This document shows positions 1-57,160 of a stretch of 57,160 nucleotides of DNA, piece by piece. Each line of letters opens with the position of its first letter. Positions within the stretch are counted from its first letter, which is position 1. This DNA comes from a virus. The stretch lies in the IMG/VR virus record IMGVR_UViG_3300037493_005727, positions 133,091-190,250 of that record, one strand, 5' to 3'. The position numbers and the translations under genes were made by a program. Under the pieces are notes generated by a model. That model worked only from the letters and a program-made list of their open reading frames with translations, had not been told where the DNA came from and did not search any database.

Positions 1-1
1 T

Positions 2-379
2 CTGCAGGTCGTGGCTGGGCTCGAGAAGCTGGCCTTGAGCGTCGACGCTCAAACATCGGAGCAGGCGCAGCCTCTTCTGGCAGGAGCTTGTGACGAGCTC
101 TTCGAAACAGTGAAGCAAGCCGCCGCCGATCGCGGAGAGCATCTTACCAGCGCCCTGTGGGGGTATCGCGAAGCTCACCGGACCACTGGTGAGAAGTTCG
201 CCGCCGCGGCGGAAGAGACCGCTGAGCTGCTACAGAAGCTGGCCACCGCCACCTACGTAGACGAGGTTCTCGACGCCAAGCTTGAGAAATTGTCCGGAGA
301 CGAGTACGACGCGGCCCGCCGGGTTCAGTTGCTGGGTCGGGAATACGCAGTAAATCTGATGCGAGGACTCTTTGCGTAA
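2..379 (+). CDS. hypothetical protein, 5'-truncated by window edge (coiled-coil-like C-terminus)
   Basis: ORF 11..379 stays open upstream to the window start in the same frame. Composition is natural and Ala/Glu/Leu-rich, and its stop overlaps the start of the next gene. Confidence 0.4.
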   Translation: MQVVAGLEKLALSVDAQTSEQAQPLLAGACDELFETVKQAAADRGEHLTSALWGYREAHRTTGEKFAAAAEETAELLQKLATATYVDEVLDAKLEKLSGDEYDAARRVQLLGREYAVNLMRGLFA

Positions 380-2369
380 GGTCTACGAACTCGACACGCA
401 CTTCGCTACCGGCGAAGCGACGGTTCAGCCCGTGCTCCTTTGGGGCGCGAATGGCCGTCCCTTGCGTGAGCGGTTCACCAAGACGGCTAGCGAAGCGTCG
501 GACTACATCCAAGCCGTTGAGCCGAAGCCTGGGACCAGCATCGTGCTGGTTCTCGCTCTCGGAGCCTACGAGACCTACGATCTCAACCGCAACGGTGATG
601 GGTTCAATGAGTTCCCGTTCAAGAACGGATTCAAGCCTACGTGCGGTTGCTGCCAAGCCGACGGAGCCTGGGTCACGCAGCAAGAGGTTCTCCCGAACCA
701 CTACAAGTCTTTCGAAGAGCACGGCAAGATTTACCGTCACCACCAGAACAAAGATCCGCAGAAAGCGTGCGGCGACGTGCTCAAGTCGTTCTGGAATCCT
801 CAGATGCATCGGGTTGAGCTACTCCTGGGACTCAGGAATGAGCTCGCCCCTGATCTGGCGGAACGGATTGCTTCGGGAGAATACCCCGCTGTTTCGATGG
901 GGTGCCGCATCAAGTACGACGTCTGTACTATCTGCGGACACAAGGCTCCGACGCGGAAGCAGTACTGCGACCATCTGAAATTTGGGATGCGGCAAGTAAC
1001 GCCGAGTGGCCTCCGCGCCGGAGCCCTCAACCCGTCCCCGAAGTTCTTCGACATCTCTTTCGTTGTGAAGCCTGCCGATCTCACCGGCTACATGATGAAG
1101 AAGGTCGCTGACGAGAGCGCCTACAGCGTTCGTACGTCCGCGGAGCTCGGGGAATACCTGGACAACGTCGAAGAGAAGCGGGCGGCTATCCGTAAGATCG
1201 CCGACATCGACAAGATTGTTCGCGGGACCCCTGTCGACCACAAGACGTCGCCCATCACTGAGCAAGAGGCTCGTGGGATCCAGCAGTACCGCGACATGAT
1301 TCTCCCCGCGGTCAAGGGGATGCCCAACCTTGACGACGGGACTATCAAGGAGCTGTCGAAGCACCCGGTGGCCCAGGTGCTCTCAACTCTCTCCGCCGCA
1401 GGCGTCATCCTCACGACCCCGGAATTCGTGAAGATGATTGTTGAGCGCCTGGCCCCGGGCACGCAAATCCCCGCGGCGGCGCTCGATGGAATCGTCGCGA
1501 TGCAGGGGCACATCTTCGACCTCTTCGCGCGGCACCCGCAGCTGCTCGAGCAGCTTGGGTCTACGGGGATGTTCGACCGTAGCGCTAGCAACGTCAACCC
1601 TGAGATTGGGGTCATCGCGGAGAAGTACCTCGAGAAGCGCTCGACGATCACCGACTACCTGTCCCGGCAGCTCCTGCCGCCACAGCTTCGGTCGGAAGAG
1701 CCGATGTGGACGGACCCTCTTCACGTGAGCGACCCGGCTACCGGTGAGAGGTATGAGACGACCCGCGGCGCTGCTCGCGAAGCTCACGATGAGATCGCGA
1801 AGAAGCAGCTCGCCAAGCTCCTGGGCACTGGGGCTCTTCTCGCCGTCGGAGGCCGTGTAGCCGCTGGGCTGGTTCCAAAGCATTTTCGCCCGCTGACGTG
1901 GGCGACCACTGGGCTGCTCGGGGCACAAGCCCTTCGCCCCGATTACGGGTCTCAGTACCTTACCGACGAAGGCATCACGATCCCCACGCTCACCGAGATG
2001 CGGAAGCAGGGGTCCAACAAGCACGCCGACCTGTCGTCCGTGGGCCTCCCCATCATGGGGTCAGCCGCCCTCGTCGCAGCGCTTGGGCACGACTACCTCT
2101 CACGTCTTCGCAGCGGGCAACCTGTGAATGAGCCCGAGGCTCCTTTGGGGCGCCGAGTGCTTGATCAGCTTGGTTCGTTTTACGCGGACAACCCCGCTCT
2201 TGGGGTTCTTGGTACCTTGGGCGCCTACGGTGGAATTCGGCACGCACTCGGGAAGTTCGCGGGGTACGTTGAGACGCTGGGTTCTCCGTCTTCGTCGGAC
2301 AGCGTTCTCTCCCCCGAAATTGACATCGACGATGTCGTTACGAAAATCGGTAGCGTTCTCCTGAGGTAG
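372..2369 (+). CDS. large virion morphogenesis protein (portal or prohead-associated candidate), 665 aa, with a Cys cluster CxxC...C.H
   Basis: Long ORF with natural composition, first in the capsid gene order and immediately followed by a scaffold-like gene. It contains a CTICGHK...YCDHL zinc-like motif and a Gly-rich C-terminal region. No family could be assigned from the sequence alone. Confidence 0.6.
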   Translation: MRKVYELDTHFATGEATVQPVLLWGANGRPLRERFTKTASEASDYIQAVEPKPGTSIVLVLALGAYETYDLNRNGDGFNEFPFKNGFKPTCGCCQADGAWVTQQEVLPNHYKSFEEHGKIYRHHQNKDPQKACGDVLKSFWNPQMHRVELLLGLRNELAPDLAERIASGEYPAVSMGCRIKYDVCTICGHKAPTRKQYCDHLKFGMRQVTPSGLRAGALNPSPKFFDISFVVKPADLTGYMMKKVADESAYSVRTSAELGEYLDNVEEKRAAIRKIADIDKIVRGTPVDHKTSPITEQEARGIQQYRDMILPAVKGMPNLDDGTIKELSKHPVAQVLSTLSAAGVILTTPEFVKMIVERLAPGTQIPAAALDGIVAMQGHIFDLFARHPQLLEQLGSTGMFDRSASNVNPEIGVIAEKYLEKRSTITDYLSRQLLPPQLRSEEPMWTDPLHVSDPATGERYETTRGAAREAHDEIAKKQLAKLLGTGALLAVGGRVAAGLVPKHFRPLTWATTGLLGAQALRPDYGSQYLTDEGITIPTLTEMRKQGSNKHADLSSVGLPIMGSAALVAALGHDYLSRLRSGQPVNEPEAPLGRRVLDQLGSFYADNPALGVLGTLGAYGGIRHALGKFAGYVETLGSPSSSDSVLSPEIDIDDVVTKIGSVLLR

Positions 2370-2424
2370 TTGTTTGTTTTTCCACGGGGGGTCTCCTAGA
2401 CTTCCTGCAACTGAGGGCTCACAC

Positions 2425-3009
2425 ATGAAGATCGACAGAATTCTTGCAGGCATCCGGGATACGCAGGCCGCCGAGAAGAAGGCAAGCGAGACCCCCGTTC
2501 CCGCGGTGGCTGAGAAGACCGCCTCAACGCAGACGGCGCTCGTGGCGGCTCTGAACGACGCCCTGGCCCCGAAGGACACCAAGGTCGCGTCTGCGTCCGA
2601 GGCGTCTCCCGTGGACGACGTCATGAAGGTGGCGCAGGAGCTCGCCGGTGCGGAGAAGGAGGCCGCCGTCAAGGAGGCCCAGATTCTTGGTACTGCTTTC
2701 GCCGACGCCGCCATCGCGCGTATGGCGGAGTGGAACAAGACCGCCGCCCAGATGGTCACCGCCGCTCCCGTTCAAGCGGTCCAGGGGAACAGCGACTTCG
2801 GCAAGTTCGCGAACGCGAATCCCGATCTCGTGAAGCAGGCAGCGCAGCTGGGCTACGAGAAGGCGAAGGCCGACCTCGAGAAGCAGGCCGAGGACTCGTA
2901 CGTCCAGGGCTACAACGACACCGTCGAGACGATCCACAAGACCGCCTCGCTCGAGTTCCTGAAGGCCGCCGCGATCACCTCGCAGATCATCGACGCCTCG
3001 ACCCGGTAA
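2425..3009 (+). CDS. scaffolding-like protein (Ala/Lys/Glu-rich, predicted helical)
   Basis: The ATG at 2425 is preceded by GAGGG. The low-complexity A/K/E/Q-rich helical composition and its position between the portal-like and capsid genes are typical of scaffold proteins. Confidence 0.5.
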   Translation: MKIDRILAGIRDTQAAEKKASETPVPAVAEKTASTQTALVAALNDALAPKDTKVASASEASPVDDVMKVAQELAGAEKEAAVKEAQILGTAFADAAIARMAEWNKTAAQMVTAAPVQAVQGNSDFGKFANANPDLVKQAAQLGYEKAKADLEKQAEDSYVQGYNDTVETIHKTASLEFLKAAAITSQIIDASTR

Positions 3010-3013
3010 CGCC

Positions 3014-3166
3014 ATGTACGATGCCGTCACTCGCGAGACCTATGCGCAGCTCTTCAAGTTGGCGGAGGCCAAGTTGCCTCCGTCTGTTCGTGAAGAGACC
3101 GTGAAGGCCGCGAGTGTCGACCCCGTTGTCTCCAAGGCGTTGTTGGATCGGTGGAGCAAGTCATGA
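3014..3166 (+). CDS. small hypothetical protein (50 aa)
   Basis: Short ORF not in the track (under 60 aa). It ends in an ATGA overlap with the next start. Confidence 0.3.
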   Translation: MYDAVTRETYAQLFKLAEAKLPPSVREETVKAASVDPVVSKALLDRWSKS

Positions 3167-3378
3167 AAGACCTCAGCCAACTCGCGGCATCTGTGCTGAA
3201 AGAAGTAGAGCAGGGGCAGTTGGTGAAACAGGCGGAGTTGGCCTATACCAAAGAGCAAGCCCTGAAGACGGAGTCAGGGAAGATGTTGCATAAGCTCGCC
3301 GAGCAGCTTCGGATCGCAGGAACGTCGAACATCACCTACACTGACTTGGCGCGTTTTCGGAAAACCTATGACGTCTGA
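3163..3378 (+). CDS. small hypothetical protein (track ORF 3151..3378, GTG-extended)
   Basis: The ATG at 3163 overlaps the upstream stop (ATGA). The composition is helical and Lys/Glu-rich. Confidence 0.4.
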   Translation: MKDLSQLAASVLKEVEQGQLVKQAELAYTKEQALKTESGKMLHKLAEQLRIAGTSNITYTDLARFRKTYDV

Positions 3379-3518
3379 GAATCTCAAAAAGCTGGCCACT
3401 CTCCTTCGTGAGGAAGCTGCGTCTGCTGCTGCGGCGACCCAAGTGAAGTGTGGTCAAGTTCTTCAGGCGGCAACGGCCTTGAACATCCTTCGCGCAAAGG
3501 TGGCCCATGTCCGCTGAA
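3369..3518 (+). CDS. small hypothetical protein (49 aa)
   Basis: Short ORF bridging 3378 and 3507. Its stop overlaps the ATG of the next gene. Confidence 0.25.
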
Positions 3519-3872
3519 TTTCTTTTGAAGGTCGCTACTGTCCTCGAGGAGACCGCGAAGATCATCGACGGTCACGAGGTCGAGAAGGCCGCTGCGGTGA
3601 AGACGGCGCGAGACGCTGCTCTCAAGAGCGTCGCTGACAAGTACACAGAGGCCACGGGTGAAGAGATCCCGTCCGAAGTGTTTGACAAGCTTTCCTCGTC
3701 TGGAGAGGATGTTCTGTCGACCGTGAAGCAGTTGCTCGAGAAGACGGCGGGCAGCAGCGGAGTGGAGAGTCTCGGCAGGTCCAGCGAGAAGTCAGCACAG
3801 AAGCAGCCGACAACGAAAAAGGAAGCGGCGGAGGCCGCCTACGAGCGGTTTGGTAATTTCATCAATTCCTAA
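3507..3872 (+). CDS. hypothetical coiled-coil protein (121 aa)
   Basis: The ORF has A/E/K-rich natural composition. Confidence 0.5.
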   Translation: MSAEFLLKVATVLEETAKIIDGHEVEKAAAVKTARDAALKSVADKYTEATGEEIPSEVFDKLSSSGEDVLSTVKQLLEKTAGSSGVESLGRSSEKSAQKQPTTKKEAAEAAYERFGNFINS

Positions 3873-3908
3873 CGCCCACCAGGCGGATAGAAAGCAGGGA
3901 GACACGCA

Positions 3909-4400
3909 ATGAGCATCCTGAACTCGAAGTTTGACATCGTTTCTGTAGACAACCCGGTTGCGCTGGCGGCTCTGGCGCAGGTCCTCGTGGTCCCTGGTGG
4001 GATGACGCTCAACTCGGAGGGCACCCCTGTCGCGGGTACCATCCCGGCGGGCGCCATCGTCAGGATGGATCTCGTCACTGGCGAGGCCGTTCTTGCCACC
4101 ACCGCTGACGTGGTTGCCAACCGCCTCAACGCGGTGATGGCGTTCGTCACCATCGACGGCAACAAGGACTTCTCCGGCGCCTTCGTGCAGAAGCTCACCG
4201 TTCTGAACGGCGGCTTCACGATGTCGACCGATCAGTACGACGCCGGTGCGTACACCCCTGGCAAGCTGGTGTCGTTCAACGCCGGGAAGATCAAGCTCGC
4301 TGGCGCGACGGACCAAATCATCGGGGTTGTTGGCCCGGCTGGTCTCGACGCAGTGAACGGGGTTCTCCAGGTCATTGTTCCCCAGGGTGGTCTGACCTAA
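3909..4400 (+). CDS. virion protein, possible head decoration or capsid accessory protein (163 aa)
   Basis: GGGAGA RBS. Gly/Val/Ala-rich beta-type composition, immediately upstream of the probable capsid gene. Confidence 0.55.
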   Translation: MSILNSKFDIVSVDNPVALAALAQVLVVPGGMTLNSEGTPVAGTIPAGAIVRMDLVTGEAVLATTADVVANRLNAVMAFVTIDGNKDFSGAFVQKLTVLNGGFTMSTDQYDAGAYTPGKLVSFNAGKIKLAGATDQIIGVVGPAGLDAVNGVLQVIVPQGGLT

Positions 4401-4467
4401 GTTCGTACTACGCAACATTCACGCTGATGCCGGGATTCGCCCGGAACATGTTGGAGGAGACTGATAC

Positions 4468-5376
4468 ATGGCTTACAAGACCGAAACGCAGCAAGTCTCC
4501 GCCCAGTTCGTAAACTCGAACTTCGTCAAGAAGATCGAGGATGGGCGGATCAAGGAAGCAGCAGCCGAGGGCTCGGCGTTCATTCGCGAGTTCGTTCGCC
4601 AGGAGTCGTACGCGCGTGAGATTCTCACGCCCGTCCTGCTCCAGGATGACGAGATCGACCGTGACGAGAACACGGACGAGCCCAAGAAGATCGTAGAGAA
4701 GGAGCCCAAGTCGGTGGCCACCTTCGTGCAGTTCCAGGGAGCAGGTCCTCGGACCTGGTTCAAGGGACCGCGCTACTCGGTCTTCTTCGGCAAGACGGAA
4801 AGCCAGCACTTCACCAAGTCGAAGTTCCAGCTGATGACCTACCAGAACGACATCCGGAAGATGCTTTCGGACAACTCTGTGAAGGACATGGCGGACCAGG
4901 AAGACTCGAAGTGGCAGCAGACGGTCGACGCGCTCATCGCGGCGAACCCTCTCGAGCAGAACGTCAACGCTGGCGGGTTCAACTCCACCGCGTTCAAGTC
5001 AGGCTTCCAGAAGATGGTTGGTCGTCGCCGTCCGATCGGCAAGATGACCATGACCAAGGGCCTGTACTACGAGGCTCTCGATCTGGTGGCCACCAGCGTC
5101 GGTAACGACGTGGCGTCGCGGCACTACGACGACGGCGTGGAGAACGAGGAGAAGCTCTGGGGCTTCCCGGTCATCACGACCATCAAGTCGACCATCCACG
5201 ACCCGAAGAAGGCGTACATCTACTCGCCTGAGAACTACCTGGGCAACTTCTTCCTGCTCCAGGATGCGACGCTGTACATCAAGCAGGAGGCTGACACCAT
5301 CACCTTCTGGACGTACGCGGCCCCCGGCATCGGCATCGGTAACCGCCTGTCGATTCAGTCAATCACCTTCCCGTAA
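4468..5376 (+). CDS. probable major capsid protein (302 aa)
   Basis: It has the strongest RBS in the block (GGAGGAG). The position after the portal-like, scaffold and decoration-like genes fits a capsid gene. It is followed directly by a strong GC hairpin terminator, as is typical for highly expressed capsid genes. Confidence 0.55.
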   Translation: MAYKTETQQVSAQFVNSNFVKKIEDGRIKEAAAEGSAFIREFVRQESYAREILTPVLLQDDEIDRDENTDEPKKIVEKEPKSVATFVQFQGAGPRTWFKGPRYSVFFGKTESQHFTKSKFQLMTYQNDIRKMLSDNSVKDMADQEDSKWQQTVDALIAANPLEQNVNAGGFNSTAFKSGFQKMVGRRRPIGKMTMTKGLYYEALDLVATSVGNDVASRHYDDGVENEEKLWGFPVITTIKSTIHDPKKAYIYSPENYLGNFFLLQDATLYIKQEADTITFWTYAAPGIGIGNRLSIQSITFP

Positions 5377-5398
5377 GTACCGGGCAGGCTGTAGGCTA

Positions 5399-5435
5399 GG
5401 GACGTCTGGACTCTTCCAGGCGTCCCTTTCCATTT
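5399..5435 (+). terminator. rho-independent terminator after the capsid-like gene
   Basis: GGGACGTCTGG-ACTCTT-CCAGGCGTCCC forms an 11-bp stem with one mismatch. It is followed by TTTCCATTT. Confidence 0.6.
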
Positions 5436-5447
5436 GGGGCGTGCGCG

Positions 5448-5690
5448 ATGATCGTAACCGGCCCATCCAGAAGCACTGAGGTCTACGGTGAGACCCCGTC
5501 GGGCTTCATCAATGGGGTCAATGCGACCTTCCTCACGACGTTCCCCTTCCGCGCAAATAGTGAACGCCTGTACCTCAACGGCGTACGCCAGAAGCGGGTT
5601 AATGACTACGTCGTGATCCCTCCGGCTACGTTGGTCTTCGTTCTCGCTCCGAGAACAAACGACCATGTGCTAGTGGACTACCTACGATGA
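5448..5690 (+). CDS. hypothetical protein (80 aa)
   Basis: ORF whose stop overlaps the next start. Confidence 0.45.
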   Translation: MIVTGPSRSTEVYGETPSGFINGVNATFLTTFPFRANSERLYLNGVRQKRVNDYVVIPPATLVFVLAPRTNDHVLVDYLR

Positions 5691-5917
5691 CGCCCGGATG
5701 TTTCTCCACCGATAAGATAGGCTTAGCCTGCTACCTGATGATCAAGGGAGCGGAGCTAACCAGCATCCACGGAAAGAGCCGGGGGCGGGCTACGTTTACG
5801 TTCAAGCTACCCCCCGCGGAAGCAGTCACCCAGGAATTGGCCTATACTACGTCAGACCATTCAAGGTTCTTCGAAGCGTTCAAATACCTAAGAGGACGCG
5901 CCCTGCGGGGCGAGTAG
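5687..5917 (+). CDS. hypothetical protein (76 aa)
   Basis: ORF in tandem with translational coupling. Confidence 0.4.
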   Translation: MTPGCFSTDKIGLACYLMIKGAELTSIHGKSRGRATFTFKLPPAEAVTQELAYTTSDHSRFFEAFKYLRGRALRGE

Positions 5918-5956
5918 ACCCCACTTTACGTAGTAGCCCGACGCAGGAGATAACAC

Positions 5957-7513
5957 ATGGCGCGCACTTTCATTCGACAAGATACGCAGATCCGAAACTC
6001 AGACGTCTATGACGACACGCTCGTCGTAGGCTCAACTCTCGAGTCCGCCTCGACGGAGATCGAGACCGACCTCAACGCCATCCGCTCGCAGGCCAAGCGC
6101 GCCCTCTTCGCGGACAACGCGGGTGACTGGTTCGCGGACATCAACGTCCCCTCCGCGCTCGACACCGGCACCAAGCGAGGCATCACCAACCTGAACACCG
6201 ACCTCCACGACTTGGAGCGCAAGCGGGTGCTGGTCGCGGTGGACAAGTTCCTCACCGACATCACGGTCGGCGCGGTGGACAACTTCAAGATTCTGGCTCT
6301 CGGTGAGCTGCCCCCCAACACCACGGCGGCTGTCGGCGCGGTGACCACGCGGGGCACCGTCGCAGCGTTCCACACCGGCACCTTCGGGACGCACGCACTG
6401 GATGAGGTGTCGGGCTCCTCCGACATCACTCCGAAGAACCTCTGCAACATCGTGGACTCGGTGACGCACGACCCGATTCTGTCGAGTGGCCGCGTCGTCT
6501 ACGCCCTCTTCCAGACGGAGACGGTGACGGATGGGCACGCGATGACGGACACCACGCCCGTCCGCGCCCAGCTCTCCTTCGTGCGCCTGAACGCGGGCGG
6601 TACGGACCTCGAAGCCTGTCCCGCAGCCGACATCCAGACAAAGATCATCCACTACTCCGCCCCTGAGCGGAAGGCGTTGGAAGACCTCAACGAGCAGGAC
6701 TTCCTGCGTGGCGCGGTGACGGACATCGCCGCGGCAACCACCGTGACCCGGCAGGTCGCTTACAATAATCAGGGCACCACCCCGGTGGACCTCACCACCA
6801 ACGCGACCCTCGATCTTGAGGGTCCGGGGCTGACGTGGATCATCCGCGACGACACGCAGGCCAACCTCTTCCGGATTCTGGAGGGGAGCGCGGGCGGCAC
6901 CAGCGAGGTGCAGCTCGGCACCGACGTTGACGTGTTCAACGTGGACGCCATCGTCAACGACTTCGCGGAGGGCATCCGGGCAGATACAGGAGGTCAACGC
7001 ATCGATGTCGGTGTCAACGCCGGTGTCGTTGAGTCGACCGGCGCGAACGACCTCCGCATCCTCGGCGCAGCTGAATTGTTCCTGGATGACGGCAACCAGA
7101 CTGGCTCGACGTGGGCGCAGACGAATGGCATCAAGCTCTCCGACACTCAGGCGGAGTGGAACCTCTTCGAGACGAACTTCGGCGAAGTGTCCCTGCTCAA
7201 CGCCATTAACCAGGCGAAGAACACCTCGGCTCGCAACACCAAGATGTACGCCAACGTCACCGTGACCACGGACGCCAACCTCGATGTGAGCCTGGCGGAC
7301 GGCAACCTCGACACGGCGCTCCCGGCGATGAACGCTGGCAGCTTCCTCACCGACTACGACGTGTTCCTCAACGGAAACCTCCTCCGTCCTGGAGCCAACG
7401 CCGCGGCGAACAACGACTACTACCCAGGCACAACCATCACAGCTCCGGCGAAACTCAAGTTCGAGTTCAAGGTCAAGAACGAAGACGTTCTCTGCGTCAT
7501 TCCCTACGCATAA
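5957..7513 (+). CDS. large structural protein (518 aa), beta-rich Thr/Ala/Asp/Asn composition
   Basis: AGGAGA RBS with a long ORF. The composition is typical of virion beta-structure proteins (capsid, sheath or tail-tube class). The antisense 577-aa ORF is Arg/Gly-rich shadow. Confidence 0.65.
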   Translation: MARTFIRQDTQIRNSDVYDDTLVVGSTLESASTEIETDLNAIRSQAKRALFADNAGDWFADINVPSALDTGTKRGITNLNTDLHDLERKRVLVAVDKFLTDITVGAVDNFKILALGELPPNTTAAVGAVTTRGTVAAFHTGTFGTHALDEVSGSSDITPKNLCNIVDSVTHDPILSSGRVVYALFQTETVTDGHAMTDTTPVRAQLSFVRLNAGGTDLEACPAADIQTKIIHYSAPERKALEDLNEQDFLRGAVTDIAAATTVTRQVAYNNQGTTPVDLTTNATLDLEGPGLTWIIRDDTQANLFRILEGSAGGTSEVQLGTDVDVFNVDAIVNDFAEGIRADTGGQRIDVGVNAGVVESTGANDLRILGAAELFLDDGNQTGSTWAQTNGIKLSDTQAEWNLFETNFGEVSLLNAINQAKNTSARNTKMYANVTVTTDANLDVSLADGNLDTALPAMNAGSFLTDYDVFLNGNLLRPGANAAANNDYYPGTTITAPAKLKFEFKVKNEDVLCVIPYA

Positions 7514-7535
7514 CTCTTGAGGTAGAAGGTGCCCC

Positions 7536-8141
7536 ATGAGCGTCCTCAAATCCGAATTGAAGCAGCTTGTCACACAAGAGGTTGGTGTTCGGGTTGAGGA
7601 TGCTCTTGAGGGCGCTCGGAATGATTTGTTTGTGCTGGAAGGGCGCCAGGCCGGATTCTTCGAAGGCGCGAAGATCGCGGAAGCGCTCCTCGGTTTCGTC
7701 GACAAGGACTTGACGGAGGGGCTTCTCGAGCTCCCCGTTGCTGCTGAGGTGAAGAAGTACGTCACCCGCTGCGTTCACGCGCTGAACAACGCCGGGCAGA
7801 ACGCTTCGAACCTTCGCATTGAGCAGAATGGCAAGGTCAAAGCGCTCACCCAGACGGTGTCCATGCTCAGCGACATCGTTGAGAAAGAAAAAGCCAAAGC
7901 CGCCGCGATTCTTGCGGCAGAGGCCGCTCCCCCTCCAGAGAACGCACGAGATCGGGTGATGGGCGTAGCTCCTGTGAGCATCAAGGAACTTCGTCTCGCC
8001 GAAGAAGCGGTGACGGCTCCGGCCCCCGCCGCTCCGGAACCTGTCGCGGTTCCCGCGCCGGTCGCTGCTCCCCCGGCACCTCTCGTTCGCTTCTCTCCCA
8101 AGGGGCGCGGCGGGAGGAAATCGCGTGCCTCTAACTCCTGA
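7536..8141 (+). CDS. hypothetical virion-associated protein with a Pro/Ala-rich C-terminus (201 aa)
   Basis: The ORF has an APAPAAPEPVAVPAPVAAPPAP linker. Confidence 0.5.
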   Translation: MSVLKSELKQLVTQEVGVRVEDALEGARNDLFVLEGRQAGFFEGAKIAEALLGFVDKDLTEGLLELPVAAEVKKYVTRCVHALNNAGQNASNLRIEQNGKVKALTQTVSMLSDIVEKEKAKAAAILAAEAAPPPENARDRVMGVAPVSIKELRLAEEAVTAPAPAAPEPVAVPAPVAAPPAPLVRFSPKGRGGRKSRASNS

Positions 8142-8586
8142 TCGACGACATGGACCCCTTGAAGAAGATGAGGGTATCAATCTAAGCCCGCAGGCGGTTG
8201 TTCCAGCCGTCAACGGAGAGTTACGCTACGTCGCGGGAACAGGTTTTCAATTTTTCGATGAAGGTGTTCTTAAGGGACTCAGCGGTTCTGGCATCACCGC
8301 GCCGCAGCATGAAGTTCTGGACACGCTCGTCCATGATCTGTCGGAGACTTGCTATTTTGAAGTGACGCGCTCACTCGGCAAGGCGACAGCCCTCACATAC
8401 TGGACCTCCCCAGCGAAGACGATGAAAGTTCGTGAGACTCTCATTACTCGATCTCTGGGGAGAGTTTCTCAGATTGTAGAGAACCAGTACGACGGTACCG
8501 GTGCTCTTGTTCAAACCCTGACCACTGTGTTCACACGTGGCGTCGGTAATCGCGTAGTCTCCGCGCAGCTCACGGAGACGCCATGA
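8125..8586 (+). CDS. hypothetical protein (153 aa), in a locally AT-richer segment
   Basis: ORF with local GC of about 50% against about 60% in the flanks. Confidence 0.5.
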   Translation: MPLTPDRRHGPLEEDEGINLSPQAVVPAVNGELRYVAGTGFQFFDEGVLKGLSGSGITAPQHEVLDTLVHDLSETCYFEVTRSLGKATALTYWTSPAKTMKVRETLITRSLGRVSQIVENQYDGTGALVQTLTTVFTRGVGNRVVSAQLTETP

Positions 8587-9311
8587 CCACCTACGTCATC
8601 GCCGAAATTGACGGCCCGGTAGAGGCCAACATCACGGGGGCCGTCTTTCCGCAGTTGGCGGTAGCATTGGTAGCGCCTCTGGCGGTGTCCGTCGCTGCTG
8701 GATACTACGAGATCGGCGGCGTGCGGGGACAGTACCCGGGTGTTGGATCTATCGCTGTCACCGACAACGCGACCAACTACGTCTTCCTCAACAGTGCCGG
8801 TGCTCTCGTCATCAACACGACAGGGTTCCCGGGAGTAAATCACCTTCGCCTCGCCCAGGTCTTCACCTCGGGCGGCGTCATCCTCAACACCATCGATGTT
8901 CGCCCTTTCTTCACGGCGACTTCTCCTCAAACAGCTGACGATACATTCGTCTTCGCGGCGGGCGGTCTTGGGCTTTCGACGACTCCCCGCTTCCTGCCGT
9001 TTGGTCTCGCGTCGAACAACGCTCCAACGTCGCCCGTCTCTCTTCGAGCGGCGAGAGCGGGAACGTTTTCGAACATGCGAGTGCGCCACAATCTTACGGG
9101 CACGGGCGGCAACATCACCTATACCTTGAGAGTAAACGGGGTGGATTCCGTTCTCACAGTTACGGCTACCGCCGCATCGACGGGAGGGACTGATTTAGTC
9201 AACTCCGTTTTCGTCGCAGCAGACGACTTAATTGATCTAAGAGTCACCAAGGCAGCCGCCATCACAAACAGTCCTTCCGAAGTAACTGCGACTCTCGAAT
9301 TCAACATCTAG
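8583..9311 (+). CDS. fibre-like structural protein (242 aa); its C-terminal ~75-aa domain is paralogous to the C-terminus of 9324..10952
   Basis: GGAGA RBS. The C-terminus NLTGTGGNITYTLRVNG...DLIDLRVTK...SPSEVTATLEF matches NTAGTGASNLTFTLRKNG...DLIDLTVTK...SPSAVVASVEY. Confidence 0.6.
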   Translation: MTTYVIAEIDGPVEANITGAVFPQLAVALVAPLAVSVAAGYYEIGGVRGQYPGVGSIAVTDNATNYVFLNSAGALVINTTGFPGVNHLRLAQVFTSGGVILNTIDVRPFFTATSPQTADDTFVFAAGGLGLSTTPRFLPFGLASNNAPTSPVSLRAARAGTFSNMRVRHNLTGTGGNITYTLRVNGVDSVLTVTATAASTGGTDLVNSVFVAADDLIDLRVTKAAAITNSPSEVTATLEFNI

Positions 9312-9323
9312 GAGTAGAACAAC

Positions 9324-10952
9324 ATGGCTCTCACAATCTATCGATACCGAGCAACGGGCCCTGGGATCGGCGATCTCTCAAAAGAAGTTCCGAGTGCTGT
9401 CACTTTTTCAGCGGCCGGGCATCTGTACGTCGACATTCAGGTCGACGACACAGTTCTTCAGGATCTCAGCGATGCCATGGCCGCAAGAGGGTGGACCTTC
9501 GATTCCACCGCTCCGGCGACAACCCCGGCGGCTCAAGCCGCGTCTCTCGGCTCCGACGCCATCAACATCCTGTCGGGCGGCACTCTCGTCGCCAAGCAGC
9601 CAAGTCTGAACTTCGTCTCAGGCGCCACGGTCGTCAACAACGGCGGCGCTGGGCGAGTTGACGTCACCATTCCGGCCGGGCTGGCTCTTACCGCCAACGC
9701 CCCTCAAGGCGTTTCACTTACGGCGGCGGCGGTGGGTACGGGTACCGCTGCGGCCAAAGATGACCACGTTCACCTCTTGGCTACCGCGGCACCGAGCAAC
9801 ATCGGCACCGCCAACGCCGCAGGAACCGCGACTTCTTCAGTTCGCTCTGACCACGTTCACGCTCTTCCGTTTGCCACCGTGCAGACGGTGCTCGCAGGCG
9901 CAACCAGCGCCATCGCAGTCAATGCCCAGAAGATCACAGGCCTCGCGGACCCGACGGCTGCGCAGGACGCTGCGACAAAGGCTTACGTAGATGCCACGAG
10001 CCAGGGTCTCGACGTCAAGGCGTCGGTTCGGGCAATCTCGACCACCAACATCACGCTGAGCGCTCCGCAAACGATTGACGGCGTCTCGGTCATCGCGGGC
10101 GATCGCGTTCTCGTTGCCGGTCAGAGCACCGCCTCGGCCAACGGCATCTACGTCGTCGCAGCGGGTGCGTGGACCCGAGCTACGGACGCCGACACTTCGC
10201 CGAAGGTCACGGCCGGGATGTTTACCTTCGTCACAGAAGGAACAGCGAACGCCGACTCTGGTTGGGTGCTGACGACCAACGACGCCATCGTTCTGGGCAC
10301 CACCGCTCTCGCCTTCACCCAGTTCTCTGGGGCTGGGCAGGTTGTAGCGGGCGCTGGTCTCACGAAGACGGGCAACACGCTCGACGTCATCGCCAACGCG
10401 GACGCTTCCATCGTTGTCAACGCCAACGACATTCAGGTTGGCGTACTCGCGACCGATGGGCAGCACGGCAACCGGGGCGGTGGAGCTCTCCACGCCAACG
10501 CCACAACCTCTGTCGCGGGGTTCCAGTCTGGCGCCGACAAGACGAAGCTCGACGGCATCACCGCTCTGGCCTCGACGGACTGCCTCCTCTGGGGAAACTC
10601 CTCCATCGGCACCAGCACGACGGCCCGCTTTCTCACGCCCGGTTACACGGACAACAGCGCACAGACCTCCGCCGTTCAGTTCCGCGTCCCTCGCGCAGGC
10701 ACCATCCGGAACCTGCGTGTCCGCTCCAACACTGCAGGCACTGGCGCTTCGAACCTCACGTTCACGCTGCGAAAGAACGGAACGAACCAGACCCTGACCT
10801 GCACCTACTCGAACACGGCCCAGGACGGCTCCGACTTGGTCAACAGCTTCACAGTGGCCGCTGGCGATCTCATCGATCTCACAGTCACCAAATCCGCTTC
10901 TCTCTCGAACAGCCCCTCTGCTGTCGTAGCTTCTGTCGAATACAGCGCCTAA
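9324..10952 (+). CDS. fibre-like structural protein (542 aa), Ala/Thr/Gly-rich; its N-terminal domain is paralogous to 10971..11720 and its C-terminal domain to 8583..9311
   Basis: AGGAG RBS. N-terminal MALTIYRYR...ARGWTFDSTAPAT matches MAATVYRYR...ERGWVFDCTAPVT, and the C-terminal domain matches the upstream gene. Confidence 0.65.
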   Translation: MALTIYRYRATGPGIGDLSKEVPSAVTFSAAGHLYVDIQVDDTVLQDLSDAMAARGWTFDSTAPATTPAAQAASLGSDAINILSGGTLVAKQPSLNFVSGATVVNNGGAGRVDVTIPAGLALTANAPQGVSLTAAAVGTGTAAAKDDHVHLLATAAPSNIGTANAAGTATSSVRSDHVHALPFATVQTVLAGATSAIAVNAQKITGLADPTAAQDAATKAYVDATSQGLDVKASVRAISTTNITLSAPQTIDGVSVIAGDRVLVAGQSTASANGIYVVAAGAWTRATDADTSPKVTAGMFTFVTEGTANADSGWVLTTNDAIVLGTTALAFTQFSGAGQVVAGAGLTKTGNTLDVIANADASIVVNANDIQVGVLATDGQHGNRGGGALHANATTSVAGFQSGADKTKLDGITALASTDCLLWGNSSIGTSTTARFLTPGYTDNSAQTSAVQFRVPRAGTIRNLRVRSNTAGTGASNLTFTLRKNGTNQTLTCTYSNTAQDGSDLVNSFTVAAGDLIDLTVTKSASLSNSPSAVVASVEYSA

Positions 10953-10970
10953 CGCTGAGAGAGGATCAAC

Positions 10971-11720
10971 TTGGCCGCTACAGTCTACAGATACCGTTTC
11001 GTAGGAACTACTCTTACAAACGTGGCCAAGTTTGTCCCCGGGGCGGTGTCCGTCGGGGACATCGCTCCGGCTCAGTACACCGACTTGACCTGCGATGACA
11101 CCGTCAAGACGGACCTCGACAACTACATGTTGGAGCGTGGATGGGTCTTCGACTGCACGGCCCCTGTCACTTTCGTAGACCAAGCCGTCGCGGCTGACTC
11201 GCCAGCTCAGACTCTTGCCTCTGCAACGACGGTCATCGACATCGCTGCGGCTACCGCTCCAACGGCAGGGCAGGCTCTGGTAGCGACTGGGCCGACGACT
11301 GCGACGTGGCAAACGCCGTCAGGCTCTTCCATTCTGGTGAAGACGGCGCAGATCAACATCACGGCCAATACGACGACAAACCAGTCGTCGTTTCAGGACC
11401 TCCTCACACTCAACATCACCGCCGCTGGAGCTGGCTTCTTCTGCATCTTTGCCGACGGTGCCGTGTCCAACACCAACTCCAACGTCAACATGCGGCTTCG
11501 TGTTCTCCTCGACGGCGTGTCTATCGGCGGCGTGCAGATGCGTGTCGCCGCGTCCAACATCGCGATGGGTTTCGGCTTCAACAAGCGTGTCGCTGTCGCG
11601 GCTGGCGCCAGAGTCGTAAAGCTCCAGTGGGCTACCGCGAACAACACGATGCAGTGCCGCCCCGTCGCTAATGCTGACGCTGAGAGCGCGTCGCTACTCG
11701 TCCAAGAGGTCACCGACTGA
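10971..11720 (+). CDS. fibre-like structural protein (249 aa), TTG start; shares the YRYR N-terminal domain
   Basis: The ORF has an AGAGAGGA RBS before a TTG start. Its N-terminus is paralogous to 9324. Confidence 0.55.
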   Translation: MAATVYRYRFVGTTLTNVAKFVPGAVSVGDIAPAQYTDLTCDDTVKTDLDNYMLERGWVFDCTAPVTFVDQAVAADSPAQTLASATTVIDIAAATAPTAGQALVATGPTTATWQTPSGSSILVKTAQINITANTTTNQSSFQDLLTLNITAAGAGFFCIFADGAVSNTNSNVNMRLRVLLDGVSIGGVQMRVAASNIAMGFGFNKRVAVAAGARVVKLQWATANNTMQCRPVANADAESASLLVQEVTD

Positions 11721-12700
11721 TGACTACCTACAACTTCACCATTTCGACAGCCTTCCCTGCGGCCAAGGTGTCCTCCGACAGGCTCACTCGGGAGATTCAG
11801 GACTCGGACATCACCGTTGCTCTCGACGGCATCACCACGGCAGGCGACGCCTGTGCCATCATCTTCAAGGCGGCGCTCTCTGGCGGCGAGGAGACGACGC
11901 TCAACGGGCTGGTGGCGGCACACTCCGGCGAGCCCCTGCCCGACAACACGCTACTCAAGGTGAAGGAGTACACCTCCGAGGGAGTCCCTGCGCCCGTCGC
12001 AGCGGACGGCAAGCCCTTCGTCCTGCCCAACAGCTTCCCTGGCGAGGTGCTGGTGAACTTCACCGGGACCTCGGATCAGCTCTCTCCCCCGAAGCGATTC
12101 GCTGGCGGGTTGTTCAGCCTCCAGCAGGTTGGGGTTGGAGAGACTTCGCTCGAGCTCGACTTCCTCGACGGGGTTTTTCTCGCCGGTGGGCACGTCGACT
12201 GGGACGGCGGAAGCTGGGGAAGCACCGTCTACATGGAGCTCGTCGCCCCAGCGTCCACCGTCAAAGATCCTGCGTCTCCAGGGACCGGCAACTGCAACGT
12301 GGTTCCGACGGGGATCCCGGGGCTCAACATCATTGTCCCCGCCGCGGGCAACGGGGCGAAAGACATCGACGTCCCCATTCCCATCCCGGCGAACGACGAT
12401 GAGACGAACGCACAAAACGGCTACTGGACCTACTCAGAGCCGTGGATTGGCAAGGGAACGGTGTCCCCTTCTCCTGGCACCGGTAAGTACAACCTTTTCA
12501 CCGCACCGTTGGAGCTGGCGCATTTCGCTAAGCTTCATTTGTTTTTGCCTACTGGTCAGCGAGACATGATCGCTCCGGCTATCAAGCCGAAGTGGATTCT
12601 TCCGGAGTGGAAGATGAAGGTCCTCATCTCCAACACGGACGCCGCCAAGACTCTCAGGCTCAGCGTCGACCTTCTAATTGCCCGGAGAAAATCAGTATGA
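11720..12700 (+). CDS. structural protein (326 aa), Gly/Pro/Val-rich
   Basis: Its ATG overlaps the upstream stop (TGATG). Confidence 0.6.
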   Translation: MTTYNFTISTAFPAAKVSSDRLTREIQDSDITVALDGITTAGDACAIIFKAALSGGEETTLNGLVAAHSGEPLPDNTLLKVKEYTSEGVPAPVAADGKPFVLPNSFPGEVLVNFTGTSDQLSPPKRFAGGLFSLQQVGVGETSLELDFLDGVFLAGGHVDWDGGSWGSTVYMELVAPASTVKDPASPGTGNCNVVPTGIPGLNIIVPAAGNGAKDIDVPIPIPANDDETNAQNGYWTYSEPWIGKGTVSPSPGTGKYNLFTAPLELAHFAKLHLFLPTGQRDMIAPAIKPKWILPEWKMKVLISNTDAAKTLRLSVDLLIARRKSV

Positions 12701-12843
12701 GTGACTCAGCCATCATTGAAGCAGTTCCTGATGTACTTCCCGCCTCCGACCAGGTCGCGACGCACGCGGACCTGGAGGCCATGAGGAACAAGTTCCACAG
12801 CGACCTAGTGGGGCTCCGATCGAAGTCTACGAGCCAAAAGTGA
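12697..12843 (+). CDS. small hypothetical protein (48 aa)
   Basis: ATG after GGAGAAAA, corresponding to the track ORF 12592..12843 trimmed to its RBS-supported start. Confidence 0.35.
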   Translation: MSDSAIIEAVPDVLPASDQVATHADLEAMRNKFHSDLVGLRSKSTSQK

Positions 12844-13127
12844 ACATCGATGCCGCGGTTCCCAAGGCGGCTGAATGGCTCGGCACACCATACGACTTCC
12901 AAGGCCTGTTCGGCGGAATCGTCGTAGAGGTAGGGCAGTGGTTGAAGCACAAGTGGCGGAACCCTGTACGCAGCGTCAACATCGTGTACTGCAGCGAGTC
13001 TGTCATTCGCGGTTGCGCAGAAGTTCCGTATCCTGGGATGGAGGTTTTGGACCCGAACGACGCGGACCCTTGGGAGCTTCGAAATCTTCTCGCCCACGAC
13101 GGCAGCAAACTTCTGCCTTCCAGCTAA
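12840..13127 (+). CDS. hypothetical protein (95 aa); weak resemblance to an NlpC/P60-type GxPYxxGG...CSE cell-wall hydrolase motif
   Basis: It contains WLGTPYDFQGLFGG...YCSESV. The peptidase call is low-confidence. Confidence 0.4.
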   Translation: MNIDAAVPKAAEWLGTPYDFQGLFGGIVVEVGQWLKHKWRNPVRSVNIVYCSESVIRGCAEVPYPGMEVLDPNDADPWELRNLLAHDGSKLLPSS

Positions 13128-13138
13128 ACTGATGCCGC

Positions 13139-13648
13139 ATGCTTCTTCGAGCCACGCTCAACGAACCCGTCCCGCTCCAAGCTCTCGCGAATGACGGGAA
13201 CACGGGGCTGTTCGTTCGCGTAACAGTACTCAGCCCCACTCTTGTGGTCGTCGCGACGCTGTACCCTCTGCACGTCGTGAAGGGGCTGTACTCAGTAAAT
13301 TGGACCCCAACTTCCGAGGGGTACTACTCCGCGATCTACGAGTTCTTCACCGACCCCGGGTACACCACGGTTGCCTACGACTACCCGCAGCAGGGGGAGA
13401 CGGTCGAGGTCAACTCCGACAAGACCAACATCCTTCGGCTCCTGGCTCTCGAGCACGAGAACACTGTTCTTGACCAGCACACGTACGACGGGGCCAAGCG
13501 TCTTTTGACGTCACGTCTCCGAGGCTACAACTCGGCGGCCAATGCCGCGCTGGCAGGAGTTACAGGGCTCCTGTTTGAGTGGCACATCTCTGCGACATAC
13601 GATGGCTTGGGCAGGAACAACCTCTTCAAGATTGACCGTGTCCTATGA
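13139..13648 (+). CDS. hypothetical structural protein (169 aa)
   Basis: The ORF has natural composition. Confidence 0.5.
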   Translation: MLLRATLNEPVPLQALANDGNTGLFVRVTVLSPTLVVVATLYPLHVVKGLYSVNWTPTSEGYYSAIYEFFTDPGYTTVAYDYPQQGETVEVNSDKTNILRLLALEHENTVLDQHTYDGAKRLLTSRLRGYNSAANAALAGVTGLLFEWHISATYDGLGRNNLFKIDRVL

Positions 13649-13956
13649 CCCTCTACTTCGCGACGCAGGCGTACCTGCACGACGACTGTCCGAACGATCT
13701 CCTGCCGCCCGACGGGTCGGGGGCGTTCGACCCTCCGCCGAAAGCACCCAGCGGAAAGGCAAGTCTCGCGAATCCGGTACCCGTTCCCCCGAGGGGCGCC
13801 GCCGTAGCTTCTCCGTTGAACCCCATCCCTCGTCCGCCGACCGGAAAGGCTACACTAGAGAACCCTGCGCCTGTCGCGCCCAAGGGTTCGGCGGTGGACC
13901 AAACTTCAAACCCACCCCCGAAAGCACCTGGCGGTGGAAAAGCTGAGGACGTGTAA
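13645..13956 (+). CDS. Pro-rich tandem-repeat protein (103 aa)
   Basis: It carries three imperfect repeats of P-x-GKA(S/T)L(A/E)NP(V/A)PV(P/A)P(R/K)G(A/S)AV, which are also visible as DNA repeats at 13730-13900. Confidence 0.45.
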   Translation: MTLYFATQAYLHDDCPNDLLPPDGSGAFDPPPKAPSGKASLANPVPVPPRGAAVASPLNPIPRPPTGKATLENPAPVAPKGSAVDQTSNPPPKAPGGGKAEDV

Positions 13957-14507
13957 TGGGCATCAAGGTCAACTGGGCAGGGAGCACGGAAGCGGACATC
14001 GCTTCGTACAACCTCGAGCGCGCCGACAACCTGACCGGGGCCCCGTGGACTCTCCTGGTCAACGTCGTTCACACGATTCCTGGTCCGGCCTGGGACGCGC
14101 TGACGTCGACCTTCTTCTACCTCGACGCCACCGGCGACACGACGAAGTACTACCGACTGATCGCCATCGATACGGTGGCTCAGTACAGCGTACCCTCTAC
14201 CCCCTTCCAAGCAGTCAGCACCGCCCCGGCGATCCCCAACGTCGTCAAAGTGGACCACAACACTCCGACCGCGGGGTCCTTGAGATATCAGACCGCCGGG
14301 GGCATTCCCGTCGAGGCGGCGGTTGTGCGGGTCTACTACAAGAGCGCGTTCGACCAGGGGCAGACAGACACGCCTTTGGCTGTGACGATGACCAATGTTC
14401 AAGGCAACTGGGTGAACCCGATCAGCCTTACGACCGGCTTCACCTACGTCGTGCAATTCGCTAAAGAGGGCCTGTACGGTCCCGACAAAACCGAAATCAC
14501 CATCTAG
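13956..14507 (+). CDS. structural protein with an Ig/FN3-like beta-sandwich signature (183 aa)
   Basis: TAATGG overlap start. It carries a TTKYYRLIAIDTVAQYSVPSTPF FN3-like motif. Confidence 0.5.
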   Translation: MGIKVNWAGSTEADIASYNLERADNLTGAPWTLLVNVVHTIPGPAWDALTSTFFYLDATGDTTKYYRLIAIDTVAQYSVPSTPFQAVSTAPAIPNVVKVDHNTPTAGSLRYQTAGGIPVEAAVVRVYYKSAFDQGQTDTPLAVTMTNVQGNWVNPISLTTGFTYVVQFAKEGLYGPDKTEITI

Positions 14508-14516
14508 GAGTTACTC

Positions 14517-14948
14517 ATGGCTCTCGCTATCTCCGTAGGAACCAGCCCCGTAGGCATCCAGCAGCTGATCACCGCGGCATCGCAGTTCAATGGCGCGCGG
14601 TCCGATTCCACGCTTACCGCCGGTAACGGGATGAACAAGTACGCCACGGACACCAAGGGCGGCTTGTTTGACTTCGAGCAGAGCGAGCCCGTCATCGTGC
14701 ACAACATCTTGGCGGACTTCGGCGGCTCCGTCACCTACACCGTCTACATCGTCAACCTGGACGCCGCGGGAGCTGTGATCCCCGGGGAGTCACTGCTTCT
14801 CGCCACAGGCACCGGCGCGTTGCTGAACCTCGCGCTACAGCACATCGTTCTTGGCTCCAAGCAAGCCCTCCAGCTCACAACCACCGGCGCTACAGCTGCG
14901 ATGAAGGCCCGTGTTTGGGCTACGGCTGCCCGCGGATTCATGGGATAA
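14517..14948 (+). CDS. hypothetical structural protein (143 aa)
   Basis: The ORF has an AGGAG RBS. Confidence 0.55.
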   Translation: MALAISVGTSPVGIQQLITAASQFNGARSDSTLTAGNGMNKYATDTKGGLFDFEQSEPVIVHNILADFGGSVTYTVYIVNLDAAGAVIPGESLLLATGTGALLNLALQHIVLGSKQALQLTTTGATAAMKARVWATAARGFMG

Positions 14949-14954
14949 ACGATC

Positions 14955-15449
14955 ATGCCGGTAACCGCGACTCCAACAACCACGCTGGTCATCACCCAGG
15001 ACGACGTCCGCGGTTTCTTGCGCGACATCGCGGGGCAGATTCCGAACACCGGTTCGTACAACATCATGTACGATCTGCCGCAGTTCTCTGACGCGGAGCT
15101 TCAGCGAGCCATCAAGTTCACGGCTTCCCGGTTCAATGTGATGGCGCCGCCGTCGAATGACCCAGTAGACGGCATTAACTCTTGGATCATGTTGATTGGG
15201 GTCGCTGAGTTCCTTTCGATGAGTGAGGCGTTCCGGCAGACCCGCAACCAGGTCACGTACCAGGACGGCGACATTCAGCCTATCGGGCTCGACGACAAGC
15301 AGCAGCAGTACCTCGCCTTGGCGCAGATGTGCAAGGCGGAGTTCGAGGAGAAGGCGCGCAACTACAAGATCTCTCGCAACATGGAGTCGTGCTACGGTTC
15401 CCTGGGTTCTGGCTACCGCAACGTCTCGAGGTTCTTTCACTCATCATGA
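14955..15449 (+). CDS. hypothetical protein (164 aa)
   Basis: ORF. Confidence 0.5.
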   Translation: MPVTATPTTTLVITQDDVRGFLRDIAGQIPNTGSYNIMYDLPQFSDAELQRAIKFTASRFNVMAPPSNDPVDGINSWIMLIGVAEFLSMSEAFRQTRNQVTYQDGDIQPIGLDDKQQQYLALAQMCKAEFEEKARNYKISRNMESCYGSLGSGYRNVSRFFHSS

Positions 15450-15925
15450 GTATGCACAAGGACAAGATCCCTGGTGGACTGGCTTCCGGGAAGTCCGAGG
15501 ATGCTTTTCCTGAGAAGAAGCTCGACGCCGGGACAAAGGTCGAGAAGGAACACACCTCGGAGGAGGAAGTCGCTGAAGAGATCGCGATGGACCACCTCAC
15601 CGAAGATCCGTCGTACTACCGGAAGCTGAAGAAGATCGAAAAGATGGCTTACCTGGCAGGACGCCGGGACGCATTCGCGAAGTTCGGTGGCGCGGCGTCC
15701 GCCGCTCCGGCGGGCGCGTCGTCCGTTCGGGACTCAGGATCGCCGGTAGCGACAACGCATCATCGAGACAGTATGCAGAACATCTCTCAGGGGTTCTCTG
15801 CCAACGCCGCTAAGGGACAAACGTCGAACTTCACGGACCCCGGATTCAGGAACCACACGCTGCAAGGTGGCCCTCCTACGAAGCCGTTCAAGTCCGACAC
15901 CTCAGGAGGCCTCAGTGACTCTTAA
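15446..15925 (+). CDS. hypothetical protein (159 aa), acidic N-terminus
   Basis: The ATGAGTATG start overlaps the upstream stop. Track ORF 15329..15925 was trimmed. Confidence 0.5.
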   Translation: MSMHKDKIPGGLASGKSEDAFPEKKLDAGTKVEKEHTSEEEVAEEIAMDHLTEDPSYYRKLKKIEKMAYLAGRRDAFAKFGGAASAAPAGASSVRDSGSPVATTHHRDSMQNISQGFSANAAKGQTSNFTDPGFRNHTLQGGPPTKPFKSDTSGGLSDS

Positions 15926-15929
15926 CGAA

Positions 15930-16541
15930 ATGGCGTATCGCAGGGGCTCTCGAGACGCTCAAAACAAGTTCGCCGCGCTCGGTGCTGCTGGAGCTCCAGC
16001 CACTCCGTCGATGGCCGCTGGCGGGCTAGGCGCTGTTCCGCCGATCAGCACGACGGTTCCCGGGGCCTCCGCGGCAACGGCGAAGCCGGGCGCGCCGAAT
16101 CAGGCGCTCCCGACCTCCCCGGTTCTTGGGACGGGGGTTCCTGGAACGCCGACCGTCGCCGGTATGGGTAAGCCTGTGTCCGCGGGAGCAGCTATCTCTT
16201 CGCCGCCGGTCGCTGCTCCTGCGACGCCGACAACGAAAGCCGCCAGCGTTTTCGCCCCGGCAAAGGCCCCAAGCGCTGCGAAGATCCCGCGCACAACATC
16301 GACAGTCGGGAGCAACAACACCGTTGAGACCGCCAAGTCCGTTGCTCCGTCGTCTACAGCTTCGAGCTCCCCGGCGAGCGCTGGGACATCCACCTCTCCT
16401 GGGGGATCAGCGTCTGCGTCGGGCCCTGGGATGGGCGGCATCGTTCCTTCCACGGGACTGAGCCCGGCGGCGACACTTGCCAACGAGACGGCTTCGAACA
16501 CCCGGAACCAGGTCGTGTCCGTCTCAGGCGGTGGCAAGTGA
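15930..16541 (+). CDS. Ala/Pro/Ser/Thr-rich low-complexity protein (203 aa)
   Basis: The ATG lies 4 nt after the upstream stop. The extended low-complexity sequence looks linker-like. Confidence 0.45.
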   Translation: MAYRRGSRDAQNKFAALGAAGAPATPSMAAGGLGAVPPISTTVPGASAATAKPGAPNQALPTSPVLGTGVPGTPTVAGMGKPVSAGAAISSPPVAAPATPTTKAASVFAPAKAPSAAKIPRTTSTVGSNNTVETAKSVAPSSTASSSPASAGTSTSPGGSASASGPGMGGIVPSTGLSPAATLANETASNTRNQVVSVSGGGK

Positions 16542-16801
16542 ACAAGCTCGCCTACCAAAGCGGCTGTCTCGCTGCGGTGGCGGCGTTCAAGCTCGCGGAG
16601 TTCAACTTCGGCGTGACGGCGCGACCGGAGAAGAAAGACCGCATTTCGTCGGACAACGGGCGGCGAGCCTACGGGACGAATTTCACAGAACCTGGGCGGC
16701 AGAATCGATCAGTAGGGCAGGCCTTTGACGCGCTGAACTCTACGAAGCCCAGCGACTTCATCAACGCCGGTAACGAGGCGATGATCGGGACAATGGGCTA
16801 A
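16538..16801 (+). CDS. hypothetical protein (87 aa), GTG start coupled to the upstream TGA
   Basis: GTGA overlap. Confidence 0.4.
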   Translation: MNKLAYQSGCLAAVAAFKLAEFNFGVTARPEKKDRISSDNGRRAYGTNFTEPGRQNRSVGQAFDALNSTKPSDFINAGNEAMIGTMG

Positions 16802-17631
16802 TGGCGCTATCCATCGAAATCACGCGGCTCCTCCCGCTGTTCCCTCGAGGGGTGTTCCTCCAGTGGGATCTCATCAACCCCACAGAGGTGGGATCCTACT
16901 GTTTCAACATCTACCGCTCCGGATCCCCTGAGGGTCCGTGGGAAGCTTTGTCGCTTGGTGGTGTCGACAACTACAACTACAGCGATGTCCTTCCCACGGT
17001 GTCGACGCAGGACGCGGCGGACATCAACCAGCTCTCACTCACTCGAGGGATCTATTACCGCGTCGAAGCCATTCCCCCCTCGGGCACGGACAACAAGGTG
17101 GAGGCGGTCTCTATCGTCGAACCTCGCCTCGACGGCGTTCAGAGACTGCTGAAGAGGAAGATTCTCCGCGACGAGAGCCTCACGTTCAAGAAGCTCAACG
17201 GCGTCGAGATCGCCGTCGTCAAGCGGATGCACTGGGGGCCCCGCTGCACCAAGTGCTGGGACAAGACGACCAAATCGGTGACCCGCGCGAACTGCATCAC
17301 GTGTTTCGGCACCGGCTTCTCTCCGGGATACTTTGCTCCCATCTTGACGCTGGGACGCCGGGGCACGCTGCCCGCGGCCAAGCAACTGTCCCCGCAAGGA
17401 GTCTCTGAGTACCGCCCGACGCAGGTGACCATCCTTGATGCTCCGAAGGTGGACCCGGACGACGTGTTGGTGTTCCTCAAGGACAACAAGCGCTTTCTCG
17501 TGAAAGCGCACATTCAGACGGAGCTCAAAACAGTTGGCGTGCACCAGAAGCTCGAGGTGAGTGAGATCGCACGCAGTTCAATCGAGTATCGCTTGGTCGT
17601 TGACCCTGCGAGAATCCCCCCGTTGTTCTAG
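16801..17631 (+). CDS. structural protein with a zinc ribbon (276 aa)
   Basis: TAATG overlap start. It contains CTKCWDKT...CITCFGTG. Confidence 0.55.
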   Translation: MALSIEITRLLPLFPRGVFLQWDLINPTEVGSYCFNIYRSGSPEGPWEALSLGGVDNYNYSDVLPTVSTQDAADINQLSLTRGIYYRVEAIPPSGTDNKVEAVSIVEPRLDGVQRLLKRKILRDESLTFKKLNGVEIAVVKRMHWGPRCTKCWDKTTKSVTRANCITCFGTGFSPGYFAPILTLGRRGTLPAAKQLSPQGVSEYRPTQVTILDAPKVDPDDVLVFLKDNKRFLVKAHIQTELKTVGVHQKLEVSEIARSSIEYRLVVDPARIPPLF

Positions 17632-17642
17632 AGTGGTGGGGC

Positions 17643-18341
17643 ATGGGGACCATCAACAACCAGAACCAGAAGGTTCCCCGTATCGCCGGGCAGCAGGCGG
17701 ACATCGCTGTCGGCTCCCCTCTGGCCTTGGTGGCGCTGTTCACTGAGATTGTTCGTGAGCGGTTTCGCCCCGGCAACGGCCTGGCGTGGGAGTGGCACGA
17801 GAACTCCACCCCGGAGAAGACGGAAGAAAACACCGAGGAAGAGCCTCGGCGAATTGTCATCGAGCCCGGGTTCAATGAGGACCTGGAAGTTCGAAACTTT
17901 CGTCCTGCGATCTACATCGACAAAGGTGAGACGGCGGCGGGTAAAGTCGCCATCGGCAACTTCGTGGGCCAGCAGCTGCACACCGGGTTTCGCGCGTTCT
18001 ACGCCCTCGGTACGGCGCCGATGGACATTGAAGTGGTGTCAGACTCGAAAGGTGAGAGCGCTATTCTCGGGGATCTGGTGTGGTTCTATATCCTCGCGGG
18101 GCGCGAGCAGATTCGGGCTTCCTTTGATCTTCACGAGATGACACCGCCGATTCTAGGCAAGACTGTTCCTTTCGAAGGTGACAAGGGGCAGTGGTCCACG
18201 CACATTTCCTTCGAAGTCCAGTTCAACCTACGCTGGAGCACACTGCCGATCGGTCCGCTACTAGAAGACATCGTGGTGCGGTACCGCGATTCCAATGAAA
18301 CGAATCCCGACGCTTTCCTTTTGAAGCAGTACATCAAGTGA
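17643..18341 (+). CDS. hypothetical structural protein (232 aa)
   Basis: ORF. Confidence 0.55.
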   Translation: MGTINNQNQKVPRIAGQQADIAVGSPLALVALFTEIVRERFRPGNGLAWEWHENSTPEKTEENTEEEPRRIVIEPGFNEDLEVRNFRPAIYIDKGETAAGKVAIGNFVGQQLHTGFRAFYALGTAPMDIEVVSDSKGESAILGDLVWFYILAGREQIRASFDLHEMTPPILGKTVPFEGDKGQWSTHISFEVQFNLRWSTLPIGPLLEDIVVRYRDSNETNPDAFLLKQYIK

Positions 18342-18416
18342 CCCTGGGCGTTTGTTTCCAGCCCCTCGCTCACCTATACCTGGGTAGCGACGACTTTCGA
18401 CGCAGGAGACCTTCCA

Positions 18417-21212
18417 ATGGCGGCATCAAGGCCTGTAGTACTCGTTTTCCAGGAGTTCGCGACCCTGAGCAGCACTCCGGCAACCCCGGAGTTGAACTGT
18501 CTCGTGGCGGGCCCTGGCTACTGGATTCAAGACTTCCCCGACGACCGCGCCGCCATCAAGTGGGGCGCTGCGAACGTCATTGACTACGGCTTCGCCGCAA
18601 CGGCGCCTGCGACAGGCTCCGCGACGCAGACCGTCGCCGTCGTCCGCTCGGACGCCCCGAACAACGTGAACGGCGCCGTGCTGGATCAATCCAGCGTCAA
18701 GGTCTACACCGGCCAGAGCTCCGCGAACAAGATCTACGTCGAGATGGCTTTCGGCCTGGACATGACCACCACGATCTCGCCGCTCCCCACGGCGGTCGTG
18801 TCGTCGACGGGCACGGATTTCGCCGCGGCGGGTGTTCTTCCGCTGGACACCATCGTCATCACGGACAACTCCGGTTCGACCACCATGGTTCGGACGGTAG
18901 TCTCCGTGTCCACCAACACGCTCACGCTCAACAGCGACTCGACGTTCGCTGCGACGTCGGACGCGAAGTTCCGCGTCATGCGGGCGATGCCTGAGACTCT
19001 GGTTGACCCGAGCTTCTACACCTTCATCCCTGCGACCAACAGCATCCAGGTGAACGCTCTCGCGACTCTCAACGTCGGCACTTCGCCGAAGCGGATTGTC
19101 TCCGCTGAGCTCTACGTCGGGTACCGGTCGCTGCGCCAGGACCTCGCCGACGTGAAGACCCTCGATTCGGTGAACGAGATCGAGGGACAGCTTGGCCGCA
19201 TCGACGCCCGCAACCCGCTGGCCGCGGGTGCGTTCGTTGCCCTGCAGAACACCAACACCACCGTTCAGTACTTCGGCGTAGTGACCAACGACCTCGCTGG
19301 TTTCACTTCGATGAAGGACTCGATCTCTGGGCGCAAGGACATCTACGCTGTCGTCCCCCTCTGCTCGGGACAGTTGGCAACGGACGTCCTCGCGATGCTG
19401 AAGGCGGAGTTCACCGCCCTCGCGGACCCTGACTACGCGGTGACCAACGGCGTGCCGCAGAAGTTCCGCGTCGCCGTCGGTTCGTCGGCGGCTCTTCCCA
19501 CCACGAAGACCATCATCGACAAAAACACGGACGGGAAGACGGAAGTCAACACGGCGCTCGCCGTTCCGACGACTCACCACACCCTGTCGATCCCGACCGG
19601 CGTTGCGTTCGTGACGGCGGGCGTTCTCCCCGGAGACACGCTCACCATCTCGGCGGACACCACTGTTCCCACGGCGGCGGCGGGAACGCTGACTCTGACG
19701 GCGCAGCCGACCAACGACTCCACGGTCACCATCGGGACCAAGACGTACACCTGGAAGACGGTTCTTTCCAACGTCAACGGGTACGTTCTCATTGGTGCGT
19801 CGGCGACCACCGCCATCACCAACCTGAAGGACGCCATCATGCTTACCGGCGCGCCCGGTACGCAGTACGCTGCTTCGACTACGGCGAACGGCTTCGTGAC
19901 CGCCGTGCTGGGGCCGCCGGACACTCTGGCAGCGACCGCCATCGTCCTCGGCGTCGCAGGAAACTCCATCATCACCGCGGACACGAGTTCCGTAGCGTCA
20001 TGGGGCGCTCCGACGCTGGTGGGAGGTACGGGAGCCAACCGTAACGGGAACTACGTAGTGGCGCAGGTCCTCAGCGAGACATCTCTCGAGCTGGATACCG
20101 AGCTTCTCGGCGGGATTCAGGTCAACACCGGCGGCGCGATTCTCGTCAAAGTGGGCGCGACCAACACGACCCGCATCCCGCTGACCACGGTGGCCGCTCT
20201 GGATACCGCGGTGGACGCGGAGCTGTTCCTCGATCTGTACGATCCGAACGGAACGTTCGTAGACATTGGCGTGCTGGCCAACGACCTGGTCGAAATGCCG
20301 CGCAACCCCAACCAGGACAGCTTCACGTCCATGGACAGCTGGAAGGTCGCGAGCATCGTCTCGAACCAGCGCCTGCGCATCGTCAACAACGGTCGCAGCA
20401 ACTCGTTGATTGCGAACGAGCTCCCGCACGGAGCGTCTCGCAACGCACCGGTGACGATCATCCCAGGAACGACCGCCCTGCGGTACCGCATCACTCGTGC
20501 TCTCGACAAGACGGGGCAGGTGAACTCCATCATCCAGGTCACGCAGAGCATGGCGAGCCGTCGGGTTGTCAACGTTTGGCCGGACCTCTGCGACGTCAGC
20601 GGTCTGGTCGACGGGTCGCTGCCCCGGGATCCCGCGGCTCCGACCACCCCGCAGCCTGCTGCGACCCAGCCGGGGTACTACCTCGCCTGCGCCGTCGGCG
20701 GGATGACCGCGGGTCTCCCTTCGCACCAGGGTTTCACCAACATGGGCATCGCGGGGGTCTCGAAGATCTACAACGCGAACACGTATTTTAGCGACAAGCA
20801 GATCACCGACATCAGCAACGGTGGTTGGTTCGTGTTCCAGCAGGACACGCCGCAGGCTCTGCCCTACGTGGTGCACCAGCTGACCACGGATGTCTCGACG
20901 CTCCAGTCGGGTGAGTACTCGATGGTGAAGAACTTCGACTTCGTGTCACTCTTCTTCGCGGACATCCTGGACGATTACCTGGGCATCTGGAACGTCAACT
21001 CGGAGACCATGGGCTTCGTGGGATCGTCGATTCAAGGTGGGATCGACAACCTCAAGCTCCGTCGTCGTCCGCGCATCGGAGCCCCTCTCATCGAAGGGAA
21101 GATCGTTTCCCTGAAGGTGTCCTCGGTGTCCGCAGACCGGCTCGAGATCTTCGTCGAGTGCACGTTCCCGTCTCCGCTGAACACCATCGAACTCCACCTG
21201 GTGAGCGCGTAA
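18417..21212 (+). CDS. very large structural protein (931 aa); major capsid protein of a large-phage type or tail sheath candidate
   Basis: AGGAGA RBS. The composition is beta-rich Thr/Val/Ala/Asn. It is followed by an unusually elaborate cluster of hairpins. Confidence 0.7.
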   Translation: MAASRPVVLVFQEFATLSSTPATPELNCLVAGPGYWIQDFPDDRAAIKWGAANVIDYGFAATAPATGSATQTVAVVRSDAPNNVNGAVLDQSSVKVYTGQSSANKIYVEMAFGLDMTTTISPLPTAVVSSTGTDFAAAGVLPLDTIVITDNSGSTTMVRTVVSVSTNTLTLNSDSTFAATSDAKFRVMRAMPETLVDPSFYTFIPATNSIQVNALATLNVGTSPKRIVSAELYVGYRSLRQDLADVKTLDSVNEIEGQLGRIDARNPLAAGAFVALQNTNTTVQYFGVVTNDLAGFTSMKDSISGRKDIYAVVPLCSGQLATDVLAMLKAEFTALADPDYAVTNGVPQKFRVAVGSSAALPTTKTIIDKNTDGKTEVNTALAVPTTHHTLSIPTGVAFVTAGVLPGDTLTISADTTVPTAAAGTLTLTAQPTNDSTVTIGTKTYTWKTVLSNVNGYVLIGASATTAITNLKDAIMLTGAPGTQYAASTTANGFVTAVLGPPDTLAATAIVLGVAGNSIITADTSSVASWGAPTLVGGTGANRNGNYVVAQVLSETSLELDTELLGGIQVNTGGAILVKVGATNTTRIPLTTVAALDTAVDAELFLDLYDPNGTFVDIGVLANDLVEMPRNPNQDSFTSMDSWKVASIVSNQRLRIVNNGRSNSLIANELPHGASRNAPVTIIPGTTALRYRITRALDKTGQVNSIIQVTQSMASRRVVNVWPDLCDVSGLVDGSLPRDPAAPTTPQPAATQPGYYLACAVGGMTAGLPSHQGFTNMGIAGVSKIYNANTYFSDKQITDISNGGWFVFQQDTPQALPYVVHQLTTDVSTLQSGEYSMVKNFDFVSLFFADILDDYLGIWNVNSETMGFVGSSIQGGIDNLKLRRRPRIGAPLIEGKIVSLKVSSVSADRLEIFVECTFPSPLNTIELHLVSA

Positions 21213-21233
21213 AAAATGGGTACGGAGAAGAAA

Positions 21234-21305
21234 CCCCTTTTGGGTAAGGTACCTGGAGTCTCTTACCCAAAAGGGGTACTTACCGGTAAGGCGCTCGCAG
21301 CGCGT
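21234..21305 (+). terminator. compound terminator/regulatory structure: perfect 15-bp inverted repeat, 12-bp palindrome and a GC hairpin
   Basis: CCCCTTTTGGGTAAG-13 nt-CTTACCCAAAAGGGG; then CTTACCGGTAAG; then GCGCT-CGC-AGCGC followed by TAAAAAGC. Confidence 0.55.
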
Positions 21306-21422
21306 AAAAAGCTCGAAGGTTCTCCGGGCCCTTGGGATCCCCAGCACCTGGGGACGGGGAAACCTGGAACAGCGAAACGCGGGCCAAGTTTTCTAGGGCC
21401 CGGGGAAGACAAGGAAGCTTCG

Positions 21423-21644
21423 ATGAAAAACATCATTGACGACCTCATCAAAGGCGCCCAGAACAACACCTTCGGGCGTCCGGTGAGCATCCAGCGAGGC
21501 TTCGACCCCAGCCCCCTCGACCTGGCGAAGTTCGCCGGGCAGCTGCAGGCCCTCGGGGAACAGGGTTACTCGGTAAAGCAGGCCTCGGAGTACCTGGGGT
21601 TGACTGAGCAGCAGATTCGGTACATCGTTGCTACGGTGAGGTAG
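21423..21644 (+). CDS. small protein with a possible C-terminal helix-turn-helix (73 aa)
   Basis: Track ORF 21216..21644 trimmed to the internal Met after the hairpin cluster. It contains SVKQASEYLGLTEQQIRYIV. Confidence 0.4.
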   Translation: MKNIIDDLIKGAQNNTFGRPVSIQRGFDPSPLDLAKFAGQLQALGEQGYSVKQASEYLGLTEQQIRYIVATVR

Positions 21645-21645
21645 A

Positions 21646-21921
21646 ATGTTTCGCATGGCGTACGCGCAAGGTGCTCAGGATGCGCTGCACAAGTACGCCG
21701 GTGGCGTGACGGACGCAGTCCTTCATCAGCTTCTCGCTCCGGAACACCTCAAGCGGAACATCAACGTTGCCGGGCTTGGTCTGATCGCAGCTCCCGCGAT
21801 TCACAGTTTGGTCGCGGGAGAAGACTCTGAATCCAAGGTGATGAAGACCACGAAACATCTTTCAGATCTAGCCGGTCTCGGAATGCTGATCGGTACCGAG
21901 TTCATGAAGTCGAAGCACTAG
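21646..21921 (+). CDS. hypothetical protein (91 aa)
   Basis: ORF. Confidence 0.45.
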   Translation: MFRMAYAQGAQDALHKYAGGVTDAVLHQLLAPEHLKRNINVAGLGLIAAPAIHSLVAGEDSESKVMKTTKHLSDLAGLGMLIGTEFMKSKH

Positions 21922-21930
21922 GAGACATCT

Positions 21931-22686
21931 ATGGCAACCGCACATAACGGGATCGGCATCACCAAGGGCGTAGAAAGCTGGAAGTTTCAGGAGAACTACG
22001 TCGAGCGAGAGATGGACAACGCCGCCTACTCGGCGGCCCATCCCGACGACACCCTGGTTCTCGCGGGACCTCCGCGTAAGGGGACCGTCAACGTCGCGGA
22101 GAACGGGACGGGCGTAGGAACCCTCCTGGCCATTGGGATGCTGCAGAGCATCCAGTTCACCCAGACCAAGCCGACCCAGCCGATGATGGCGATCGGCTCT
22201 GGCCGGTCGTTCTTCGTGTCGGGCAAGGCCCAGACGCAGTGGACCATCGCTCGCCTGTTCGTGAACGGGCGCAACCTTCTCCGCGTGCTGTACCACAACG
22301 CGGTCAAGACCGGGATCGAGGTCGAGAAGTTCGATGACCCCGCGGCGAAGTCGAAGGACAGCAACTTCTTCATCAACCTGGACTCGGAGCTCTACTACGT
22401 TCCGTTTGGGCTCGCATGCTTCTTCCGCAACAAGTCGCATGACCTGGTCGGCTCTTTCTACGCCGAGCTGGCGATGATCAACTCGTACGCCGTCTCGGCG
22501 AACGCGGGCCAGAACATGATTCTCGAGAACGTCTCGGGCCTCGCAGACCGCCTGATGCCCTTCGAGATGTCCCAGGTGGCGACCGGCGCGGGACAGATCC
22601 CCCGCTCCACCATTGACACGCTGCTGGACTTCGCCGGTGGAAGCCCCGCGCCTCTCGGGAACAACGTCGTCACGCAGCCCGACTGA
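21931..22686 (+). CDS. hypothetical structural protein (251 aa)
   Basis: ORF followed by a terminator. Confidence 0.6.
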   Translation: MATAHNGIGITKGVESWKFQENYVEREMDNAAYSAAHPDDTLVLAGPPRKGTVNVAENGTGVGTLLAIGMLQSIQFTQTKPTQPMMAIGSGRSFFVSGKAQTQWTIARLFVNGRNLLRVLYHNAVKTGIEVEKFDDPAAKSKDSNFFINLDSELYYVPFGLACFFRNKSHDLVGSFYAELAMINSYAVSANAGQNMILENVSGLADRLMPFEMSQVATGAGQIPRSTIDTLLDFAGGSPAPLGNNVVTQPD

Positions 22687-22708
22687 CCGTCACCAGGGTT
22701 CACTTTCA

Positions 22709-22746
22709 GGCGCCTCGGGGAACACTCCCCGGGGCGCTTTTCTTTT
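22709..22746 (+). terminator. rho-independent terminator
   Basis: GGCGCCTCGGGG-AACACT-CCCCGGGGCGC followed by TTTTCTTTT. Confidence 0.6.
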
Positions 22747-22749
22747 GGT

Positions 22750-24303
22750 ATGGTGCCTGCCATGGCAAACTCAAAGCTGCCGCAGAGCAAGAACCATGGA
22801 AGCGCTGGAGCTTCTTCTCGCGGACGGTTTCTTGACAAGAAGTCGTCGAATAAGGGGTGGGAGATCTGCTCGGTCACCAATTACTCCCCGCAAGCACAGA
22901 CCTACTCGGTTGCCGCGGGCAGCGGCGCGCTTCTCTCCGACGTCCCCCGGATGGTGAACGACCCAGGAGAAATCAGCGTTCTTCCCCGCGGCACGGAGGT
23001 CGTCATCCACTACGAGCTCAACGGACGCCCGGTCATCCTCGGCGTGCTCAAGAGCGCGGTCTCCAACGCAGTCGAAGTGAACCCCGCCAGAATCAGTGAA
23101 GTCCGCGGCGTGGGCGGTGAAGACGGCGTGTACTCGCAGGAAGGGGATACGAGCACCAGCAGCAGCCGCCCTCCGAATGACCCCGTTGACATCATCTCGG
23201 ACGACTGGCTGCGCAAGGGCAAACACAACAACTTCGTGGGCGTCTTGTCCGGGGGCACCAACATCTTGTCTTCGAGCCCCATGGCGCAGATCCGTACGCA
23301 CGGGGTCAACGACATGGTGGAGGTGTTTGCCAACGTGTACCGGCACATCTCCGCCCTCGGGAACCTGGACATCAAGAACGACGGCGGCAAGACCTCACTG
23401 ACCTGGCGCGCAGGCGCTGACCAGCTCACCGAGAACGGCGCCAACGCGGAGAACTGGACGCTGCGTCTCGACGCAGGGGCGGAGGGAGACCTCTTCCGCT
23501 TGAGTGTCACCACCCCGCACAACAACACGCTGTGCGAGGTGCACATGAGCGCCGATGGTCGCCTGTCCCTCACAGGGGTCGCCGGGGTCGACATCTCCTC
23601 GGGGACCAACGGCACTGCTCGAGAAGACGTCGCGGCGAACAAGGAAGTCTCAGTCCTTGGGGACATGGCCACGCAGGTCAAAGGGGAAGTCACGGAGACC
23701 TTCGACGCAGGAAAGACCACCCTGGTTGCAACCAACGATGAGGTGTCCGCGGGCAACGACCTAAAAGAAACCGTCGGCCATGATCGGATGACGCACATTG
23801 GAAATCGGCTAGTCACCACCGTTGAGGGTGGTGGGCCGGTTCCTCCTCCAGACACAGGCAACCTGGCGATTCTCTGGGACGCCGTCAACGGGGGCATCGA
23901 GTCCGTGACCGGCAATCCCAAGAGCGGAGGGATCCCCACTCCGAAGCAGTCACAGAACTTCGTGAACTACGCGGGGGACTTCAACTTCGCCGTTCCGTCG
24001 ACCGCGAAGTTCAACCTTCTCTCTACGGGAAATGATTCGGTGATCCTCGGCGCAGACGGCGCGGCGACTTCCACAGACCAAGGCCATACGTTCTCAGTCA
24101 CCATGCCGCCGCATCACGTCTGCATGTGGGAGGAGTTCGAGAAGTTCGCCAACGCGGTCATTGAGTGGTGCGACTCCCACGTGCACCTGACCGCGGTGGG
24201 CCCCTCGGGGCCAGCCCAAGCGGGGGCTACAGGGCCTCTGACGGCGAAGGCCAAGGACAAGATCCCTCCTGTCAAAAGCACCCGCGTACTCGTCGGAGCC
24301 TAA
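22750..24303 (+). CDS. large structural protein (517 aa), baseplate or tail-spike-like beta-rich protein
   Basis: Long ORF directly after a terminator and a T-rich GGTATGG element. Confidence 0.6.
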   Translation: MVPAMANSKLPQSKNHGSAGASSRGRFLDKKSSNKGWEICSVTNYSPQAQTYSVAAGSGALLSDVPRMVNDPGEISVLPRGTEVVIHYELNGRPVILGVLKSAVSNAVEVNPARISEVRGVGGEDGVYSQEGDTSTSSSRPPNDPVDIISDDWLRKGKHNNFVGVLSGGTNILSSSPMAQIRTHGVNDMVEVFANVYRHISALGNLDIKNDGGKTSLTWRAGADQLTENGANAENWTLRLDAGAEGDLFRLSVTTPHNNTLCEVHMSADGRLSLTGVAGVDISSGTNGTAREDVAANKEVSVLGDMATQVKGEVTETFDAGKTTLVATNDEVSAGNDLKETVGHDRMTHIGNRLVTTVEGGGPVPPPDTGNLAILWDAVNGGIESVTGNPKSGGIPTPKQSQNFVNYAGDFNFAVPSTAKFNLLSTGNDSVILGADGAATSTDQGHTFSVTMPPHHVCMWEEFEKFANAVIEWCDSHVHLTAVGPSGPAQAGATGPLTAKAKDKIPPVKSTRVLVGA

Positions 24304-24307
24304 AAAA

Positions 24308-24331
24308 CAGCGCCCCCGTGAGGAGGCGCTG
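24308..24331. terminator. bidirectional GC hairpin terminator between convergent genes
   Basis: CAGCGCC-10 nt-GGCGCTG. It is preceded by AAAAAA on the top strand, which gives a T-run for the leftward gene 24334..24777. Confidence 0.55.
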
Positions 24332-24333
24332 CC

Positions 24334-24777
24334 TTACTTCAGGTTCACTTGGCCCACGCCGCCAACCAATATCCCAGCGCTGAAAATTGCGAGGGGCGGT
24401 TTGTCTCCAACGAACAGGCGGAACTCGGGCTCGGGTAACTTCTTGGTGACTACGTCGTAGATGGAGGGGTGGATAAACGCTACCCCTGAATCGGCGATCA
24501 ACTTGATGAGCGCCACTCCGTCTTCGGGGTTCGTCCAGCGGATCCCTTGCGCGTATTCTCCTTCGCCAGGGGGTACGCCGGATCTCCAGGTGACGGCGCC
24601 ATCAATCGCTTCTTCCCATTGTTTGATCCCTGGGTCGAATAGAGCGACAGGCAGTTCCAAGGCGAACCACTTGGAGTAGAGCAGGACAAGGTGGTTTTTG
24701 TCCCCAGCGAGTCTAGCTACCGTGGGCTTCTTTTTAGTTAACCCCCGGAGCAGTTCTACGTCGCTTGATGTGATCAT
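24334..24777 (-). CDS. hypothetical protein (147 aa), moron island gene 3
   Basis: Reverse-oriented ORF inside the structural block, in a lower-GC segment. Confidence 0.5.
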   Translation of the reverse strand: MITSSDVELLRGLTKKKPTVARLAGDKNHLVLLYSKWFALELPVALFDPGIKQWEEAIDGAVTWRSGVPPGEGEYAQGIRWTNPEDGVALIKLIADSGVAFIHPSIYDVVTKKLPEPEFRLFVGDKPPLAIFSAGILVGGVGQVNLK

Positions 24778-25069
24778 CGAAACTCAATACGTTTTTCGTA
24801 AGATGCTCTTCGCAGTTCTCTTCGTTGCATTTCTCACCTCGGACACTTACTGCGTAGTGGTGGTAGTTGACAGCCGTGTCATCGGCGACGTGCTCGATGA
24901 AGTGCTTTTGTTTTTGATGCAAGAGGTACATGGAATTGAGATCCAGGACCCCTGGGGCCACCGTGGAGATGGCCTCGTCCAACTTGTCCGGGAAGGCGGT
25001 GTACGTCAACCCCTCGGGCATCTCTTCTTCTGCTACCGACACAAGCAACAGCAGCCATTTCTTCGCCAT
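24734..25069 (-). CDS. hypothetical protein with a hydrophobic N-terminus (111 aa), moron island gene 2
   Basis: Its N-terminus is MAKKWLLLLVSVA. It lies in the AT-richer segment and overlaps the downstream gene by 44 nt. Confidence 0.45.
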   Translation of the reverse strand: MAKKWLLLLVSVAEEEMPEGLTYTAFPDKLDEAISTVAPGVLDLNSMYLLHQKQKHFIEHVADDTAVNYHHYAVSVRGEKCNEENCEEHLTKNVLSFDDHIKRRRTAPGVN

Positions 25070-25121
25070 CAGTTCTCCATGTTGTGAGAGGAGCCTGTGA
25101 TGGTGATCGATACTTCTACGA

Positions 25122-25472
25122 CTAGGCGATACGCAAGTGCGGGAAGTATCCTTTCGCGTTCGTATCCGCGTTGTTCGTTCCCCCCGTGATGGTGGTGATG
25201 ACCTTCGTCATCTCGTGTAGATCTACTTCTCCTACCGCAAGACCGCAGCGGTCGTATTTGAACTTTTCAGCGACGTACGCTACCGCGAGAAATCCCTTCT
25301 CTCGGAAGTAGTGCGCCGTGCCGAGCAGCGGAAACGAGACCAACCACGATCCGCCGATGCTTTGAAACTGGTCGGGCATCTTCACGCCGACCGCTTCGTA
25401 TCTTGTACCGTTGCCCGGTTGATGGACGACTTTGACAAAGTCCGGCCCAACGTTGTGGACTTCAGTGCTCAT
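25122..25472 (-). CDS. hypothetical protein (116 aa), moron island gene 1
   Basis: The ATG at 25472 lies 20 nt downstream of a copy of the leftward promoter-like motif. Confidence 0.5.
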   Translation of the reverse strand: MSTEVHNVGPDFVKVVHQPGNGTRYEAVGVKMPDQFQSIGGSWLVSFPLLGTAHYFREKGFLAVAYVAEKFKYDRCGLAVGEVDLHEMTKVITTITGGTNNADTNAKGYFPHLRIA

Positions 25473-25489
25473 AGGTGTCTCCGGCTAAG

Positions 25490-25524
25490 GTGGTGGTGGT
25501 TCAAACGGCTTATACCCTACGCGG
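25490..25524 (-). promoter_or_regulatory. copy 8 of the repeated promoter-like intergenic motif (GGGTATAAG...TTTGAACC)
   Basis: In gene sense it reads TAGGGTATAAGCCGTTTGAACC, matching the core of the motifs at 48.6 kb and 45.7 kb. Confidence 0.4.
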
Positions 25525-25566
25525 TAGGAGTTTTCCGAGGCACCCTTCACGTGGTACCTTGAGCGC

Positions 25567-25857
25567 ATGCCCTGGGGAAACGACTTTCCATTCGCAGAAC
25601 TGGCGCAGAAGCTCATCGAGACTCACCTACGCGCTGAACGCGTTCGTCTTGCACAGCGTCTCCAGGCGTTGGAAGCTCGCGCGGCGACCCAGGGGCTCAA
25701 AACAAAAGACCTCCGAGATCTTCGAAAATCGCTACAACAATCTACCCTTCTGGCTCCGGATCGGGTAGACAAAGAACTCGTTTTACCGCGTAAAGCCGCA
25801 GGCGTGTGGCGTCGGCGGTATCTTTCAACGAAATCCCGGCCCGGGAGTGTCTTCTAA
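25567..25857 (+). CDS. hypothetical protein (96 aa)
   Basis: The ORF ends in a TAATG overlap with the next gene. Confidence 0.4.
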   Translation: MPWGNDFPFAELAQKLIETHLRAERVRLAQRLQALEARAATQGLKTKDLRDLRKSLQQSTLLAPDRVDKELVLPRKAAGVWRRRYLSTKSRPGSVF

Positions 25858-27614
25858 TGGCGTGGCAAACCTTCGAGCTCCCAAAGATCCCCAGCGGACT
25901 CGGGACGGCCGTTGATGGTCTGAAGACTATCGCGTCTACGTCTTCAGAAGCGTTGAAGCTGGTCAAGAGTCTCGTTGAGGCTCTTGGCGCTACGGCGACT
26001 ACGAGCTTGTCCGCGTCTCAAATAGCGATCAACACGGCGGTGGCGACAATTCAGGCCGCGGTGAAGGCGTTGACCGAAGACACCGGGGTGTACGTGCTGC
26101 TCGTCCCTCCTCGGAGCAAGGTCATCATTCCCGAAGCCGTCAAAGCGGTGCTTGCTCCCTCTCTGTTCATCGCTCCGACTCCTGAGGGGTTGAAGACGCA
26201 AGCTATGTTCGCGGGGCAGCCGACCACTGTACAAGAGAATGCCATCCTCCGAGGCCTGTTCTCCGCCACCGGCGGAAACGCGGGATTCGTAAGGCAGGTC
26301 ACCGAATCTTTCGATGATCTTGGTGACGACAATCGGCCGCAGCTCGGGAAGACTGACGCCGTCGCAGGAATCTACATCGTAGCTGGCGCGGAGAACATCG
26401 CTTCCATCATTCCGTTCACCAACGGGATGTCGTCTCTCCTTGCTCCCGGCAAGCCCACGGCGCTCGACGCCCCAGCTCTTCCGACGCCGCAGAATCTCCG
26501 GGCGAAGGCGGTCAACGGACCCGCGGTCAGCTTGAAATGGGACTACCAGCCGCCCACGGTCGAGATTCCGGCCTTGGGGACCTTTGCGTCGGTGACGGAG
26601 GTGGCGATCATCAAGTCCACTTCCGTGAAGACGCTGTCCGCGACTACCAGCCAGGGGTTGTTTGGGACGACCCAGCTCCGCGTCGGAACGAAGACCGGGG
26701 ATGGAAAAACTGAAGTAGTGGCGATCATACCGCATACCGGGGTCGACTTCAAAAGCGTCGCCATCGACTCTACTGAGCACAAACCTGGAGTGGGCTATTA
26801 CTACGCCGCGAGCTACCACGTGAAGCTGGGGACCTCGAAGGAGCTGGCTTCAGGCGGCGGCTCTGATCTTGGGTTCCTCCGCCTCTCGAACGTGGCGAAG
26901 GTGTACTACCCGAACACCAATTACGGTACTCCACGAAGCATCACAGGTGTTCCCCCGGACTGGTACAGAACTCCGAGAACAATCGACCTATTCCCAGCGG
27001 TCGGTGATCTCTTGAGTCAAGTGGTAAGCCTCACCGCGCAGCTTGGAAACACGACCAAAGGGTACAGTGACCTCCTTAAGGCGAACGTCAAAGTCGTCGA
27101 GCAGCAGATTCTGGGGTACACGGATCTCGCAGCTCGGCTGTCCGCCGCGGCAGCGTCTATCGCGTCTTTCTCCACTATCGATCTCGGTACCGTCAGCTCC
27201 AGAGCGTTCGCAGGCACTGGAGGGGTGGACTTCGTCAAGAAGGACCTCGTAAAGGCGTTCGGTGACACGTCGGACCCCAATCGCCCTCCGTTTGACAACA
27301 ACGAATTCGTTACCGGCGTCGTCATCCTGGCAACCACGCCAAACGCGGTGGCCTTGCTGGAGCAGCTCTTGGGAAGCATCAGTTCGGGCGCCAGCGCCGT
27401 AGCGCTTGCGCTAGAAAAGATCGATGTTGTTCTCACAAACATCGAAGCCGCGGTGTTCAACGACGACATGTCCCCGCACGCGGCGGTCCCAGTTCCAAGC
27501 ACGAGCGCCACCTCTTCGGCAGCGCTGACGTCGTTGGTTGGCGAACAAGCGGGCTACTGCTATCACTCGTACGAACCCAATGTGGAGTTCGACGACAACC
27601 TGAATCCGATCTAA
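25857..27614 (+). CDS. large structural protein (585 aa) with an FN3-like segment
   Basis: Track ORF 25806..27614 with its start moved to the ATG coupled to the upstream stop. It has an Ala/Thr/Ser-rich helical N-terminus and a beta-sandwich-like middle. Confidence 0.6.
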   Translation: MAWQTFELPKIPSGLGTAVDGLKTIASTSSEALKLVKSLVEALGATATTSLSASQIAINTAVATIQAAVKALTEDTGVYVLLVPPRSKVIIPEAVKAVLAPSLFIAPTPEGLKTQAMFAGQPTTVQENAILRGLFSATGGNAGFVRQVTESFDDLGDDNRPQLGKTDAVAGIYIVAGAENIASIIPFTNGMSSLLAPGKPTALDAPALPTPQNLRAKAVNGPAVSLKWDYQPPTVEIPALGTFASVTEVAIIKSTSVKTLSATTSQGLFGTTQLRVGTKTGDGKTEVVAIIPHTGVDFKSVAIDSTEHKPGVGYYYAASYHVKLGTSKELASGGGSDLGFLRLSNVAKVYYPNTNYGTPRSITGVPPDWYRTPRTIDLFPAVGDLLSQVVSLTAQLGNTTKGYSDLLKANVKVVEQQILGYTDLAARLSAAAASIASFSTIDLGTVSSRAFAGTGGVDFVKKDLVKAFGDTSDPNRPPFDNNEFVTGVVILATTPNAVALLEQLLGSISSGASAVALALEKIDVVLTNIEAAVFNDDMSPHAAVPVPSTSATSSAALTSLVGEQAGYCYHSYEPNVEFDDNLNPI

Positions 27615-27623
27615 GGAGGCACA

Positions 27624-27884
27624 ATGCGAAAAATGTTCGACTACAGCTGTGAGGCTTGCGGGCACCAGTTCGAGGCCTTGGTGGAAGGGGAGAACGAAGT
27701 CGAGTGCCCAGAGTGTGAAGAGAGTCCTGCGACGAGGCGGCTCTCTGGGGGGCACCAGTTCGTGGTCATCAAGGCAACCACGCTGACCTCGAAGAAGTAC
27801 AAGGCGGGCTACCAGCACAGCCACACGAACCGGCCTAAGGAGAAAATCTCCGTACAGGTTCCAGCTGCCCCGAAGACCCCGTAG
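27624..27884 (+). CDS. FmdB-family-like zinc-ribbon protein (86 aa)
   Basis: AAGGAGG RBS. It contains YSCEACGHQFE...ECPECE, as in the CxxCGHxFE...CPxC regulatory zinc-ribbon family. Confidence 0.5.
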   Translation: MRKMFDYSCEACGHQFEALVEGENEVECPECEESPATRRLSGGHQFVVIKATTLTSKKYKAGYQHSHTNRPKEKISVQVPAAPKTP

Positions 27885-27900
27885 AGCCTATACTCCCCCC

Positions 27901-29154
27901 ATGCAGACTGACGCCTACCAACTGGGATACCTGGACGCTGCCCTCGACTTCGGGCTCACCAAGGAGGCTTGGGCCAAGGCTATCCTCCCGGCCGCAGGCG
28001 CTGCGATGGGCGCAATGCTCGCTCCTGAGGGTGAAGGCTGGCAGGGCGCGGCCCTCGGCGGTCTGGGCGCTTTGGGCGTTCAGAGCGCCGCCCTCGCAGG
28101 AGCCAAGGGGATCGGAAACGCCTTCAAGCGTACGCCCTCCCCGCACGCACCCACTCCTGGCGGGAGCCAGATGGCTCAAAGCGCGAACCTCAAAGGGCTC
28201 ACCCCCGCACAGCAGGACTTGAACAAGATGCACCGGCAGGAGGAGATGTTCGGGAAGACGCAGGACATGCTCAAGCGTGAGATGGCGAGCACTGACGCGG
28301 AGCTCGCACGCAACAAGGCGTCAATGGGCCCTCATCCGCTACCGCCGAAGCCCGCCGTGTCTCCTGAGACCGCCGCAGCGTCGAAACACTACGGAACAGA
28401 CCCCGCGCTGGTCACCGCGATGATGAACGCCCCCGGTCCGATGAAAGGCGCGCCCCAGCGCCACGCACCGGGGCCGCAGATGGACGCGGATCTTCAGGCG
28501 CTCCACGGGGGTATGTCCCCTCCTGGGGCCCTTCCTCCGAAGTCCGTGCCGCAGCAAATGAACGATGAGCTGCAGGCGGCTTCGAATCCGCCGATCCCTG
28601 GGACGACGAAGAAGGCCCCGAAAGAGAAGAAGGAAAAAGAGAAGGGGCGCAAGAAGAAAGCGTCTCTTGAAGACTTCAAGATCGCGGTGGACGTCTCCGC
28701 GGGTGTCTCTCTTCCCATTCTTGGTGGGGCGAGCGTCGGGTTCAAAGATCAGCGTGAGCGCCTTCCTGGGATGAGCCGTTGGGTTCCCCGGAGTACGGTT
28801 GAGCGTGGATTCGACTACGCCGATGAAGGCGTTGACCCGCAGGCTGTCGCAGAACAGGAAGCCGATCGCGGGTCCCTTTCGCATCCGTTGCTGGGCGCGG
28901 CTCTCGCAGCGGCGGGCGTAGCTAAGTTCCTCCCGCAAAGCGGTCCTCTCGGTCCTCTGCTCGGGGGTCTGGTGGGTGGCGGTCTTGGGACTCTGTATAA
29001 CCAAGCCACCCAGGGGCGGCGGATCGAAGAGGGTCTCGAGGCGCACACTGGGGCGCAACGTGAGCGTGAGAAGTTTCCGATTCGACGCCACGGCTCTCAA
29101 ACCGCGAATGAGTCGACGCCGTTGGCGGTCTCACGAGGCCACGGAGACGCGTGA
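27901..29154 (+). CDS. Gly/Ala/Pro-rich virion protein (417 aa), possible internal or ejection protein
   Basis: Long ORF with an N-terminal Gly/Ala-rich amphipathic region, a Lys-rich segment and the last large gene of the rightward block. Confidence 0.55.
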   Translation: MQTDAYQLGYLDAALDFGLTKEAWAKAILPAAGAAMGAMLAPEGEGWQGAALGGLGALGVQSAALAGAKGIGNAFKRTPSPHAPTPGGSQMAQSANLKGLTPAQQDLNKMHRQEEMFGKTQDMLKREMASTDAELARNKASMGPHPLPPKPAVSPETAAASKHYGTDPALVTAMMNAPGPMKGAPQRHAPGPQMDADLQALHGGMSPPGALPPKSVPQQMNDELQAASNPPIPGTTKKAPKEKKEKEKGRKKKASLEDFKIAVDVSAGVSLPILGGASVGFKDQRERLPGMSRWVPRSTVERGFDYADEGVDPQAVAEQEADRGSLSHPLLGAALAAAGVAKFLPQSGPLGPLLGGLVGGGLGTLYNQATQGRRIEEGLEAHTGAQREREKFPIRRHGSQTANESTPLAVSRGHGDA

Positions 29155-29354
29155 TGCTGCGTTTGGCGAAAGCCGCAGGGGAAGCGGCGGCCCTCAGCTC
29201 GTTTGGGCTGTCTCACGGGACGCCGCTTCCGCCACCATCTTGGGCTCAACGTTGGTTGAGTGAAGAATCGAAGAACGGGACCAAGAAGATCACGATTCCG
29301 TCGATGTCTCAGGGGAGCCTAAAAAAGGAAGCTCCGACGGCGTCGGCGAAGTGA
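29151..29354 (+). CDS. small hypothetical protein (67 aa)
   Basis: ATGATG start overlaps the upstream stop. It conflicts partly with the leftward ORF 29290..29559. Confidence 0.3.
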   Translation: MMLRLAKAAGEAAALSSFGLSHGTPLPPPSWAQRWLSEESKNGTKKITIPSMSQGSLKKEAPTASAK

Positions 29355-29559
29355 ACGACACCCACCCCTGACCCTTCCAGTACAGCAGGATCGAAAGGAT
29401 GCGTACGCGCATCTTCTTCTGCATCTCTTCGTCGAACGGCGCGTCCAGGTTGTCCATCGCCAGCGCGCCTGTCCCCTGGATGAGCTCTTTCCAAAGCTCC
29501 TCGAGGGTATGCCCTTCGTGAAAAGACCACGACGCAACAGGTGGTGAGAACGTCACCAC
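29290..29559 (-). CDS. hypothetical protein (89 aa)
   Basis: Leftward ORF with a natural-looking core (EELWKELIQGTGALAMDNLDAPFDEEMQKK). The start is uncertain because the GTG lies inside a 10-bp palindrome. Confidence 0.35.
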   Translation of the reverse strand: MVTFSPPVASWSFHEGHTLEELWKELIQGTGALAMDNLDAPFDEEMQKKMRVRILSILLYWKGQGWVSFTSPTPSELPFLGSPETSTES

Positions 29560-29599
29560 CTGCTGCGCCGGATCTTCCGCGTGCTGCGCGATGTGTACG

Positions 29600-29986
29600 T
29601 CAGGCCTCAGGATCGAACCCGAGGCTCTTGGCGTACTTCGTCACGCCGATACCGACGAGGGCGCCAACCGTGACGTCCTTCTCCTTCGCGGTGGCCTTCA
29701 GGAACTTCAGGACGCCCTTGGCGACCTGCCCCTGCGCCTTGGTGCCCGCGACGCGCTTCGGCTTCTTCTCCGCCTTCGGAGCCTTCGCCTTGGCGACGCG
29801 CTTCGCCTTCTTCTCCGCCTTCGGAGCCTTCGCCTTGTCCGCGCGCTTGGTGTACTTCCGCTTGGCCTTCGGCTCCGTGGAGGCGACGGCCTCTGCGGGA
29901 ACAGCGGTCAGCGGTACCGGCGCTGCGGCGGCGGCGGGAGGAGGAGGAACAGGGGCGGCGGGGACTACGGTTGCTGTGGTTTCCAT
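29600..29986 (-). CDS. histone H1-like Lys/Ala-rich DNA-binding protein (128 aa)
   Basis: Repeats AKAPKAEKKAKRVAKAKAPKAEKKPKRVAG correspond to a tandem DNA repeat of about 45 bp, like H1 or actinobacterial HU-tail AKKA repeats. Confidence 0.55.
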   Translation of the reverse strand: METTATVVPAAPVPPPPAAAAAPVPLTAVPAEAVASTEPKAKRKYTKRADKAKAPKAEKKAKRVAKAKAPKAEKKPKRVAGTKAQGQVAKGVLKFLKATAKEKDVTVGALVGIGVTKYAKSLGFDPEA

Positions 29987-30035
29987 CTTTCGACTCCTTG
30001 GGTGTGGTTTGGTGCTGCGACTCGTTTGTAACGCA

Positions 30036-30776
30036 TCATTCGATTGGGATCAACAGCTTCTCACGATACCCCGAATTCAGTTGGGTTGGGTACCCGAACG
30101 GGTTGCAGACGATCCGCGTACCCGAAAGCTGATAATCGAACGAATCATGTGTGTGGCCGTGTACCCAGAGCGCCGGACGCTTGTCAAGGATGAGTTGATC
30201 CGTCTCGGACACAAAGAACGGGTTCGTCGCCGATCCCTTGTACCGGGGGGACACGCTCTTCAAGGTAGGGAGGTAGTGGGTCAGCACTACGTCGCCCTCC
30301 TGCAAATTTTTCTTCAAGAAGTCGTTGAACTTACGGTTCTCCTGGACCAGCCAGGGATGGAAGTCAACGATCTGAGTGAAGTCGTTCATGCGGGTGCTGG
30401 CATACTCGGACATCGGGCTCCACTGAGGCACCCACATCGGACCTCCGAGGAACCGCCGCCCTTTGATGGTGACCAGCTGGTTGTCGAGCATGACGACGTT
30501 GGGAAGCCCAGTGGTGGCGCTTCGAAGAGTTGAGATCGCCTCCGCAGGCTTGAGCTTCCACAGCTCGTGGTTCCCAGGAACGTACAGGATCTGCGGGTAT
30601 TTCGCGGCCAGCTTCTTGAAGACAATCTTGGCCTGGTCGAGGAAGCGGGCCGACATGATGTCTCCCGCCAACAGCAGGATGTCAACGCCCGCGGGGTCCA
30701 TCGAATCAATGAACGCAGCTCCGTTGTCCCTGTGGAGCTCGAAGTGCAGATCGGACGCAACTTGGAGTGTCGGCAT
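30036..30776 (-). CDS. calcineurin-like metallophosphoesterase (246 aa)
   Basis: Motifs in order: DLHFE, GDIM..D, GNHE and HGHTH. Confidence 0.75.
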   Translation of the reverse strand: MPTLQVASDLHFELHRDNGAAFIDSMDPAGVDILLLAGDIMSARFLDQAKIVFKKLAAKYPQILYVPGNHELWKLKPAEAISTLRSATTGLPNVVMLDNQLVTIKGRRFLGGPMWVPQWSPMSEYASTRMNDFTQIVDFHPWLVQENRKFNDFLKKNLQEGDVVLTHYLPTLKSVSPRYKGSATNPFFVSETDQLILDKRPALWVHGHTHDSFDYQLSGTRIVCNPFGYPTQLNSGYREKLLIPIE

Positions 30777-30790
30777 GTGCTGGGTATACC

Positions 30791-30997
30791 CTAGTCGAGC
30801 TCAGGAAACCCAGAGGCTTCTGCATTGAGGATGTCGTCCGCGGACTCCCCAGTCTCTTCGCCCCACTGGGACCGAGGGGCCAACAGTTGGCCGCTCATGT
30901 TGTAGTCCGCGCCGCAGGTGCAGGTGTTCGTGAATCCGGAGCAGGTCACTGCCTCACCGCAGCTGCAAGTCACTGTCTTTCTTTTTCTCGCTTCCAT
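30791..30997 (-). CDS. small Cys-rich zinc-finger protein (68 aa)
   Basis: The ATG at 30997 has a GAGGAA RBS. Motif: TVTCSCGEAVTCSGFTNTCTCGADY. Confidence 0.5.
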   Translation of the reverse strand: MEARKRKTVTCSCGEAVTCSGFTNTCTCGADYNMSGQLLAPRSQWGEETGESADDILNAEASGFPELD

Positions 30998-31253
30998 CGT
31001 AGTTCCTCGCGTTTCGTGGCCCCGCCCACAGGACACTGCCGGGCCCGTAGGCCATGCGGTACTCCTGGAGAAGGTACGCTGCTTCTTTTTCATTCTCCGC
31101 GGTGTCGACTACTTCCGGCGGATTTCCGGGGTACTTGAACCAGATGCTGATCGTCATTTTTCCCTCACTGAGTTGAATCTTTGGAAGCTCTTCCTGGTGG
31201 TTCGACAAAGCTCGGCTTTGTGGAACCTCCTGGAAGATACGTACCGCTGTCAC
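30954..31253 (-). CDS. hypothetical protein (99 aa)
   Basis: The ORF overlaps the downstream start by about 45 nt. Confidence 0.45.
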   Translation of the reverse strand: MTAVRIFQEVPQSRALSNHQEELPKIQLSEGKMTISIWFKYPGNPPEVVDTAENEKEAAYLLQEYRMAYGPGSVLWAGPRNARNYDGSEKKKDSDLQLR

Positions 31254-31429
31254 CGCTACGGTGACCGTCCTAACAAACGGGTCTGAGGGTTACAGCATCA
31301 GCATGATCCGCATCAGCCGGTAGTAATCTCGCTGCGCCTCTACGTCTGCGGTCTCGATCCACTTCTCGAACGCAGGGAAGCGTTTACCCGTCACAGCTTC
31401 TACCTCTGAGAACTGGGTCCGCAGGTGCT

Positions 31430-31714
31430 TTACAGCCTCGGGCCGTGGAGTCTCCGGGACCGGCTTTTCATCAGACTGCTTTCCTTCTTCAGGAGCAGCA
31501 GCGCGTTCATCACGTCTTGGTACGCCTTCTTCTCCGGCGTGGTAACGAAGATCGAGCGGGAGTTGTACCCGGTAAATTCTTCGAGGAACCTCTCCGTGCT
31601 CTGATGGAGGTACACGCTCCACTTCTGGAGCTCGTCCACTGTCTGATGCAGCTTCCATGTGCGCTTGCTCCCTGCGTCGAGCTTCGACACTTTCACTTCG
31701 GCGGATGGTTTCAT
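31430..31714 (-). CDS. hypothetical protein (94 aa); a possible frameshift junction with the downstream reading frame
   Basis: The N-terminal 75 aa look natural. The last 18 aa look out of frame, while the alternative frame continues naturally to 31290. Confidence 0.4.
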   Translation of the reverse strand: MKPSAEVKVSKLDAGSKRTWKLHQTVDELQKWSVYLHQSTERFLEEFTGYNSRSIFVTTPEKKAYQDVMNALLLLKKESSLMKSRSRRLHGPRL

Positions 31715-31716
31715 GG

Positions 31717-31977
31717 CTACACCTTGGTTGTTCGTTTGAAGATGACATCCCCCCCGATCCAGACCTTGAGTTCCAGCAGGCCGTCTCGGTGGAGTCCTTC
31801 TACAGTGATGTCGTCGTGGTGGATTGAGCCCTCGGCTCTCTGCAGCACCTGGCAGCGAAACCCCCCGGAGCGGCTCCTGGGGCCCGTTCCGACTTTCGCT
31901 TTCCGCCCATCCACGCTGATGTTGAGCCAGAAGTTCCTAACGTTTCGGGGCATCGGCGGTGTCCTCCAAGTAAGCAT
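31717..31977 (-). CDS. hypothetical protein (86 aa)
   Basis: ORF. Confidence 0.4.
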   Translation of the reverse strand: MLTWRTPPMPRNVRNFWLNISVDGRKAKVGTGPRSRSGGFRCQVLQRAEGSIHHDDITVEGLHRDGLLELKVWIGGDVIFKRTTKV

Positions 31978-32272
31978 CTCCGTCCACTCGAATGTCCCCC
32001 ATCACCATGTTCGCGCCTTGGTCTACGGCGGTGCCAGTGATCTTCTGCGTCAGGGTTTGTTTCCCCGCTTTGATGGTGAGTACGCCCCCTTTCCGCATCA
32101 GCTCCTCGAAGAACGCTAGAAGCTCGTTTGGACGGTAGACCGTCGATTCGAAGAGGCACTTTCCTTTCGCGTGCTCTCCTTCCGGTTTGCCACACTGCGT
32201 ACAACCTTCGAGGTGATACCGAGAGAACGTGTACTTGAGATCCGCTCTGAACTTGTGGCCGTGTAGCTTCAT
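31937..32272 (-). CDS. C2HC zinc-motif family protein, paralogue A (111 aa)
   Basis: Motif CTQCGKPEGEHAKGKCLFE. It is full-length similar to the adjacent paralogue B. Confidence 0.55.
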   Translation of the reverse strand: MKLHGHKFRADLKYTFSRYHLEGCTQCGKPEGEHAKGKCLFESTVYRPNELLAFFEELMRKGGVLTIKAGKQTLTQKITGTAVDQGANMVMGDIRVDGDAYLEDTADAPKR

Positions 32273-32643
32273 CCGCCCACCCCTACGAGTTCGAGCTCTA
32301 CCGCCGTTCCCGTTGGTCCGCCGTAGACAGGGCTGAGTCTCCCCAGTTCGTAGTACGCCGGGTCGTTGGACAAGGTGTACTGATACGACGACGCTTTGAC
32401 CAAGTAGGACACCGAAGCTCCTCCAATGATCTCCAAGGTCAACTTCCCGTCCTTCGGGAGCTTCCCTTGGAACAACGCCGCCAGGATACGCTCTAGTGGC
32501 GCAGCGTCGAGCTTGGTGAAGTCGAACATACAGTCCTCCCCCATGTGCGCGATGATCGGCTTCTTACACTTTCTGCAGACCCCGCTTCCGAGGCTGCTTC
32601 TTCCGTACTCCTCGATGGTGAGTCGTGCCGTCAGTCTTTGCAT
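32269..32643 (-). CDS. C2HC zinc-motif family protein, paralogue B (124 aa)
   Basis: Motif CRKCKKPIIAHMGEDCMFD. The downstream region GKLPKDGKLTLEI matches paralogue A. Confidence 0.5.
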   Translation of the reverse strand: MQRLTARLTIEEYGRSSLGSGVCRKCKKPIIAHMGEDCMFDFTKLDAAPLERILAALFQGKLPKDGKLTLEIIGGASVSYLVKASSYQYTLSNDPAYYELGRLSPVYGGPTGTAVELELVGVGG

Positions 32644-33154
32644 AGTGCGCCTTGTAGTTGGTGGGGGAGAACAAGCACTTCCCTTTCACGTGGGTATCCT
32701 TGGCGTGGCCACAGTGAATGCACTGAGTAAACCAAGCCCAGTCGATCTGCCCGCTCTCGACCGTGATGTCCGAGTGCTTCGGGTGCGCCCCCCACCAGAT
32801 TCCACGTCCCGTGACTACCAGGTAGTCGGCGTGGGCTTCCGCGTTTAGCTCGTACCCGGGACGCGGAGGGACCAGAAACAGCTCTCCGTTGGACACCTGG
32901 TCCTCCATCTGGTCGAAGGCCGCCTCACCCACGAGCTCTTCAGCCGTGCTTCGTCGGATGAACGAAGCGCTCCAGCCATGGAGCTCAAAGGATGAGATGT
33001 CCTTCAGCCTTTTCTGTACGTCGGCGAAGGTCTTCTGAAGCTTGGGCAGCAGCTTCAGGAGATCCGGAGTCATCGTCACCACCGCGAAGTCGCAGTCGGC
33101 GTTGAAGTGCTCGTTGTTACTGCTCGCGCTTAGGAGGTAGCTTTGACCTGACAT
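32564..33154 (-). CDS. hypothetical protein with a C-terminal C2HC zinc motif and a basic tail (196 aa)
   Basis: Its C-terminus is CIHCGHAKDTHVKGKCLFS. Confidence 0.55.
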   Translation of the reverse strand: MSGQSYLLSASSNNEHFNADCDFAVVTMTPDLLKLLPKLQKTFADVQKRLKDISSFELHGWSASFIRRSTAEELVGEAAFDQMEDQVSNGELFLVPPRPGYELNAEAHADYLVVTGRGIWWGAHPKHSDITVESGQIDWAWFTQCIHCGHAKDTHVKGKCLFSPTNYKAHYAKTDGTTHHRGVRKKQPRKRGLQKV

Positions 33155-33384
33155 ACGAAGTCGACCTCCCGGATCTTGGCGTCGTACTCCTCATCCTCCT
33201 CGATGTACTGCCAGACGATCCCACCTTCTCGCATGTCCGCGAAGGCCTTCATCCGGGCTTCCTGCTCGTCCTTTGCATCGACGGTCAGGACCCCCCGCAT
33301 CCACGCCTTGCCGAGAAACTCGACGTTGTACCGGTTGAACTTTGGAGCTGGAGCCGGTTTCTTTTTAGGCGTCGCTCTCTTCAT
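33130..33384 (-). CDS. hypothetical protein (84 aa)
   Basis: ORF. Confidence 0.45.
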   Translation of the reverse strand: MKRATPKKKPAPAPKFNRYNVEFLGKAWMRGVLTVDAKDEQEARMKAFADMREGGIVWQYIEEDEEYDAKIREVDFVCQVKATS

Positions 33385-33385
33385 G

Positions 33386-33589
33386 TCAGCGCTCCTTCAG
33401 GTAGTAGGCCTCGAGCCACTTTAGGCCGCACTCAGTCGCTAGAAACTCAAGCTGGGCGTCGATACCCTCGTTGTTGATCTCCGAAGCCCTGAGCGTCATG
33501 ATTTCGTGCACCTGGTCATCCAGGTCGGCGTCTTCGTATTTCGCCTTGATGGCCGCGAAAACGCGCTTCTTCTTCTCAGAGACCCGCAT
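33386..33589 (-). CDS. hypothetical protein (67 aa)
   Basis: ORF ending in an ATGA overlap. Confidence 0.45.
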   Translation of the reverse strand: MRVSEKKKRVFAAIKAKYEDADLDDQVHEIMTLRASEINNEGIDAQLEFLATECGLKWLEAYYLKER

Positions 33590-33843
33590 CAGTCACATCC
33601 TCGTTCAGCGCGGTCGGCGCAGGTGTCGCACTGGTACCCTCGAGCTCTGTCCGCGGGGGTCAGCCGGTTCTCCTCTCCGCAGTTGGGACAGGGGAGGTTC
33701 CTCGGGTTGCTGTCGGTTTCCGCCCTCAGGGCGCTTCGCCCTCCAGGATCGGCGAACTCGCTCCGGTCTTCGTCGAAGTCCTGATCGTGGGAGTCGCCGT
33801 AGTCCACGTCGTCATCTTCCTCCATCGTCCCGGGGTTCGACAT
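33589..33843 (-). CDS. acidic protein with a C-terminal zinc ribbon (84 aa)
   Basis: The ATG at 33843 has an AAGGAG RBS. Motif: CPNCGEENRL...YQCDTCADRA. Confidence 0.5.
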   Translation of the reverse strand: MSNPGTMEEDDDVDYGDSHDQDFDEDRSEFADPGGRSALRAETDSNPRNLPCPNCGEENRLTPADRARGYQCDTCADRAERGCD

Positions 33844-34018
33844 ATGGGATCTCCTTCTTCGGTTCATTCTGCTGGTTGAGCTTCTCGAGGTTCGCGTTGA
33901 GCTTCTTGAGCTCACGAACCAGTTCAGGCATCGTGTACTCGAAGAACGTCCGGCCCATGGCCGTCTGGAAGAATTGCACCTCAGCCACGGGGCCATCTCC
34001 TTGAATACTTCGCAACAT
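33812..34018 (-). CDS. hypothetical protein (about 68 aa)
   Basis: Track ORF 33812..34174 trimmed to an internal Met. The start is uncertain. Confidence 0.3.
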   Translation of the reverse strand: MLRSIQGDGPVAEVQFFQTAMGRTFFEYTMPELVRELKKLNANLEKLNQQNEPKKEIPYVEPRDDGGR

Positions 34019-34286
34019 CTCCGTCAGTGACGTCAACAGTCTCTCCTTCGTCGTTGTAGCGGCTGATGAAGAAGGGTCCACGGATGACATCCCGGATCTC
34101 CGGCACGGGCCGATTGAACGGCAAGCCGGTGAGCTTTCCCTCCTCGTTGCAGATGAGGCCGACTCCGTCCTCAAGGGTCACGTTCTCGATGTACCCTCCA
34201 ACCAGGTCTTGCATTGGTTGCAGCCCCGCTGCGATGTCCATCACCTTCGGATCTCCGCCAACAGGGAACAGCAGTACTTTGGGCAT
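33981..34286 (-). CDS. hypothetical protein (101 aa)
   Basis: ORF. Confidence 0.5.
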   Translation of the reverse strand: MPKVLLFPVGGDPKVMDIAAGLQPMQDLVGGYIENVTLEDGVGLICNEEGKLTGLPFNRPVPEIRDVIRGPFFISRYNDEGETVDVTDGDVAKYSRRWPRG

Positions 34287-34385
34287 GGCTTCTCCTTTGT
34301 TACGCGTGGACTACTTTGGGGATGTCCGGCCCGGACATCCGTCGGGAAAACCCTCGAAGCACTGGCTCGGCCAGTACAAACAGCT

Positions 34386-34769
34386 GCCTCCACTACGGAG
34401 GCGTCGATCTAAAAATCGAATCTAGTTCACGCTTGAATCACTGTGTTCTGCACGATCCAGTCCTGGAGCTCGCACCCTCGGATGAGCTCGAGGAGAACTC
34501 AGAATTTGGATGTTGCCTGGTGACTCCAATCTGATCTGATCAGATTGGCCACAGGCCATCTTAAAGATGTCTCCACTACGGAGACGCTGGTTACTCCCAG
34601 TTTGCTGATTGGCGTGTCTACTTTGTTCGGTGAGCCGCCACTGGCGGCCTGTGCTCGACTACTCGCGATTACTTTGATTCACGGTCTCCGCCAGGCGCCG
34701 GCGGACGACATCTCCGGCTCGGGCAGTTTTGGCCTAGGGCCAACAAGAAGAAGTCGCCACTACGGCGAC
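34386..34769. repeat. three-unit hairpin array with covarying 6-bp stems, an identical ACTAC loop and 183/184-bp spacing (34386-34402, 34569-34585, 34753-34769)
   Basis: The three units are GCCTCC-ACTAC-GGAGGC, GTCTCC-ACTAC-GGAGAC and GTCGCC-ACTAC-GGCGAC. Compensatory changes occur at two stem positions. They lie in a 500-bp non-coding gap. Confidence 0.6.
34526..34548. promoter_or_regulatory. perfect 11-bp inverted repeat around a central T, GATC-rich (CCAATCTGATC-T-GATCAGATTGG)
   Basis: Direct reading of the sequence. It lies between hairpin units 1 and 2 of the array. Confidence 0.5.
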
Positions 34770-34783
34770 TAGCACTCTCTAAT

Positions 34784-35062
34784 CTAATCGCGATCTGTAA
34801 AATTGTACCCCGCGAGATACGACTCACGTAGGTAGAGAACGTAGAGACTCCGAGCTTCTGCGCCAGGGACTTTCAGGGTCACGGCGAGCTCGAGGGGGGT
34901 CGCTTGCTCCCGCTCCGTCGCCCGGTGCTCGTGCCCCAACTTGACTGCCTTACCCATCATACGGGCAAAAGAGTCGAAGTCAGTTTTCGGGAGCTTCTTC
35001 GGCTTGGGCGGCATGCCCTTCTTTGTATACCAGTCGAGGCAAAAGAAACAGCGCCCGTTCAT
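34784..35062 (-). CDS. hypothetical basic protein (92 aa)
   Basis: ORF. Confidence 0.45.
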   Translation of the reverse strand: MNGRCFFCLDWYTKKGMPPKPKKLPKTDFDSFARMMGKAVKLGHEHRATEREQATPLELAVTLKVPGAEARSLYVLYLRESYLAGYNFTDRD

Positions 35063-35102
35063 GGGCGCTGCTCTTCTTCCTCGCGGTGGAGGGTTCTACC
35101 TA

Positions 35103-35345
35103 CTACGCCGCCTTCTTGTGCTTCGACAGCTTGGCGGCGGGGCTGCGGGCCTGGGTCTTCTTGGCCTTCGCCTTCTTCTTGGTGTCGGCGCCCTTGACCT
35201 CCACCGCCACCTTCTCCTGCTTGCGGGGGCCGACCGCCTTTTCACGCGTGTATTCGTACGCGTCGGAGCCGAGGGCAACGCCGAGGAGGACGCCCGCGCC
35301 AGTGGCAACAGTGACCGCCGCGGTCTTCAGGAAAGTTCCGAGCAT
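35103..35345 (-). CDS. small membrane protein with a Lys-rich tail (80 aa)
   Basis: It has an N-terminal hydrophobic helix (LKTAAVTVATGAGVLLGVALG) and then a KKKAKAKK tail. Confidence 0.5.
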   Translation of the reverse strand: MLGTFLKTAAVTVATGAGVLLGVALGSDAYEYTREKAVGPRKQEKVAVEVKGADTKKKAKAKKTQARSPAAKLSKHKKAA

Positions 35346-35540
35346 GATTGTCTCCTTCCTTGGGGGCTACCCAAGAAACCCTGAGGGAACGCAACATCAA
35401 CCATCCGGGAAGATGGCTTGCGTTTACAACCCCACGGCCAGACCCACGTCGATCCCTGTCGGGTGCGAGGTCTTCCAGTAGGTACTAACTTCATCTCATA
35501 GTCTTGTACCCGCCTTTGGGCCGTTTTTATGAACCATGGC

Positions 35541-35568
35541 TTGACAGGGGTCTTTGGGGGGCTAATAT
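35541..35568 (+). promoter_or_regulatory. sigma70-like promoter (TTGACA-16 nt-TAATAT)
   Basis: Near-consensus -35 and -10 hexamers. It is the only such element upstream of the rightward PTH2 and tRNA-like unit. Confidence 0.5.
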
Positions 35569-35638
35569 GGGGGCATGAACAGCTCAAGCCATTGACGTCC
35601 GGCCCGAAGCACCCCAGGACCCGTGGACTCACTACTGT

Positions 35639-35932
35639 GTGATCCGCAGAGACCTACCCCGCGGTACCCAAGCTGCCCAACTGATTCACGCCGCTGGCCA
35701 CTCATCGCCAGGCACGAATCTCCCCTCAGGAACCTACGCCATCGCCCTGTCCTGCCAAGATGAGGCTGAACTGCGTTCGCTCTCTGAGCGCCTGGAAGTC
35801 GCTGGCATTCCACACCACCGAATCAACGAGCCAGACGAGCCCTACAACGGGCAACTCATGGCCATCGGGCTGCCGCCCGCCTACAAGTCCACCTACCGGA
35901 GGTACATCTCGAATTTGCCTTTGATCAAATAG
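35639..35932 (+). CDS. PTH2-family peptidyl-tRNA hydrolase (97 aa, GTG start)
   Basis: IRRDLPRGTQAAQLIHAA matches the PTH2 N-terminal motif (V-R-x-D-L-x-M-G-K-G-K-x-A-A-Q-x-x-H-A-A). The C-terminal part ...SCQDEAELRSL...AGIP...INEPD...MAIGLPP parallels KAPDEE...L...GL...IxDAG...LGIGP. Confidence 0.55.
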   Translation: MIRRDLPRGTQAAQLIHAAGHSSPGTNLPSGTYAIALSCQDEAELRSLSERLEVAGIPHHRINEPDEPYNGQLMAIGLPPAYKSTYRRYISNLPLIK

Positions 35933-35993
35933 TCTTATGGGGCGAGCGGTAGTATGGCGCTTCGGGAGGTTCGACTCCTCCCCGCCCCACCAT

Positions 35994-36068
35994 GCTTCGT
36001 TACCTCAGTTGGTAGAGGGCCCAGAGTAATGACCTGGGAAGTCGGGGGTTCGAATCCCCCACGAGGCT
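35994..36068 (+). tRNA. tRNA-like gene with canonical acceptor, D and T arms but an apparent 9-nt anticodon loop (AGTAATGAC); identity unresolved
   Basis: Acceptor GCTTCGT/ACGAGGC, D arm CCTC-AGTTGGTA-GAGG and T arm GGGGG-TTCGAAT-CCCCC. The anticodon stem CCCAG/CTGGG encloses 9 nt. Confidence 0.5.
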
Positions 36069-36071
36069 CTT

Positions 36072-36145
36072 GCTCCCCTAGCTCAGTTGGTAGAGCGTCG
36101 GCTGATTTAAGCCGCGGGTCCCTGGTTCGATTCCAGGGGGGAGCG
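36072..36145 (+). tRNA. tRNA-like gene (Lys/Ile-like body) with an apparent 8-nt anticodon loop TGATTTAA; identity unresolved
   Basis: Acceptor GCTCCCC/GGGGAGC, D arm GCTC-AGTTGGTA-GAGC and T arm CCTGG-TTCGATT-CCAGG. The anticodon stem CGGC/GCCG encloses 8 nt. Confidence 0.5.
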
Positions 36146-36829
36146 CTACTTCTTGAGAAGATGGGCTGCGATCAGCCCCGCCACAGACCCGAGGATTCCT
36201 GGGGCGGCTTTACGCAGGACCTCGCCTTTGTTGACGAAGCTCTGGTCAAGGGCCTTCGTCCCAAAGCCCCCAGGCGGCTTGAGCTTGAGCGCCGTTGTTT
36301 CAGTGGGCTTCAGAGCGGGACCTTTGGCGGCCAAGAACTGCTGCTTGTTGGCTTCGTCGAGTCCGTGGAGATCCCACAGCGCTTTCGAGGCAGGGCCGTG
36401 CGCGACACCAGGCCGCCGCATGTGCAGAAGGGCGTCGAACTGGTCCGGGTCTTGATTGACCAGGGTGTCGTAGCGGTCTGAGACGTGCCCCGGAGGAACA
36501 CCGCCAAGGCCCATCCGAAGATCTGCGTCGTAGTGCTGCATTCCGAGATGCCGAGACAGCTCCGACGCCATCTCGCTCTTCCCCGTCCTCGGCAGGCCGC
36601 CGATCCCAATGCGCGCCGTCGCGGGGTCTAAGTGTTTCAACAGGGGCGCGATTTTAGCCGCGTCCGAGATGATCTGTGGATGGATCTTCGCACCTCCGCC
36701 CTGTTGGAGCAGTTCGTTACGCAGGTCCCTGTCCAGTAGCATCTGAAGAGCGATTCCCCCGAGACCTCCAGCAACGGCTCCGAGTCCGTAGTGAAAGGCG
36801 GCAGCGGTCTTTCCTGCGAAATAGAACAT
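36146..36829 (-). CDS. P-loop NTPase/kinase-like protein (227 aa) with hydrophobic termini
   Basis: Walker A motif GIGGLPRTGKSE. It has a GAGGTG RBS. Its stop abuts the 3' end of the second tRNA-like gene, and it lies downstream of the leftward tRNA cluster. Confidence 0.55.
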   Translation of the reverse strand: MFYFAGKTAAAFHYGLGAVAGGLGGIALQMLLDRDLRNELLQQGGGAKIHPQIISDAAKIAPLLKHLDPATARIGIGGLPRTGKSEMASELSRHLGMQHYDADLRMGLGGVPPGHVSDRYDTLVNQDPDQFDALLHMRRPGVAHGPASKALWDLHGLDEANKQQFLAAKGPALKPTETTALKLKPPGGFGTKALDQSFVNKGEVLRKAAPGILGSVAGLIAAHLLKK

Positions 36830-36907
36830 GACACCTCAAGTTTAGGCCAGAGGCTAAAAATGAGCTGGGCATACTCGCCGTTGCTCTTCTCTTCTTCTTA
36901 TACCGCA

Positions 36908-36978
36908 CTGGGGCACGTGGACTCGAACCACGATTCTCAGAGTCAAAGTCTGATGTCCTGCCATTGGACGATGCCCCA
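36908..36978 (-). tRNA. tRNA-Gln (anticodon UUG)
   Basis: Cloverleaf: acceptor TGGGGCA/TGCCCCA with U1-A72, anticodon arm TCAGA-CTTTGAC-TCTGA and T loop TTCGAGT. Confidence 0.7.
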
Positions 36979-37060
36979 TCGGAACGGGGGGACTCGAACC
37001 CCCACGCCTTGCGGCACTAGATCCTAAGTCTAGCGCGGCTACCAGTTACGCCACGTTCCG
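36979..37060 (-). tRNA. tRNA-Leu (anticodon UAG), class II with a long variable arm
   Basis: Acceptor CGGAACG/CGTTCCG, anticodon arm CTAGA-CTTAGGA-TCTAG and variable arm TGCCGCAAGGCGT. It resembles E. coli tRNA-Leu architecture. Confidence 0.7.
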
Positions 37061-37064
37061 CTTG

Positions 37065-37137
<73 letters not shown>

Positions 37138-37186
37138 AAAAAAACGAACACCGGACCCTGGGAGGGGGGAGAGGATCCGGTGTTCG
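37138..37186 (-). terminator. rho-independent terminator (11-bp stem CGAACACCGGA/TCCGGTGTTCG plus T7 run on the bottom strand)
   Basis: Inverted repeat with a 20-nt loop followed by a run of A on the top strand. It lies between gene 37242..37505 and the tRNA cluster. Confidence 0.6.
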
Positions 37187-37241
37187 TAGGCGCATGCAGC
37201 GGGGGAGGGGGGAAAACCGCTGCGGCGCCCTTCTTTTGAGA

Positions 37242-37505
37242 CTAGTACTGGCTCTCATCTCCTGGACGAAGAATCGTGATGATCTCCTTCGTGTTCTTGT
37301 CGTACGCCACGCGGACCAGAATGTCATGAATCATCAGCTCGAACAAGGTAACACGGAGCGACTGTTTGCGAATGGGTTTCGCACGCCCCTGTTGGATGTC
37401 CAGCACGGCCTGCCGAAGCGTTTCGTCTCCTACTGGAATTCCAAACCGCTCGACCATGCGGCGCTTAGCGTGCTTTCGCTCGGCCGCTGCTTTTCCTCTG
37501 GGCAT
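37242..37505 (-). CDS. hypothetical basic protein (87 aa)
   Basis: ORF. Confidence 0.5.
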   Translation of the reverse strand: MPRGKAAAERKHAKRRMVERFGIPVGDETLRQAVLDIQQGRAKPIRKQSLRVTLFELMIHDILVRVAYDKNTKEIITILRPGDESQY

Positions 37506-37508
37506 GGG

Positions 37509-37661
37509 TCACCGATGTTTCCCGCTCGTCCGTAGCATCTGGATGAGCATCCCCGCCGCGGAGATGACGGGTGGGGACGTCAGTGCCTGAACTACGGCGT
37601 CGATTGTCTCGTTGCAGACAACCTTCTTCGGCGCCTTCTTCCTCTTCTTTTTCGCTGCCAT
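37509..37661 (-). CDS. small Lys-rich protein (50 aa)
   Basis: The ATG at 37661 has an AAGGAG RBS. Track ORF 37509..37694 was trimmed. Confidence 0.4.
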   Translation of the reverse strand: MAAKKKRKKAPKKVVCNETIDAVVQALTSPPVISAAGMLIQMLRTSGKHR

Positions 37662-37685
37662 GTGTAGCTCCTTTGTGAGCGTTTG

Positions 37686-37724
37686 GGTGCTCACCTCTTA
37701 TACCCATAAAGTGATCAAAAAAAG
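37686..37724 (-). promoter_or_regulatory. degenerate copy 9 of the promoter-like motif (CTTTTTTTGATCAC...GGGTATAAGAGG)
   Basis: It shares the GGGTATNAG core and the upstream GATC/T-run with copies 4 to 6. Confidence 0.3.
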
Positions 37725-37757
37725 AAAGCCACCGCCTGTACAAGCGCGGTGGCTTTT
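37725..37757. terminator. bidirectional terminator: 11-bp stem AAAGCCACCGC with loop CTGTACAAGC, flanked by A- and T-runs
   Basis: Direct reading of the sequence. The loop is nearly identical to that of the terminator at 38977-39010. Confidence 0.55.
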
Positions 37758-37775
37758 TCTTTCTTCGACCCTTCT

Positions 37776-38057
37776 TTACTGCGTAAAGGCCGAAGCGCCC
37801 TTCTGCGCGTCGTACTGCATCAGCTTGGTTTCGAGCTCTCGCACGACGGTCGCCCAGTCTTCCGAGGTGTCACCCTCGGCGAGATAGGTCTTGGCGATGT
37901 GCAGGTGGCCCTCGAGCTCATCCCGAAGGTACGTCGGGCTCTTCTGAAGCTCGGCACACTCAGGGGTCTTGCAGCCTTCGTTGTACGGCCGCCCTTGAAA
38001 GCAGCGCGGGCAGATCTTGTAGACCATCACGGGGGGCACCTCGATCGACAGGGTCAT
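37776..38057 (-). CDS. small zinc-finger protein (93 aa)
   Basis: Track ORF 37776..38099 trimmed to the ATG at 38057. Motif: CPRCFQG...GCKTPEC. Confidence 0.45.
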   Translation of the reverse strand: MTLSIEVPPVMVYKICPRCFQGRPYNEGCKTPECAELQKSPTYLRDELEGHLHIAKTYLAEGDTSEDWATVVRELETKLMQYDAQKGASAFTQ

Positions 38058-38087
38058 GGTGAGTCCTTTCTTGGGCGGGAAGTACAA

Positions 38088-38128
38088 TCTTTGGCTCAAG
38101 GACTCATACCCGAATTCTAGCCCTTTTA
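38088..38128 (-). promoter_or_regulatory. copy 1 of the promoter-like motif (...GGGTATGAGTCCTTGAGCCAAAGAT)
   Basis: About 30 nt upstream of the ATG at 38057. It is preceded (in gene sense) by a GC hairpin plus T-run. Confidence 0.4.
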
Positions 38129-38190
38129 ATGAAAAGACCCCCGCCTACCCGGAGGTAGACGAGGGTCGTTTCTACCTCGGTTCTACGAGG

Positions 38191-38922
38191 TCAGCTCGCC
38201 TGGACGTTGAGCAGGGCCACGAAAGACAGAGCGCCGTTGGGAACAGAGGTGGCGGTCCATGCGTCAGCCACCGGGTCCACCGTCACCGCCTCGGCCAGAC
38301 CACCCACGAACATCAGGCCGGTGCTGTTGGCCACGTTGTACGCCACGCCGATCTTGTCACCGGTTCCAATCGAGCACCCGGCCGCAGCGACGCCGATGGC
38401 CGCCTTGGTGATGGAGGTGACCGTCTTGAAGATCTTGGTGCCGTAGACGGTCGAGTTCGCCACCGCCGCGATGACCTCGGTCTGGGCCTTGTCGAACTGG
38501 TCCGTGCCCACCACGGTGATGGAGCCGCCGTCGTAGGTCGCCGCAGCGACCGCGCTCAGGTTGCGAGGCGTGACGGGGTTGGTGATGGGGCCGGGGAACA
38601 GATTCGCAGCGGTCGCCAGCACGGAAGCGTGCACGGCGGTCGCTGACTTGGCTGCCGGAACCACCGCGGGAACCAGGAGAGCCTGGGGAACACCGCTCAT
38701 CAGCTCGAGCTCGTCGGTCACCGCCGGGTCCTGCGAGAGAACCCACGAGATGTACCCCTTGGCCTTCAACGACTCCAGCTGCGGAGTGCTGCTGGACAGC
38801 TGCCCGCCGGTCAGCGAGACCGTGGTGCCTGTGGTGGGGATGTTGAACGACTTGCCGTAGCCGTCGGCGTTGCCAACGGCGATGTCAGAACCTGCGGTGT
38901 TGGTGAAGACGAGACGAGGCAT
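38191..38922 (-). CDS. beta-rich Ala/Thr/Val/Gly protein (243 aa), structural-like composition inside the accessory block
   Basis: The ATG at 38922 has an AGGAG RBS. Track ORF 38191..38985 was trimmed. Confidence 0.55.
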   Translation of the reverse strand: MPRLVFTNTAGSDIAVGNADGYGKSFNIPTTGTTVSLTGGQLSSSTPQLESLKAKGYISWVLSQDPAVTDELELMSGVPQALLVPAVVPAAKSATAVHASVLATAANLFPGPITNPVTPRNLSAVAAATYDGGSITVVGTDQFDKAQTEVIAAVANSTVYGTKIFKTVTSITKAAIGVAAAGCSIGTGDKIGVAYNVANSTGLMFVGGLAEAVTVDPVADAWTATSVPNGALSFVALLNVQAS

Positions 38923-38976
38923 GGGCTGCTCCTGAAAAGGTTTGTGGTCGACCCCCTCAGTATAGGCCACTCGGCT

Positions 38977-39010
38977 AAAAAACAACCCCCGCCTGTACGA
39001 GCGCGGGGGG
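38977..39010 (-). terminator. rho-independent terminator: stem AACCCCCGC with loop CTGTACGAGC and a T-run on the bottom strand
   Basis: Hairpin and complementary A-run immediately downstream of gene 39027..39248. Confidence 0.55.
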
Positions 39011-39026
39011 TTCTTTGAGATCTCCC

Positions 39027-39248
39027 TTACTCGTACTCCGTCACCTTGACCCGTGGAGGCGGCGGAACTTCGATCCGCTTGACCGCCTTCATGATGACGA
39101 AAGCTTCCTCGTACTTGAGAGCCATCTCTTTTGCCACCCGCTCAGCGTGCTCCAAGGTCTGAAACTGGACCTTGGATGGTTTCTCTGAGTCCGGGTTCCA
39201 AATGATCCAGAATGACTTGGTTCCAGGCCACGTCTTTTTAGCTGTCAT
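39027..39248 (-). CDS. hypothetical protein (73 aa)
   Basis: Track ORF 39027..39284 trimmed to an internal ATG. Confidence 0.4.
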   Translation of the reverse strand: MTAKKTWPGTKSFWIIWNPDSEKPSKVQFQTLEHAERVAKEMALKYEEAFVIMKAVKRIEVPPPPRVKVTEYE

Positions 39249-39420
39249 ACTCATCCTTTGGAAATGGTTCGATCTCATCGACATCGACCCAGGTGTCTAG
39301 CTTGTGCTCTTCGTTCACTACTCGTGCGGTCTTCCCCATGGCGCAGGCGACGACCAAGGGAATCTTCTTCTTCTTCACCTTTACGAAGTAAACCACCTGG
39401 CCGTCAAAGACCCAGGTCAT
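39238..39420 (-). CDS. hypothetical protein (60 aa)
   Basis: ORF. Confidence 0.35.
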   Translation of the reverse strand: MTWVFDGQVVYFVKVKKKKIPLVVACAMGKTARVVNEEHKLDTWVDVDEIEPFPKDEYDS

Positions 39421-39910
39421 TTTTGATCGCCTCCCTCAGTCGCGGCAGACTGTGCTTGATGAAGGCCCGCGCCTGTTCGGAGTACTTGTAGCAAGTGAGT
39501 TCATGAGTGTCGGGCAGCTCGGTCTGATTCGCCCAACCCCAGAACTGGTACTCGTCACAGAGCCCCTCATGGAGATCGGGGAGCTCCCACTCGTCTCGAG
39601 CCTCTTCCGCGGTGAGTTGCTTCTCCCGCCGCATGCCGAGAATCGTCTCTCTCACGGCTTGCAGCGTTGCTTCGTCGTCGTACTCCTGCTTCGGGGCGAT
39701 CTTCCGAAGGATGTAGTCGTCCTCGCACTGAATGATGAAGTGGCGGAACGTCGTTTCTTCGGGCAGCCCCCGCTGGTTCCAGCGGTAGCTCCAATCCCCG
39801 TAGTCACTGAGCGCGGCGAAGCAGCCCGTCTCGTCGAGGAAGATGATGGCCCACCCCTCCCCCTTGACGCTGGGGAAGGAGTACCGCCACGTCTTGACAT
39901 CAGAGGGCAT
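39404..39910 (-). CDS. hypothetical protein (168 aa)
   Basis: The ATG at 39910 has a GAGGTG RBS. Track ORF 39404..39982 was trimmed. Confidence 0.5.
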   Translation of the reverse strand: MPSDVKTWRYSFPSVKGEGWAIIFLDETGCFAALSDYGDWSYRWNQRGLPEETTFRHFIIQCEDDYILRKIAPKQEYDDEATLQAVRETILGMRREKQLTAEEARDEWELPDLHEGLCDEYQFWGWANQTELPDTHELTCYKYSEQARAFIKHSLPRLREAIKNDLGL

Positions 39911-40190
39911 CGTGCACCTCCTCGAGGTGCCCCTGCAGATCCCACAGCTGCTCCTTGGCGCGCTCGATGGCTTGCGCGGCATAGTAGAGTTGCTGCTTCT
40001 TGTACAAGTCAGGATCGAACGTCTCGATGAGCTCGATGACGATGAACTTCGCCAGCGTGTCCCCGGACCCGTTCTTCTTCAGCTTCCCCGCCTTCGTGTA
40101 GTAGTTGCTGAGGTAGCCGTCGTCGTACGCCTCATTCGCCAGATCCAGCAACTCCTTCTGGGTGAAGCTTTTTCCCCTCTTCGTCTTCAT
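39900..40190 (-). CDS. hypothetical acidic protein (96 aa)
   Basis: The ATG at 40190 has a GGGAGGA RBS. The track ORF N-terminus is out-of-frame shadow of the upstream gene. Confidence 0.45.
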   Translation of the reverse strand: MKTKRGKSFTQKELLDLANEAYDDGYLSNYYTKAGKLKKNGSGDTLAKFIVIELIETFDPDLYKKQQLYYAAQAIERAKEQLWDLQGHLEEVHDAL

Positions 40191-40566
40191 ACCAATCCTC
40201 CCCGCAGAGTGAACAGATGATGTGATACTTGTCTTTCTCCGGAGCGAGCCTGCGCTCCAAGAGGCCCATTCCTTCGTCGTTGACGTGTTCGCAGCAGGAA
40301 GCCGCCACGTCGTGGATCTTTCCGATCTCCTGCTCGTTGTCGTCTGCTTTCTTGTGAAGGCGCCCCACCAGCTGACGATCCAGCGTTTCCAATCGACCCA
40401 AGAGGGCCTCTCGCTCCAAAGACGTAATCTCCGCTGGGAACTTCGGCTCGAAGCGGGAAGCCTGGAACAGGCACTTCCGCTCTTTGCCGGCGTGCTCTCG
40501 GCGCCACTGCCCACAATTTCTGCACGGGAAGTAGCGTTCCGGGGTCAGCTTCGGAGGCTTCGCCAT
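40132..40566 (-). CDS. C2HC zinc-motif family protein with a second Cys cluster (144 aa)
   Basis: N-terminal CRNCGQWRREHAGKERKCLFQ and C-terminal HIICSLCGEDW. Confidence 0.5.
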   Translation of the reverse strand: MAKPPKLTPERYFPCRNCGQWRREHAGKERKCLFQASRFEPKFPAEITSLEREALLGRLETLDRQLVGRLHKKADDNEQEIGKIHDVAASCCEHVNDEGMGLLERRLAPEKDKYHIICSLCGEDWYEDEEGKKLHPEGVAGSGE

Positions 40567-40730
40567 CGCCACCCCCAGCCGCAAGAGAAGTGGAGGCGAA
40601 GGCGGCCCCAGCCGAAGTTGATGGAAAAGTACTCAAGCTCTGGCGAGTAGTAGAAGTTGAAGCCTTGGCGGGGGAAACCTTGATCCTTCGCCTCCCGCGA
40701 CCACCACTGGGAGCCGTAGTAGATGTTCAC
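40545..40730 (-). CDS. small Trp/Tyr/Phe-rich protein (61 aa), GTG start coupled to the upstream stop (GTGA)
   Basis: The in-frame tail of track ORF 40545..41060 looks natural from VNIYYGSQWW... The GTG overlaps the TGA of 40727..41161. Confidence 0.35.
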   Translation of the reverse strand: MNIYYGSQWWSREAKDQGFPRQGFNFYYSPELEYFSINFGWGRLRLHFSCGWGWRWRSLRS

Positions 40731-41161
40731 CGCTCGAGAGCTCCCATCCCCCCGCTCATCTGGATGAGCGCCAGGTCCGTCGACACGCCGAAGTGCTGCC
40801 CCACGAACTGCGCGTGGAGCAGGACCTCTGGGACCATGATGTGAAGCCCGGGACAGGAGTACTGCTCCGCGTGCTTGCAATGGCCTTCTCTGCTGACCTG
40901 GATGCACTCCAAGGCGGTCTTGGGGTCCCAGTTCATACTGATGAGGCTCTGCATGTTCTTCTGAGTGATGCGGAAACGCTTCGCGTCTTTCTTCTTCTTG
41001 TCGATTCGGCGTTTCGGGGTCAGCAGGTACAGCGGACGCCAGCGCGTGGCGAAGGCCCACAGCTGCTCCGGGGTGGTGACTTCTGAGAGCTCCTTGACGT
41101 ACGTCTCCCGCACGTGGTCTTCCGTGTACGTCGGTTGAACCGGCAGATCTTTGAGGCTCAT
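40727..41161 (-). CDS. hypothetical protein (144 aa)
   Basis: The ORF has natural composition. Confidence 0.55.
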   Translation of the reverse strand: MSLKDLPVQPTYTEDHVRETYVKELSEVTTPEQLWAFATRWRPLYLLTPKRRIDKKKKDAKRFRITQKNMQSLISMNWDPKTALECIQVSREGHCKHAEQYSCPGLHIMVPEVLLHAQFVGQHFGVSTDLALIQMSGGMGALER

Positions 41162-41225
41162 TGTTTCTCCTTGAAAAAAGAAAGCGGGACCCTGAGATTC
41201 CAGGGCCCCGCGGTACCTCTGACGG

Positions 41226-41762
41226 TTACGGCTTACCGTCTGAGTCCCCCGAAGGCAGCATGAGCATCGCCTCGAACGCGGGCGAGATCAGCAGCTTGTT
41301 CAGGGGCTTCACCTGCTTGTCGTGCCAGGCCCGATGCGCCGCGAGTTCCGGCGTGTTCGGGACCTTCTTCATGTCGATCAGGTTGTCAGCCTGAATGACG
41401 GCGCTCCGGGCGCTATCGAGCTTCTTGACGAACTTCGGCAGGGAGCTCACCAGAACGTCCGCGTCATCCACGGAAGCCCGGATACCGGCGCCCGCTTCGA
41501 CGATGAGGTCCCGGTTGTACTTGGCGCGGAGGACCTTGCGGATCGTTCCGTACTTCGAACGCAGCTTGTCCACTTCGTCCGACTTCAGACGAGGCGTGTG
41601 CCCGTACCCCATGATCGCCTTGACGGCGATGTTCGGGGCCACGAACACCTCAGGACGCTTCTGGCAGAGCCAGTGGAGGAAGTCCGCGCAGCGCGTGCTC
41701 AGCGGAGCGGCGTCATCCTTGACGAACGTCGACAGATCGACCACTTTGGAATTACGGGGCAT
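41226..41762 (-). CDS. hypothetical protein (178 aa)
   Basis: The ATG at 41762 has an AAGGAAAAGCC RBS. Confidence 0.5.
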   Translation of the reverse strand: MPRNSKVVDLSTFVKDDAAPLSTRCADFLHWLCQKRPEVFVAPNIAVKAIMGYGHTPRLKSDEVDKLRSKYGTIRKVLRAKYNRDLIVEAGAGIRASVDDADVLVSSLPKFVKKLDSARSAVIQADNLIDMKKVPNTPELAAHRAWHDKQVKPLNKLLISPAFEAMLMLPSGDSDGKP

Positions 41763-41794
41763 GGCTTTTCCTTTTTTTTTGAGGCGCATCTGGG

Positions 41795-42694
41795 TTAGGG
41801 TTTCTGGGACTGCGAGAGGGACGTCTGATCAGGGGACAAGAGCGCCTGCACGCAGGCGTTCGCTTCTACGACCTTGAGATACTCCTCTGCCAACGCAGGA
41901 TTGTTCTGCGTTCGATCTGGGTGGTAAAGCCTGGCGAGACGACGAAACTGCGTCTTGATGTTCGCGCGAACCTTCGGCGTGAACTCCCCGTTCTTCGGAG
42001 GGTCCACGTTGAGGACACGAAGAGCCGCATAGAGCCTCTTCGTTCTCGAAGCGTCCGAAAGCTTCTCCGGATCTGCCACTCGAGCGCGTGCGATGATGCT
42101 GCGCCACGTTTCAGTCAACGCCCGAAGATCCGCGCGACCAACGGCGCGGATGTTATAGGCGGCGAATTCTGGGACGCCGACCAGCATCTGGTCGAACAAG
42201 CGTTCCACGGCTGCGAAGAACTCAGTGGACTGCCCTCTGGCAGACAAAGGTTCTTCTGGCTCCTTTTCCGGTGTCCTTGCCCTCGTTTTGCTCGTAGGAG
42301 CATTTTCGGAGGGGCGCTTCTTGTCCAGCGTTCCCGCCAGATACGCCTGGATAGTCGCTTCTACTTTCTCGGGCGTTGGTTGCTGTTTGTCGTCCCGCGA
42401 CCGAGCGATGATGATTCCGCTCGACCGGAGCGTAACCTTCTTAGCTTCGAGCGCCGCCCAGATAGGCTCCGCCGCAGCGCCCACCCGGTGCAGGATCGCC
42501 CGATCCATGATGTGTCGGGGTCCTGCGTTCTCAGAGCCGGGGGGCAACTGAGCGGTGATCCAGTAGCCGCAGTAGTTTTTGCGGGCTCCTGGAGTGTCTG
42601 GAGTGAACGCGCGCATCTCGTGTTCAACCTGAGCGCGCTCCTTTTCACTGGTACTGGCAACCCACGCCAGAACCAGCTCTGCGATCGATCTCAT
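41795..42694 (-). CDS. J-domain (DnaJ-like) protein (299 aa)
   Basis: Its C-terminus IKTQFRRLARLYHPDRTQNNPALAEEYLKVVEANA matches the J-domain helix II/III with the HPD motif. Confidence 0.55.
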   Translation of the reverse strand: MRSIAELVLAWVASTSEKERAQVEHEMRAFTPDTPGARKNYCGYWITAQLPPGSENAGPRHIMDRAILHRVGAAAEPIWAALEAKKVTLRSSGIIIARSRDDKQQPTPEKVEATIQAYLAGTLDKKRPSENAPTSKTRARTPEKEPEEPLSARGQSTEFFAAVERLFDQMLVGVPEFAAYNIRAVGRADLRALTETWRSIIARARVADPEKLSDASRTKRLYAALRVLNVDPPKNGEFTPKVRANIKTQFRRLARLYHPDRTQNNPALAEEYLKVVEANACVQALLSPDQTSLSQSQKP

Positions 42695-43599
42695 AGCAGT
42701 TTCCTTAGAATGGTGAGAACTTCGTTGAGCTGCTGTTCGAGAGCTTCGAACCGAGCGTCAATGTGTTCGGCGTTGACCACCGTCAGTACGACCGGAATCT
42801 CTTTGGGGAGAACCGGTACCTTGATGACTTCTTGCTGCGACGGCGGAGCTTGAGGCGCTGGAACGGGTCGTTTGATCAACCCGTCCAGACGGTCCCGGAT
42901 GTACACCATGTTCTCCGCGGTGGCATGCATCAACTTCATCTTCGCCATCTCGATGTCGACCAGAGTCTCCTCCGGGGTAGGCGGCGGAGGGTCGACGGCC
43001 TTTTCTGGCTCAGGCGGTGGGACAGGCTCCGGCTCCGGCGTTGGGGCCGGCTCCGGCGGCGGAGGCTGGTAGAGCTTGATCTCTACCGCTTTAACCTCCG
43101 GCCTCGGTGCTGGGCGAGGCGGAGCGAACATGTTCAGAGCAGCCCGCGCCGAAGAAAGGTCCCCTGGAAAGGACTTGGACTTGATGACGGGCCTCTCCGA
43201 GACCGCTTGTACGAGGGACTCCAGTTTCATGAGGGATTCCATCGCTCTCGGGGTAGCGGGTTGAGCCGCTTTCTGCTTCCGAAGCTCCTCGATGTGTGCC
43301 TGCTGATCGCGCCACTCCTCTGCTTCGGCGGGCCAGAGTACATTGGCCACCGTCATGGGGGTCATGAGCATGTCCAGCGCTTTTTCGTGGTCTCGAACAA
43401 TCAGCTTCTTGCTCGGCGCATCCACGCCAAAGATGCCCGAGTCCAAGAGGATCTTGCGGTAGGGAGACATCGACCCGACGGGCATCGTATCCCCGAAGAT
43501 CTCGGGGGCGCTCAGCTTGTCCCCTCGAATCACTCGAGGAATGGTTTGTTTCAACTGGTTCCACATCACTTCTGCGATACGATCAAAATTGGGTCGCAT
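42691..43599 (-). CDS. hypothetical protein with a Pro-rich central linker (302 aa)
   Basis: The ATG at 43599 has an AAGGAATG RBS. Track ORF 42691..43716 was trimmed. Motif copy 2 lies about 40 nt upstream. Confidence 0.5.
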   Translation of the reverse strand: MRPNFDRIAEVMWNQLKQTIPRVIRGDKLSAPEIFGDTMPVGSMSPYRKILLDSGIFGVDAPSKKLIVRDHEKALDMLMTPMTVANVLWPAEAEEWRDQQAHIEELRKQKAAQPATPRAMESLMKLESLVQAVSERPVIKSKSFPGDLSSARAALNMFAPPRPAPRPEVKAVEIKLYQPPPPEPAPTPEPEPVPPPEPEKAVDPPPPTPEETLVDIEMAKMKLMHATAENMVYIRDRLDGLIKRPVPAPQAPPSQQEVIKVPVLPKEIPVVLTVVNAEHIDARFEALEQQLNEVLTILRKLL

Positions 43600-43636
43600 G
43601 ACATTCCTTTCGCCCCTGCGGGCTTTGAGACGGGTT

Positions 43637-43670
43637 AAAGGCTGCATCTCTGATACCAAAAAAAGGGCTG
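43637..43670 (-). promoter_or_regulatory. copy 2 of the promoter-like motif (TTTTTTTGGTATCAGAGATGCAGCC)
   Basis: It has the GGTATCAG core after a T-run. It is preceded in gene sense by the hairpin GGCCCCCC-GATGATCT-GGGGGGCC (43687-43710). Confidence 0.35.
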
Positions 43671-43725
43671 TCACTACTGGTAGCAAGGCCCCCCGATGAT
43701 CTGGGGGGCCTGCCAACCGAGAGGC

Positions 43726-43986
43726 TCAGCTGAGAATGCGATCGTACGTCGCAATGCCTCCCTTGATCCGCGGCCCGCGAGCGTACACGCACAACTCCAT
43801 CGTGAACCGGAGGCCATACCGCAGAGCCTCTGCGACGGCCATGCGGCAAGCCGCCTCCCCGGTATCGGCGTGCTTCGCGAATGTCCAGGACGTGGACCCT
43901 TCGACGGGCTCGCTCAGATGCCCTGAGACGAAGAACAGCTGCTTCTGGATTTCCAGGGTTTTCGTGACCGTTTTCTTGGTTGCCAT
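43726..43986 (-). CDS. hypothetical protein (86 aa)
   Basis: Track ORF 43726..44115 trimmed to the internal ATG. Confidence 0.4.
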   Translation of the reverse strand: MATKKTVTKTLEIQKQLFFVSGHLSEPVEGSTSWTFAKHADTGEAACRMAVAEALRYGLRFTMELCVYARGPRIKGGIATYDRILS

Positions 43987-44006
43987 TTTTGTTCCCCTCC
44001 TGCGGT

Positions 44007-44489
44007 TTACAGCTTCACCTTCGTGACCAACTCCACTTCCGGGCTGTCCCCGAGCTGCCAGGAAACGCCACGGATACCCTGAGCCTCCAGGCGCGGCTGG
44101 ATCTCCCGAGCCCACCAGGCAGCGAGAAGAGGATTCGAGGACCGAGGAGCGTCCTCCTCCGAATGAACAGGACCCGGCCTCCCAGACATCTTCTTGGAAG
44201 GCTTCTTCGAGCTGGAGTCGAGCCGCTCCTTCGACCAGCGCTCCATCTTCTTGCCGAGCGGGAGCTGAATCTTCTCAGCCTCCGCGAAGGTCTTCACCTC
44301 GACCCCCTGGGAAACCGCGAAGGCCATTTTCTTGATGGTCCCGGGCTTGATGCCGATCGGCCCTGGGATCTCCTTCAGGAGGTTCGTTTGGAGCTCCTCG
44401 AACGGGAGGTGCGCTCCCCCGTTGAGAAGGGACTTCTCGAGGTACTGAATTCGCTTGTTCTGTAACGCTTGCTGCCAGGTGATAGACAT
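44007..44489 (-). CDS. hypothetical protein (160 aa)
   Basis: The ATG at 44489 has an AGGAAGGAAG RBS. The upstream part of the track ORF is Cys/Arg-rich shadow. Confidence 0.5.
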   Translation of the reverse strand: MSITWQQALQNKRIQYLEKSLLNGGAHLPFEELQTNLLKEIPGPIGIKPGTIKKMAFAVSQGVEVKTFAEAEKIQLPLGKKMERWSKERLDSSSKKPSKKMSGRPGPVHSEEDAPRSSNPLLAAWWAREIQPRLEAQGIRGVSWQLGDSPEVELVTKVKL

Positions 44490-44547
44490 GACTCTTCCTT
44501 CCTGCCCGAAGGCAGTTTGTTGGTGGTGATCTACTTCGTTGGTTGCT

Positions 44548-45000
44548 TCAGTGAGACAGGCCAGAACTGCGCTCTTGCTGATCGAGAGCGCCACCCTGAT
44601 ACAGCCGGAACGGCGGGACGGGAGCCCTGAACCATCCCTTGGTCGGTTCGAACCGAAGGAAGTCCAGCAGCACGCGCCCGTAAGACCGCAGGGCCACTCG
44701 CCCGTAGGTTTCGTCGAATCCGTTGGGACCGTTGATGTCCCGGTACAGCGCCTTGTACAGCCCTTCACGCGCCCCGGTGGCCATGATCGCCGCCCGGATC
44801 TGGTTGTTGTACATCGCGTGATTCTTGTGCAGCCACGTCTCCAACTCCCACGGCTGGGAGCAGGCGCAATGGCCCGGGATGGCCACGCCCATCTGGACCA
44901 GGTGGTGCAGCAGGTCGGTCCACTTCTTCACAGGCACCTTCGCCTGAAGCGCCGCAGTGAACTCGGCGATCCAGCCCAACTCCTCTGGGGTGAAGAGCAT
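44548..45000 (-). CDS. hypothetical protein (150 aa)
   Basis: The ATG lies 29 nt downstream of motif copy 3. Confidence 0.5.
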   Translation of the reverse strand: MLFTPEELGWIAEFTAALQAKVPVKKWTDLLHHLVQMGVAIPGHCACSQPWELETWLHKNHAMYNNQIRAAIMATGAREGLYKALYRDINGPNGFDETYGRVALRSYGRVLLDFLRFEPTKGWFRAPVPPFRLYQGGALDQQERSSGLSH

Positions 45001-45028
45001 CAGTGTCTCCTTCGAGCCGGGTAAGAAA

Positions 45029-45064
45029 GCTTTGGCTCAAGTCCTGATACCAAAAAACAGCCCC
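45029..45064 (-). promoter_or_regulatory. copy 3 of the promoter-like motif (TTTTTTGGTATCAGGACTTGAGCCAAAGC)
   Basis: It is followed to the right by the nested hairpin GCCCC-AA-CCTAC-GAAG-GTAGG-A-GGGGGC with flanking T/A runs. Confidence 0.4.
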
Positions 45065-45102
45065 AACCTACGAAGGTAGGAGGGGGCTTTTCGGCGGGCC
45101 GA

Positions 45103-45627
45103 TTACGAGGGCAACTGGTACCGGGACGTTTCAGGGTCCCAGAGCAGCAGCTCGTGATCCCACCAGGGCATCATCCCCTTGGTGCCCTCGTCGAGGGCGG
45201 CGGCCATGCGGTCCACCCTGACCTGGGGGACCCCGTGGGTGTTGCGCGGACCGGCGATGGCCGGGTCGATGCGGAGGGTCATGATGACCACCTCCGCCCC
45301 GAACGCCTGCCCGACCGCCACGTAGGGGGCGATCTCAGCCACCGACGTGGACGTGTTGTCCACCACGATGACCGGCTCGGGGACGGGGTTACGGACCCCG
45401 GAGATCTTGGCCAGCTCGCGCTGGGCATACCCGTCCTGCAGGTGCTCGATGACCGAGAGCAGGCACGCCCCGTGAGCCGCCGGGAGCTTGGCGGGGTTGA
45501 AGACGTACTTCTCCCCTTCCATCATCCCGTCGTCCGCCGACGCGATGAGGTCAGCCTTGGGGAGCTCCTTCCGGGCGAAGGTGCTCTTCCCGCTGCCGGG
45601 GATGCCTCGAAGAATGATAAGGCGCAT
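45103..45627 (-). CDS. polynucleotide-kinase-like P-loop kinase (T4 Pnk kinase-domain-like, 174 aa)
   Basis: MRLIILRGIPGSGKSTFARKE plus a downstream VVDNTSTS segment. It parallels the T4 Pnk kinase domain (IILTIGCPGSGKSTWARE...ISDTNL). No phosphatase domain is present. Confidence 0.5.
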   Translation of the reverse strand: MRLIILRGIPGSGKSTFARKELPKADLIASADDGMMEGEKYVFNPAKLPAAHGACLLSVIEHLQDGYAQRELAKISGVRNPVPEPVIVVDNTSTSVAEIAPYVAVGQAFGAEVVIMTLRIDPAIAGPRNTHGVPQVRVDRMAAALDEGTKGMMPWWDHELLLWDPETSRYQLPS

Positions 45628-45711
45628 GGGTGGTCCTTTCTCGGCTTTCACCGAAGTGAGACGCAGTGCCAATAACTAGCCACCTCCGGCTCCCATGCAG
45701 GAGCTTGCGTC

Positions 45712-45746
45712 GGGTTCAAGTACTAATACCCTAAAAATGATCAGTT
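45712..45746 (-). promoter_or_regulatory. copy 4 of the promoter-like motif (AACTGATCATTTTTAGGGTATTAGTACTTGAACCC)
   Basis: Near-identical to copies 5 and 6. Confidence 0.4.
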
Positions 45747-45752
45747 TTAGGG

Positions 45753-46124
45753 TTAGGCCGCCCCGACGTGTCCGAGGTACTCCTCGCACTTCTTCAATTC
45801 TCTCTCTTCCTCCGGGGTGAGCTCACCCTTCTGTTTCTTCTCTAGAAACAAGCGGTATCTCCTTTCAACGCTGACGTAGAGGTCCATCTTGAAGATCGCT
45901 GCGTCTGCCTCGTTGGCGGTCTTCCCAAGCAGCCGCTTCTCCAGCCCGTACAGAAGGTATGGTCTCATCCGCTCCGTTTGCATGACGGTCAGTTCGAAGA
46001 CTTCATCCCCGTACCCCTCGAGAGTCACGTACACCGTGCTGAGGTCACGCTCATCCGCAACGATGTTGACGGTCTTGACACAAGCGTCTGGAGCAACGGC
46101 CGTTGCTGTTCTATGCTCTGCCAT
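45753..46124 (-). CDS. hypothetical protein (123 aa)
   Basis: Strong AGGAAGGAG RBS. Confidence 0.5.
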   Translation of the reverse strand: MAEHRTATAVAPDACVKTVNIVADERDLSTVYVTLEGYGDEVFELTVMQTERMRPYLLYGLEKRLLGKTANEADAAIFKMDLYVSVERRYRLFLEKKQKGELTPEEERELKKCEEYLGHVGAA

Positions 46125-46151
46125 TCAGCGTCTCCTTCCTGGTGAGAGTTC

Positions 46152-46997
46152 ATGTTCTACCGCCTCGGACAGCATCATGCTCTCGCCGCATTAGGCCTCG
46201 AAAAGCTCGCGGCGATTCTACGCCCAGGGATTGGGGGTCCCGCGGCGGAGATTCAACGGCACGTCGACACCGGTAACTTCGCTGAAGCTTCCAGGCTGGC
46301 TCGGCAACCAGGGGCTTTCGTGGATCAGCAGCACCTCAGCCCTTTTGACCTCGGACACCACATCCGGCATCTCGGGGCGGGGGTCGAAGGCAGCGCGGAA
46401 CTGATGGTCCACCCCCAGCACGGCGTCAACGCCACGAAGATCTACGACCCTCGGGGGATCACTAAGCGTCGTGGGGTTGAACTCAAAGGGGAGGCGTTCA
46501 ACCGTATCCAGAACTTCGAACCCAGGTCTACCAGAGATCGTGAGCTACAGCAGCATCTCGTACGCCTCCTTGGGCAGACAACGCCTCCCAGGCCGACAGA
46601 CGCCGGGATCCCGACGGTTCTCCCAGCCCACCACTTCGAATTCGTGCCTGGGCATCACGGGGATCATGTTCTACCCGCTGACCAGGAAGCCCGTTTCACG
46701 ACGCTGCAGGGGCAAATGCGCGACTTCATCCCCAGGGCTACCGGCGGTATGACGGTCCACGACACCAACAAGCGGGACAACTGGATCATCGGTCCTGATG
46801 GCCGCCCCACTCTGGTCGATTTCTCCCTTACCAGCGCTCCGGGCGCTTCTTGGGGGGACATCCAGCAGAAGGCGCTCCCCGGGGCGGACCCTAAAACAAT
46901 CTTCGCCCGCCACAGGGAAGGGTTTGATTCCGCCGAACCGTCCGACGACCCACGCTACGCCGAACCCCCGCCGGTGAGGGCGGGGGCCCGACGTTAG
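46152..46997 (+). CDS. protein-kinase-like protein (atypical or eukaryotic-like kinase fold candidate, 281 aa), rightward gene inside the leftward block
   Basis: It is the only long ORF over this 850-bp stretch and its codon third positions are GC-biased like the rest of the genome. VHDTNKRDNWII resembles the HRDLKPEN catalytic loop, and TLVDFS resembles DFG. Confidence 0.45.
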   Translation: MFYRLGQHHALAALGLEKLAAILRPGIGGPAAEIQRHVDTGNFAEASRLARQPGAFVDQQHLSPFDLGHHIRHLGAGVEGSAELMVHPQHGVNATKIYDPRGITKRRGVELKGEAFNRIQNFEPRSTRDRELQQHLVRLLGQTTPPRPTDAGIPTVLPAHHFEFVPGHHGDHVLPADQEARFTTLQGQMRDFIPRATGGMTVHDTNKRDNWIIGPDGRPTLVDFSLTSAPGASWGDIQQKALPGADPKTIFARHREGFDSAEPSDDPRYAEPPPVRAGARR

Positions 46998-47398
46998 CTT
47001 TCCAGCGTTGAAACCCAGCTGCGCAGCTTTTCTGGGGTCAGCTCGTTGAAGGGGACACGGGTGACATCGAACCCCGCGGCCGCCAGGATCGTCACCATCT
47101 TCATGGCTCCGGGGGTGTTCATGGAGTGCACGAGAACGGGGACTCCTTGATCGAGCTTCTGCGCAACGGCCTTTGCCACGACGCCCCCGTTGGTGAAGGC
47201 GCCGTCAGCCGTGACCCCCTGCTTGTACAGGTCGTAGTCCAACAGGACCCCGTGGTAGGTGTCCGCCTCGTCCTTCTTGAGGATGGCCAACGCAGCGCCG
47301 CCTGAACGCGCCCAGACCACCCGCACCTCTTTGGGGAGGTGCGCCGTGAAGAAGGCATGCCGGTCAGAGTCATCCTCGACCAGCAGGAGGCGGATCAT
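46994..47398 (-). CDS. stand-alone response-regulator receiver (REC/CheY-like) domain protein (134 aa)
   Basis: MIRLLLVEDD...VLLDYDLYK...VLVHSMNTPG...K pattern. It has a GGAGAGGAGGAAGC RBS. Confidence 0.5.
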   Translation of the reverse strand: MIRLLLVEDDSDRHAFFTAHLPKEVRVVWARSGGAALAILKKDEADTYHGVLLDYDLYKQGVTADGAFTNGGVVAKAVAQKLDQGVPVLVHSMNTPGAMKMVTILAAAGFDVTRVPFNELTPEKLRSWVSTLES

Positions 47399-47727
47399 GC
47401 TTCCTCCTCTCCAAAGTCGATCTCGAGCATGATCTTCTGTTCGATCCGCTTTTGGGACCACCCGGCCTTGGCGAGGTGGCAGACAGCCAACTCCAGCGCC
47501 ATCTGGAACTTCCAGCGCCCCAGCGAGGTGTCTTCCGCCTGCCCAAGCTTATTGGCGTAGCGGAGGATGGCGACCCCCGATACCAGGTCCTGCTCCTGGC
47601 GGTCCGGCGGTCCAGCGAGGGCCCTGGCTCGCCCAAAGGCCACCTTGTAGGCCTCCGGTCCAACCACGAACAGCTCCAGCCACTGGCCGTAGAGAAACCC
47701 GGCCAACCAACCTAGCGCGTAGCGCAT
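47395..47727 (-). CDS. hypothetical protein (110 aa)
   Basis: The ATG lies 30 nt downstream of motif copy 5. Its stop overlaps the REC start (ATGA). Confidence 0.5.
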   Translation of the reverse strand: MRYALGWLAGFLYGQWLELFVVGPEAYKVAFGRARALAGPPDRQEQDLVSGVAILRYANKLGQAEDTSLGRWKFQMALELAVCHLAKAGWSQKRIEQKIMLEIDFGEEEA

Positions 47728-47756
47728 AGTTCATCCTCTCTGAGCCGTAGGTACGA

Positions 47757-47796
47757 TCTTTGGCTCAAGGTCTAATACCCCTAAAAAAGATCACTT
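47757..47796 (-). promoter_or_regulatory. copy 5 of the promoter-like motif (AAGTGATCTTTTTTAGGGGTATTAGACCTTGAGCCAAAGA)
   Basis: It is preceded in gene sense by the hairpin GGGGGCCCCCC-AAAA-GGGGGTCCCC (47810-47836). Confidence 0.45.
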
Positions 47797-47851
47797 TACT
47801 GATGGGTAGCGGGGACCCCCTTTTGGGGGGCCCCCGGCGAACCAGGGTGAC

Positions 47852-48064
47852 CTACCGCTTGGCCTTCTTCTTGGCCTTCTTCTTGGACCTGGCGGGCTTC
47901 CCGAAAAGGGACACGACGAAGCGCTCGTCCGCGGCCTTCTCCTCCTCCGAAGGGTCGAACCAGCCCCACGAATCCATCAACCGCACGCCACCCACCGCGC
48001 CCACCAGCGCGCCGCCAGCCGAAACAGCGGCCACCGCGGCGCTCTTAAGAATCGTTCCGATCAT
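47852..48064 (-). CDS. small membrane protein with a Lys-rich C-terminal tail (70 aa)
   Basis: The ATG at 48064 has a GAAAGGA RBS. It has a hydrophobic helix (ILKSAAVAAVSAGGALVGAVGGV) and then KKKAKKKAKR. Confidence 0.45.
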   Translation of the reverse strand: MIGTILKSAAVAAVSAGGALVGAVGGVRLMDSWGWFDPSEEEKAADERFVVSLFGKPARSKKKAKKKAKR

Positions 48065-48236
48065 GTTTTTGTCCTTTCTCGGCCTGGACCGAGGGTTCAA
48101 CGGGTTGGACTTCTTTGACACTGAGGATCCGCACGACCTCGCCACCCGGCGGAGTCAGCGGTTCCTCAGATCCCATCACTACGGTGGTCAGACCCGCCGC
48201 GTTGCGGACGGCCCAGCCAATGATTGGTCTTTTCAT
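48045..48236 (-). CDS. hypothetical protein (63 aa)
   Basis: The ORF has a GGGAG RBS. Confidence 0.4.
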   Translation of the reverse strand: MKRPIIGWAVRNAAGLTTVVMGSEEPLTPPGGEVVRILSVKEVQPVEPSVQAEKGQKHDRNDS

Positions 48237-48247
48237 AGGCTCCCAGG

Positions 48248-48553
48248 TTACGGGGAAACGCGGATCGCGCTCTTGCCCGTCAGAACGTTCTTCAACTTCG
48301 CGCCGGGGGCGTTGATGGTCCAGGGGTAGACCCCCTCACCGTGGCCGCGGCTCGTCACCGAGACCTTGTTCCCGTCCTCGTCGCGGAAGTACAAGACGTT
48401 GCCCTGGGCCATCCGCGTCGCCTTCTTCTCCAGGGCCTTGAAGCTCGCCTTGGTACCGCCTTGGGCGATCCACAGCGCCAAGGCGTCGTCGATCCAGGTA
48501 CCGCCGGTACGGCGGAGGCGGGACCAGCCAACCATCTCTAAGAGGTCGAACAT
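48248..48553 (-). CDS. hypothetical protein (101 aa)
   Basis: The ATG at 48553 lies about 35 nt downstream of motif copy 6. Track ORF 48248..48619 was trimmed. Confidence 0.45.
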   Translation of the reverse strand: MFDLLEMVGWSRLRRTGGTWIDDALALWIAQGGTKASFKALEKKATRMAQGNVLYFRDEDGNKVSVTSRGHGEGVYPWTINAPGAKLKNVLTGKSAIRVSP

Positions 48554-48585
48554 TGGTGTATCTTTCTCCCTGCTTCCAGGGTGTA

Positions 48586-48623
48586 GGGGTTCAAAGTCTA
48601 ATACCCTAAAAAAGATCACTTTT
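48586..48623 (-). promoter_or_regulatory. copy 6 of the promoter-like motif (AAGTGATCTTTTTTAGGGTATTAGACTTTGAACCCC)
   Basis: Near-identical to copy 5. It is preceded in gene sense by the hairpin around 48628-48655. Confidence 0.45.
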
Positions 48624-48666
48624 ATGACCCCCAGGGACCCCCTTTCGGGGGCCCCCGGAACCGCCT

Positions 48667-49449
48667 TTACTTGGTAAAGTGGCGAACGGTGCCTTTGAGG
48701 CGAATGGGAGCGACCACCCCCCAGCCCTTCTTGAGCAGTTCATTGGAGTAGACGGGGCTGCTCACGCACGAAATGGTGACGTGGTGCAGCTGCCCCAGAC
48801 TCGGGGCGTTGTAGGGCTCAGGCAGCGTGACCTTTACCGCCTGCCCCTTGTCGTCGGAGGCCTCCCCGACGACCTCGAACTCCACGACCTTCTCGAGGAG
48901 TGGCTCAAAAGCCTTGATCAGTTCAGGCCCAGGCTTGAACGCCAAGGTCACGTGATGCCCAAAGACCTTCGGGTGGATGGGCGGGAAGGCCTTGAGCAGG
49001 GCGTCCTTGGAAGGCTCGTCCAAGAAGATCGCCGTGTAGACGGGCTTCGGCTGAACTGGGATTCTGAGCAGGGCCAGCGCCTTCTCTGGCACCCCGTCGC
49101 AGCTGGGGTGGCAGTCGTGCTTCTCCAGGGCGGCAATGGCCGCCATGATTCGTTCGTCCGAAGCTCTCCAGCCAGCTCGGGAGATCCGGTCATTCTCCTC
49201 GGCCTTGGTCACCTGCTCCGCGAAATACTTCACCTTCTCATCGGCCAACTGCTGGCCCAGTTGCTCGTCTTCGAGCTCCTTGATGCGCTTGTGCAAGCGC
49301 GCCTTGGTCTCCATGAAGATCGTTTCATGGTCTCGGATGAGCTCCGCCTGGTCGCGGATGGTCTGTTTCATCTCCCGCTCCCGCATCTTCAGCACGATGA
49401 CGTCACCCATCGCTTGTCCAAGCCCGATAGCAGGATCTCCTTCACTCAT
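48667..49449 (-). CDS. 2H phosphoesterase superfamily protein (LigT/CPDase-like) with an N-terminal coiled-coil extension (260 aa)
   Basis: It has two H-x-T-x motifs, HHVTLAF and LHHVTIS, in the C-terminal approximately 130 aa. The N-terminal approximately 130 aa are Glu/Lys/Arg-rich helical. Confidence 0.55.
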   Translation of the reverse strand: MSEGDPAIGLGQAMGDVIVLKMREREMKQTIRDQAELIRDHETIFMETKARLHKRIKELEDEQLGQQLADEKVKYFAEQVTKAEENDRISRAGWRASDERIMAAIAALEKHDCHPSCDGVPEKALALLRIPVQPKPVYTAIFLDEPSKDALLKAFPPIHPKVFGHHVTLAFKPGPELIKAFEPLLEKVVEFEVVGEASDDKGQAVKVTLPEPYNAPSLGQLHHVTISCVSSPVYSNELLKKGWGVVAPIRLKGTVRHFTK

Positions 49450-49642
49450 TTTTACGCATCTCCGCGTAGCGGGCGGTCGCCAGCCACTTCATGTAGTGGG
49501 ACTTCTCCAACGTGTCGATGATCTGAAGCAGTTCTTGGGCGAAGGGGTGGCCTACCCGGATAACGCCCACCGTCTTGTTGAGGAGGTTGATGGCCTGAGA
49601 CAGGTACTTCTCCGCGTCTTCGTCTAGGTGGTTTAGGGGCAT
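49442..49642 (-). CDS. hypothetical protein (66 aa), first gene of the leftward block
   Basis: Track ORF 49442..49927 trimmed to the ATG at 49642. It overlaps the downstream start by 8 nt. Confidence 0.45.
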   Translation of the reverse strand: MPLNHLDEDAEKYLSQAINLLNKTVGVIRVGHPFAQELLQIIDTLEKSHYMKWLATARYAEMRKNE

Positions 49643-49644
49643 TA

Positions 49645-49670
49645 CTCCTGATACCCTAATAGAGTCCTGG
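49645..49670 (-). promoter_or_regulatory. copy 7 (partial) of the promoter-like motif (CTATTAGGGTATCAGGAG) in the divergent region between the leftward and rightward blocks
   Basis: It has the GGTATCAG core but lacks the TTGAGCC half. The ATG lies only 8 nt downstream. Confidence 0.3.
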
Positions 49671-49702
49671 CTTTCGGTCGAAAAAACAGGTAGGCTACGT
49701 CC

Positions 49703-49957
49703 ATGCCCGACATCCAACCCGGCCTGGTTCACACCGTTGACCCGTCCCGCTGTGGCAACTGTAAGCACCCTCGAGCGGCTCACGTTGAGGGCATCTGCTT
49801 GTTTGACTCCACGACCTTCCGTGAGGAGAAAGCAGAGGATCACATGGACTGCGTCTGTGAGGTCGTCACCGAAACGGCGCCACCGGAGAGGGTAAGGGCT
49901 CCTACGCCACAAAGGGTCCTCACCCACTACTATCCACCCATGGGCGTCATTGTCTGA
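49703..49957 (+). CDS. C2HC zinc-motif family protein (84 aa)
   Basis: Motif CGNCKHPRAAHVEGICLFD. Confidence 0.5.
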   Translation: MPDIQPGLVHTVDPSRCGNCKHPRAAHVEGICLFDSTTFREEKAEDHMDCVCEVVTETAPPERVRAPTPQRVLTHYYPPMGVIV

Positions 49958-50183
49958 CCGTGCCTACAAGATCCGCATGCCGGTGATGCAGCAGGTCTGC
50001 CTGAACTGTCACAGGGACCGCGTCCAACATGTAGATGGAAAGTGCTTGTTTGAGGCCTCGGAGTTCAAGCCTGGCGGGGTCAACGTGACCAAGAAAACGG
50101 TCACGGCCCCGGTAGTCTGTGGCCGCTGCGGCGGGAGCAAGAAGGACCCCGAGCACGAAGGTACTTGCGGCGCCTGTTCCTGA
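49950..50183 (+). CDS. C2HC zinc-motif family protein with a second C-terminal CxxC...CGAC cluster (77 aa; TTG start or ATG at 49977)
   Basis: Motifs CLNCHRDRVQHVDGKCLFE and CGRCGGSKKDPEHEGTCGACS. Confidence 0.5.
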   Translation: MSDRAYKIRMPVMQQVCLNCHRDRVQHVDGKCLFEASEFKPGGVNVTKKTVTAPVVCGRCGGSKKDPEHEGTCGACS

Positions 50184-50197
50184 GCTAAGCTAGGAAC

Positions 50198-50689
50198 ATG
50201 GCCCTCATCCCCTACCAGTTCATCCCGCCGAACGGCTTCAAGGAGCTCAAAGCACGCTACGGCGACTTCAAGTTCACCGAGCTCTCCAAGGGTGAAGTCG
50301 ACATCGACGATACCTGGGAGAAGGACAACCTCGTTGTACTGCGTAAAGTGTGCGGGACCGCCTGCAACATTCAGCTGCACCGTCTCGTCGCGCCTATCTT
50401 CGAGGTCTGTCTCGCCGAGGCGATCAAGCGAGTCCCCGGGTACAAGGTTCGAATGCTCGGCGGGCACAGCGCCCGTCACATGATGCACGACCCCTCGAAG
50501 CCACTCAGCACGCACTCCTGGGGCTGCGCCTTCGACGTGAACTGGGACAAGAACCCGGTGGCGAGGACCCTGGTGACGGACCTTCCTCCGGAATGGGTGG
50601 CTGCGTTCACGGAGCAGGGGTGGAACTGGGGCGGCGCTTGGAAGGGCACGAAGGACGCCATGCACTTCCAGTACGCCACGGGGCTCTAA
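50198..50689 (+). CDS. peptidase M15 / LAS-family (VanY-like) cell-wall hydrolase, endolysin candidate (163 aa)
   Basis: LGGHSARHMMHD and STHSWGCAFD match the zinc-binding SxHxxGxAxD signature of M15/LAS peptidases. Confidence 0.7.
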   Translation: MALIPYQFIPPNGFKELKARYGDFKFTELSKGEVDIDDTWEKDNLVVLRKVCGTACNIQLHRLVAPIFEVCLAEAIKRVPGYKVRMLGGHSARHMMHDPSKPLSTHSWGCAFDVNWDKNPVARTLVTDLPPEWVAAFTEQGWNWGGAWKGTKDAMHFQYATGL

Positions 50690-50749
50690 GAAGAGGCGTG
50701 ACGTTCGTACCCCATCGCCTATACTCAGGCGGTCCAACGTGGAGATGCA

Positions 50750-51226
50750 ATGAACGAAACCTTTGCCAGCGTTCTGCTTTTTCACACCGCGCTGAAGAAC
50801 TTCTTGCTGGCCACTGTCGGATTGACGGTTGATCGAACACTCAGCGCCAACGATGTGATTCTCGCAGACGGCGCTGGGGCGTTCATTCGACTTCAGAAGA
50901 AAACTAACGGCGCCACAACTTCGATTGGGATGGAGCTCGGAACAAGCGCGGACGCACTCGAAACCTCTACGTACGATCCTGAGCGCTGGTTCCCCTTCGA
51001 TACCTCCGCGGAGGGGGTGTTCCTAGGGCAAGCGCGTTGGGAGCCGGAAGCGAAGAGGATTACCCTCTTTGTGATGGCCAGCGGGGACCGTTGGGCTAAG
51101 CGCTACCGCGCTACGGCGTCTTTGATCTTGCGAACCAGCTCCCTGGCGCACCAGGACCACCTCAATCCCATGACAGAGCCCAACTTCAAGCTGAACGGCG
51201 GGTCCTACGTTCAGGCCGGAGCGTAA
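50750..51226 (+). CDS. hypothetical protein (158 aa)
   Basis: The ORF has a GGAGATG RBS. Confidence 0.5.
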   Translation: MNETFASVLLFHTALKNFLLATVGLTVDRTLSANDVILADGAGAFIRLQKKTNGATTSIGMELGTSADALETSTYDPERWFPFDTSAEGVFLGQARWEPEAKRITLFVMASGDRWAKRYRATASLILRTSSLAHQDHLNPMTEPNFKLNGGSYVQAGA

Positions 51227-51229
51227 CCC

Positions 51230-53017
51230 GTGGCTGTTCGGCTGCCCCTCGACGGTTCAGTTGTAGGGTACTGGGGCTTCGACGAGGCCCTAGAGACCGA
51301 TGCTGCCCGAGACGCGACGGCGAACGCCTTACACCTGACGGTCACTAGCGCAGCGTCTGCTACGCTTGGACGCGTTGGCGGCGCACGCGGGATGAATGGG
51401 TCTTCCTCATTCGCCTCGGTCGCGAACGCGGCGCTTCGGCTTACTGGCGACCTCGCCATCATCGGCTGGTTCAAACTGAATTCGGTCAACACTTCTGGAT
51501 CGTTTCTACGCTGCTTCGTGTCCTGCGCGGGCCCCACAAATGGGGACGGCGTGCTGTACGCCCTCTCGGTCAAGAGCAACGGCGCGATTGAGTACAGGCA
51601 CACGGCTTCCGCAGGAGAAGTGCTGGTCACTACAGCGACTGGAACGGTCAAGACCGCGCAGTTCTACTCGATAGCCGTACGGCGAGTAGCCAACGGGCCA
51701 AACCAAGATGTAGAGATCTATCTCGATAATCGCTTGGTGGCGAATAGCGCTGTTACGGTGAACGGGTCCCCCGTTTCAATGCCCGTTCCGCCGCCCGCGG
51801 CTAACGCCTCCGCCGTCTTCAGCGTGGGCCGTCTGCAGCGCGTCGCTGACTCGGCGTTTTGGGATGGGCTTGTTGACGAGATTTCCGTGCACAGCGTTGC
51901 GCGGGCCTACCAACCGTATTTGATCGCGGCGTATTACCAAGCCGCCCTACGCTCCGGGACTACCCAGCTTACTGCCACGGACAACGTCGTCGCGGTTTCC
52001 TCCTACGAGATGGGCTCTGGTGTTCGATGGTGGTGCGTAGAGCGAGATCGTGACTTGTACGTAGTGAAAGAGAGCCCCTTCGGTCAGTTCGGTTCTGAAA
52101 CTCGTTTGACTACTCCCGGTGGTGGCAACTCCTCCAACACTGGGCGTCCCGAGCTAGTCTACGACGCCGCGACCGATACCTTGTACGTGTTCTTCTTCGC
52201 AGGGAATCGGATCTACAAGCTAACCGCTAGCAGTACGGATGACCCTGCGACCATCAACATGCCGTTCACCGCAGATACAGGCGGCATCATCAAGTCGCTT
52301 GAAAACGTAGATGGAGGTCGCGTAGGAGAGGGTTCTGGGCAGAGAGATCCTCGCCCCGATGACGACCTCGTCTACGTCAACCGGCAACCCGTAAAGATCG
52401 GTTTTACGGACCCAGCTCTGAACTACGTCGGTGAAGGATCTGGTGACGTTCTTACGTTCACGCGGGGTTCGCCGAGTGCCCCGTCAATCGCCTTTGTTGA
52501 GCGCCCTTCGCCCGATGGGTTTGGTGTGTTTGTCGGTCCGAAGAACTCCCAAGAGACCGGCTACATTGTCTATCGCCTCGACGGGGGCATAGCCACTGTG
52601 CTTGGGACTCCGACGCTCCCATACCCCGGAGCGACCGCCTACTTCATGCCTGTCGCCCCCCGAGTACTGGGACGGGGGTACTTCGCTCGCGCCCTAGACG
52701 CGTCTGGTCGCCAGACTGACGTGGTCACTACTACCATCTACGACAACTTCAACTCGGGAGTCCTGGTTCCCGGTGGAGCACGGTGGGATTTTGGACGAGA
52801 CGGCGACCTTTCGGACTACGGGCTAGTTGGTGAGGGGTCAGCGCAGCGCCATCCCAGGGACGACGATTTTGTGTACGTCAACAGAGCGCCAGTGAAGTTT
52901 TCTACGCAGGACCCTGATACAAACTTGCTGGGTGAAGGCGCGGGCGGCCCCGGCGGTAGGGGTAACGCAGATGGCGCTGGTTCGTGGACCCAGAGCGGCA
53001 CGACGAGGATCATATGA
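51230..53017 (+). CDS. tail-fibre-like protein with an internal duplication (595 aa, GTG start)
   Basis: Repeated segment GEGSGQRDPRPDDDLVYVNRQPVK...DP matches GEGSAQRHPRDDDFVYVNRAPVK...DP. The composition is beta-rich. Confidence 0.55.
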   Translation: MAVRLPLDGSVVGYWGFDEALETDAARDATANALHLTVTSAASATLGRVGGARGMNGSSSFASVANAALRLTGDLAIIGWFKLNSVNTSGSFLRCFVSCAGPTNGDGVLYALSVKSNGAIEYRHTASAGEVLVTTATGTVKTAQFYSIAVRRVANGPNQDVEIYLDNRLVANSAVTVNGSPVSMPVPPPAANASAVFSVGRLQRVADSAFWDGLVDEISVHSVARAYQPYLIAAYYQAALRSGTTQLTATDNVVAVSSYEMGSGVRWWCVERDRDLYVVKESPFGQFGSETRLTTPGGGNSSNTGRPELVYDAATDTLYVFFFAGNRIYKLTASSTDDPATINMPFTADTGGIIKSLENVDGGRVGEGSGQRDPRPDDDLVYVNRQPVKIGFTDPALNYVGEGSGDVLTFTRGSPSAPSIAFVERPSPDGFGVFVGPKNSQETGYIVYRLDGGIATVLGTPTLPYPGATAYFMPVAPRVLGRGYFARALDASGRQTDVVTTTIYDNFNSGVLVPGGARWDFGRDGDLSDYGLVGEGSAQRHPRDDDFVYVNRAPVKFSTQDPDTNLLGEGAGGPGGRGNADGAGSWTQSGTTRII

Positions 53018-53592
53018 GCGACTACCGAGTAACTACCGTCAGTCCAGAAGAAGGCGAGGCCGTTCTTGCGCGCCTTCGCGGAGCTACCACTGAGAACAAG
53101 AACGCGCGGCGTTCCGTTGTCCTCCCAGGGGGGTTCGAACTTAAAGGTTCGTTCGAGCTAGTTTGCCGAGAAGAGAAAACCGGTGAAGTAGCTTGGGCCC
53201 ACAGCGACAACAACCTCATTACGGACTACGGTCGCCGCATCTGGATGGATTATAAGTTCTCAGGCATGACGCTCGGGTTTTGTGCGTCTACCGAGACCCC
53301 AACCGCTGCCCGTTCCTCGCTCAGCGGAGATTCTACGCAGATCTTCTTTAGCGCCACCTTGACGCCTTCAAACAACTCCGTCACCAATACGAAGACGCTC
53401 TCCACGACGTTCACTACGCCGCCGAACAATAGAACGCTCGGGTCAATACTTTTGATGGACTATTACGCGAGCGCTCCTAACGGGATCGCTCGTGGGATTT
53501 GCGCCTACGCCCTGCTGACCCCGCCCAAGACCCAAACCACGACCCAGACGCTTGAAGTCGTCTACAAGATCAGCATGAGCCCGATTTACTGA
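53014..53592 (+). CDS. hypothetical tail-associated protein (192 aa)
   Basis: ATGA overlap with the upstream stop. Track ORF 52984..53592 was trimmed. Confidence 0.5.
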   Translation: MSDYRVTTVSPEEGEAVLARLRGATTENKNARRSVVLPGGFELKGSFELVCREEKTGEVAWAHSDNNLITDYGRRIWMDYKFSGMTLGFCASTETPTAARSSLSGDSTQIFFSATLTPSNNSVTNTKTLSTTFTTPPNNRTLGSILLMDYYASAPNGIARGICAYALLTPPKTQTTTQTLEVVYKISMSPIY

Positions 53593-53604
53593 GGGGTACC
53601 GAAA

Positions 53605-56600
53605 ATGTCCGTGAAAGATATCACCGGCCTTCTGACCATTCTCCCGGAGAAGGATCAGCCTAATCAGGCCATCAAGGAAGACCTACAGGCCGGGAACATC
53701 GCTTTCCGTAGCCGCACGCTGGCGCGTACCCTCTTGTTCTGGAACAATAACAACTCAGGCTCGGATCACGGTCTCGCGCTGTATCCGTTTAAGCAGGGCG
53801 GACTGTTGGATGACCTCGACATCACGGTGGGGCACGCCGTGTACGACAAGGCCACCATCACACCGTACCCTACCGGGGGTAACGGCACCGCTCCTACTGC
53901 CATGTCCACGTACGACTACGCCAAATTCCGTGCGACGGGATCTGTTCCAAATATCAATTCCGCGCAGATTCCTCGGGTACACGCCGGAGTCGCCGCGTAC
54001 GATCCAACTACAAGCAACGCACTGAGCTTCTGGGGAGGCGATGCCATCGTTTCTGCGTCAGATCTTCCGGCTGACTATACGCAAGTCGGCATCGTGTACG
54101 CCCACCCGACGTACCTTGCTTCGTCCAGCGGCCTGGCCGCTGGCAATACACAGCTGGTGATTCAAGTCGGCGTACCCTTCGTCTCCTTCACGGGCGCTGG
54201 GTGGTGGGATCAGGAATACGTAACTCCAGGGCGATTTCAGGTACTCCGTATCGGCGTCGGTGCGAATGCGGGGTCCTACTACGTCCAGCACGTCGACTAC
54301 ACGAACAACAGGCTGTACCTCCGCAACTTGGACGGAACGCCATTCGTCGGGCAGTCCGCTGCTACTATCGCTGGAACTGATTTGTACCTCGGCCCGGGGC
54401 GCACCGCGTACTTCAATGAAGTGAGCATCATCCCTCTCTCGACGGGAGTCCTGCTAACGAGTGGACGCTACACCCCAGGGTTTTACCCTGGAACAACACA
54501 GCCCCTGCGGTCTAGCTTCATCGCGCGCATCAAGTTCGAAAAAACCGGCTCGACGGAAGTCGCAGCGGCGGCTGAGCAGCAGGGGTCCTACACCATCGGG
54601 ATGCGCCCGTGGACCCACGGCGCATACGACTACGATACCGGTTACGACTTCTCGTGCTACCAGGCCACCGCTAACGAAGGAGCAACGGGCCACTACCCGG
54701 GGCACACCTTCCCGTACAACGCGACGACGGCTGCGGCTGCGAACGCTATGATCCTCGACGAGGCCAACCAGCGCTGCTGGATCGGCGTCACAAACAACGC
54801 CAACGTTTCGACCATCAATCACTGGCGGTGGCGTACGCTCGAAAGCCCCCGCGAAGTAGCCAGCGGCGTTAGCGTGGCGGGTCACGCGTCCTTCCTCACA
54901 CCAGCTCTGGTGCTTGGAAGCGGAGATCGTATTCGCGGCGGAGCACTCGGTTCAAATCAGTGGGTTTACTTCGCGGTATCGCACCCAACGCTTGGCAACG
55001 GCGGACTCATCGTCATCAAGCCAAACTTGACGACGCTCCAGTACACTGAGACCACAGGGATCCCTGACTCCAACGTCGCTGGTGTGGTAGCCGACAAGTC
55101 GCGTACCCGCGTCGGCACGGCCGCAGATGCTTCGACTAACGGCGCTGACCAAATCACCTCCGCGTCGGGCGCATTCACCAGCGCGGATATTGGTCGCGCC
55201 ATCAAGCTCACGGGGCTCGGAGCCGACAACGGAACCTACAAGATCGCCACTATTGTTGGCGGCACGCAGGTCACTGTTACGACGATGGCTGGTGCCGCCG
55301 TCACATTCACCACGCAGACTGGCGGAACTTTCGAGATTAGCGACCGCCTGTACCTCTTCTTCCACGACGCAGTCGCTGGTGCAGGGAAGATCAACTACAT
55401 GGAGGCGCTGGTTCCCGGTACCTTCCTGACGCGCACGGTGTCAATGACGAACGGCGCGACTTGCACCATCCAGAACAACAATGGAGAGAGCCAGAAGATC
55501 TCCATCGACCCTGCCAATGGGAATGTTTACTGGCTGTCTAGCGACACGCAACAGCAGATCAACAAGTACGACGTCGCCGCCAACGCGCACTCTTTCATTC
55601 CAATCACGAACTCCTCGCTGCTCGCGCCCGCTGGCGGCGTGCAGAACAACGTGGCGAGTCCCGCGAACAACCCTGGCACGCCGACCGCCTTCACGGCCAT
55701 CCAGGTGAACTCGAAGTTCGACGAAATCTGGGTCGGGTCGGACGCTGGCGAATTCAAGATCGTCAAGAGCACCTTCTCGACGTCTACCATCAAACGGTAC
55801 TACGGCGATGAGGACACGACAGTAGCCGCAGGGAACTGCAACTACTTCACTGGGACTCCTCTGACGACGGGAACCGGAAACGGTACGACTGGCCTCACGG
55901 CTTCCGCCGGAAACGTCACCCTGAATGCAACCGGTACTCCATTTGTTGCGAGCGACGTAGGCAAGTACGTCATGATCACCGGAGCGTCTACCGCCGCGAA
56001 CAACGGCGTGTTCGTTCCTGCGACCGCCATCCCGTTCAAGATCATCACATTCAACAGCTCATCATCTATTGTGTATGCCAACGCCTCAGGCGTGACGCAG
56101 GCCAACTACGCGGGCACCTTCTACATCGTGTCGTCTTACGCGCCGCGTTCTTCGGGTACTTTTTCTGGTTCAGCCAACAGCAACTACGTTCGTAACTTCT
56201 TGGAGCATCCAGACGGAAGAATTTCCGCGCAGCTGTGGCCTAATACCGTCATAGCTCATGACTATGCGAGCTACTCCCGCGAAGCTGACACCTTTGTGTA
56301 CCGTATCTTTCAGCACGCTACCCAGTCATCAACCGCAACCGGCCGCCTCCGTGTGATCGATTCTATCGGGTGGTTCCTAGATCATTGTTACGGGGCTTCG
56401 AACGCGGGGTCCCGGATGATGCTCGGTGCGTACGAAGTTAACTACCAGTGGACAGGCTCCGCGTGGACTCCCAGGGAGCTGGCGCTCGCTGGCACTCCGA
56501 ACAAGTCCTTCGCCGACACCACCAACCCGCTCGCAGCGGCGAAGCCCATCCACTCCGCAGCCGAAGCTTTGATGTACGGCGTGAAGATTCAGTTCAATCG

Positions 56601-57160
56601 CCAAGGCGGTGCGACGCCAGCCAACAACGAATTCCTTGGTCGAATGGGGCAAACGAGGACCTCCACTTCTGATGGGGCTACTACGCTTGGCGCTGCGACC
56701 TTTGACGGTTCAGGGTTCATCGCCGGGGACGCAGGGCGACTGATTCGTATCGAAGGCGGGTCCGACGCAGGGGTTTACACGATCAACACCTTCGTCAACG
56801 CCGGGCAGATCACCCTCACAACGATGTCTGGGGCTACGTTCTCCGCCGTCGCTACGGCTGGAACGCTGACGTACTCCGTTTGGGACGCGGGTTCCGTAGG
56901 ATCCAACGCAGGCCCAGAAGACATTACGTTCATCCTCGCGGACGGTGTCAGCAAGGACAACACGCAAGATATCACGGGCTTCACGTACGAGGCGTACCAC
57001 TTCAAGACACGTCTGCACGAGAATGATGAGGGTCGGAAGTGCGTCGTGGAGAATCCGCTAGCCGCCCCTGGGCAGCTTGAGACGAAGATCTACACCGAGT
57101 ACTACCCTCGGCAGGCTGTTCAGTATGACGCTGCCTTGGCGCACCATCGAAGCCTTCCGG
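53605..57160 (+). CDS. very large tail-fibre/structural protein, 3'-truncated by the window edge (over 1,185 codons, no stop)
   Basis: Manual translation from the ATG at 53605 (GAGGGG RBS) finds no stop before the window end. It is absent from the ORF track because it is unterminated. Composition is Thr/Gly/Ala/Asn/Val-rich. Confidence 0.6.
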   Translation, partial: MSVKDITGLLTILPEKDQPNQAIKEDLQAGNIAFRSRTLARTLLFWNNNNSGSDHGLALYPFKQGGLLDDLDITVGHAVYDKATITPYPTGGNGTAPTAMSTYDYAKFRATGSVPNINSAQIPRVHAGVAAYDPTTSNALSFWGGDAIVSASDLPADYTQVGIVYAHPTYLASSSGLAAGNTQLVIQVGVPFVSFTGAGWWDQEYVTPGRFQVLRIGVGANAGSYYVQHVDYTNNRLYLRNLDGTPFVGQSAATIAGTDLYLGPGRTAYFNEVSIIPLSTGVLLTSGRYTPGFYPGTTQPLRSSFIARIKFEKTGSTEVAAAAEQQGSYTIGMRPWTHGAYDYDTGYDFSCYQATANEGATGHYPGHTFPYNATTAAAANAMILDEANQRCWIGVTNNANVSTINHWRWRTLESPREVASGVSVAGHASFLTPALVLGSGDRIRGGALGSNQWVYFAVSHPTLGNGGLIVIKPNLTTLQYTETTGIPDSNVAGVVADKSRTRVGTAADASTNGADQITSASGAFTSADIGRAIKLTGLGADNGTYKIATIVGGTQVTVTTMAGAAVTFTTQTGGTFEISDRLYLFFHDAVAGAGKINYMEALVPGTFLTRTVSMTNGATCTIQNNNGESQKISIDPANGNVYWLSSDTQQQINKYDVAANAHSFIPITNSSLLAPAGGVQNNVASPANNPGTPTAFTAIQVNSKFDEIWVGSDAGEFKIVKSTFSTSTIKRYYGDEDTTVAAGNCNYFTGTPLTTGTGNGTTGLTASAGNVTLNATGTPFVASDVGKYVMITGASTAANNGVFVPATAIPFKIITFNSSSSIVYANASGVTQANYAGTFYIVSSYAPRSSGTFSGSANSNYVRNFLEHPDGRISAQLWPNTVIAHDYASYSREADTFVYRIFQHATQSSTATGRLRVIDSIGWFLDHCYGASNAGSRMMLGAYEVNYQWTGSAWTPRELALAGTPNKSFADTTNPLAAAKPIHSAAEALMYGVKIQFNRQGGATPANNEFLGRMGQTRTSTSDGATTLGAATFDGSGFIAGDAGRLIRIEGGSDAGVYTINTFVNAGQITLTTMSGATFSAVATAGTLTYSVWDAGSVGSNAGPEDITFILADGVSKDNTQDITGFTYEAYHFKTRLHENDEGRKCVVENPLAAPGQLETKIYTEYYPRQAVQYDAALAHHRSLP

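Follow-up and report, generated by a model that had tools for sequence, protein, structure and literature searches.

How are three neighbouring genes to be understood when the middle one begins like its successor and ends like its predecessor? This is the arrangement of genes A, B and C in the window, by which we mean the whole 57,160-nt stretch of viral DNA analysed here. An earlier note had read positions 8583-12700 as a cassette of fibre-like genes that share an anchoring N-terminal domain and swap their distal domains, that is, as a host-range module evolving by domain shuffling. The question is what the two shared domains do: whether they are anchors and tips, or whether they join the encoded proteins to one another.

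Paralogy and fibre character of genes A, B and C

The paralogy of the three genes is real and ancient. BLASTP aligned residues 1-66 of B with residues 1-67 of C (32/67 identical, 48%, E=3e-16), which corroborates the N-terminal domain of about 70 residues (N-domain) previously claimed for this pair, and residues 419-541 of B with residues 120-241 of A (62/123 identical, 50%, E=3e-33). This second shared domain (C-domain) had also been recognised, but at about 75 residues, and it extends over about 125. Pairwise protein comparison found no shared domain between A and C. All three proteins are rich in threonine, alanine and serine, and such similarities might be suspected to be Thr/Ala low-complexity artefacts. 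This reading has practically no chance of being right and was ruled out: the E-values are composition-adjusted, the Smith-Waterman scores of the two domains stand 25.5 and 38.5 standard deviations over 1000 residue shuffles, and both regions yield confident globular models and large independent families.

At the DNA level, the shared domains retain 50% and 54% nucleotide identity, with 35-36% at third codon positions, in agreement with the strong divergence and old duplication described before. A recent duplication was ruled out, the DNA similarity being saturated. The duplication is older than the split between the window and locus L001, because the latter displays the same arrangement (A'-B'-C'-D') with the same paralogy, at 50-62% identity. 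Mismatches are scattered across all four bases without an excess of A, which upholds the claim that adenine-specific mutagenesis is absent. Direct DNA repeats within 5900-12800 do not exceed 31 nt, and with this level of identity and no A bias, a diversity-generating retroelement target was also rejected. The gene coordinates given earlier are correct, and the same genes are called in the near-identical contig L006. As for the two drops in GC content previously reported, the one at 8140-8590 exists but is weak (0.543 against a mean of 0.602 for the window, z=-1.95, lowest 2% of windows) and merely coincides with gene 8125..8586; the segment 9324-9420 is unremarkable (GC 0.557, z=-0.87).

The description of the proteins as fibre-like is supported by family and structure matches. 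Protein B matches phrog_27782 (3.7e-48), phrog_2647 ('head decoration', 4.9e-47) and phrog_11518 ('tail fiber', 2.7e-40), together with PDB 9nx3_A ('Capsid decoration protein', E=3e-11), an entry for which no describing publication was found in the literature. Its collar motif matches the tail fiber gp9 of PDB 23sh_r (E=4e-5), and relatives carry SRADHxH and HG-RGGG-HA repeats. Cultured phages match B over residues ~174-403 only, and the 371 cultured-phage records concerned all leave both its N-terminal and its C-terminal domain uncovered. In predicted structures (pLDDT >90), the C-domain and the distal tip of C are both ten-stranded TNF/C1q-like jelly rolls, a beta-rich fold used by trimeric fibre tips, with tail fibres and receptor-binding heads as best structural matches. 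Homology between these two jelly rolls is undetectable by profile comparison (hhalign E=0.07). The N-domain is predicted to fold as a small alpha/beta domain. Neither the N-domain nor the C-domain has a description in Pfam, PHROG, NCBIfam or PDB, and both family profiles compared with PDB sequences returned nothing relevant.

The island and its exchange between phages

The three genes belong to a longer unit (Table 1). The unit begins upstream of the proposed start, at 5957, and gene 8125..8586 and gene D are both involved in the same exchange of modules, points that the earlier note had missed.

Table 1. Features of the island, with nucleotide positions in the window and residue ranges in the encoded proteins.
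Feature	Nucleotides	Residues	Strand	Remarks
518-aa conserved protein	5957..7513		+	Heads the island; maybe a baseplate-proximal or fibre-base component
201-aa helical protein	7536..8141		+	Conserved second island gene; Pro/Ala-rich basic C-terminal tail
X153, 153 aa	8125..8586		+	Conserved N-terminal ~55-74 aa; exchangeable C-terminal domain (~nt 8257-8583)
Gene A, 242 aa	8583..9311		+	First of chain; own beta N-terminal domain and C-domain
A, beta N-terminal domain	8646-8906	22-108
A, C-domain	8928-9308	116-242
12-nt spacer, A stop to B start	9312..9323		.	First C-domain to N-domain junction
Gene B, 542 aa	9324..10952		+	Middle of chain; N-domain, linkers, collar motif, central domain, repeat, C-domain
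B, N-domain	9324-9533	1-70		Family HMM match
B, fibre linkers and collar motif KITGLADPTAAQDAATKAYVD				Between N-domain and C-domain
B, widespread central domain	9891-10358	~190-345
B, HG-RGGG-HA repeat				Before C-domain
B, C-domain	10569-10949	416-542		Family HMM match
18-nt spacer, B stop to C start	10953..10970		.	Second C-domain to N-domain junction
Gene C, 249 aa	10971..11720		+	Terminal gene of chain; N-domain, linker, jelly-roll tip
C, N-domain	10971-11180	1-70
C, linker ASATTVIDI..ATWQTP				Between N-domain and tip
C, TNF/C1q-like jelly-roll tip	11316-11717	116-249
Gene D, 326 aa	11720..12700		+	Modular; after terminal fibre gene

The gene heading the island is the first in a conserved order 518/201/153/A/B, also seen in L005 (59% identity for the 518-aa protein) and L006 (97%), and matched by gene sizes only in the ENA contig ERZ1426824. 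Its product has more than 1177 homologues at ~60-80% identity, among them a length class of ~640 aa with an insertion near residue 100, and no match in Pfam, PHROG, NCBIfam or PDB. In L005, the gene lies directly after a baseplate wedge gene (phrog_219, E=2e-38), and the protein may be a baseplate-proximal or fibre-base component; a sheath protein was rejected on this position and on the lack of any sheath-family match. Homologues of the 201-aa protein, which has no meaningful family match in Pfam, PHROG or NCBIfam, occupy the same position in L005 (54%), L008 (63%), L009 and L010. The N-terminal part of X153 is conserved in these same four loci, and its C-terminal domain shares 59% identity with the distal domain of two N-domain proteins (P0052 and L007 10001..10753). 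Gene D is similarly composite: the whole protein is 62% identical to the product of the gene that follows C' in L001, its first ~95 aa are found again in the gene that follows the last receptor-binding gene of L003, L009, L010 and L027, and a 246-aa protein of L008 shares 78% identity with its C-terminal part (aa 89-326). A hidden N-domain protein was considered for D and discarded, no relation to the N-domain being found, and D has no family, PDB or cultured-phage match. For the 518-aa, 201-aa and D proteins alike, no library compared gave an informative match.

Comparative genomics of the cassette, a check that the earlier note had proposed, reveals a swap-prone island between conserved flanks. 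In L008, the capsid protein is 96% identical and the flanking genes 93-95%, but other genes replace A-B-C. The N-domain and the C-domain are jointly absent from L008, L009 and L010, and in L010 a 1602-aa PTL_trimer/pectinesterase-like spike occupies the A-B-C slot. Chains of this type occur in unrelated phage backbones, and their first genes have many unrelated N-terminal parts. The segment 5957..12700 moves as a block between such backbones. In L005, the block follows the baseplate genes Phage_base_V and GPW_gp25 and the wedge subunit phrog_219, whereas in the window, L006 and L008 it follows a capsid gene (in the window 4468..5376, 37% identical to the Arash major capsid protein). The island is most likely a receptor-binding, tail-fibre island of a large uncultured phage, its products being presumably mounted on the virion tail.

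Gene order and a putative connector

The N-domain family comprises at least 295 protein clusters, whose representatives range from 59 to 1845 aa. The domain is fused to many unrelated distal parts, including fibre repeats, the fibre central domain and jelly-roll tips, and lies at the extreme N-terminus of all proteins but one (P0107), where it is preceded by a different domain and not by the C-domain. This distribution speaks for a portable attachment-type module, as had been proposed, and domain shuffling is indeed extensive across the family and the island loci. In middle genes of the P0014/P0020 type, the N-terminus resembles the N-domain weakly in a single hhalign comparison (E=5e-4, probability 31%), but the larger HMM does detect it. 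All relatives come from uncultured phages, and tblastn of the consensus found no N-domain in cultured ones. The N-domain offers no stretch conserved enough for alignment-based locus search. Searching IMG/VR for it returned one locus, and a degenerate N-domain DNA pattern had no match there. The 24 matches of this pattern in bacterial genomes, none of which fits the HMM, stem from a short sequence conserved in Methylococcales and were dismissed as false positives.

The order of the two domains along the genes follows a strict rule. In all 26 metagenome loci picked solely by a C-domain peptide pattern, a gene ending with the C-domain is directly followed by one starting with the N-domain (the HMM recognises it in 25 loci, and in L016, as at the second junction of L024, the N-domain is visibly divergent). 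Reciprocally, a C-domain gene heads the run in the four of four N-domain-picked loci with DNA (L003, L007, L061 and L062). Across the ~35 loci examined, some of which are nearly identical (L012/L013, window/L006), 43 junctions were found in 35 loci; for 42 junctions the spacer lies between -13 and +22 nt. Chains consist of one gene X-Cdom, then zero to two genes Ndom-Y-Cdom, then one to three genes Ndom-Z, the longest chain, in L025, having four genes. The C-domain invariably ends its protein, and its gene never closes a locus, an N-domain-starting gene always coming next. Each C-domain gene is matched by exactly one N-domain gene in every chain except L062, where one is followed by three N-domain genes devoid of C-domains; a strict one-to-one linear chain is therefore not universal. 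Conservation is highest in the C-domain (0.49 mean pairwise identity, versus 0.32 for the N-domain), where R136, R166-N170, Y180-G186 and K223, numbered as in A, hardly vary; the chain-terminal domains are highly diverse. No fused C-domain/N-domain ('Rosetta stone') protein is present among 311 retrieved proteins. Co-evolution of the two domains is weak (Mantel r=0.18, p=0.0075) and was set aside as a non-discriminating test of docking; the N-domain of middle genes follows the C-domain upstream of it only slightly more closely than that of its own protein (r=0.41 versus 0.35), a difference that linkage alone could explain.

We favour, at a probability of about one half, the reading in which A, B and C form a fibre chain joined by a C-domain/N-domain connector pair within a portable receptor-binding island. 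The C-terminal jelly roll of A and B would be the docking platform, or socket, and the N-domain of B and C the plug fixing the next-encoded protein onto it. A would carry B and B would carry C, with gene order as the physical order of a segmented or branched fibre, and the jelly roll of C would be its variable receptor-binding tip. If plugs are unselective, a single socket may instead take either B or C as its partner. Whole genes could be inserted or replaced between connector modules, by which segments or tips would be gained or lost and reach and host range would change. A connector role suits the C-domain, the most conserved module, always C-terminal and never last in a locus, better than that of a host-range tip, and the same facts do not support its previous assignment as a swapped distal receptor or lectin domain. 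The difference in conservation, combined with the diversity of the terminal domains, fits a connector with variable tips; it is in the C-terminal parts of the genes that end each chain, such as C, that the truly variable tips lie. Slightly more tentatively, the pair may be a previously undescribed reusable connector, in which a trimeric TNF-like socket and a 70-aa plug would link two to four separately encoded segments, accept alternative tips and travel between phages. The absence of fused proteins, the weak co-evolution, L062, the position of the window's island behind a capsid gene and the name 'capsid/head decoration' given in some records to the central domain of B count against the favoured reading.

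The alternative that follows the earlier note is that B and C each bind the same virion site, either the baseplate or the 518-aa protein, through a common N-terminal anchor. The C-domain of A and B would then be a receptor-binding tip, and its adjacency to the N-domain would reflect inherited gene order or conserved sequences used as recombination junctions. Such anchors are known in receptor-binding proteins (PMC12692247), and the strictly N-terminal position of the N-domain, its fusion to many distal parts, the use of the C-domain fold by many fibre tips, the three N-domain genes behind one C-domain gene in L062 and the weak co-evolution all suit it. We nevertheless consider it unlikely, at perhaps half the weight of the favoured reading, since it leaves unexplained why no locus ends with the C-domain (26/26 and 4/4), why the genes pair one to one in all chains but one, why both domains are lost together in close relatives and why the supposed tip would be the most conserved module. 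A single common virion site is itself unlikely, given the many unrelated N-terminal parts of chain-starting genes and the unrelated backbones.

Two further readings are less probable still. Proteins of the island could be head fibres or decorations placed on the capsid and not on the tail, maybe for loose adhesion to surfaces or cells. The island lies directly behind the capsid gene, some trimeric cement proteins also have a jelly-roll fold, and the central domain of B, the only part similar to an annotated capsid decoration protein, matches phrog_2647, the 'capsid decoration protein' of PSS2 (64% identity) and 9nx3_A. This location is improbable given that the block lies behind baseplate genes in L005, that annotations in other phages call this central domain a tail fibre, that structural comparison ranks tail fibres and receptor-binding heads highest, and that a tailspike-like protein fills the slot in L010. 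No capsid-binding domain is recognisable. The connector rule would hold on capsid or tail alike. Fibre chaperones, finally, typically have their gene directly behind that of the fibre, whose C-terminal tip they bind. The N-domain proteins could by analogy be non-structural assembly factors (Tfa, T4 gp38 type) that bind the C-domain during folding only, with a precedent in Pam3 (PMC9608196), and the tight or overlapping junctions would be in line with this. We regard it as very improbable, as N-domain proteins reach 1845 aa with fibre repeats, the fibre central domain and jelly-roll tips, and the presence of both domains in middle genes would have no reason in a chaperone.

The connector reading, if true, would explain a rule of use in annotation: a gene ending in RVRHN..YTLRVNG..VTK announces a next gene starting with M-x-V-YRY. 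Receptor-binding proteins set phage host range, and their engineering requires knowledge of the joints at which modules are exchanged. A genuine docking pair would provide a compact, iterable joint and a natural plug-and-play system for changing host range. Among uncultured phages it is found in no fewer than several hundred protein clusters, and the shafts and tips naturally used with it include TNF-like lectin, ConA-like, X153-type and phrog_13925-type domains and long repeat fibres.

Relation to known receptor-binding systems

Close parallels are found in the Klebsiella podophages KP32, K11, KP34 and their relatives, whose branched receptor-binding systems combine anchors, branching domains and docking peptides (PMC6872550, PMC13352976, PMC8262889). 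In both types, adjacent genes encode receptor-binding proteins that are, or here would be, mounted on one another, the N-terminus of the secondary protein bears a conserved element for docking (here putative), and variable distal specificity modules are exchanged as whole modules between phages. The putative secondary proteins of the island show a conserved N-terminal element and strict adjacency, with a domain in place of a peptide. The branching platform of the Klebsiella systems is T4gp10-like and N-proximal, whereas the putative platform here is a C-terminal TNF/C1q-like jelly roll; their plug is a short peptide, whereas the putative plug here is a folded domain of ~70 aa; and the chains here, unlike theirs, iterate up to four genes. 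Pfam, PHROG and NCBIfam give no match to a T4gp10-like branching domain in A, B or C, and no sequence relation to the Klebsiella systems was found in Pfam or PHROG.

The long tail fibre of T4-like phages is built from gp34-gp35-gp36-gp37, with gp38 as the tip adhesin in T2/S16/PP01-type phages. Consecutive genes encode consecutive segments joined end to end, as they would here, and the last small protein, which is fixed by its N-terminus on the tip of the previous trimer and bears the receptor-binding surface, would have its counterpart in C (PMC12892980, PMC6957217). T4 uses a different joint at each junction, whereas one repeated connector pair would serve all junctions here, with a segment number of two to four genes; A, B and C have no family or PDB match to gp34-gp38. 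The cyanophage A-1(L) long tail fibre gp34 (PDB 8kec, PMC10966104) differs in being a single-gene fibre with no known N-domain partner, and the family profile has no significant sequence match to it.

In the same vein, the C-domain and the tip of C share their fold with the C1q/TNF-like tips of BclA, C1q, TNF ligands, the Photorhabdus TNF-like lectin and lactococcal phage receptor-binding heads, and profile comparison with PDB detected no sequence homology of either to any solved protein. The C-domain appears to act as a connector and not as a tip that binds a ligand. The phrog_2647, phrog_27782 and phrog_11518 proteins (cyanophage PSS2, Gordonia phages, mycobacteriophages, PDB 9nx3) resemble residues ~190-375 of B at 40-64% identity and have only its central domain in common. 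These comparisons suggest that the A-B-C chain is a variant on known modular receptor-binding systems, with an unfamiliar connector pair through which its members would putatively dock.

Order of the two shared domains

Among genes A to D (Table), B and C share an N-terminal domain of ~70 aa (N-domain), and A and B share a C-terminal domain (C-domain). When the HMMs of both were run over every fetched locus, a rule of gene order emerged that is absent from the earlier note and constitutes our main new and most informative result: a gene ending with the C-domain is directly followed by a gene starting with the N-domain. This applies to 26/26 metagenome loci ascertained solely by a C-domain peptide pattern, with the N-domain of the next gene HMM-detected in 25; the one in L016, and that of the second junction in L024, are divergent and were recognised by eye. 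The run is also headed by a C-domain gene in the four loci retrieved via the N-domain (L003, L007, L061 and L062), and both domains are missing from L008, L009 and L010. The 35 loci contain 43 junctions, of which 42 have a spacer of -13 to +22 nt; stop and start codons often overlap. In the resulting grammar, a chain opens with X-Cdom, continues with up to two Ndom-Y-Cdom genes and closes with one to three Ndom-Z genes; the maximum observed is four genes (L025). Exactly one N-domain gene follows each C-domain gene except in L062 (3150..6636), where one C-domain gene precedes three consecutive N-domain genes that lack the C-domain and carry similar jelly-roll tips. The C-domain is always at the extreme C-terminus. 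Since it is also the most conserved module (mean identity of 0.49 vs 0.32 for the N-domain) and never belongs to the last element, its previous interpretation as a swapped distal domain is probably wrong.

Hits of a degenerate DNA pattern for 'MPVYRY...DLD' in bacterial contigs (L037-L060) were discarded, as they contain no N-domain and their reading frame has stops; what the pattern matches is a short sequence conserved among Methylobacter, Methylococcaceae and other Gammaproteobacteria.

Paralogy and shuffling of the fibre-like genes

The gene coordinates of the earlier note were confirmed, and the common domains that it reported are real, with 48% identity for the N-domain (B aa 1-66 vs C aa 1-67, E=3e-16) and 50% for the C-domain (B aa 419-541 vs A aa 120-241, E=3e-33), the latter covering ~125 aa and not ~75 aa. 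A and C have nothing in common. Alignment scores exceed residue shuffles by 25 and 38 SD, which rejects the low-complexity artefact proposed as a refuting test. The DNA is strongly diverged as described (50-54% nucleotide identity in the shared domains, 35-36% at third codon positions), with no adenine bias among mismatches and no DNA repeats >31 nt; the local GC drops exist but are minor (z=-1.95 and -0.87). As locus L001 displays the A-B-C-D arrangement with the same internal paralogy, the duplication predates these lineages.

Domain shuffling, also anticipated from the sequence, is well supported by comparison of protein architectures. A profile search of 1.84 billion proteins with the N-domain yielded 295 cluster representatives (83 at E<=1e-10). 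In the best 150, proteins whose lengths span 59-1845 aa, the domain begins between residues 1 and 5 with a single exception. Their distal parts are a mosaic that includes the C-domain (7), the central domain of B (15), an HG-RGGG-HA repeat (23), C-type jelly rolls (14), and ConA-like, phrog_13925-type and other domains. Moreover, the distal domain of X153, the gene preceding A, is fused to the N-domain in the representative P0052 and in L007 (59% identity), D is likewise modular, and many unrelated N-terminal parts precede the C-domain.

In its middle part (aa ~190-375), B carries a domain that is widespread in phages and whose annotations range over head decoration, virion structural and tail fibre; it matches phrog_27782, phrog_2647 and phrog_11518 (E=1e-40 to 1e-48), 371 cultured-phage records and the 'capsid decoration protein' 9nx3_A of the PDB (E=3e-11). 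The KITGLADPT..DAATKAYVD motif of B matches PDB 23sh, 'tail fiber gp9'. No match to its two end domains was found among cultured phages. AlphaFold2 models are confident for A (pLDDT 86) and C (pLDDT 87), and the N-domain is modelled as a small strand-helix-strand-helix-strand unit (pLDDT >90). The N- and C-domains, without sequence relative in PDB, Pfam, PHROGs and NCBIfam, are two undescribed domain families.

A portable island and the probable virion location of its proteins

The window (~60% GC; almost no matches in protein-family libraries) is probably a piece of an uncultured Arash-like phage genome of ~180-190 kb, given its capsid match to Arash, a Salmonella myovirus of 180 kb (PMC10585845), and the capsid protein of 302 aa encoded at 96% identity by L008, a 187-kb metagenome contig. 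Its recognisable head module consists of the protease-like 665-aa protein, scaffold-like proteins and this 302-aa protein.

Table. Features of the window
Coordinates	Size (aa)	Observation
372..2369	665	Protease-like; phrog_18299; 33% identity to Arash structural protein
4468..5376	302	Capsid-type; 37% identity over 95% of length to annotated Arash major capsid protein
5448..5690	80	In apparent gap between capsid gene and island; 'V(F/Y)LNG...DY' type motif shared with C-terminus of 518-aa protein
5687..5917	76	Same gap; weak DUF5659 match in relatives
5957..12700		Island
5957..7513	518	Very large, well-conserved uncultured family (>1177 homologues, often 60-80% identity, contigs up to 376 kb); second length class of ~640 aa with ~115-aa insertion near residue 100
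7536..8141	201	Helical; ends in Pro/Ala-rich stretch and basic tail (KGRGGRKSRASNS)
8125..8586	153	X153; GTG start within end of preceding gene
8583..9311	242	A
9324..10952	542	B
10971..11720	249	C
11720..12700	326	D
16801..17631		Further match to Arash structural proteins
22750..24303	517	Likely tail spike, because of weak T4 gp5 C-terminal trimerisation match; tip also similar to Phage_base_V protein of L005
35994..37137		Five clustered tRNA genes, both strands (Ile-AAT, Gln, Leu, Thr, one with aberrant two-base anticodon call)
51230..53017	595	Laminin_G_3 domain; distant from island

The unit is portable and exceeds the extent first reported: the order 518 / 201 / 153 / A / B is repeated in L005 at 40-59% identity, and genes of corresponding sizes stand in this order on an ENA contig. 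X153 is uncalled on the 97%-identical contig L006 (3324..3782); its conservation at the protein level in L005, L008, L009 and L010 shows that the gene is genuine, though liable to be overlooked by gene callers. Unrelated loci (L021 3261..3665, L011 4896..5555) encode proteins of similar composition to the 201-aa product upstream of their fibre chains. In three unrelated loci, the fibre genes are followed, a few genes later, by one for a patatin-like phospholipase (L002 18861..19685, L003 2367..3305, L010 19040..19909).

In the window, L006 and L008, the capsid gene precedes the block. In L008, flanks 93-96% identical to the window enclose unrelated 465- and 250-aa genes in place of A-B-C, and the same slot of L010 is occupied by a 1602-aa PTL_trimer/pectinesterase-like spike. 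Such exchange is the behaviour expected of a host-range island. The general idea put forward earlier, of a modular cassette for host range whose N-terminal domain serves for attachment, is largely borne out.

A location of these proteins on the head would fit the capsid gene preceding the block in the window and the labelling of B's central domain as 'decoration'. The tail, rated the more likely location, is favoured by the fibre-tip folds, by the spike in L010 and by the context in L005, where the block comes after baseplate genes: Phage_base_V, GPW_gp25 and a wedge subunit of the baseplate (phrog_219, E=2e-38). These baseplate genes resemble no window sequence.

A putative docking pair

The simplest reading of the order rule is that the two domains are docking partners. 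The C-domain would form the distal socket of one fibre protein and the N-domain the proximal plug of the next-encoded one, so that A-B-C may build a segmented or branched fibre with the jelly roll of C as its tip. A Mantel test shows weak covariation between them (r=0.18, p=0.0075), which either docking or linkage could produce, and no fused C-domain/N-domain protein was found. The single socket gene and three plug genes of L062 make alternative tips for one socket, or non-selective plugs, possible. The region is built of two undescribed domain families, and the proposed mechanism lends itself to direct testing. Such an A-B-C chain would be analogous to the gp34-37 fibre of T4 with its gp38 tip adhesin (PMC12892980) and to the systems in which Klebsiella phages combine a branching domain with a docking peptide (PMC6872550, PMC13352976), but would differ from both by its own putative connector pair, which can be iterated.

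Follow-up and report, generated by a model that had tools for sequence, protein, structure and literature searches.

The locus raises the question of what a short motif of three cysteines and one histidine, shared by a series of small phage genes, stands for, and whether it is a genuine protein module at all. The initial annotation had listed six open reading frames with this motif and had suggested a metal-binding module for the recognition of nucleic acids or proteins. The window, i.e. the whole 57,160-nucleotide stretch of DNA analyzed here, was scanned in six frames for C-x2-C-x6-H-x4(6)-C-[LM]-F. Exactly these six frames were recovered by the regular expression as well as by the family profile, with one motif in each, and 100 shuffles of the window gave no match. 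The count of six refers to 57 kb of a genome of about 190 kb. The genes (w1 to w6) and their modules, with scores against the family HMM, are:

w1, 31937-32272, minus strand: 111 aa, with the module close to the N-terminus (residues 24-41), motif CTQCGKPEGEHAKGKCLFE
w1 module, 32135..32203, minus strand: CTQCGKPEGEHAKGKCLFESTVY, 51 bits
w2, 32269-32643, minus strand: 124 aa, N-terminal module and beta-rich C-terminal region, motif CRKCKKPIIAHMGEDCMFD
w2 module, 32509..32577, minus strand: CRKCKKPIIAHMGEDCMFDFTKL, the most divergent copy, 33 bits (21 bits with the independent profile)
w3, 32564-33154, minus strand: 196 aa, module at residues 145-167, motif CIHCGHAKDTHVKGKCLFS
w3 module, 32654..32722, minus strand: CIHCGHAKDTHVKGKCLFSPTNY, 54 bits
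w4, 40132-40566, minus strand: 144 aa, module N-terminal, His-Cys loop of 6 residues, motif CRNCGQWRREHAGKERKCLFQ
w4 module, 40450..40524, minus strand: CRNCGQWRREHAGKERKCLFQASRF, 54 bits
w5, 49703-49957, plus strand: 84 aa, N-terminal module followed by DHMDCVC, motif CGNCKHPRAAHVEGICLFD
w5 module, 49751..49819, plus strand: CGNCKHPRAAHVEGICLFDSTTF, 56 bits
w6, 49950-50183, plus strand: 77 aa, module and a second, C4-type cluster (CGRCGG-x10-CGAC), motif CLNCHRDRVQHVDGKCLFE
w6 module, 49998..50066, plus strand: CLNCHRDRVQHVDGKCLFEASEF, 58 bits

Against the family HMM, w1-w6 scored about 33-58 bits, and the next-best frame of the window reached 4 bits. An independent profile, built from 133 members only (each sharing under 50% identity with the window copies, and with the window sequences left out), separated them equally well (21-55 bits; next-best frame 4 bits). 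The motif formula given previously was borne out for the C, C, H, C residues and the following [LM]F, but its Cys-to-His spacer of four to six residues is always 6, and the Gly of its 'G-x-C' element is out of register in w2 and w4. The His-to-Cys spacer is 4 (6 in w4), and the motif extends beyond [LM]-F as x-[ST]-x-[FYL]. All six copies are captured by the pattern C-x-[NH]-C-x6-H-x4-6-C-[LM]-[FY]-x2-[TS]-x-[FYW] when combined with the independent profile score; the [NH] position deviates in w1 (Gln) and w2 (Lys), and the final aromatic position is Leu in w2.

As described before, the motif occurs on both strands (four genes on the minus and two on the plus strand) and at either end of the proteins; w3 has it at the C-terminus, the other five at the N-terminus. 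In a different frame, the first 80 nt of w2 coincide with the 3′ end of w3. The placement of w5 and w6 in a 'lysis-proximal' block holds only insofar as both sit directly upstream of a Peptidase_M15_4 gene, w5 opening the rightward block to which that gene belongs. Outside the motif, the proteins had been regarded as unrelated except for the tandem pair at 31.9-32.6 kb; indeed, similarity beyond the module was detectable for w1 and w2 only (BLASTP E 3e-4; clustering), whose C-terminal regions are related. In w3, an alpha/beta N-domain of about 140 aa and unmatched fold precedes the module, which is followed by a variable basic tail. In w4, the module is followed by a single long helix spanning residues 49-90; a second conserved Cys/His cluster (GC.H ... 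H..C.LC) lies in the C-terminal beta region.

Orthologues were found for these genes in related contigs: (i) for w1 in L010, L016, L026, L055, and L059; (ii) for w2, P0016-P0023, each 124 aa long and retaining C, C, H, C; (iii) for w4, P0025-P0041, with P0020 identical to w4; (iv) for w5 in L020, L024, L033, L039, L043, L046, and L049, with P0001 identical to w5; and (v) for w6, P0002, P0003, and P0021 as well as L020, L022, L032, L039, L043, L046, and L049, all of which keep both clusters. None of the full-length orthologues P0001-P0041 departs from C, C, H, C and [LM]F. dN/dS amounted to about 0.11-0.23 for w1-w3 and w5 (0.11 for w1 compared with L010, 0.14 for w2), and for w6 synonymous sites were saturated. 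The orthologues keep every Cys and His, and dN/dS is about 0.1-0.2, which shows that w1-w6 are real protein-coding genes under purifying selection. They belong to a tailed, uncultivated phage of about 190 kb. DNA identity among the six copies is no higher than the shared residues require and third codon positions vary freely; thus, the module copies are no DNA repeat. No promoter or terminator signal exceeding shuffles was detected near the genes.

An exhaustive profile search among 1.84 billion protein representatives retrieved 511 representatives at E ≤ 1e-3. The motif was kept in 145 of 145 new proteins among the 150 matches listed and yielded a sharp logo, with the family consensus C-x-[NH]-C-x6-H-[VA]-[DE]-G-K-C-L-F-[ED]-x-T-x-[FY]. 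Spacing followed C-x2-C-x6-H-x4(5,6)-C in 152 of 152 modules, which are about 27-30 residues long, and the order Cys, Cys, His, Cys was invariant in the six copies, all full-length orthologues, and the 145 distant members. The initial annotation had reasoned that a profile retrieving nothing but the six copies, together with loss of the Cys/His positions in homologues, would indicate a chance match; the 511 members and the invariant ligands show the opposite. Being short, the motif might reflect mere chance, low-complexity sequence, or a conserved DNA element showing through in translation, but the empty shuffles, the gap of 30-50 bits to the next frame, the size of the family, the free third positions, and purifying selection refute such a reading, and its probability is negligible.

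Within the family, the module resides at either terminus, and at least eight proteins carry two to three modules. Once the module was masked, clustering divided 289 members into 165 mutually unrelated partner groups. None of the six proteins matched a family in Pfam, PHROGs, NCBIfam, or PADLOC; likewise, for the 145 relatives, no Pfam or PHROGs family covered the module, and searching PDB sequences with the module profile returned CxxC noise only (E above 0.8). The earlier remark that the signature belongs to no named family therefore held for all these collections, and in the literature no relevant work was found on the GKCLF string or on a phage zinc knuckle. The module defines a large, previously unannotated phage protein family.

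The most likely ligand of the four invariant residues is zinc. The Cys pair of C-x2-C, the His, and the last Cys would bind one Zn(II), forming a Cys2-His-Cys site that resembles the retroviral knuckle except for two extra residues in the first spacer; both the invariant Leu-Phe and the aromatic residue further downstream would pack onto the metal site. Alternatively, the set might constitute a redox-active CxxC, a rubredoxin-like iron center, or a heme c attachment site, since CxxC motifs serve all these roles; the CLNCH of w6 is formally a CxxCH, and w6 weakly matched Cytochrome_C7 (E 0.01, under the curated cut-off). However, His directly follows the second Cys only in w6 among the six copies and in about 11% of family modules, w1-w6 are without the signal peptides required for heme c maturation, and there is no thioredoxin fold context. 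The invariant C, C, H (+7), and C (+12) are what a tetrahedral Zn site typically shows, and we consider a redox, iron, or heme site extremely improbable.

In the AF2 model of w3, which is confident overall, mean pLDDT was about 79-85 over the 10-residue blocks spanning the module, and secondary structure in this segment consisted of short bridges and a short helix, as expected around a C-x2-C turn. The w4 model had a pLDDT of 72, with only 57-69 in its module.

Several features of the module recall the zf-CCHC knuckles (PF00098) of retroviral nucleocapsid, Lin28, and Air1/2, namely the order Cys, Cys, His, Cys, the H-x4-C spacing, the Gly or Lys that often follows the second Cys of a C-x2-C turn, the very small size, and the use as a repeated or portable module. 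The family might thus comprise small DNA- or RNA-binding regulators, all the more as Lys or Arg is conserved at several module positions, w1, w3, and w6 are basic (pI 8.3-8.8), and several members carry additional zinc-ribbon-like clusters. Yet the spacing of the knuckles is C-x2-C-x4-H-x4-C, compared with a first spacer of 6 in the phage module, and they have no counterpart of its conserved L-F-[ED]-x-T-x-[FY] extension, which (as L-F-E-x-T-x-F) is hydrophobic or acidic, unlike the basic/aromatic pattern of base stacking. Neither zf-CCHC nor any other nucleic-acid-binding Pfam family matched the six proteins even at E ≤ 1, and zf-CCHC gave no match at E ≤ 0.01 in the 145 family members, which are phage proteins of unassigned function rather than RNA-binding proteins. 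Furthermore, module net charge was 0.1 ± 1.8, and the family had a median pI of 6.3, with 41% of its proteins acidic (pI below 6). An average module charge near zero therefore lends no support to general nucleic-acid binding, which we regard as unlikely. A neutral average is compatible with sequence-specific nucleic-acid binding by individual members.

The second CCHC finger of Nanos, C-x2-C-x7-H-x4-C, belongs to an invariable pair of fingers in a eukaryotic RNA-binding protein. Its x7 spacer is close to the x6 of the module and is likewise followed by H-x4-C, but Pfam zf-nanos did not match and there is no sequence similarity apart from the ligands. Phage zinc ribbons (Lar, Ogr/Delta, Com, DksA/TraR-like) are also small Cys-rich proteins of early or accessory regions, and the extra clusters of w6 and w4 are ribbon-like; these ribbons, however, have two C-x2-C knuckles about 10-25 residues apart, whereas in the module a single knuckle is joined by one His and one Cys, all within 18 residues. 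No ribbon HMM covered the module, whose third and fourth ligands are a His and a Cys 4-6 residues apart, with no second C-x2-C knuckle. Weak Pfam ribbon matches were seen in single family members.

Taken with the architecture of the family, these data make it fairly probable that the module is a zinc-stapled, knuckle-like C2HC mini-domain serving as the portable fold and docking unit of a lineage-specific multigene family. Such a tiny unit would fold autonomously and would have been duplicated and fused to many unrelated N- or C-terminal regions. By analogy, large viruses possess lineage-specific multigene families that combine a small conserved module with variable parts, such as the MGF of ASFV or, among poxviruses and giant viruses, the ankyrin/F-box-like and BTB families. 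Tandem and dispersed arrays, many copies per genome, and one small conserved module with unrelated remainders are common to both, although those are viruses of eukaryotes with known host hubs, whereas the phage module is new. In these small non-structural phage proteins, the module may provide the fold and the docking element and the variable parts the specificity. A knuckle fold and a recognition or scaffold role in protein-protein contacts appear most likely, ahead of catalysis or nucleic-acid binding. Since no partner, ligand, or structural homologue was found, the docking or scaffold role is an argument from architecture alone. Of the recognition domain proposed originally, a modular, probably metal-binding, and expanded unit is retained, whereas recognition of nucleic acids or proteins is not established, given a charge near zero and no partner.

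If confirmed, this would be a new small zinc-binding domain family, one not covered by the searched copies of Pfam, PHROGs, NCBIfam, PADLOC, and PDB sequences; the advance lies in an uncharacterized domain family, not in a new principle. One small module joined to many sequences usually signals the virus-host interface, so the family offers a starting set for finding phage targets, consisting of proteins of 30-200 aa that are easy to express and come from uncultivated phages. The module, of 28 residues, could also serve as a minimal metal-stapled scaffold.

The family is confined to one kind of phage. Its consensus had no tblastn match in 50,697 phage records, the window region gave no megablast match to cultured phages, and 185,579 prokaryotic species genomes contained a single pattern match, judged to be chance, with an in-frame stop 10 codons upstream. 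In IMG/VR, the module was present in five contigs, four of them of 168-194 kb. The expansion within a phage genome noted at the outset is even larger than claimed, as relatives carry at least 12 copies and one has 13 copies inside 14.5 kb. The family marks a clade of phages of about 170-195 kb from freshwater sediment and groundwater, with a dozen or more such genes per genome.

Many scattered copies on both strands would also fit small genes of a selfish or mobile nature, akin to homing elements and spreading within and between phage genomes. DNA encoding conserved motifs is a classical homing target, and in P0045, P0156, P0066, P0076, and P0153 short PolA-like (TGRLSSxxPNxQNI) or 'FKQEYLGxW' peptides adjoin the module. 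However, neither w1-w6 nor the family, proteins of 50-200 aa, matched HNH, GIY-YIG, LAGLIDADG, or His-Cys-box nucleases in Pfam, PHROGs, PADLOC, or PDB sequences, and the logo of the ~28-aa module displayed no conserved catalytic His/Asn pair besides the four ligands. DNA-level repeats were absent from the borders of the copies, and no PolA or terminase gene flanked the chimeric frames examined. The arrangements w3-w2-w1 and w5-(x)-w6 are kept across diverged relatives whose synonymous sites are near or at saturation, which argues that these genes were not recently mobile. Mobility of this kind is very improbable.

The PolA-like peptide (TGRLSSxxPNLQNIP, about 20-24 aa) occurred only in the distant members P0045 and P0156, and neither the window nor any of the six proteins contains PolA motifs. 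Homology of the P0156 module to phage PolA was considered and rejected: tblastn matches ran only through the TGRLSS..PNxQN peptide, and the Thermus phage P23-45 polymerase, with an apparent coverage of 86%, is without Cys/His there. Assignment of 'FKQEYLGxW' to a terminase was also dismissed, with no PDB terminase match, no informative phage match, and no terminase frame beside L058:861. These peptides, found in few distant members, are not accounted for by the zinc mini-domain.

In a more novel but improbable reading, the module is the shared docking handle of a phage adaptor family whose variable parts seize different host or phage targets. The zinc module would plug into one hub, e.g. an AAA+ unfoldase/protease or the host transcription machinery, and the PolA- and 'FKQEYLGxW'-like peptides would be target or decoy peptides. 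A gene for a PAN/ARC-like AAA ATPase does lie inside the 13-gene array of the relative L063, an association absent from the other loci examined and the window. If this reading is true, such adaptors would be a phage counterpart to the F-box/BTB-type families of large eukaryotic viruses.

Finally, w1 is called a 'hypothetical protein' on a JGI contig of 190,250 bp, and GC3 of w5 is 0.69. Translation of w6 may start at the ATG at 49977 (MPVMQQV; 68 aa), matching several orthologues.

Six open reading frames (ORFs) of the window were confirmed to carry one copy each of the motif with which the initial annotation had defined a family of at least six small paralogues. They are designated w1 to w6:

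31937-32272, minus strand: w1
32269-32643, minus strand: w2
32564-33154, minus strand: w3
40132-40566, minus strand: w4; a second conserved Cys/His cluster, GC.H...H..C.LC, follows a 42-residue helix
49703-49957, plus strand: w5
49950-50183, plus strand: w6; a second conserved cluster reads CGRCGG-x10-CG.C

A six-frame scan of the 57,160-bp window (60% G+C) with the expression C..C.{4,8}H.{2,6}C[LMIV]F returned exactly these six matches, and none in 100 shuffles. The tetrapeptide C[LM]F[EDQS] alone was likewise found in the window only at these six places. The positions C, C, H, C, and F are invariant across the alignment. The ligand order described in the annotation was retained, but the spacing proved slightly tighter, C-x2-C-x6-H-x4-C (with x6 as the last spacer in w4), and conservation runs on past the motif as [LM]-F-x-x-[ST]-x-[FYL]. 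A family profile HMM scored w1 to w6 at 34-58 bits versus 4 bits for the best other ORF of the window; with an independent profile, built only from 133 members each less than 50% identical to any window copy, the scores were 21-55 bits versus 4 bits. At the DNA level, the six copies are alike only where the conserved residues impose it, and third codon positions differ freely. The module is therefore a feature of the proteins, and a DNA repeat was rejected. Outside the motif, similarity was detected solely between w1 and w2 (E = 3e-4), in line with the previous description of the proteins as unrelated there except for this tandem pair.

All six ORFs showed a GC3 excess of 0.69-0.77, typical of coding frames in the window. 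w1 to w5 exist as called proteins (P0001, P0005, P0020, P0187, and P0188), those of w1 to w4 on a 190,250-bp JGI contig, and every named record among them is a 'hypothetical protein'. Orthologues of w2 to w6 were retrieved from metagenomes (P0002-P0041) and those of w1 from related loci; C, C, H, C, and [LM]F are kept in every full-length orthologue. Codon comparison with the nearest relatives gave dN/dS values of 0.11 (w1), 0.14 (w2), 0.23 (w3), and about 0.15 (w5), while synonymous sites were saturated for w6. At their 3′ and 5′ ends, respectively, w3 and w2 share 80 nt that are read in different frames (32564-32643), and this stretch codes for the first C-x2-C of w2 as well as for the variable basic tail of w3. 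An out-of-frame overlap of the same two genes, 77 nt long, is also present in a related locus (L041), and some w3 orthologues end directly after the module.

To gauge the extent of the family, an 18-sequence, 38-position module profile was searched exhaustively with HMMER against 1.84 billion cluster representatives. In total, 511 proteins were detected at E ≤ 1e-3 (14 of them at E ≤ 1e-10); of the best 150, 145 were new, and every one of these contains the motif. A chance low-complexity match, which according to the annotation would retrieve only the six copies and show loss of the Cys/His positions in homologues, is clearly contradicted by the far larger number retrieved and by the Cys/His residues kept. 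The resulting logo, C-[RKA]-[NH]-C-[GK]-x-P-x-x-[ED]-H-[VA]-[DE]-G-K-C-L-F-[ED]-[APS]-T-x-[FY]-x-P, is sharp (N/H 97%, K 77%, L 95%, F 98%, T 84%). The His-Cys loop comprised four residues in 122 of 152 modules, five in 26, and six in 4. Family proteins are 48-234 aa long (median 100), with the module in N-terminal, central, or C-terminal position, and at least eight contain two or three modules. When the module was masked, 289 members fell into 165 BLAST groups, including 141 singletons; the module is therefore joined to very many unrelated sequences. In a scan of ten multi-domain members, no partner domain except DUF1281_C passed a Pfam cut-off. The metagenomic member concerned (L019:2846-3478, minus strand) consists of the module and this Api92-like, ferredoxin-like domain.

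No Pfam, PHROGs, NCBIfam, or PADLOC family matched w1 to w6, and none covering the module was found by Pfam and PHROGs scans of 145 relatives. Likewise, no PDB sequence matched the module profile, and tblastn of the module consensus against 50,697 phage genomes returned nothing, even at E ≤ 10. Among 185,579 prokaryotic species genomes, a single contig matched the module DNA pattern (chance expectation about 0.5); it was rejected, as the count is in line with chance, an in-frame stop lies 10 codons upstream, and the conserved extension is missing. By ligand pattern, two known domains come nearest: the CCHC zinc knuckle, with C-x2-C-x4-H-x4-C, and the second finger of Nanos, with C-x2-C-x7-H-x4-C. 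However, the module falls outside both on spacing and HMM comparison, and its own conserved L-F-E-x-T-x-F extension sets it apart. It is also distinct from zinc ribbons, from HNH and His-Cys-box nucleases, and from haem sites. We regard these small C2HC zinc modules as a new family, with the metal predicted from sequence. Two features stand out: the family is confined to one clade of large uncultivated phages, and it has been amplified to at least a dozen genes per genome. The finding amounts to a new, solid domain family and to a multigene expansion in phages, without a new principle in itself.

A close relative of the window was not found in 50,697 phage records, and distant protein matches came only from mycobacteriophages and large phages (about 180-500 kb). 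In DNA-pattern scans of IMG/VR, the module occurred in only five contigs (167,875, 187,070, 188,569, 194,266, and 36,259 bp). The gene orders w3-w2-w1 and w5-(x)-w6 recur in these and in many short metagenome contigs. Considering the sizes of the module contigs and their common gene order, we conclude that the window covers about 30% of the ~190-kb genome of an uncultivated tailed phage belonging to a distinct clade. Metagenome matches came mostly from JGI samples, in addition to contigs tagged 'Hain-H14' in their name. The window has three blocks. The first, on the plus strand, includes a head-protease-like protein and a 931-aa ORF (18417-21212); the second, on the minus strand, contains small genes and a tRNA cluster; the third, again on the plus strand, opens with w5 and w6, after which come a Peptidase_M15_4 gene and a Laminin_G_3 protein. 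Recognisable accessory genes around w1 to w6 are few, and most other ORFs have no family:

30036-30776, minus strand: metallophosphoesterase
30791-30997, minus strand: Cys-rich 68-aa ORF near the array, CSC-x6-C-x6-CTC; called gene on L002, a Logan contig
33589-33843, minus strand: Cys-rich 84-aa ORF near the array, CPNC...CDTC; called gene on L002
33981-34286, minus strand: DUF3846 protein
35994-36146, plus strand: two doubtful ARAGORN tRNA calls, one Ile(aat), the other having an odd anticodon loop
36908-37137, minus strand: tandem tRNA cluster Gln(ttg), Leu(tag), Thr(tgt)
41795-42694, minus strand: protein with a C-terminal DnaJ (J) domain
45103-45672, minus strand: P-loop ATPase/kinase-like protein

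Neither of the two Cys-rich ORFs matched the module HMM.

Copy number was high in related contigs: the fetched parts of the 189-kb contig contained at least 12 distinct copies, and the 187-kb contig at least six. A further array lies on a stretch (L063) of the 194-kb contig IMGVR_UViG_3300045051_000909:

L063:1-14472: 13 module genes on one strand within 14.5 kb
L063:4297-5751: PF00004 AAA ATPase of 484 aa, inside the array

In most of the encoded module proteins, a 'VGDxV' motif recurs in the N-terminal domain, which by eye may be SH3-like, and the module stands at the extreme C-terminus. The N-terminal region of the AAA ATPase has, by eye, the look of a coiled coil and an OB domain; this gene was found neither in the other fetched loci nor in the window. 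Short metagenome contigs with three to five module genes in 1-3 kb were common. In five relatives (L020, L024, L033, L043, and L046), a third gene of 160-182 aa, lacking in the window, is located between the w5 and w6 orthologues and encodes two modules, the first degenerate and the second full. A further locus (L001:4875-5027) contains a single 50-aa gene resembling a fusion of a w5 N-terminus with motif and tail of the w6 type.

An AF2 model of w3, based on 41 aligned sequences, was confident (mean pLDDT 85.4, pTM 0.75) and displayed an alpha/beta N-domain of roughly 140 residues followed by the module. In the modelled module, a short strand ends in the C-x2-C, and the His comes after a helix of three residues, with short bridges beyond it, a secondary structure as would be expected around a zinc knuckle. 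Because of its four invariant ligands in classical knuckle order and conserved hydrophobic residues able to form a core, the module is probably a metal-binding mini-domain. These residues would provide the only core so small a unit can have, and zinc would be the metal expected for Cys2-His-Cys. From their second clusters, w4 and w6 may bind two metals each.

Concerning function, the annotation had suggested a modular nucleic-acid- or protein-recognition domain. The module is indeed modular, expanded, and probably metal-binding; recognition we only infer. A portable fold and docking unit of small accessory proteins is preferred in view of the diverse partners, the position at either end, the arrays (both tandem and dispersed), and the restriction of the family to phage genomes. 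The same reading is favored by some cassettes that keep their positions and are under purifying selection, by bursts confined to particular lineages, by an average charge that is neutral with mixed pI, and by the lack of any enzymatic motif. A general nucleic-acid-binding knuckle or an enzyme fits these combined facts of architecture, charge, and selection less well, and nucleic-acid binding as the main activity appears unlikely. We consider it reasonably likely that this is a structural zinc module serving as a modular recognition or scaffold unit, and within this role protein-protein contacts carry most weight.

In a handful of distant members, short copies of motifs characteristic of essential phage enzymes adjoin the module. 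Such peptides, absent from all six of w1 to w6, keep scenarios with mobile elements or decoys in play, to which we assign a small probability. The members concerned are:

P0045: QIHDEII - module - module - TGRLSSSQPNLANIP - FKQEFLGKW
P0156 (L014:239-607, minus strand): complete ORF, ending in TGRLSSREPNVQNI
P0066, P0076 (L058:861-1124), and P0153: also with the FKQEYLGxW/F peptide

FKQEYLG may be a terminase peptide, an attribution that searches did not confirm. No polymerase or terminase gene flanked the chimeric members in the two loci examined (L014 and L058). TGRLSSxxPNxQNI is a DNA-polymerase-I-like peptide, as is QIHDEII, and the former aligns to DNA polymerase I positions around 620-643 in Pfam and NCBIfam.

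Follow-up and report, generated by a model that had tools for sequence, protein, structure and literature searches.

A tandem array of covarying multi-helix domains in an uncultured phage, most likely a new structured RNA positioned just after stop codons

The question raised by this locus is what a half-kilobase without genes, carrying three similar hairpins, does in a phage genome. The window, meaning the whole 57,160-nt stretch analysed, is a fragment of an uncultured phage type of ~188 kb. It has no nucleotide similarity to GenBank phages, and the large terminase of its relatives shares at most 30% identity with that of any cultured phage. The non-coding gap of about 500 bp described in the first-pass annotation measures 497 nt, with tRNA genes lying 1.2-2.3 kb from the array, and is bounded as follows:

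33981-34286, - strand, DUF3846 gene
34287-34783, gene-free gap
34784-35062, - strand, 92-aa ORF, the upstream gene of the array

Gene callers leave the equivalent 465-515 nt empty in every relative. As the earlier annotation held for the three units, no reading frame through the gap is conserved: frames differ among the orthologues, no ORF is shared, the hairpins fall within no conserved coding frame, and the only peptide segments common to orthologous gaps are translations of the conserved hairpin and of a palindrome described below. A conserved ORF was rejected on the ground that the open stretches vary in frame and extent among orthologues, as was a micro-ORF ending at the UAG of the hairpin loop, which has no consistent in-frame start among the sequences scanned.

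Genomic neighborhood analysis reveals that the array stays linked to the gene of the 92-aa ORF even where the DUF3846 gene is replaced. Most homologues of this ORF are ~75 aa long and begin at its internal Met, which suggests that the true start lies at 35014. The AlphaFold2 model of the 75-aa protein is all-helical and confident (pLDDT 85). A fold search with this model returned no significant match, and weak helix-turn-helix-like resemblances were set aside as evidence.

The three hairpins reported at 34386, 34569 and 34753 were verified in their coordinates, stems and ACTAC loops:

34386-34402, - strand, signature hairpin H1, GCCTCC-ACTAC-GGAGGC on the + strand and GCCUCC-GUAGU-GGAGGC on the - strand
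34569-34585, - strand, signature hairpin H2, GTCTCC-ACTAC-GGAGAC on the + strand and GUCUCC-GUAGU-GGAGAC on the - strand
34753-34769, - strand, signature hairpin H3, GTCGCC-ACTAC-GGCGAC on the + strand and GUCGCC-GUAGU-GGCGAC on the - strand

Read on the minus strand, the hairpins have a 7-8 bp stem and a UAG triloop closed by G.U or G-C; the stem of H3 reaches 8 bp if one counts its A-U pair and the closing G.U. A search of both strands of the 57 kb for exact CCACTACGG turns up three copies, all inside the gap, against a chance expectation of ~0.4 (2 x 57160 / 4^9). The periodicity noted earlier stands for the window, where start-to-start spacing is 183 and 184 nt, but not as a conserved trait. 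Since spacing ranges from 140 to 191 nt among orthologues, it reflects unit length only.

Each of 10 distinct orthologous gaps (465-515 nt; drawn from JGI, ENA and Logan assemblies) retains all three hairpins. The compensatory change first seen at stem positions 2 and 4 holds up, and these orthologues extend it greatly. Across 50 distinct hairpin copies, all six stem pairs hold except in one cell, and covariation is seen at four of them. The score for covariation is 0.456 versus 0.177 in shuffles, none of 500 shuffles reaching it, and slid controls are 35-60% paired versus 89% at the true hairpin position. This homology-based check bears out the proposal that selection acts on pairing rather than on sequence. 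The compensatory changes are symmetric, which argues for base pairing rather than for binding to half-sites of a duplex. At the level of single hairpins, H3 shows both-side changes in three of its six stem pairs and one in a fourth. The closing pair of H2 is G.U in 4/10 orthologues and G-C in 6/10, with one compensatory C-G to U-A change in orthologue L234, and in H1 one pair appears as C-G (7), U.G (1) or U-A (2) and the next as U-A (9) or U.G (1). The apex, C-G[UAG]Y-G on the minus strand of the window, is nearly fixed: loops among the 50 copies are GUAGU, GUAGC, GUAUC or GUAGA, and in 49 of them the outermost loop bases pair as G.U or G-C (G.U 34, G-C 15). A fixed apex on a variable stem fits specific recognition, in line with the protein-recognised stem-loop design suggested at first.

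Structurally, the hairpins are not the free-standing elements they were taken for. Each signature hairpin forms an arm of a multi-helix domain of ~130 nt, tandemly repeated three times in the gap, in which a closing helix encloses first a small hairpin, then the signature hairpin, next a triloop hairpin and last a long one. The GATC palindrome is likewise an arm of the second domain:

34302-34435, - strand, domain 1 (fold z, consensus fold of 10 orthologues, model R1)
34320-34340, - strand, long hairpin P0 of domain 1, an inverted repeat GGAUGUCCGG-G-CCGGACAUCC
34497-34611, - strand, domain 2 (R1 match, fold z, A2 covariation)
34526-34548, no strand assigned, perfect 11+11 palindrome CCAATCTGATC-T-GATCAGATTGG, the long-hairpin arm of domain 2
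34661-34796, - strand, domain 3 (R1 match, closing-helix covariation)

Domain 1 is closed by GCGUG-ACUA / UAGU-CACGC (34423-34432 with 34304-34313), a helix that is invariant in the present orthologue set, and encloses the small hairpin C1 (34404-34419), H1, the triloop hairpin A1 (34361-34375), a further arm that is small and variable, and P0, in which two pairs are G.U on the minus strand in most orthologues (GU 7/10, UG 4/10). Its minimum-free-energy fold has z = -5.0, and it scores 139 bits with R1, a covariance model built from domain 1 alone. R1 recovers domain 3 (47.3 bits, E 2.6e-8), domain 2 (25.5 bits, E 0.002) and units of a second array in relatives, all at full model length. Domain 2 (fold z = -4.1) contains the small hairpin C2 (34587-34600), H2, the triloop hairpin A2 (34546-34558), which covaries among orthologues (CG 5, AU 4, GC 1), and the palindrome as its long hairpin. 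The palindrome is a perfect 11-bp inverted repeat as described (34526-34536/34538-34548), with two GATC sites (34533-34536 and 34538-34541) rather than three; its sequence is conserved in orthologues, with one compensatory change in L220. Within the closing helix of domain 3, GCGAUUA / UAAUCGC (34785-34791 with 34665-34671), which overlaps the UAG stop of the 92-aa ORF, lie H3, the triloop hairpin A3 (34729-34743) and a long hairpin rich in G+C. The closing helix covaries at two pairs in L230 and at one in L231, the latter read by eye in a misaligned row. Covariation outside the signature hairpins thus extends to A1, A2, the small C hairpins and the domain 3 closing helix. Kissing of a hairpin A CUA triloop with the UAG of the signature hairpin was considered and dropped because hairpin A loops vary among units and orthologues (CGA, UGU, UUC, CUA). 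Neither CAAAGTAG nor GAACAAAGARGA behaves as a genome-wide promoter or ribosome-binding-site motif: exact CAAAGTAGWC is confined to the array and GAACAAAGARGA is not enriched.

The module recurs at other loci. Relatives carry a second array of three, four or five units, ~800-1000 nt long compared with ~500 nt for the array in the gap, between an exonuclease gene and a convergent large-terminase gene. In its first unit, hairpins of unrelated sequence stand where the palindrome would be, and the GATC motif is absent from the equivalent arm of this terminase-proximal array. The window itself holds one further copy:

31249-31265, - strand, solitary signature hairpin, GUCACC-GUAGC-GGUGAC, conserved

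This hairpin lies 24 nt past the stop of an ORF at 31290-31748 (- strand) and is followed by a CGA-triloop hairpin. At orthologous sites the stems are GUCGCC, GCCUCC or GUCCCC, one or two hairpins are present, and the full-length matches to R1 are weak (E about 0.1). Pattern scans of viral contigs yielded only five genuine loci, the other matches being mostly chance or coding. In one gut-phage gene, two CCACTACGG stand exactly 184 nt from each other but without the stems, and three matches in genome collections are chance palindromes, two of them in apparently coding sequence.

Position indicates which strand is at work. At all three loci, in several genomes, the first hairpin follows the stop codon of a co-directional gene (by 15, 24 and 35-45 nt), and therefore the working strand is probably the minus strand, sense for both flanking genes, with a UAG triloop, and not the ACTAC strand with its ACUAC loop as originally read. 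Closing helices spanning about 120 nt need a single-stranded molecule, which in a dsDNA phage points to RNA. From these features we infer RNA rather than DNA, the strand, and a function as a protein-recognised module forming RNA 3' ends or as a stable modular non-coding RNA; the element is most likely a new structured RNA positioned just after stop codons.

The fuller account to which we lean, tentatively and at somewhat short of even confidence, is that the gap is transcribed on the minus strand as three tandem ~130-nt RNA domains whose hairpins are recognised and form 3' ends. The gap would be transcribed together with the flanking genes, and the transcript would fold into three tandem paralogous multi-helix junctions. 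The signature hairpin would be recognised specifically and would form RNA 3' ends or shield them. H1 and H3, which have U tracts, would probably double as intrinsic terminators, while H2 and the solitary copy, having none, would depend on a protein or RNase for their action. The product would be one or more stable, highly structured RNAs with ends made by cutting or termination at the hairpins, or, alternatively, long structured untranslated regions. No binding protein or nuclease for the hairpins was identified in the analysis.

A possible but less probable account goes beyond transcription punctuation, taking the arrays as an undescribed class of large modular phage RNA that acts alone or with a dedicated protein. 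Such an RNA might process itself, serve as a scaffold or cage, or act as decoy for a host factor; it would consist of 3-5 tandem ~130-nt domains with an invariant junction CAAAG and the apex C-G-UAG-Y-G. A close comparison is with GOLLD and ROOL, large, heavily structured, covariation-supported phage non-coding RNAs of unknown function that often lie near tRNA islands (PMC12286853). Like them, the array is large, structured, covarying, phage-encoded and near tRNA genes. Unlike their single non-repetitive fold, it is built of three to five tandem paralogous ~130-nt domains, and the arrays match neither Rfam model at E <= 10. At gathering thresholds, an Rfam scan of the whole window found five tRNAs only. 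Scanning 34150-34950 at E <= 10 gave no match, GOLLD, ROOL, HEARO, self-cleaving ribozymes and riboswitches included, and the second array in genome L076 gave, at the same threshold, only a chance snoRNA match of 12.9 bits.

It is unlikely that the hairpins arose by duplication of ordinary intrinsic terminators, the sequence between them being the decaying remnant of lost gene cassettes, of which the ribosome-binding-site-like CAAAG(U/G)AG about 40 nt ahead of each terminator would be left over. The hairpins do follow stop codons, H3 lying 15 nt past the stop of the 92-aa ORF. H1 and H3, located just downstream of genes or between them, share a short loop on a GC-rich stem of 7-8 bp and a sense-strand U tract (a U-rich tail after H1; UCUUCUUGUU after H3). 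They are terminator-like on the minus strand in a simple terminator scan, and their U tracts are kept in 9/10 orthologues. CAAAGTAGAC and GAACAAAGAGGA, moreover, resemble the real ribosome-binding site of DUF3846, AACAAAGGAGA. However, H1 and H3 are the only hairpins whose stem is GC-rich, whose loop has 3-8 nt and which run into a U tract within 0-2 nt: H2 has no U tract in any of 10 orthologues, the solitary copy has none, and those of the second array are inconsistent. A fixed apex is superfluous for a terminator, and a clear terminator of the same genome (35046-35073) differs in having an 11-bp stem. The conserved blocks between the hairpins, the covarying helices, the closing helix and the paralogy of the domain over its full length speak against decay.

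Quite unlikely is a DNA-level element, in which extruded or single-stranded hairpins would be bound by a phage protein as N4-type promoters or as priming or origin signals. The early promoters of phage N4, three in number, are small hairpins whose loop has 3 nt and whose stem bases are either conserved or required only to pair (PMC4496689). If the G.T pair is taken to close the loop, the array, with its three copies and its conserved and pairing-only stem bases, is similar in form to such hairpins, which in N4-type promoters have 5-7 bp. The near symmetry of G.U and A.C counts between the strands, as if both strands or DNA mattered, points the same way, and so do two arms that are exact palindromes to their centre: the two long hairpins are palindromic up to a single central base, which selection for a hairpin alone does not explain. 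In N4, however, DNA hairpins lie upstream of early genes near the genome end and serve a ~3500-aa virion RNA polymerase, whereas the copies here follow stop codons or lie in a convergent gap, each within a 130-nt domain. None of the 30 window ORFs scanned against Pfam carries an RNA polymerase domain, and the longest ORF in the window has 931 aa. The second array, flanked by convergent genes, has no downstream gene to transcribe, the loop is TAG/CTA and not the purine loop of N4, and closing helices across 120 nt are implausible in duplex DNA.

The first-pass suggestion of origin iterons or a packaging signal is not supported. The kilobase with the gap has 56% G+C and no AT-rich stretch, cumulative GC skew shows no inflection, spacing is variable (140-191 nt) and lacks helical phasing, and no recognisable initiator gene was found among the neighbouring ORFs scanned. 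P1-type pac sites consist of clusters of GATC hexamers that flank the cleavage site beside terminase genes; here there are two GATC sites only, and the array is not beside a recognised terminase gene.

An antisense origin is improbable. Transcripts of the plus (ACTAC) strand would run antisense to the flanking genes and yield small RNAs in tandem, marked by a CU-rich motif of anti-Shine-Dalgarno-like type, UCUUCUUUGUUC. This motif is conserved in the second array, where the ACTAC strand is sense for the terminase gene. The base-pair counts favour the sense strand only weakly. Non-Watson-Crick cells in the hairpin stems comprise four G.U on the minus strand versus one A.C, so that the stem intermediates would be A.C mismatches on the plus strand. 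For helices predicted on both strands, a weak but unbiased test, G.U cells favour sense by 8 to 4, and the more poorly aligned second array leans the opposite way (15 to 10). The scores of paralogues under a mirror-image covariance model come within 1.5-5 bits of those under the sense model, and a seventh pair, U.G in many copies, is possible on the ACTAC strand. RNAalifold energies are slightly better for that strand in four-sequence alignments of both arrays, whereas the 10 orthologues fold slightly better on the sense strand (-80.7 vs -76.9 kcal/mol). Antisense transcripts would need their own promoters within a one-way gene block, a sigma-70-type scan finds none in the gap, and on the plus strand the hairpins bear no consistent relation to gene ends.

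Highly improbable are lambdoid boxB/nut-like antitermination sites bound by an N-like phage protein through which RNA polymerase would come to ignore terminators, the first likeness proposed. A lambdoid boxB loop is GNRA-like, with a sheared G.A pair. The general form agrees, a short RNA hairpin with a variable stem and a fixed pentaloop of the type that a small phage protein would recognise, placed ahead of the DUF3846 operon on the sense strand and beside terminator-like hairpins. The loop itself does not: GUAGY, a UAG triloop closed by G.U or G-C, is unable to form the sheared pair, and none of the 50 copies combines a 5-bp stem with a GNRA-like pentaloop (GAAAA, GAAGA or GACAA). Nor is boxA, which in nut sites precedes boxB by a few bases on the same RNA, enriched, with 104 matches to the CGCUCUUUA-like motif in the window versus 130 expected by chance, and none with up to one mismatch beside any hairpin. 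Copy number and position also differ. Instead of one site per early operon, placed between the promoter and the first terminator, there are three to five copies straight after stop codons, or in a convergent gap without a downstream operon, and no N-like protein, which would be rich in arginine, was identified.

The regular spacing of short hairpins with a G-U-A-rich pentaloop also recalls CRISPR repeats or their phage mimics. The type I-F repeat stem-loop is CUGCC-GUAUA-GGCAG, and CCGUAGUGG resembles CCGUAUAGG at 7/9 positions. In the array, by contrast, stems vary from copy to copy, there are no cas genes, and the intervals are mutually homologous (~167 nt) and thus not spacers.

Least probable of all are copies or targets of a small non-autonomous mobile element (REP/RAYT or IS200/IS605-type hairpins): one module does occur at three loci, all downstream of genes, in varying number (3-5 units in the second array, 1-2 hairpins at the solitary site), and GTAG, the conserved tetranucleotide of REP elements, is present, but in REP elements GTAG stands at the 5' foot of an imperfect palindrome and a RAYT gene goes with them, whereas here GTAG sits in the loop, no transposase-like domain or RAYT-like gene was found among the scanned neighbours and other parts examined, and orthologous units keep their order and identity across genomes despite 60-90% identity of the neighbour protein, which indicates old stable arrays and not recent spread.

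For this lineage of uncultured ~188-kb phages, the finding means that a compact genome devotes 0.5 kb here, and 0.8-1 kb elsewhere in relatives, to non-coding arrays whose fold compensatory mutations have preserved throughout the lineage. Coordinates, a strand hypothesis, a consensus and a covariance model now define the element for direct testing, and the hairpin apex provides a handle for finding a partner protein or nuclease. If the hairpins were a DNA signal, N4-style hairpin recognition would extend to an unrelated phage group. If the arrays are RNA, they would form an unusually modular new family beside GOLLD and ROOL, among the few large structured RNAs of phages.

The gap between the DUF3846 gene and the 92-aa ORF holds a genuine non-coding element, conserved and under structural constraint. 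Its three hairpins (H1, H2 and H3) lie exactly where the first-pass annotation placed them, spaced 183 and 184 nt apart:

33981-34286, - strand, DUF3846 gene bordering the gap
34287-34783, gene-free gap of 497 nt
34386-34402, H1, read in the window as GCCTCC-ACTAC-GGAGGC
34569-34585, H2, read in the window as GTCTCC-ACTAC-GGAGAC
34753-34769, H3, read in the window as GTCGCC-ACTAC-GGCGAC
34784-35062, - strand, 92-aa ORF, the upstream gene bordering the gap

All three exact copies of CCACTACGG in the 57-kb window (both strands) fall inside the gap; by our own arithmetic, chance would give about 0.4 copies in the window. The window has no nucleotide match among GenBank phages, and few of its scanned proteins match a known family. 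Two viral contigs (187 kb and 188.5 kb) have genes for the 92-aa protein (71% identity) and DUF3846 (87-89%), with the three-hairpin gap between them; this shared arrangement indicates that the window is a piece of a ~188-kb genome from an uncultured phage type. A search with the 92-aa protein returned 23 homologues, whose contigs were looked up in JGI, ENA and Logan assemblies for further orthologous gaps; with L212, added through a metagenome pattern scan, the total reached ten distinct gap versions. The equivalent gap (465-515 nt) is empty in every relative's gene calls and no reading frame through it is conserved among orthologues, in agreement with its earlier designation as non-coding. 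Two relatives (L231 and L232) have a gene other than DUF3846 downstream, which ties the array to the upstream gene. The 183-nt period, previously proposed as a feature, carries no constraint of its own, since orthologue spacing runs from 140 to 191 nt.

Pairs of CCACTACGG exactly 184 nt apart also occur in many gut-phage contigs (L002, L003, L005 and about 30 other loci); these were rejected as relatives of the array, as they have no flanking stems and look like conserved coding sequence, and the common spacing is a coincidence. Upstream, at 35046-35073 on the - strand, the loop of a strong hairpin (11 bp, with a U tract) contains the ATG annotated for the 92-aa ORF. Because most homologues are ~75 aa and begin at an internal Met (35014), that Met is probably the true start, and the hairpin probably terminates the gene before it (35103-35345).

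The module recurs at two further sites. In relatives, a second array of three to five units, varying in number between genomes, lies between a DnaQ-like exonuclease gene and a convergent large-terminase gene, and a solitary signature hairpin occurs in the window:

L086, 1380-2000, second array
L076, 3040-3860, second array
L039, 3480-4075, second array
L183, 3405-3800, second array
Window, 31249-31265, solitary copy, 24 nt past the stop of ORF 31290-31748

The solitary copy is kept in orthologues with different, compensated stems. Copy number varies here too: the orthologous site in L223 has two hairpins (6011 and 6139, 128 nt apart), the first of which has an A.C mismatch and GUAUC as its loop. 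In L086, the interval from the terminase stop to the first second-array unit (2050-2180, - strand of the locus) has three copies of GGTGACTCC(T) at ~60-nt spacing, each followed by a hairpin. One copy lies at window 34520-34528, ahead of the GATC palindrome, and is not kept in orthologues of the window array.

The compensatory stem changes from which the first-pass annotation argued for selection on structure extend well beyond the window. On the - strand, H3 5' arms among orthologues read GUCGCC, GUCACC, AUCACC, GCCGCC, GCCCCC and GCCUUC, each with matching 3' arms; one H1 pair runs through C-G, U.G and U-A, and in H2 C-G changes to U-A once. Loops read GUAGU or GUAGC, seldom GUAUC or GUAGA. 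Among 50 distinct copies pooled across all loci, a single cell of the six stem pairs is unpaired; two C-G pairs are invariant and four covary (GC 46, AU 4; UA 33, CG 16, AU 1; UA 26, AU 12, CG 4, GC 4, UG 2, GU 1; CG 38, GC 7, UA 4, UG 1). Across the loop, its first base pairs with its last as G.U in 34 copies and as G-C in 15. Covariation scores 0.456, a value that none of 500 shuffles reaches (0.177 for shuffles), and sliding the 3' partner lowers pairing from 89% to 35-60%. Stems differ between copies within one genome and change symmetrically, which argues for base pairing and against a dimeric protein on duplex half-sites.

Structurally, each signature hairpin sits in a multi-helix domain. 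On the - strand, the signature hairpin is preceded directly by a small hairpin (C) and followed 7-25 nt downstream by a triloop hairpin (A), an order found in nearly all of 52 modules examined. Domain 1 (fold z-score -5) is closed on the - strand by 34423-34432 pairing with 34304-34313, enclosing C1, H1, A1, a variable arm and P0, a perfect palindrome at 34320-34340. The closing helix of domain 3 (GCGAUUA/UAAUCGC) overlaps the upstream gene's UAG stop and has two covarying pairs in L230 and one in L231, the latter judged by eye from a misaligned row. A covariance model trained solely on ten domain-1 orthologues gave these full-length matches:

34661-34796, - strand, domain 3, 47 bits, E 2.6e-8
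34497-34611, - strand, domain 2, 25.5 bits, E 0.002
Second-array unit in L076, 27 bits, E 8e-4
Second-array unit in L183, 22.6 bits, E 0.008
Orthologous solitary sites, weak, 17-18 bits, E about 0.1

These matches show the repeat unit to be a domain of ~130 nt together with a linker of ~50 nt. At 34526-34548 the 11+11 palindrome was confirmed as perfect, with two GATC sites rather than three; within domain 2 it is the long arm. Orthologues keep its sequence, with one compensatory change (L220); in the second array, the equivalent arm of the first unit has unrelated sequences. The sole fast-evolving part of the gap, 34436-34520 between domains 1 and 2, shows indels and low identity among orthologues, and each genome keeps an inverted repeat with GAGCTC there.

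Several features favour the - strand: at each of the three loci a gene on the GUAGY strand has its stop 15-45 nt before the first hairpin, the window array and solitary copy sit inside a gene block running wholly on that strand, non-Watson-Crick stem states read there are G.U rather than A.C (4 vs 1), the apex pair alternates G.U and G-C, and 9 of 10 orthologues have U tracts after H1 and H3. The choice is kept unsettled by helices predicted on both strands of the window array (G.U count only 8 to 4 for the - strand), by the more poorly aligned second array, which leans the opposite way (10 to 15), and by a mirror-image covariance model that comes within 1.5-5 bits of the sense one when scoring paralogues. 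The - strand is therefore the probable, not the proven, functional strand. For an array in a dsDNA phage, RNA is more plausible than DNA, because 120-nt closing helices require a single-stranded molecule.

No Rfam family matches the element. Spacing, composition and GATC content speak against iteron origins and P1-type pac sites, and loop type, boxA and position against boxB/nut sites. N4 hairpin promoters (PMC4496689) resemble the element in design if its G.T pair is taken to close the loop, but a promoter of this type fails on position and, within the window, on polymerase. Nearest in kind are GOLLD and ROOL, large, ornate phage-encoded RNAs of unknown function near tRNA islands (PMC12286853); the window likewise has tRNA genes at 35994-37137, whereas the tandem-domain build differs.

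The neighbourhood is rich in tRNA- and RNA-handling genes (35639-37137, 30036-30776, 45103-45672): five tRNA genes, spread over both strands, of which ARAGORN gives one (36072-36146) an abnormal two-base anticodon, a PTH2-like peptidyl-tRNA hydrolase, two P-loop kinase-like ORFs (AAA_18, AAA_33) and a calcineurin-like phosphoesterase. Elsewhere, a 299-aa ORF (41795-42694) has a C-terminal DnaJ (J-domain) match and a 595-aa ORF (51230-53017) a concanavalin/laminin-G-like domain. Most remaining scanned ORFs match no family, which sets this phage far from described ones.

H1 and H3 have the look of working intrinsic terminators, unlike H2 and the solitary copy, and the hairpin class must therefore have some role besides termination. 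A fixed apex, a freely varying stem and a position just past a stop codon fit a specifically recognised element that would form or protect RNA 3' ends. The arrays do not look like leaders regulating a downstream gene; conserved inter-hairpin domains, and one array without a downstream gene, point to products that may be stable structured RNAs or long structured untranslated regions. We infer both roles for what is probably a new structured RNA family of modular architecture.

Follow-up and report, generated by a model that had tools for sequence, protein, structure and literature searches.

The repeated intergenic elements upstream of leftward genes in this phage are best read, from their sequence and placement, as promoters for which the phage's own multisubunit RNA polymerase, rather than the host sigma70 holoenzyme, is the most likely reader (probability about two in three). 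The stretch analysed (the window) comprises 57,160 nucleotides and is part of a phage of about 190 kb. The key determinant would be the octamer GG-TATNAG in a −10-like position; with T-rich sequence upstream, it heads 10 leftward units of small genes whose function is not known. The family probably serves early genes, a timing suggested by how small these genes are, by their orientation and by the absence of known functions. That the elements form a phage-specific, non-sigma70 promoter family, as an earlier note on this DNA had proposed, is a supported reading, backed by strand and position, by copies at divergent unit heads and before tRNA genes and by conservation in relatives.

Distribution of the motif

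The pattern GGTATNAG has 12 exact matches in the window against 1.95 expected, a count reached in none of 100 shuffles, and no other 8-mer of the whole window is as over-represented as TAGGGTAT and GGTATTAG. Core positions are + strand coordinates of the motif on the − strand. The earlier note had held that copies occurring equally inside genes would speak against promoters; 10 of the 12 matches are non-genic (non-genic share of the window, 8.7%), and all ten precede − strand genes, in the sense orientation on that strand. The remaining two (1750, + strand; 56240, − strand) lie in coding sequence, lack the flanking consensus and are about what chance would give. The nine copies first reported were all found (cores at 25509, 37697, 38103, 43650, 45044, 45723, 47772, 48598 and 49648); as a copy number, nine is one short, there being a tenth at 36897–36904 that is conserved in the relative L030. 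Window copies and most copies in relatives were chosen by the pattern GGTATNAG itself; the motifs of the phages Arash and D69, by contrast, came from unbiased k-mer ranking.

In the aligned window copies, conservation is confined to the octamer and a TTGA some 3–6 nt downstream, with three variable positions between. Outside the octamer, copy-to-copy identity is only 12–27/35. The copies at 43650, 45044 and 45723 had been described as about 30/35 identical but measure 17–22/35, and the best ungapped pair (45723 versus 48598) reaches 27/35. With a weight matrix built solely from the relatives L021 and L023, six sites of the window (38103, 43650, 45044, 45723, 47772 and 48598) score 18.8–36.1, against a shuffle maximum of 14.3. 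The long consensus put forward for the whole family describes only these six, while in the matrix scan 25509, 37697 and 49648 share essentially the octamer alone. Start codons lie 5–50 nt from the motif, or 95 nt for 45723 under the Logan gene call, and not 8–45 nt as given before.

Individual copies and their surroundings

All copies described here lie on the − strand. A copy stands at the head of each of the two leftward units that are divergent from rightward genes. The promoter-like copy at 49633–49667 (core GGTATCAG, 49648–49655) heads the leftward array in a divergent gap of 60 nt; only 5 nt separate its core from ATG 49642 downstream, which would make for a leaderless or nearly leaderless transcript. 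The 66-aa gene starting there agrees with the Logan gene call, and L023 carries a copy at the corresponding position (L023:8034). The other is the promoter-like copy at 25494–25528 (core GGTATAAG, 25509–25516), 36 nt upstream of ATG 25472, which heads a three-gene leftward island (25472–24334) within the rightward structural block.

Within the array, the promoter-like copies at 48583–48617 (core GGTATTAG, 48598–48605; matrix score 34.2; TTGA 3 nt downstream) and 47757–47791 (core GGTATTAG, 47772–47779; score 29.3) each lie 44 nt upstream of a start codon (ATG 48553 and ATG 47727), the latter with a 5′ UTR hairpin GAGCC...GGCTC at 47742–47766. The promoter-like copy at 45708–45753 (core GGTATTAG, 45723–45730; score 36.1) has a core overlapping a 26-bp palindrome, ACCCTAAAACTGATCATTTTTAGGGT (45728–45753), and an AAA_33 kinase-like gene downstream. 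A full cassette is found at 45014–45087 (score 26.8), with an intrinsic terminator (45052–45087), the core GGTATCAG (45044–45051), TTGA, a 5′ UTR hairpin (45014–45038), a Shine–Dalgarno sequence and ATG 45000. At the promoter-like copy at 43635–43710 (core GGTATCAG, 43650–43657; score 18.8), a GC hairpin (43687–43710) and a T7 run precede the motif, with ATG 43599 50 nt downstream.

The cassette at 38088–38167 comprises a terminator (38131–38167), the core GGTATGAG (38103–38110) and TTGAGCC (score 26.6), 45 nt upstream of ATG 38057. The next (37676–37754) has a terminator (37717–37754), the core GGTATAAG (37697–37704), a 5′ UTR hairpin TGAGC...GCTCA (37676–37693), a Shine–Dalgarno sequence and ATG 37661, and its unit runs on into tRNA-Thr, tRNA-Leu and tRNA-Gln. 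The tenth copy (36882–36916; core GGTATAAG, 36897–36904) lies 4 nt after tRNA-Gln and upstream of the gene 36829–36146.

The order is often GC hairpin and T-run, motif, TTGA, 5′ UTR hairpin and ribosome-binding site, and the UTR hairpins begin at the G of TTGAGC. A hairpin with a T-run had been claimed for most copies. GC hairpins do lie upstream of seven; a canonical terminator is present at three only (37697, 38103 and 45044), and at 43650, 45723, 47772 and 48598 about 20 nt or a second weak hairpin or palindrome separates the GC hairpin from the T-run.

Conservation in related phages

Orthologous cassettes are present in L030. The cassette at 45044 corresponds to L030:902–940 (90% identical) and the copies at 38103 and 37697 to L030:5332 and L030:5742, the latter with hairpin arms altered to GAGT/ACTC. 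The orthologue of the tenth copy, L030:6459, follows a terminator and precedes tRNA-Thr/tRNA-Gln by 60 nt with no intervening ORF. In L023, the element at 48598 is 84% identical to L023:9724–9804 and the neighbouring genes align at the protein level only; overall the L023 flanks show just 38–60% amino-acid identity against 84–90% nucleotide identity for the element, so that the motif is better conserved than the coding sequence around it. In the uncultured contig L021 (56% GC), nine copies fall within 7.4 kb, all on a single strand, with a constant 7-nt gap from motif to AGGAGG. A comparison of L021 with the window gave no detectable protein similarity, so that L021 is assigned to the phage group by its motif and contig size.

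In the Salmonella phage Arash, the − strand of 16–66 kb has 11 occurrences of GGTATAAG (0.48 expected) and the + strand none. These copies lie 12–40 nt before annotated leftward genes, one of them 12 nt before tRNA-Asn, and leftward islands within the structural/RNA polymerase block carry the same motif. As in the window phage, small genes and tRNAs form long leftward arrays preceded by GGTATAAG, and the polymerase layout is alike (a large beta-like gp206, a beta′-C-like gp216, then structural genes); however, the beta′-C proteins are only 33% identical and the downstream consensus is GGTATAAGTAA-GT(A/G)TA rather than N3-TTGAGCC. The word "promoter" does not occur in the Arash paper (PMC10585845). 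The motif of Vibrio phage D69 is TATAAGTAA. Copies at divergent unit heads and before the tRNA genes of relatives point to a transcription rather than a translation signal.

The phage RNA polymerase

A bacterial-type RNA polymerase is encoded on the same Logan contig, 8–16 kb left of the window. One gene (L056:3713–8527; 1604 aa) is a fusion of beta and the N-terminal half of beta′ (Pfam Rpb2_6, 3e-49; Rpb1_2, 3e-16; best match bacterial beta, 3e-66), and another (L056:10001–11800; 599 aa) is the C-terminal half of beta′ (Rpb1_5, 1e-18; bacterial beta′, 5e-35). It is the one polymerase gene set seen in ~80 kb of the phage. The earlier note had looked beyond the window for a phage polymerase; there is one, but it is multisubunit and bacterial-type, not T7-like. 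The 85 window proteins and the flanking genes contained no single-subunit RNA polymerase domain, and the T7-like promoter class was rejected, since it needs ~23 bp of continuous sequence (−17 to +6) and only the octamer and TTGA are conserved here.

According to a review, the early operons of all jumbo phages that encode an RNA polymerase are preceded by an AT-rich motif of ~10 nt, conserved and with its centre near −10, and in each case tested the virion polymerase uses this motif as its early promoter (PMC7598289). The present phage likewise has its own multisubunit RNA polymerase and, in the octamer GGTATNAG, such a motif before presumed early operons, again with no −35 element. It differs from those phages in its consensus (GGTATNAG), in a polymerase with far greater similarity to bacterial beta/beta′ (E 1e-35 to 1e-66) and in the beta/beta′-N fusion plus beta′-C in place of 4–5 diverged fragments. 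That class is further defined by a virion-packaged polymerase and by early transcription that needs neither the host RNA polymerase nor protein synthesis. The phiKZ-like group has no sigma (Iyer et al., PMC7824862), whereas the relative Arash has a sigma70-family protein in its virion: beta, beta′ and a sigma factor were detected there by mass spectrometry (PMC10585845).

Comparison with host promoters

Reading of the same promoters by the host RNA polymerase, with the phage enzyme serving another class such as CCTATACY, is the strongest alternative, although we consider it unlikely. The host enzyme might act through its housekeeping sigma (extended −10, no −35), through an alternative sigma or after re-targeting by a small phage protein. 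TATNAG agrees with TATAAT at T−12, A−11, T−10 and A−8, and the 5–7 nt discriminator before a purine start, with the start placed as proposed below, suits sigma-type open complexes. G at −14, which belongs to extended −10 elements, is also present. Upstream of the structural genes, and of the polymerase gene too, there is a second motif, (C/G)CTATACY. A search of about 80 kb of the phage (~190 kb in total) turned up no sigma-like protein or other specificity factor, and neither did a pattern search of the IMG/VR contigs of the closest lineage, a result that favours a host factor.

Against this, housekeeping sigmas require T−7. A−11 is present here, but T−7 is replaced by G: the last hexamer position is G in all copies of the window, L021, L023, L030, Arash and D69. 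G at −13 is also invariant, there is no TG at −15/−14, and the aligned upstream regions contain T-runs and hairpins only, with no TTGACA-like −35 hexamer 16–18 bp upstream; the earlier judgement that the elements do not resemble sigma70 promoters is supported. Without a −35, GGTATAAG makes a poor sigma70 site in enterobacteria. A consensus scan of 35000–50500 gave only two sigma70 sites, neither at a motif copy. The sigma70-like promoter that had been noted for the tRNA island was confirmed at 35541–35568 (TTGACA-16-TAATAT); in L030 its hexamers are retained and its spacer has diverged. The conservation of this canonical site indicates that the host-type promoters of the phage look unlike the motif family.

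GGGTAT, present in 7/9 copies, resembles the −10 element of SigB/SigF-type sigmas. Such promoters have the form GTTT-N12-17-GGGTAT and were rejected, as no GTTT lies at 12–17 bp. The same core is found in phages of Salmonella, of Vibrio and of GC-rich hosts. GC content (44–61%) and hosts vary among the motif-bearing phages and the polymerase is common to them, so the recogniser is more likely phage-encoded.

T4 late promoters (TATAAATA, read by gp55/gp33) offer a precedent in that a single 8-bp −10-like block suffices, with no −35, and specificity comes from a phage-encoded sigma-family factor, as we propose here by analogy with Arash. T4, however, uses the host core enzyme for late genes, and here a phage core enzyme would serve early-looking genes.

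Signals other than promoters

The octamer would be very unlikely to act as an oriented site for a phage regulator (stoperator-like) or as a processing or translation signal within longer transcripts. It is asymmetric, intergenic and confined to one strand, a subset of copies overlaps an operator-like palindrome of 20–26 bp, hairpins lie downstream, and the motif is often near the Shine–Dalgarno sequence, with a fixed spacing in L021. Yet the divergent unit heads carry copies where no sense transcript arrives from upstream, and most copies directly follow terminators and would thus seldom be transcribed from upstream. Copies before tRNA genes have neither a Shine–Dalgarno sequence nor an ORF, and an Rfam search with the element gave no match. 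The start-associated sequences of Cluster K mycobacteriophages keep a constant distance of a few bases to the start codons of protein genes, which they precede; this class is ruled out by the 5–95 nt spread and by the tRNA copies.

Promoter-early stem-loops (PeSLs) are cassettes of the T4-type phages RB49 and phi1 that show recombination and mini-circle behaviour (PMC2839356). Their succession of AT-rich tract, promoter, GC-rich stem-loop/terminator, Shine–Dalgarno sequence and start codon is repeated here, likewise concentrated before small ORFans with a few in the virion module. PeSL promoters, however, fit E. coli sigma70 (−35 and −10) and use the host polymerase, a consensus that the window copies lack (no −35, G at −7), and identity with PeSLs was rejected. 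That the copies are alike merely as a mobile or recombining PeSL-like cassette, whose core has no sequence-specific function, is highly improbable: terminator–promoter–Shine–Dalgarno cassettes do repeat around small ORFans and gene content between them does differ from L030, where ~3.4 kb (41161–44548) is missing, but this indel is not flanked by two cassettes, the copies are poorly matched beyond the octamer, and retention of the octamer alone across phages with ~33% identical proteins points to selection on the core.

Proposed mode of action

We propose that the beta/beta′-N fusion and beta′-C enzyme reads the octamer as a −10-like element, probably together with a phage sigma-family specificity factor, as Arash suggests. 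The −10 placement is derived from the leaderless spacings and the starting points of the 5′ UTR hairpins, and would put the start 5–7 nt downstream of the octamer, at the G/A of TTGA or, for 49648, at the A of ATG. Spacings of 6 nt to ATG are also seen in CCTATACT-6-ATG at 27887 and GGTATACC-6-ATG at 30783. The upstream hairpin and T-run would end the preceding unit and the promoter would restart transcription, giving a transcript that begins with a stem-loop ending just before the Shine–Dalgarno sequence and probably stabilising the mRNA. By analogy with Arash, the polymerase is probably carried in the virion, which would allow transcription of the tRNAs and of the small leftward genes, presumed to be early, immediately after infection. 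The motif also recurs in distant relatives; in the cultured Salmonella phage Arash it had not been described before.

Genomic setting

Two Logan contigs of run SRR12667201 contain stretches identical to the window (60% GC). A protein encoded just to its left also turns up on a 190,250-bp JGI contig, which makes the window about 30% of a phage genome of some 190 kb. Rightward structural genes (+ strand) occupy 1–24.3 kb, 25.9–29.3 kb and 49.7 kb to the window end. Leftward genes (− strand), mostly small and of function not known, fill 29.3–49.6 kb, with five tRNAs at 36–37 kb; a leftward island of three genes is located at 24.3–25.5 kb (−). Very few of the proteins are recognised by PHROGs and Pfam. 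A near-identity search of 37–50 kb against cultured phages gave no nucleotide match, the 518-aa structural protein had no match among cultured phages, the 302-aa early protein retrieved no relatives as a query, and Rfam returned the five tRNAs and nothing else. A tRNA-like gene at 36072–36146 (+) is scored as tRNA by Rfam (52 bits); ARAGORN gives no amino acid and the anticodon 'tt'. It is conserved beside tRNA-Ile in the related contig L030 (6679–6752) and could be a tRNA whose anticodon loop is unusual.

Distribution of the octamer

The octamer GGTATNAG (GG-TATNAG) has 12 matches in the window where 1.95 are expected, a count attained in none of 100 shuffles. When the 8-mers of the window are ranked without bias, TAGGGTAT and GGTATTAG, on the minus strand, take first and second place. 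Ten of the 12 matches (25509, 36897, 37697, 38103, 43650, 45044, 45723, 47772, 48598 and 49648) fall in the non-genic 8.7% of the window, all ten on the minus strand and each upstream of a gene of that strand. The other two (1750 on +, 56240 on −) lie within genes, lack the flanks and equal in number the chance expectation. All nine copies reported previously are present, and the tenth is that at 36897. The feature is real and non-random.

A weight matrix trained solely on copies from two relatives, L021 and L023, scores six window copies at 18.8–36.1 (shuffled-sequence maximum 14.3). Copies 25509, 37697 and 49648 have little in common with the family beyond the octamer; what makes them credible is their location and, for 49648, also the copy that L023 has at the same place. 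The copies are less alike than the earlier note had stated: its fourth to sixth, put at about 30/35 identical, agree at 17–22 of 35 positions, with a maximum of 27/35 for any pair, and the distance from motif to start codon, given as 8–45 nt, is 5–50 nt with one case of 95 nt. The loose pattern GGTATNAGNNCTTGAGCC returned 30 loci, of which only L023 and L030 are genuine, the others being single matches within coding sequence. IMG/VR gave no hit to the full 22-nt motif, and a literature search for the literal octamers gave primer sequences only.

Anatomy of the cassette

In sense order, the full cassette runs from the stop codon of the previous gene through a GC-rich hairpin, a T-run (often ending TTTTAG), GGTATNAG, three variable bases and TTGA(G/A)CC to a 5′ UTR hairpin, the Shine-Dalgarno sequence and the start codon. 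The GC hairpin and T-run said to precede most copies are found nearby in seven, but canonical terminators stand upstream of just three. The 5′ arm of the 5′ UTR hairpin begins at the G of TTGAGC and the 3′ arm stops just short of the Shine-Dalgarno sequence (45014–45038, 47742–47766 and 37676–37693, with equivalents at other copies and in L023 and L030). Between copies, and between orthologous copies, the arms are GAGCC/GGCTC, GAGC/GCTC, TGAGC/GCTCA, GAGT/ACTC or TTGAG/CTCAA, and the loop is 4 to 30 nt. The arm sequences change while pairing is kept and the loop varies, which suits an RNA stem more than a palindrome bound by protein. Located at the 5′ end of the predicted transcripts, the stem-loop may stabilise the mRNA or control translation.

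A palindrome of 20–26 bp, ACCCTAAAA-n-TGATCA-n-TTTTAGGGT, overlaps the upstream edge of copies 45723 (palindrome at 45728–45753), 47772 (47780–47800) and 48598 (48605–48625) and of the L023 copies 9764 (9755–9785) and 10474 (10465–10495). Its centre is about 24 bp before the predicted start and it has a GATC site inside; a dimeric regulator may use it as operator.

The cassettes resemble the PeSL architecture of the T4-type phages RB49 and phi1, where an AT-rich tract, a promoter, a stem-loop and a Shine-Dalgarno sequence precede ORFans, occasionally inside the virion module (PMC2839356); PeSL promoters, unlike the elements described here, have the sigma70 consensus (PMC2839356). A segment of about 3.4 kb (41161–44548), with five genes and copy 43650, is missing from the otherwise syntenic L030, where another small gene stands in its place (1401–1716). 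A PeSL-style recombination junction was considered for this indel and rejected, since it does not have a cassette at both ends. L030 also lacks gene 36829–36146, and its tRNA order differs from that of the window. Gene content between cassettes turns over between the two.

Evidence for promoter function

Copies 49648 (in a 60-nt gap) and 25509 each open a leftward unit divergent from rightward genes, so no sense transcript can reach them from upstream. In L030, the ortholog of copy 36897 stands after a terminator, 60 nt ahead of tRNA-Thr and tRNA-Gln, and the interval contains no ORF; in Salmonella phage Arash, one copy is 12 nt before tRNA-Asn. The octamer is separated by a variable 3-nt stretch from TTGA, and in three leaderless-type cases an ATG lies 5–6 nt after an octamer (49648; CCTATACT at 27887; GGTATACC at 30783), a geometry that fits a −10 element. 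In L023, syntenic with 44.9–55.4 kb, the element retains 84–90% nucleotide identity, whereas the early genes share only 38–60% amino-acid identity; L030, syntenic with 45.1–33.9 kb, retains the cassettes at orthologous places. On these comparisons the element behaves as a phylogenetic footprint. We put the probability that the GG-TATNAG element is a promoter at about 0.85.

The octamer is like TATAAT at four positions, has an invariant final G and is not accompanied by a −35. The elements fail the defining tests of sigma70, T7-like and SigB/F-type promoters and of start-associated sequences. A SigB/SigF reading was set aside because there is no −35, TAGGGT as the true −10 because it occurs in only about half of the copies, and a sigma54 reading (GG...TTGC) because, by eye, the GG-to-TTG spacing is one base over and the GC is missing. 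The near-consensus sigma70 promoter that had been placed at 35541 is present as TTGACA-16-TAATAT at 35541–35568 (+), upstream of ORF 35639–35932 and the rightward tRNAs. Its L030 counterpart keeps both hexamers (TTGACA, TAAGAT) with a diverged spacer, so the site is probably functional, and it is probably read by the host enzyme. With this canonical, conserved site in the window, the host-type promoters of the phage look unlike the GG-TATNAG family. The earlier proposal of a phage-specific, non-sigma70 promoter family is supported by strand and position, by the copies at the heads of divergent units, by those preceding tRNAs in relatives, by the footprint and by the core being kept across phages of different hosts.

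A second motif class

The motif (C/G)CTATACY occurs seven times in the window against 0.53 expected, always on the sense strand: at 3242, 5841, 9118, 18373, 27887 and 50718 (+) and at 38959 (−), upstream of leftward gene 38922. Further copies are at 13684, 18431 and about 3697 of L056, the contig reaching left of the window, and at L055:20166. Its distance is 6–60 nt to the structural genes, the leftward gene 38922 and the β/β′-N polymerase gene that it precedes, and it is kept at matching positions in the related loci L002–L004. The motif probably marks another class of promoter, perhaps a late one. The two classes may be divided between the phage and host enzymes, or between two specificity factors of a single enzyme. 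Copy 27887 has an ATG 6 nt downstream, and that predicted transcript would be leaderless. The palindromic octamer GGTATACC at 30783–30790 (−), 6 nt before ATG 30776, joins the GG of the GG-TATNAG class to the TATACC of the (C/G)CTATACY class; at L056:3605–3612 it directly abuts the ATG of a leftward 243-aa gene.

RNA polymerase genes and the sigma search

Pfam detected no sigma or polymerase domain in the 85 window proteins. Polymerase genes are located about 8–16 kb left of the window, where L056 encodes a β/β′-N fusion of 1604 aa (3713–8527) and a β′-C protein of 599 aa (10001–11800), the C-terminal half of β′. The fusion contains nearly the whole β subunit and the N-terminal half of β′, aligning to β′ residues 154–550 with the clamp-helix region included, and carries an inserted InPase (pyrophosphatase-like) domain at residues 589–708. 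Both proteins are strong matches to bacterial subunits (E 1e-35 to 1e-66). GCTATACT, of the motif class common to structural genes, lies 7 nt before the ATG of the fusion gene. An SNF2-family helicase gene is found near the polymerase genes on L056. The metagenomes hold more than 600 β′-C homologues, many on contigs of 176–196 kb, and among cultured phages the protein is closest to those of Vibrio phages D69, D181 and D148 (35% identity) and Arash (33%).

The earlier note had proposed looking beyond the window for a T7-like polymerase or a sigma gene; a bacterial-type polymerase is there, but no sigma was found in about 80 kb of this phage by tblastn with Arash gp10 and with the sigma encoded by contig L019, or by profiles built on 2 or on 120 sigma homologues. 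In IMG/VR, a scan by pattern located the sigma family in 27 other large contigs and in none of this lineage. In L019, the sigma gene adjoins a homologue of the 518-aa protein. The 1973-aa right-end protein was rejected as a virion polymerase, since it lacks a DxDxD motif, matches nothing in Pfam or PDB and is tail-fibre-like in composition.

The motif in cultured relatives

Purified Arash virions contain the β subunit (most spectra of any protein), the β′ subunit and the sigma factor gp10, and a role of the virion polymerase proteins in early transcription was suggested by the authors (PMC10585845); the word promoter is absent from the text of that paper (PMC10585845). When k-mers were ranked in 50 kb of the Arash leftward gene array, GGTATAAGTA(A) came top. 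GGTATAAG occurs there 11 times on the minus strand (0.48 expected) and 0 times on the plus strand. The copies are 12–40 nt before annotated leftward genes, and leftward islands within the polymerase/structural block are also preceded by the motif, some as TTTTAGGGTATAAG. The recurrent intergenic motif of D69 is (G/T)(G/T/C)TATAAGTAAtat. With the core found in Arash, D69 and the GC-rich relatives, T-A-T-N-A-G, including its unusual final G, is kept across phages of Salmonella, Vibrio and unidentified GC-rich bacteria. Since the hosts differ and the polymerase is what these phages have in common, the conservation points to recognition by phage-encoded machinery. We think it fairly probable that the candidate promoter is read by the phage's own polymerase.

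One GGTATAAG copy in Arash (L057:11588; 11588–11595, +) is just upstream of a small gene preceding the virion sigma-factor gene, and the same arrangement is seen in the uncultured relatives L075, L079–L084 and L087 (~2676); the sigma gene of these phages may thus belong to the same regulon. D69, which has the polymerase in common, has an annotated Srd-like anti-sigma factor among its leftward small genes (L059, 23371–23910), which would fit shut-off of the host holoenzyme.

Discussion

In every RNAP-encoding jumbo phage, an AT-rich motif some 10 nt long is conserved near −10 upstream of early operons, and wherever tested it is the early promoter of the virion polymerase (PMC7598289). The GG-TATNAG family matches this phiKZ/AR9-type rule, with start sites here predicted from sequence. 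The enzyme is in 4–5 fragments in phiKZ and AR9, whereas this phage has a β/β′-N fusion and β′-C. In comparative surveys, RNAP-encoding jumbo phages were reported to be without sigma and sigma-encoding ones without polymerases (PMC7824862). Tentatively, and at a little under even odds, we would read GG-TATNAG as the −10 element of an uncharacterised viral system common to widespread phages of ~160–200 kb and distinct from the sigma-less phiKZ/AR9 polymerases. Its bacterial-type enzyme, the β/β′-N fusion with β′-C, would be carried in the virion along with a phage factor of the sigma70 family whose −10 recognition would end in G, not T. The system would extend over Salmonella phage Arash, Vibrio phage D69 and hundreds of uncultured GC-rich contigs.

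A promoter family for a phage-encoded polymerase is of a kind already known; the consensus is undescribed and the group of large phages poorly known. The motif could be used to annotate early transcription units in these genomes, and with the polymerase it could form a compact orthogonal promoter/polymerase pair. If correct, the idea is testable in cultured Arash, whose virions already hold β, β′ and sigma, and it would bear on whether a sigma-family factor evolved a G-specific −7 pocket (GGTATAAG, G versus T). It would also supply the promoter code of the ~190-kb phages with a bacterial-like RNA polymerase, a large group whose members are mostly uncultured.
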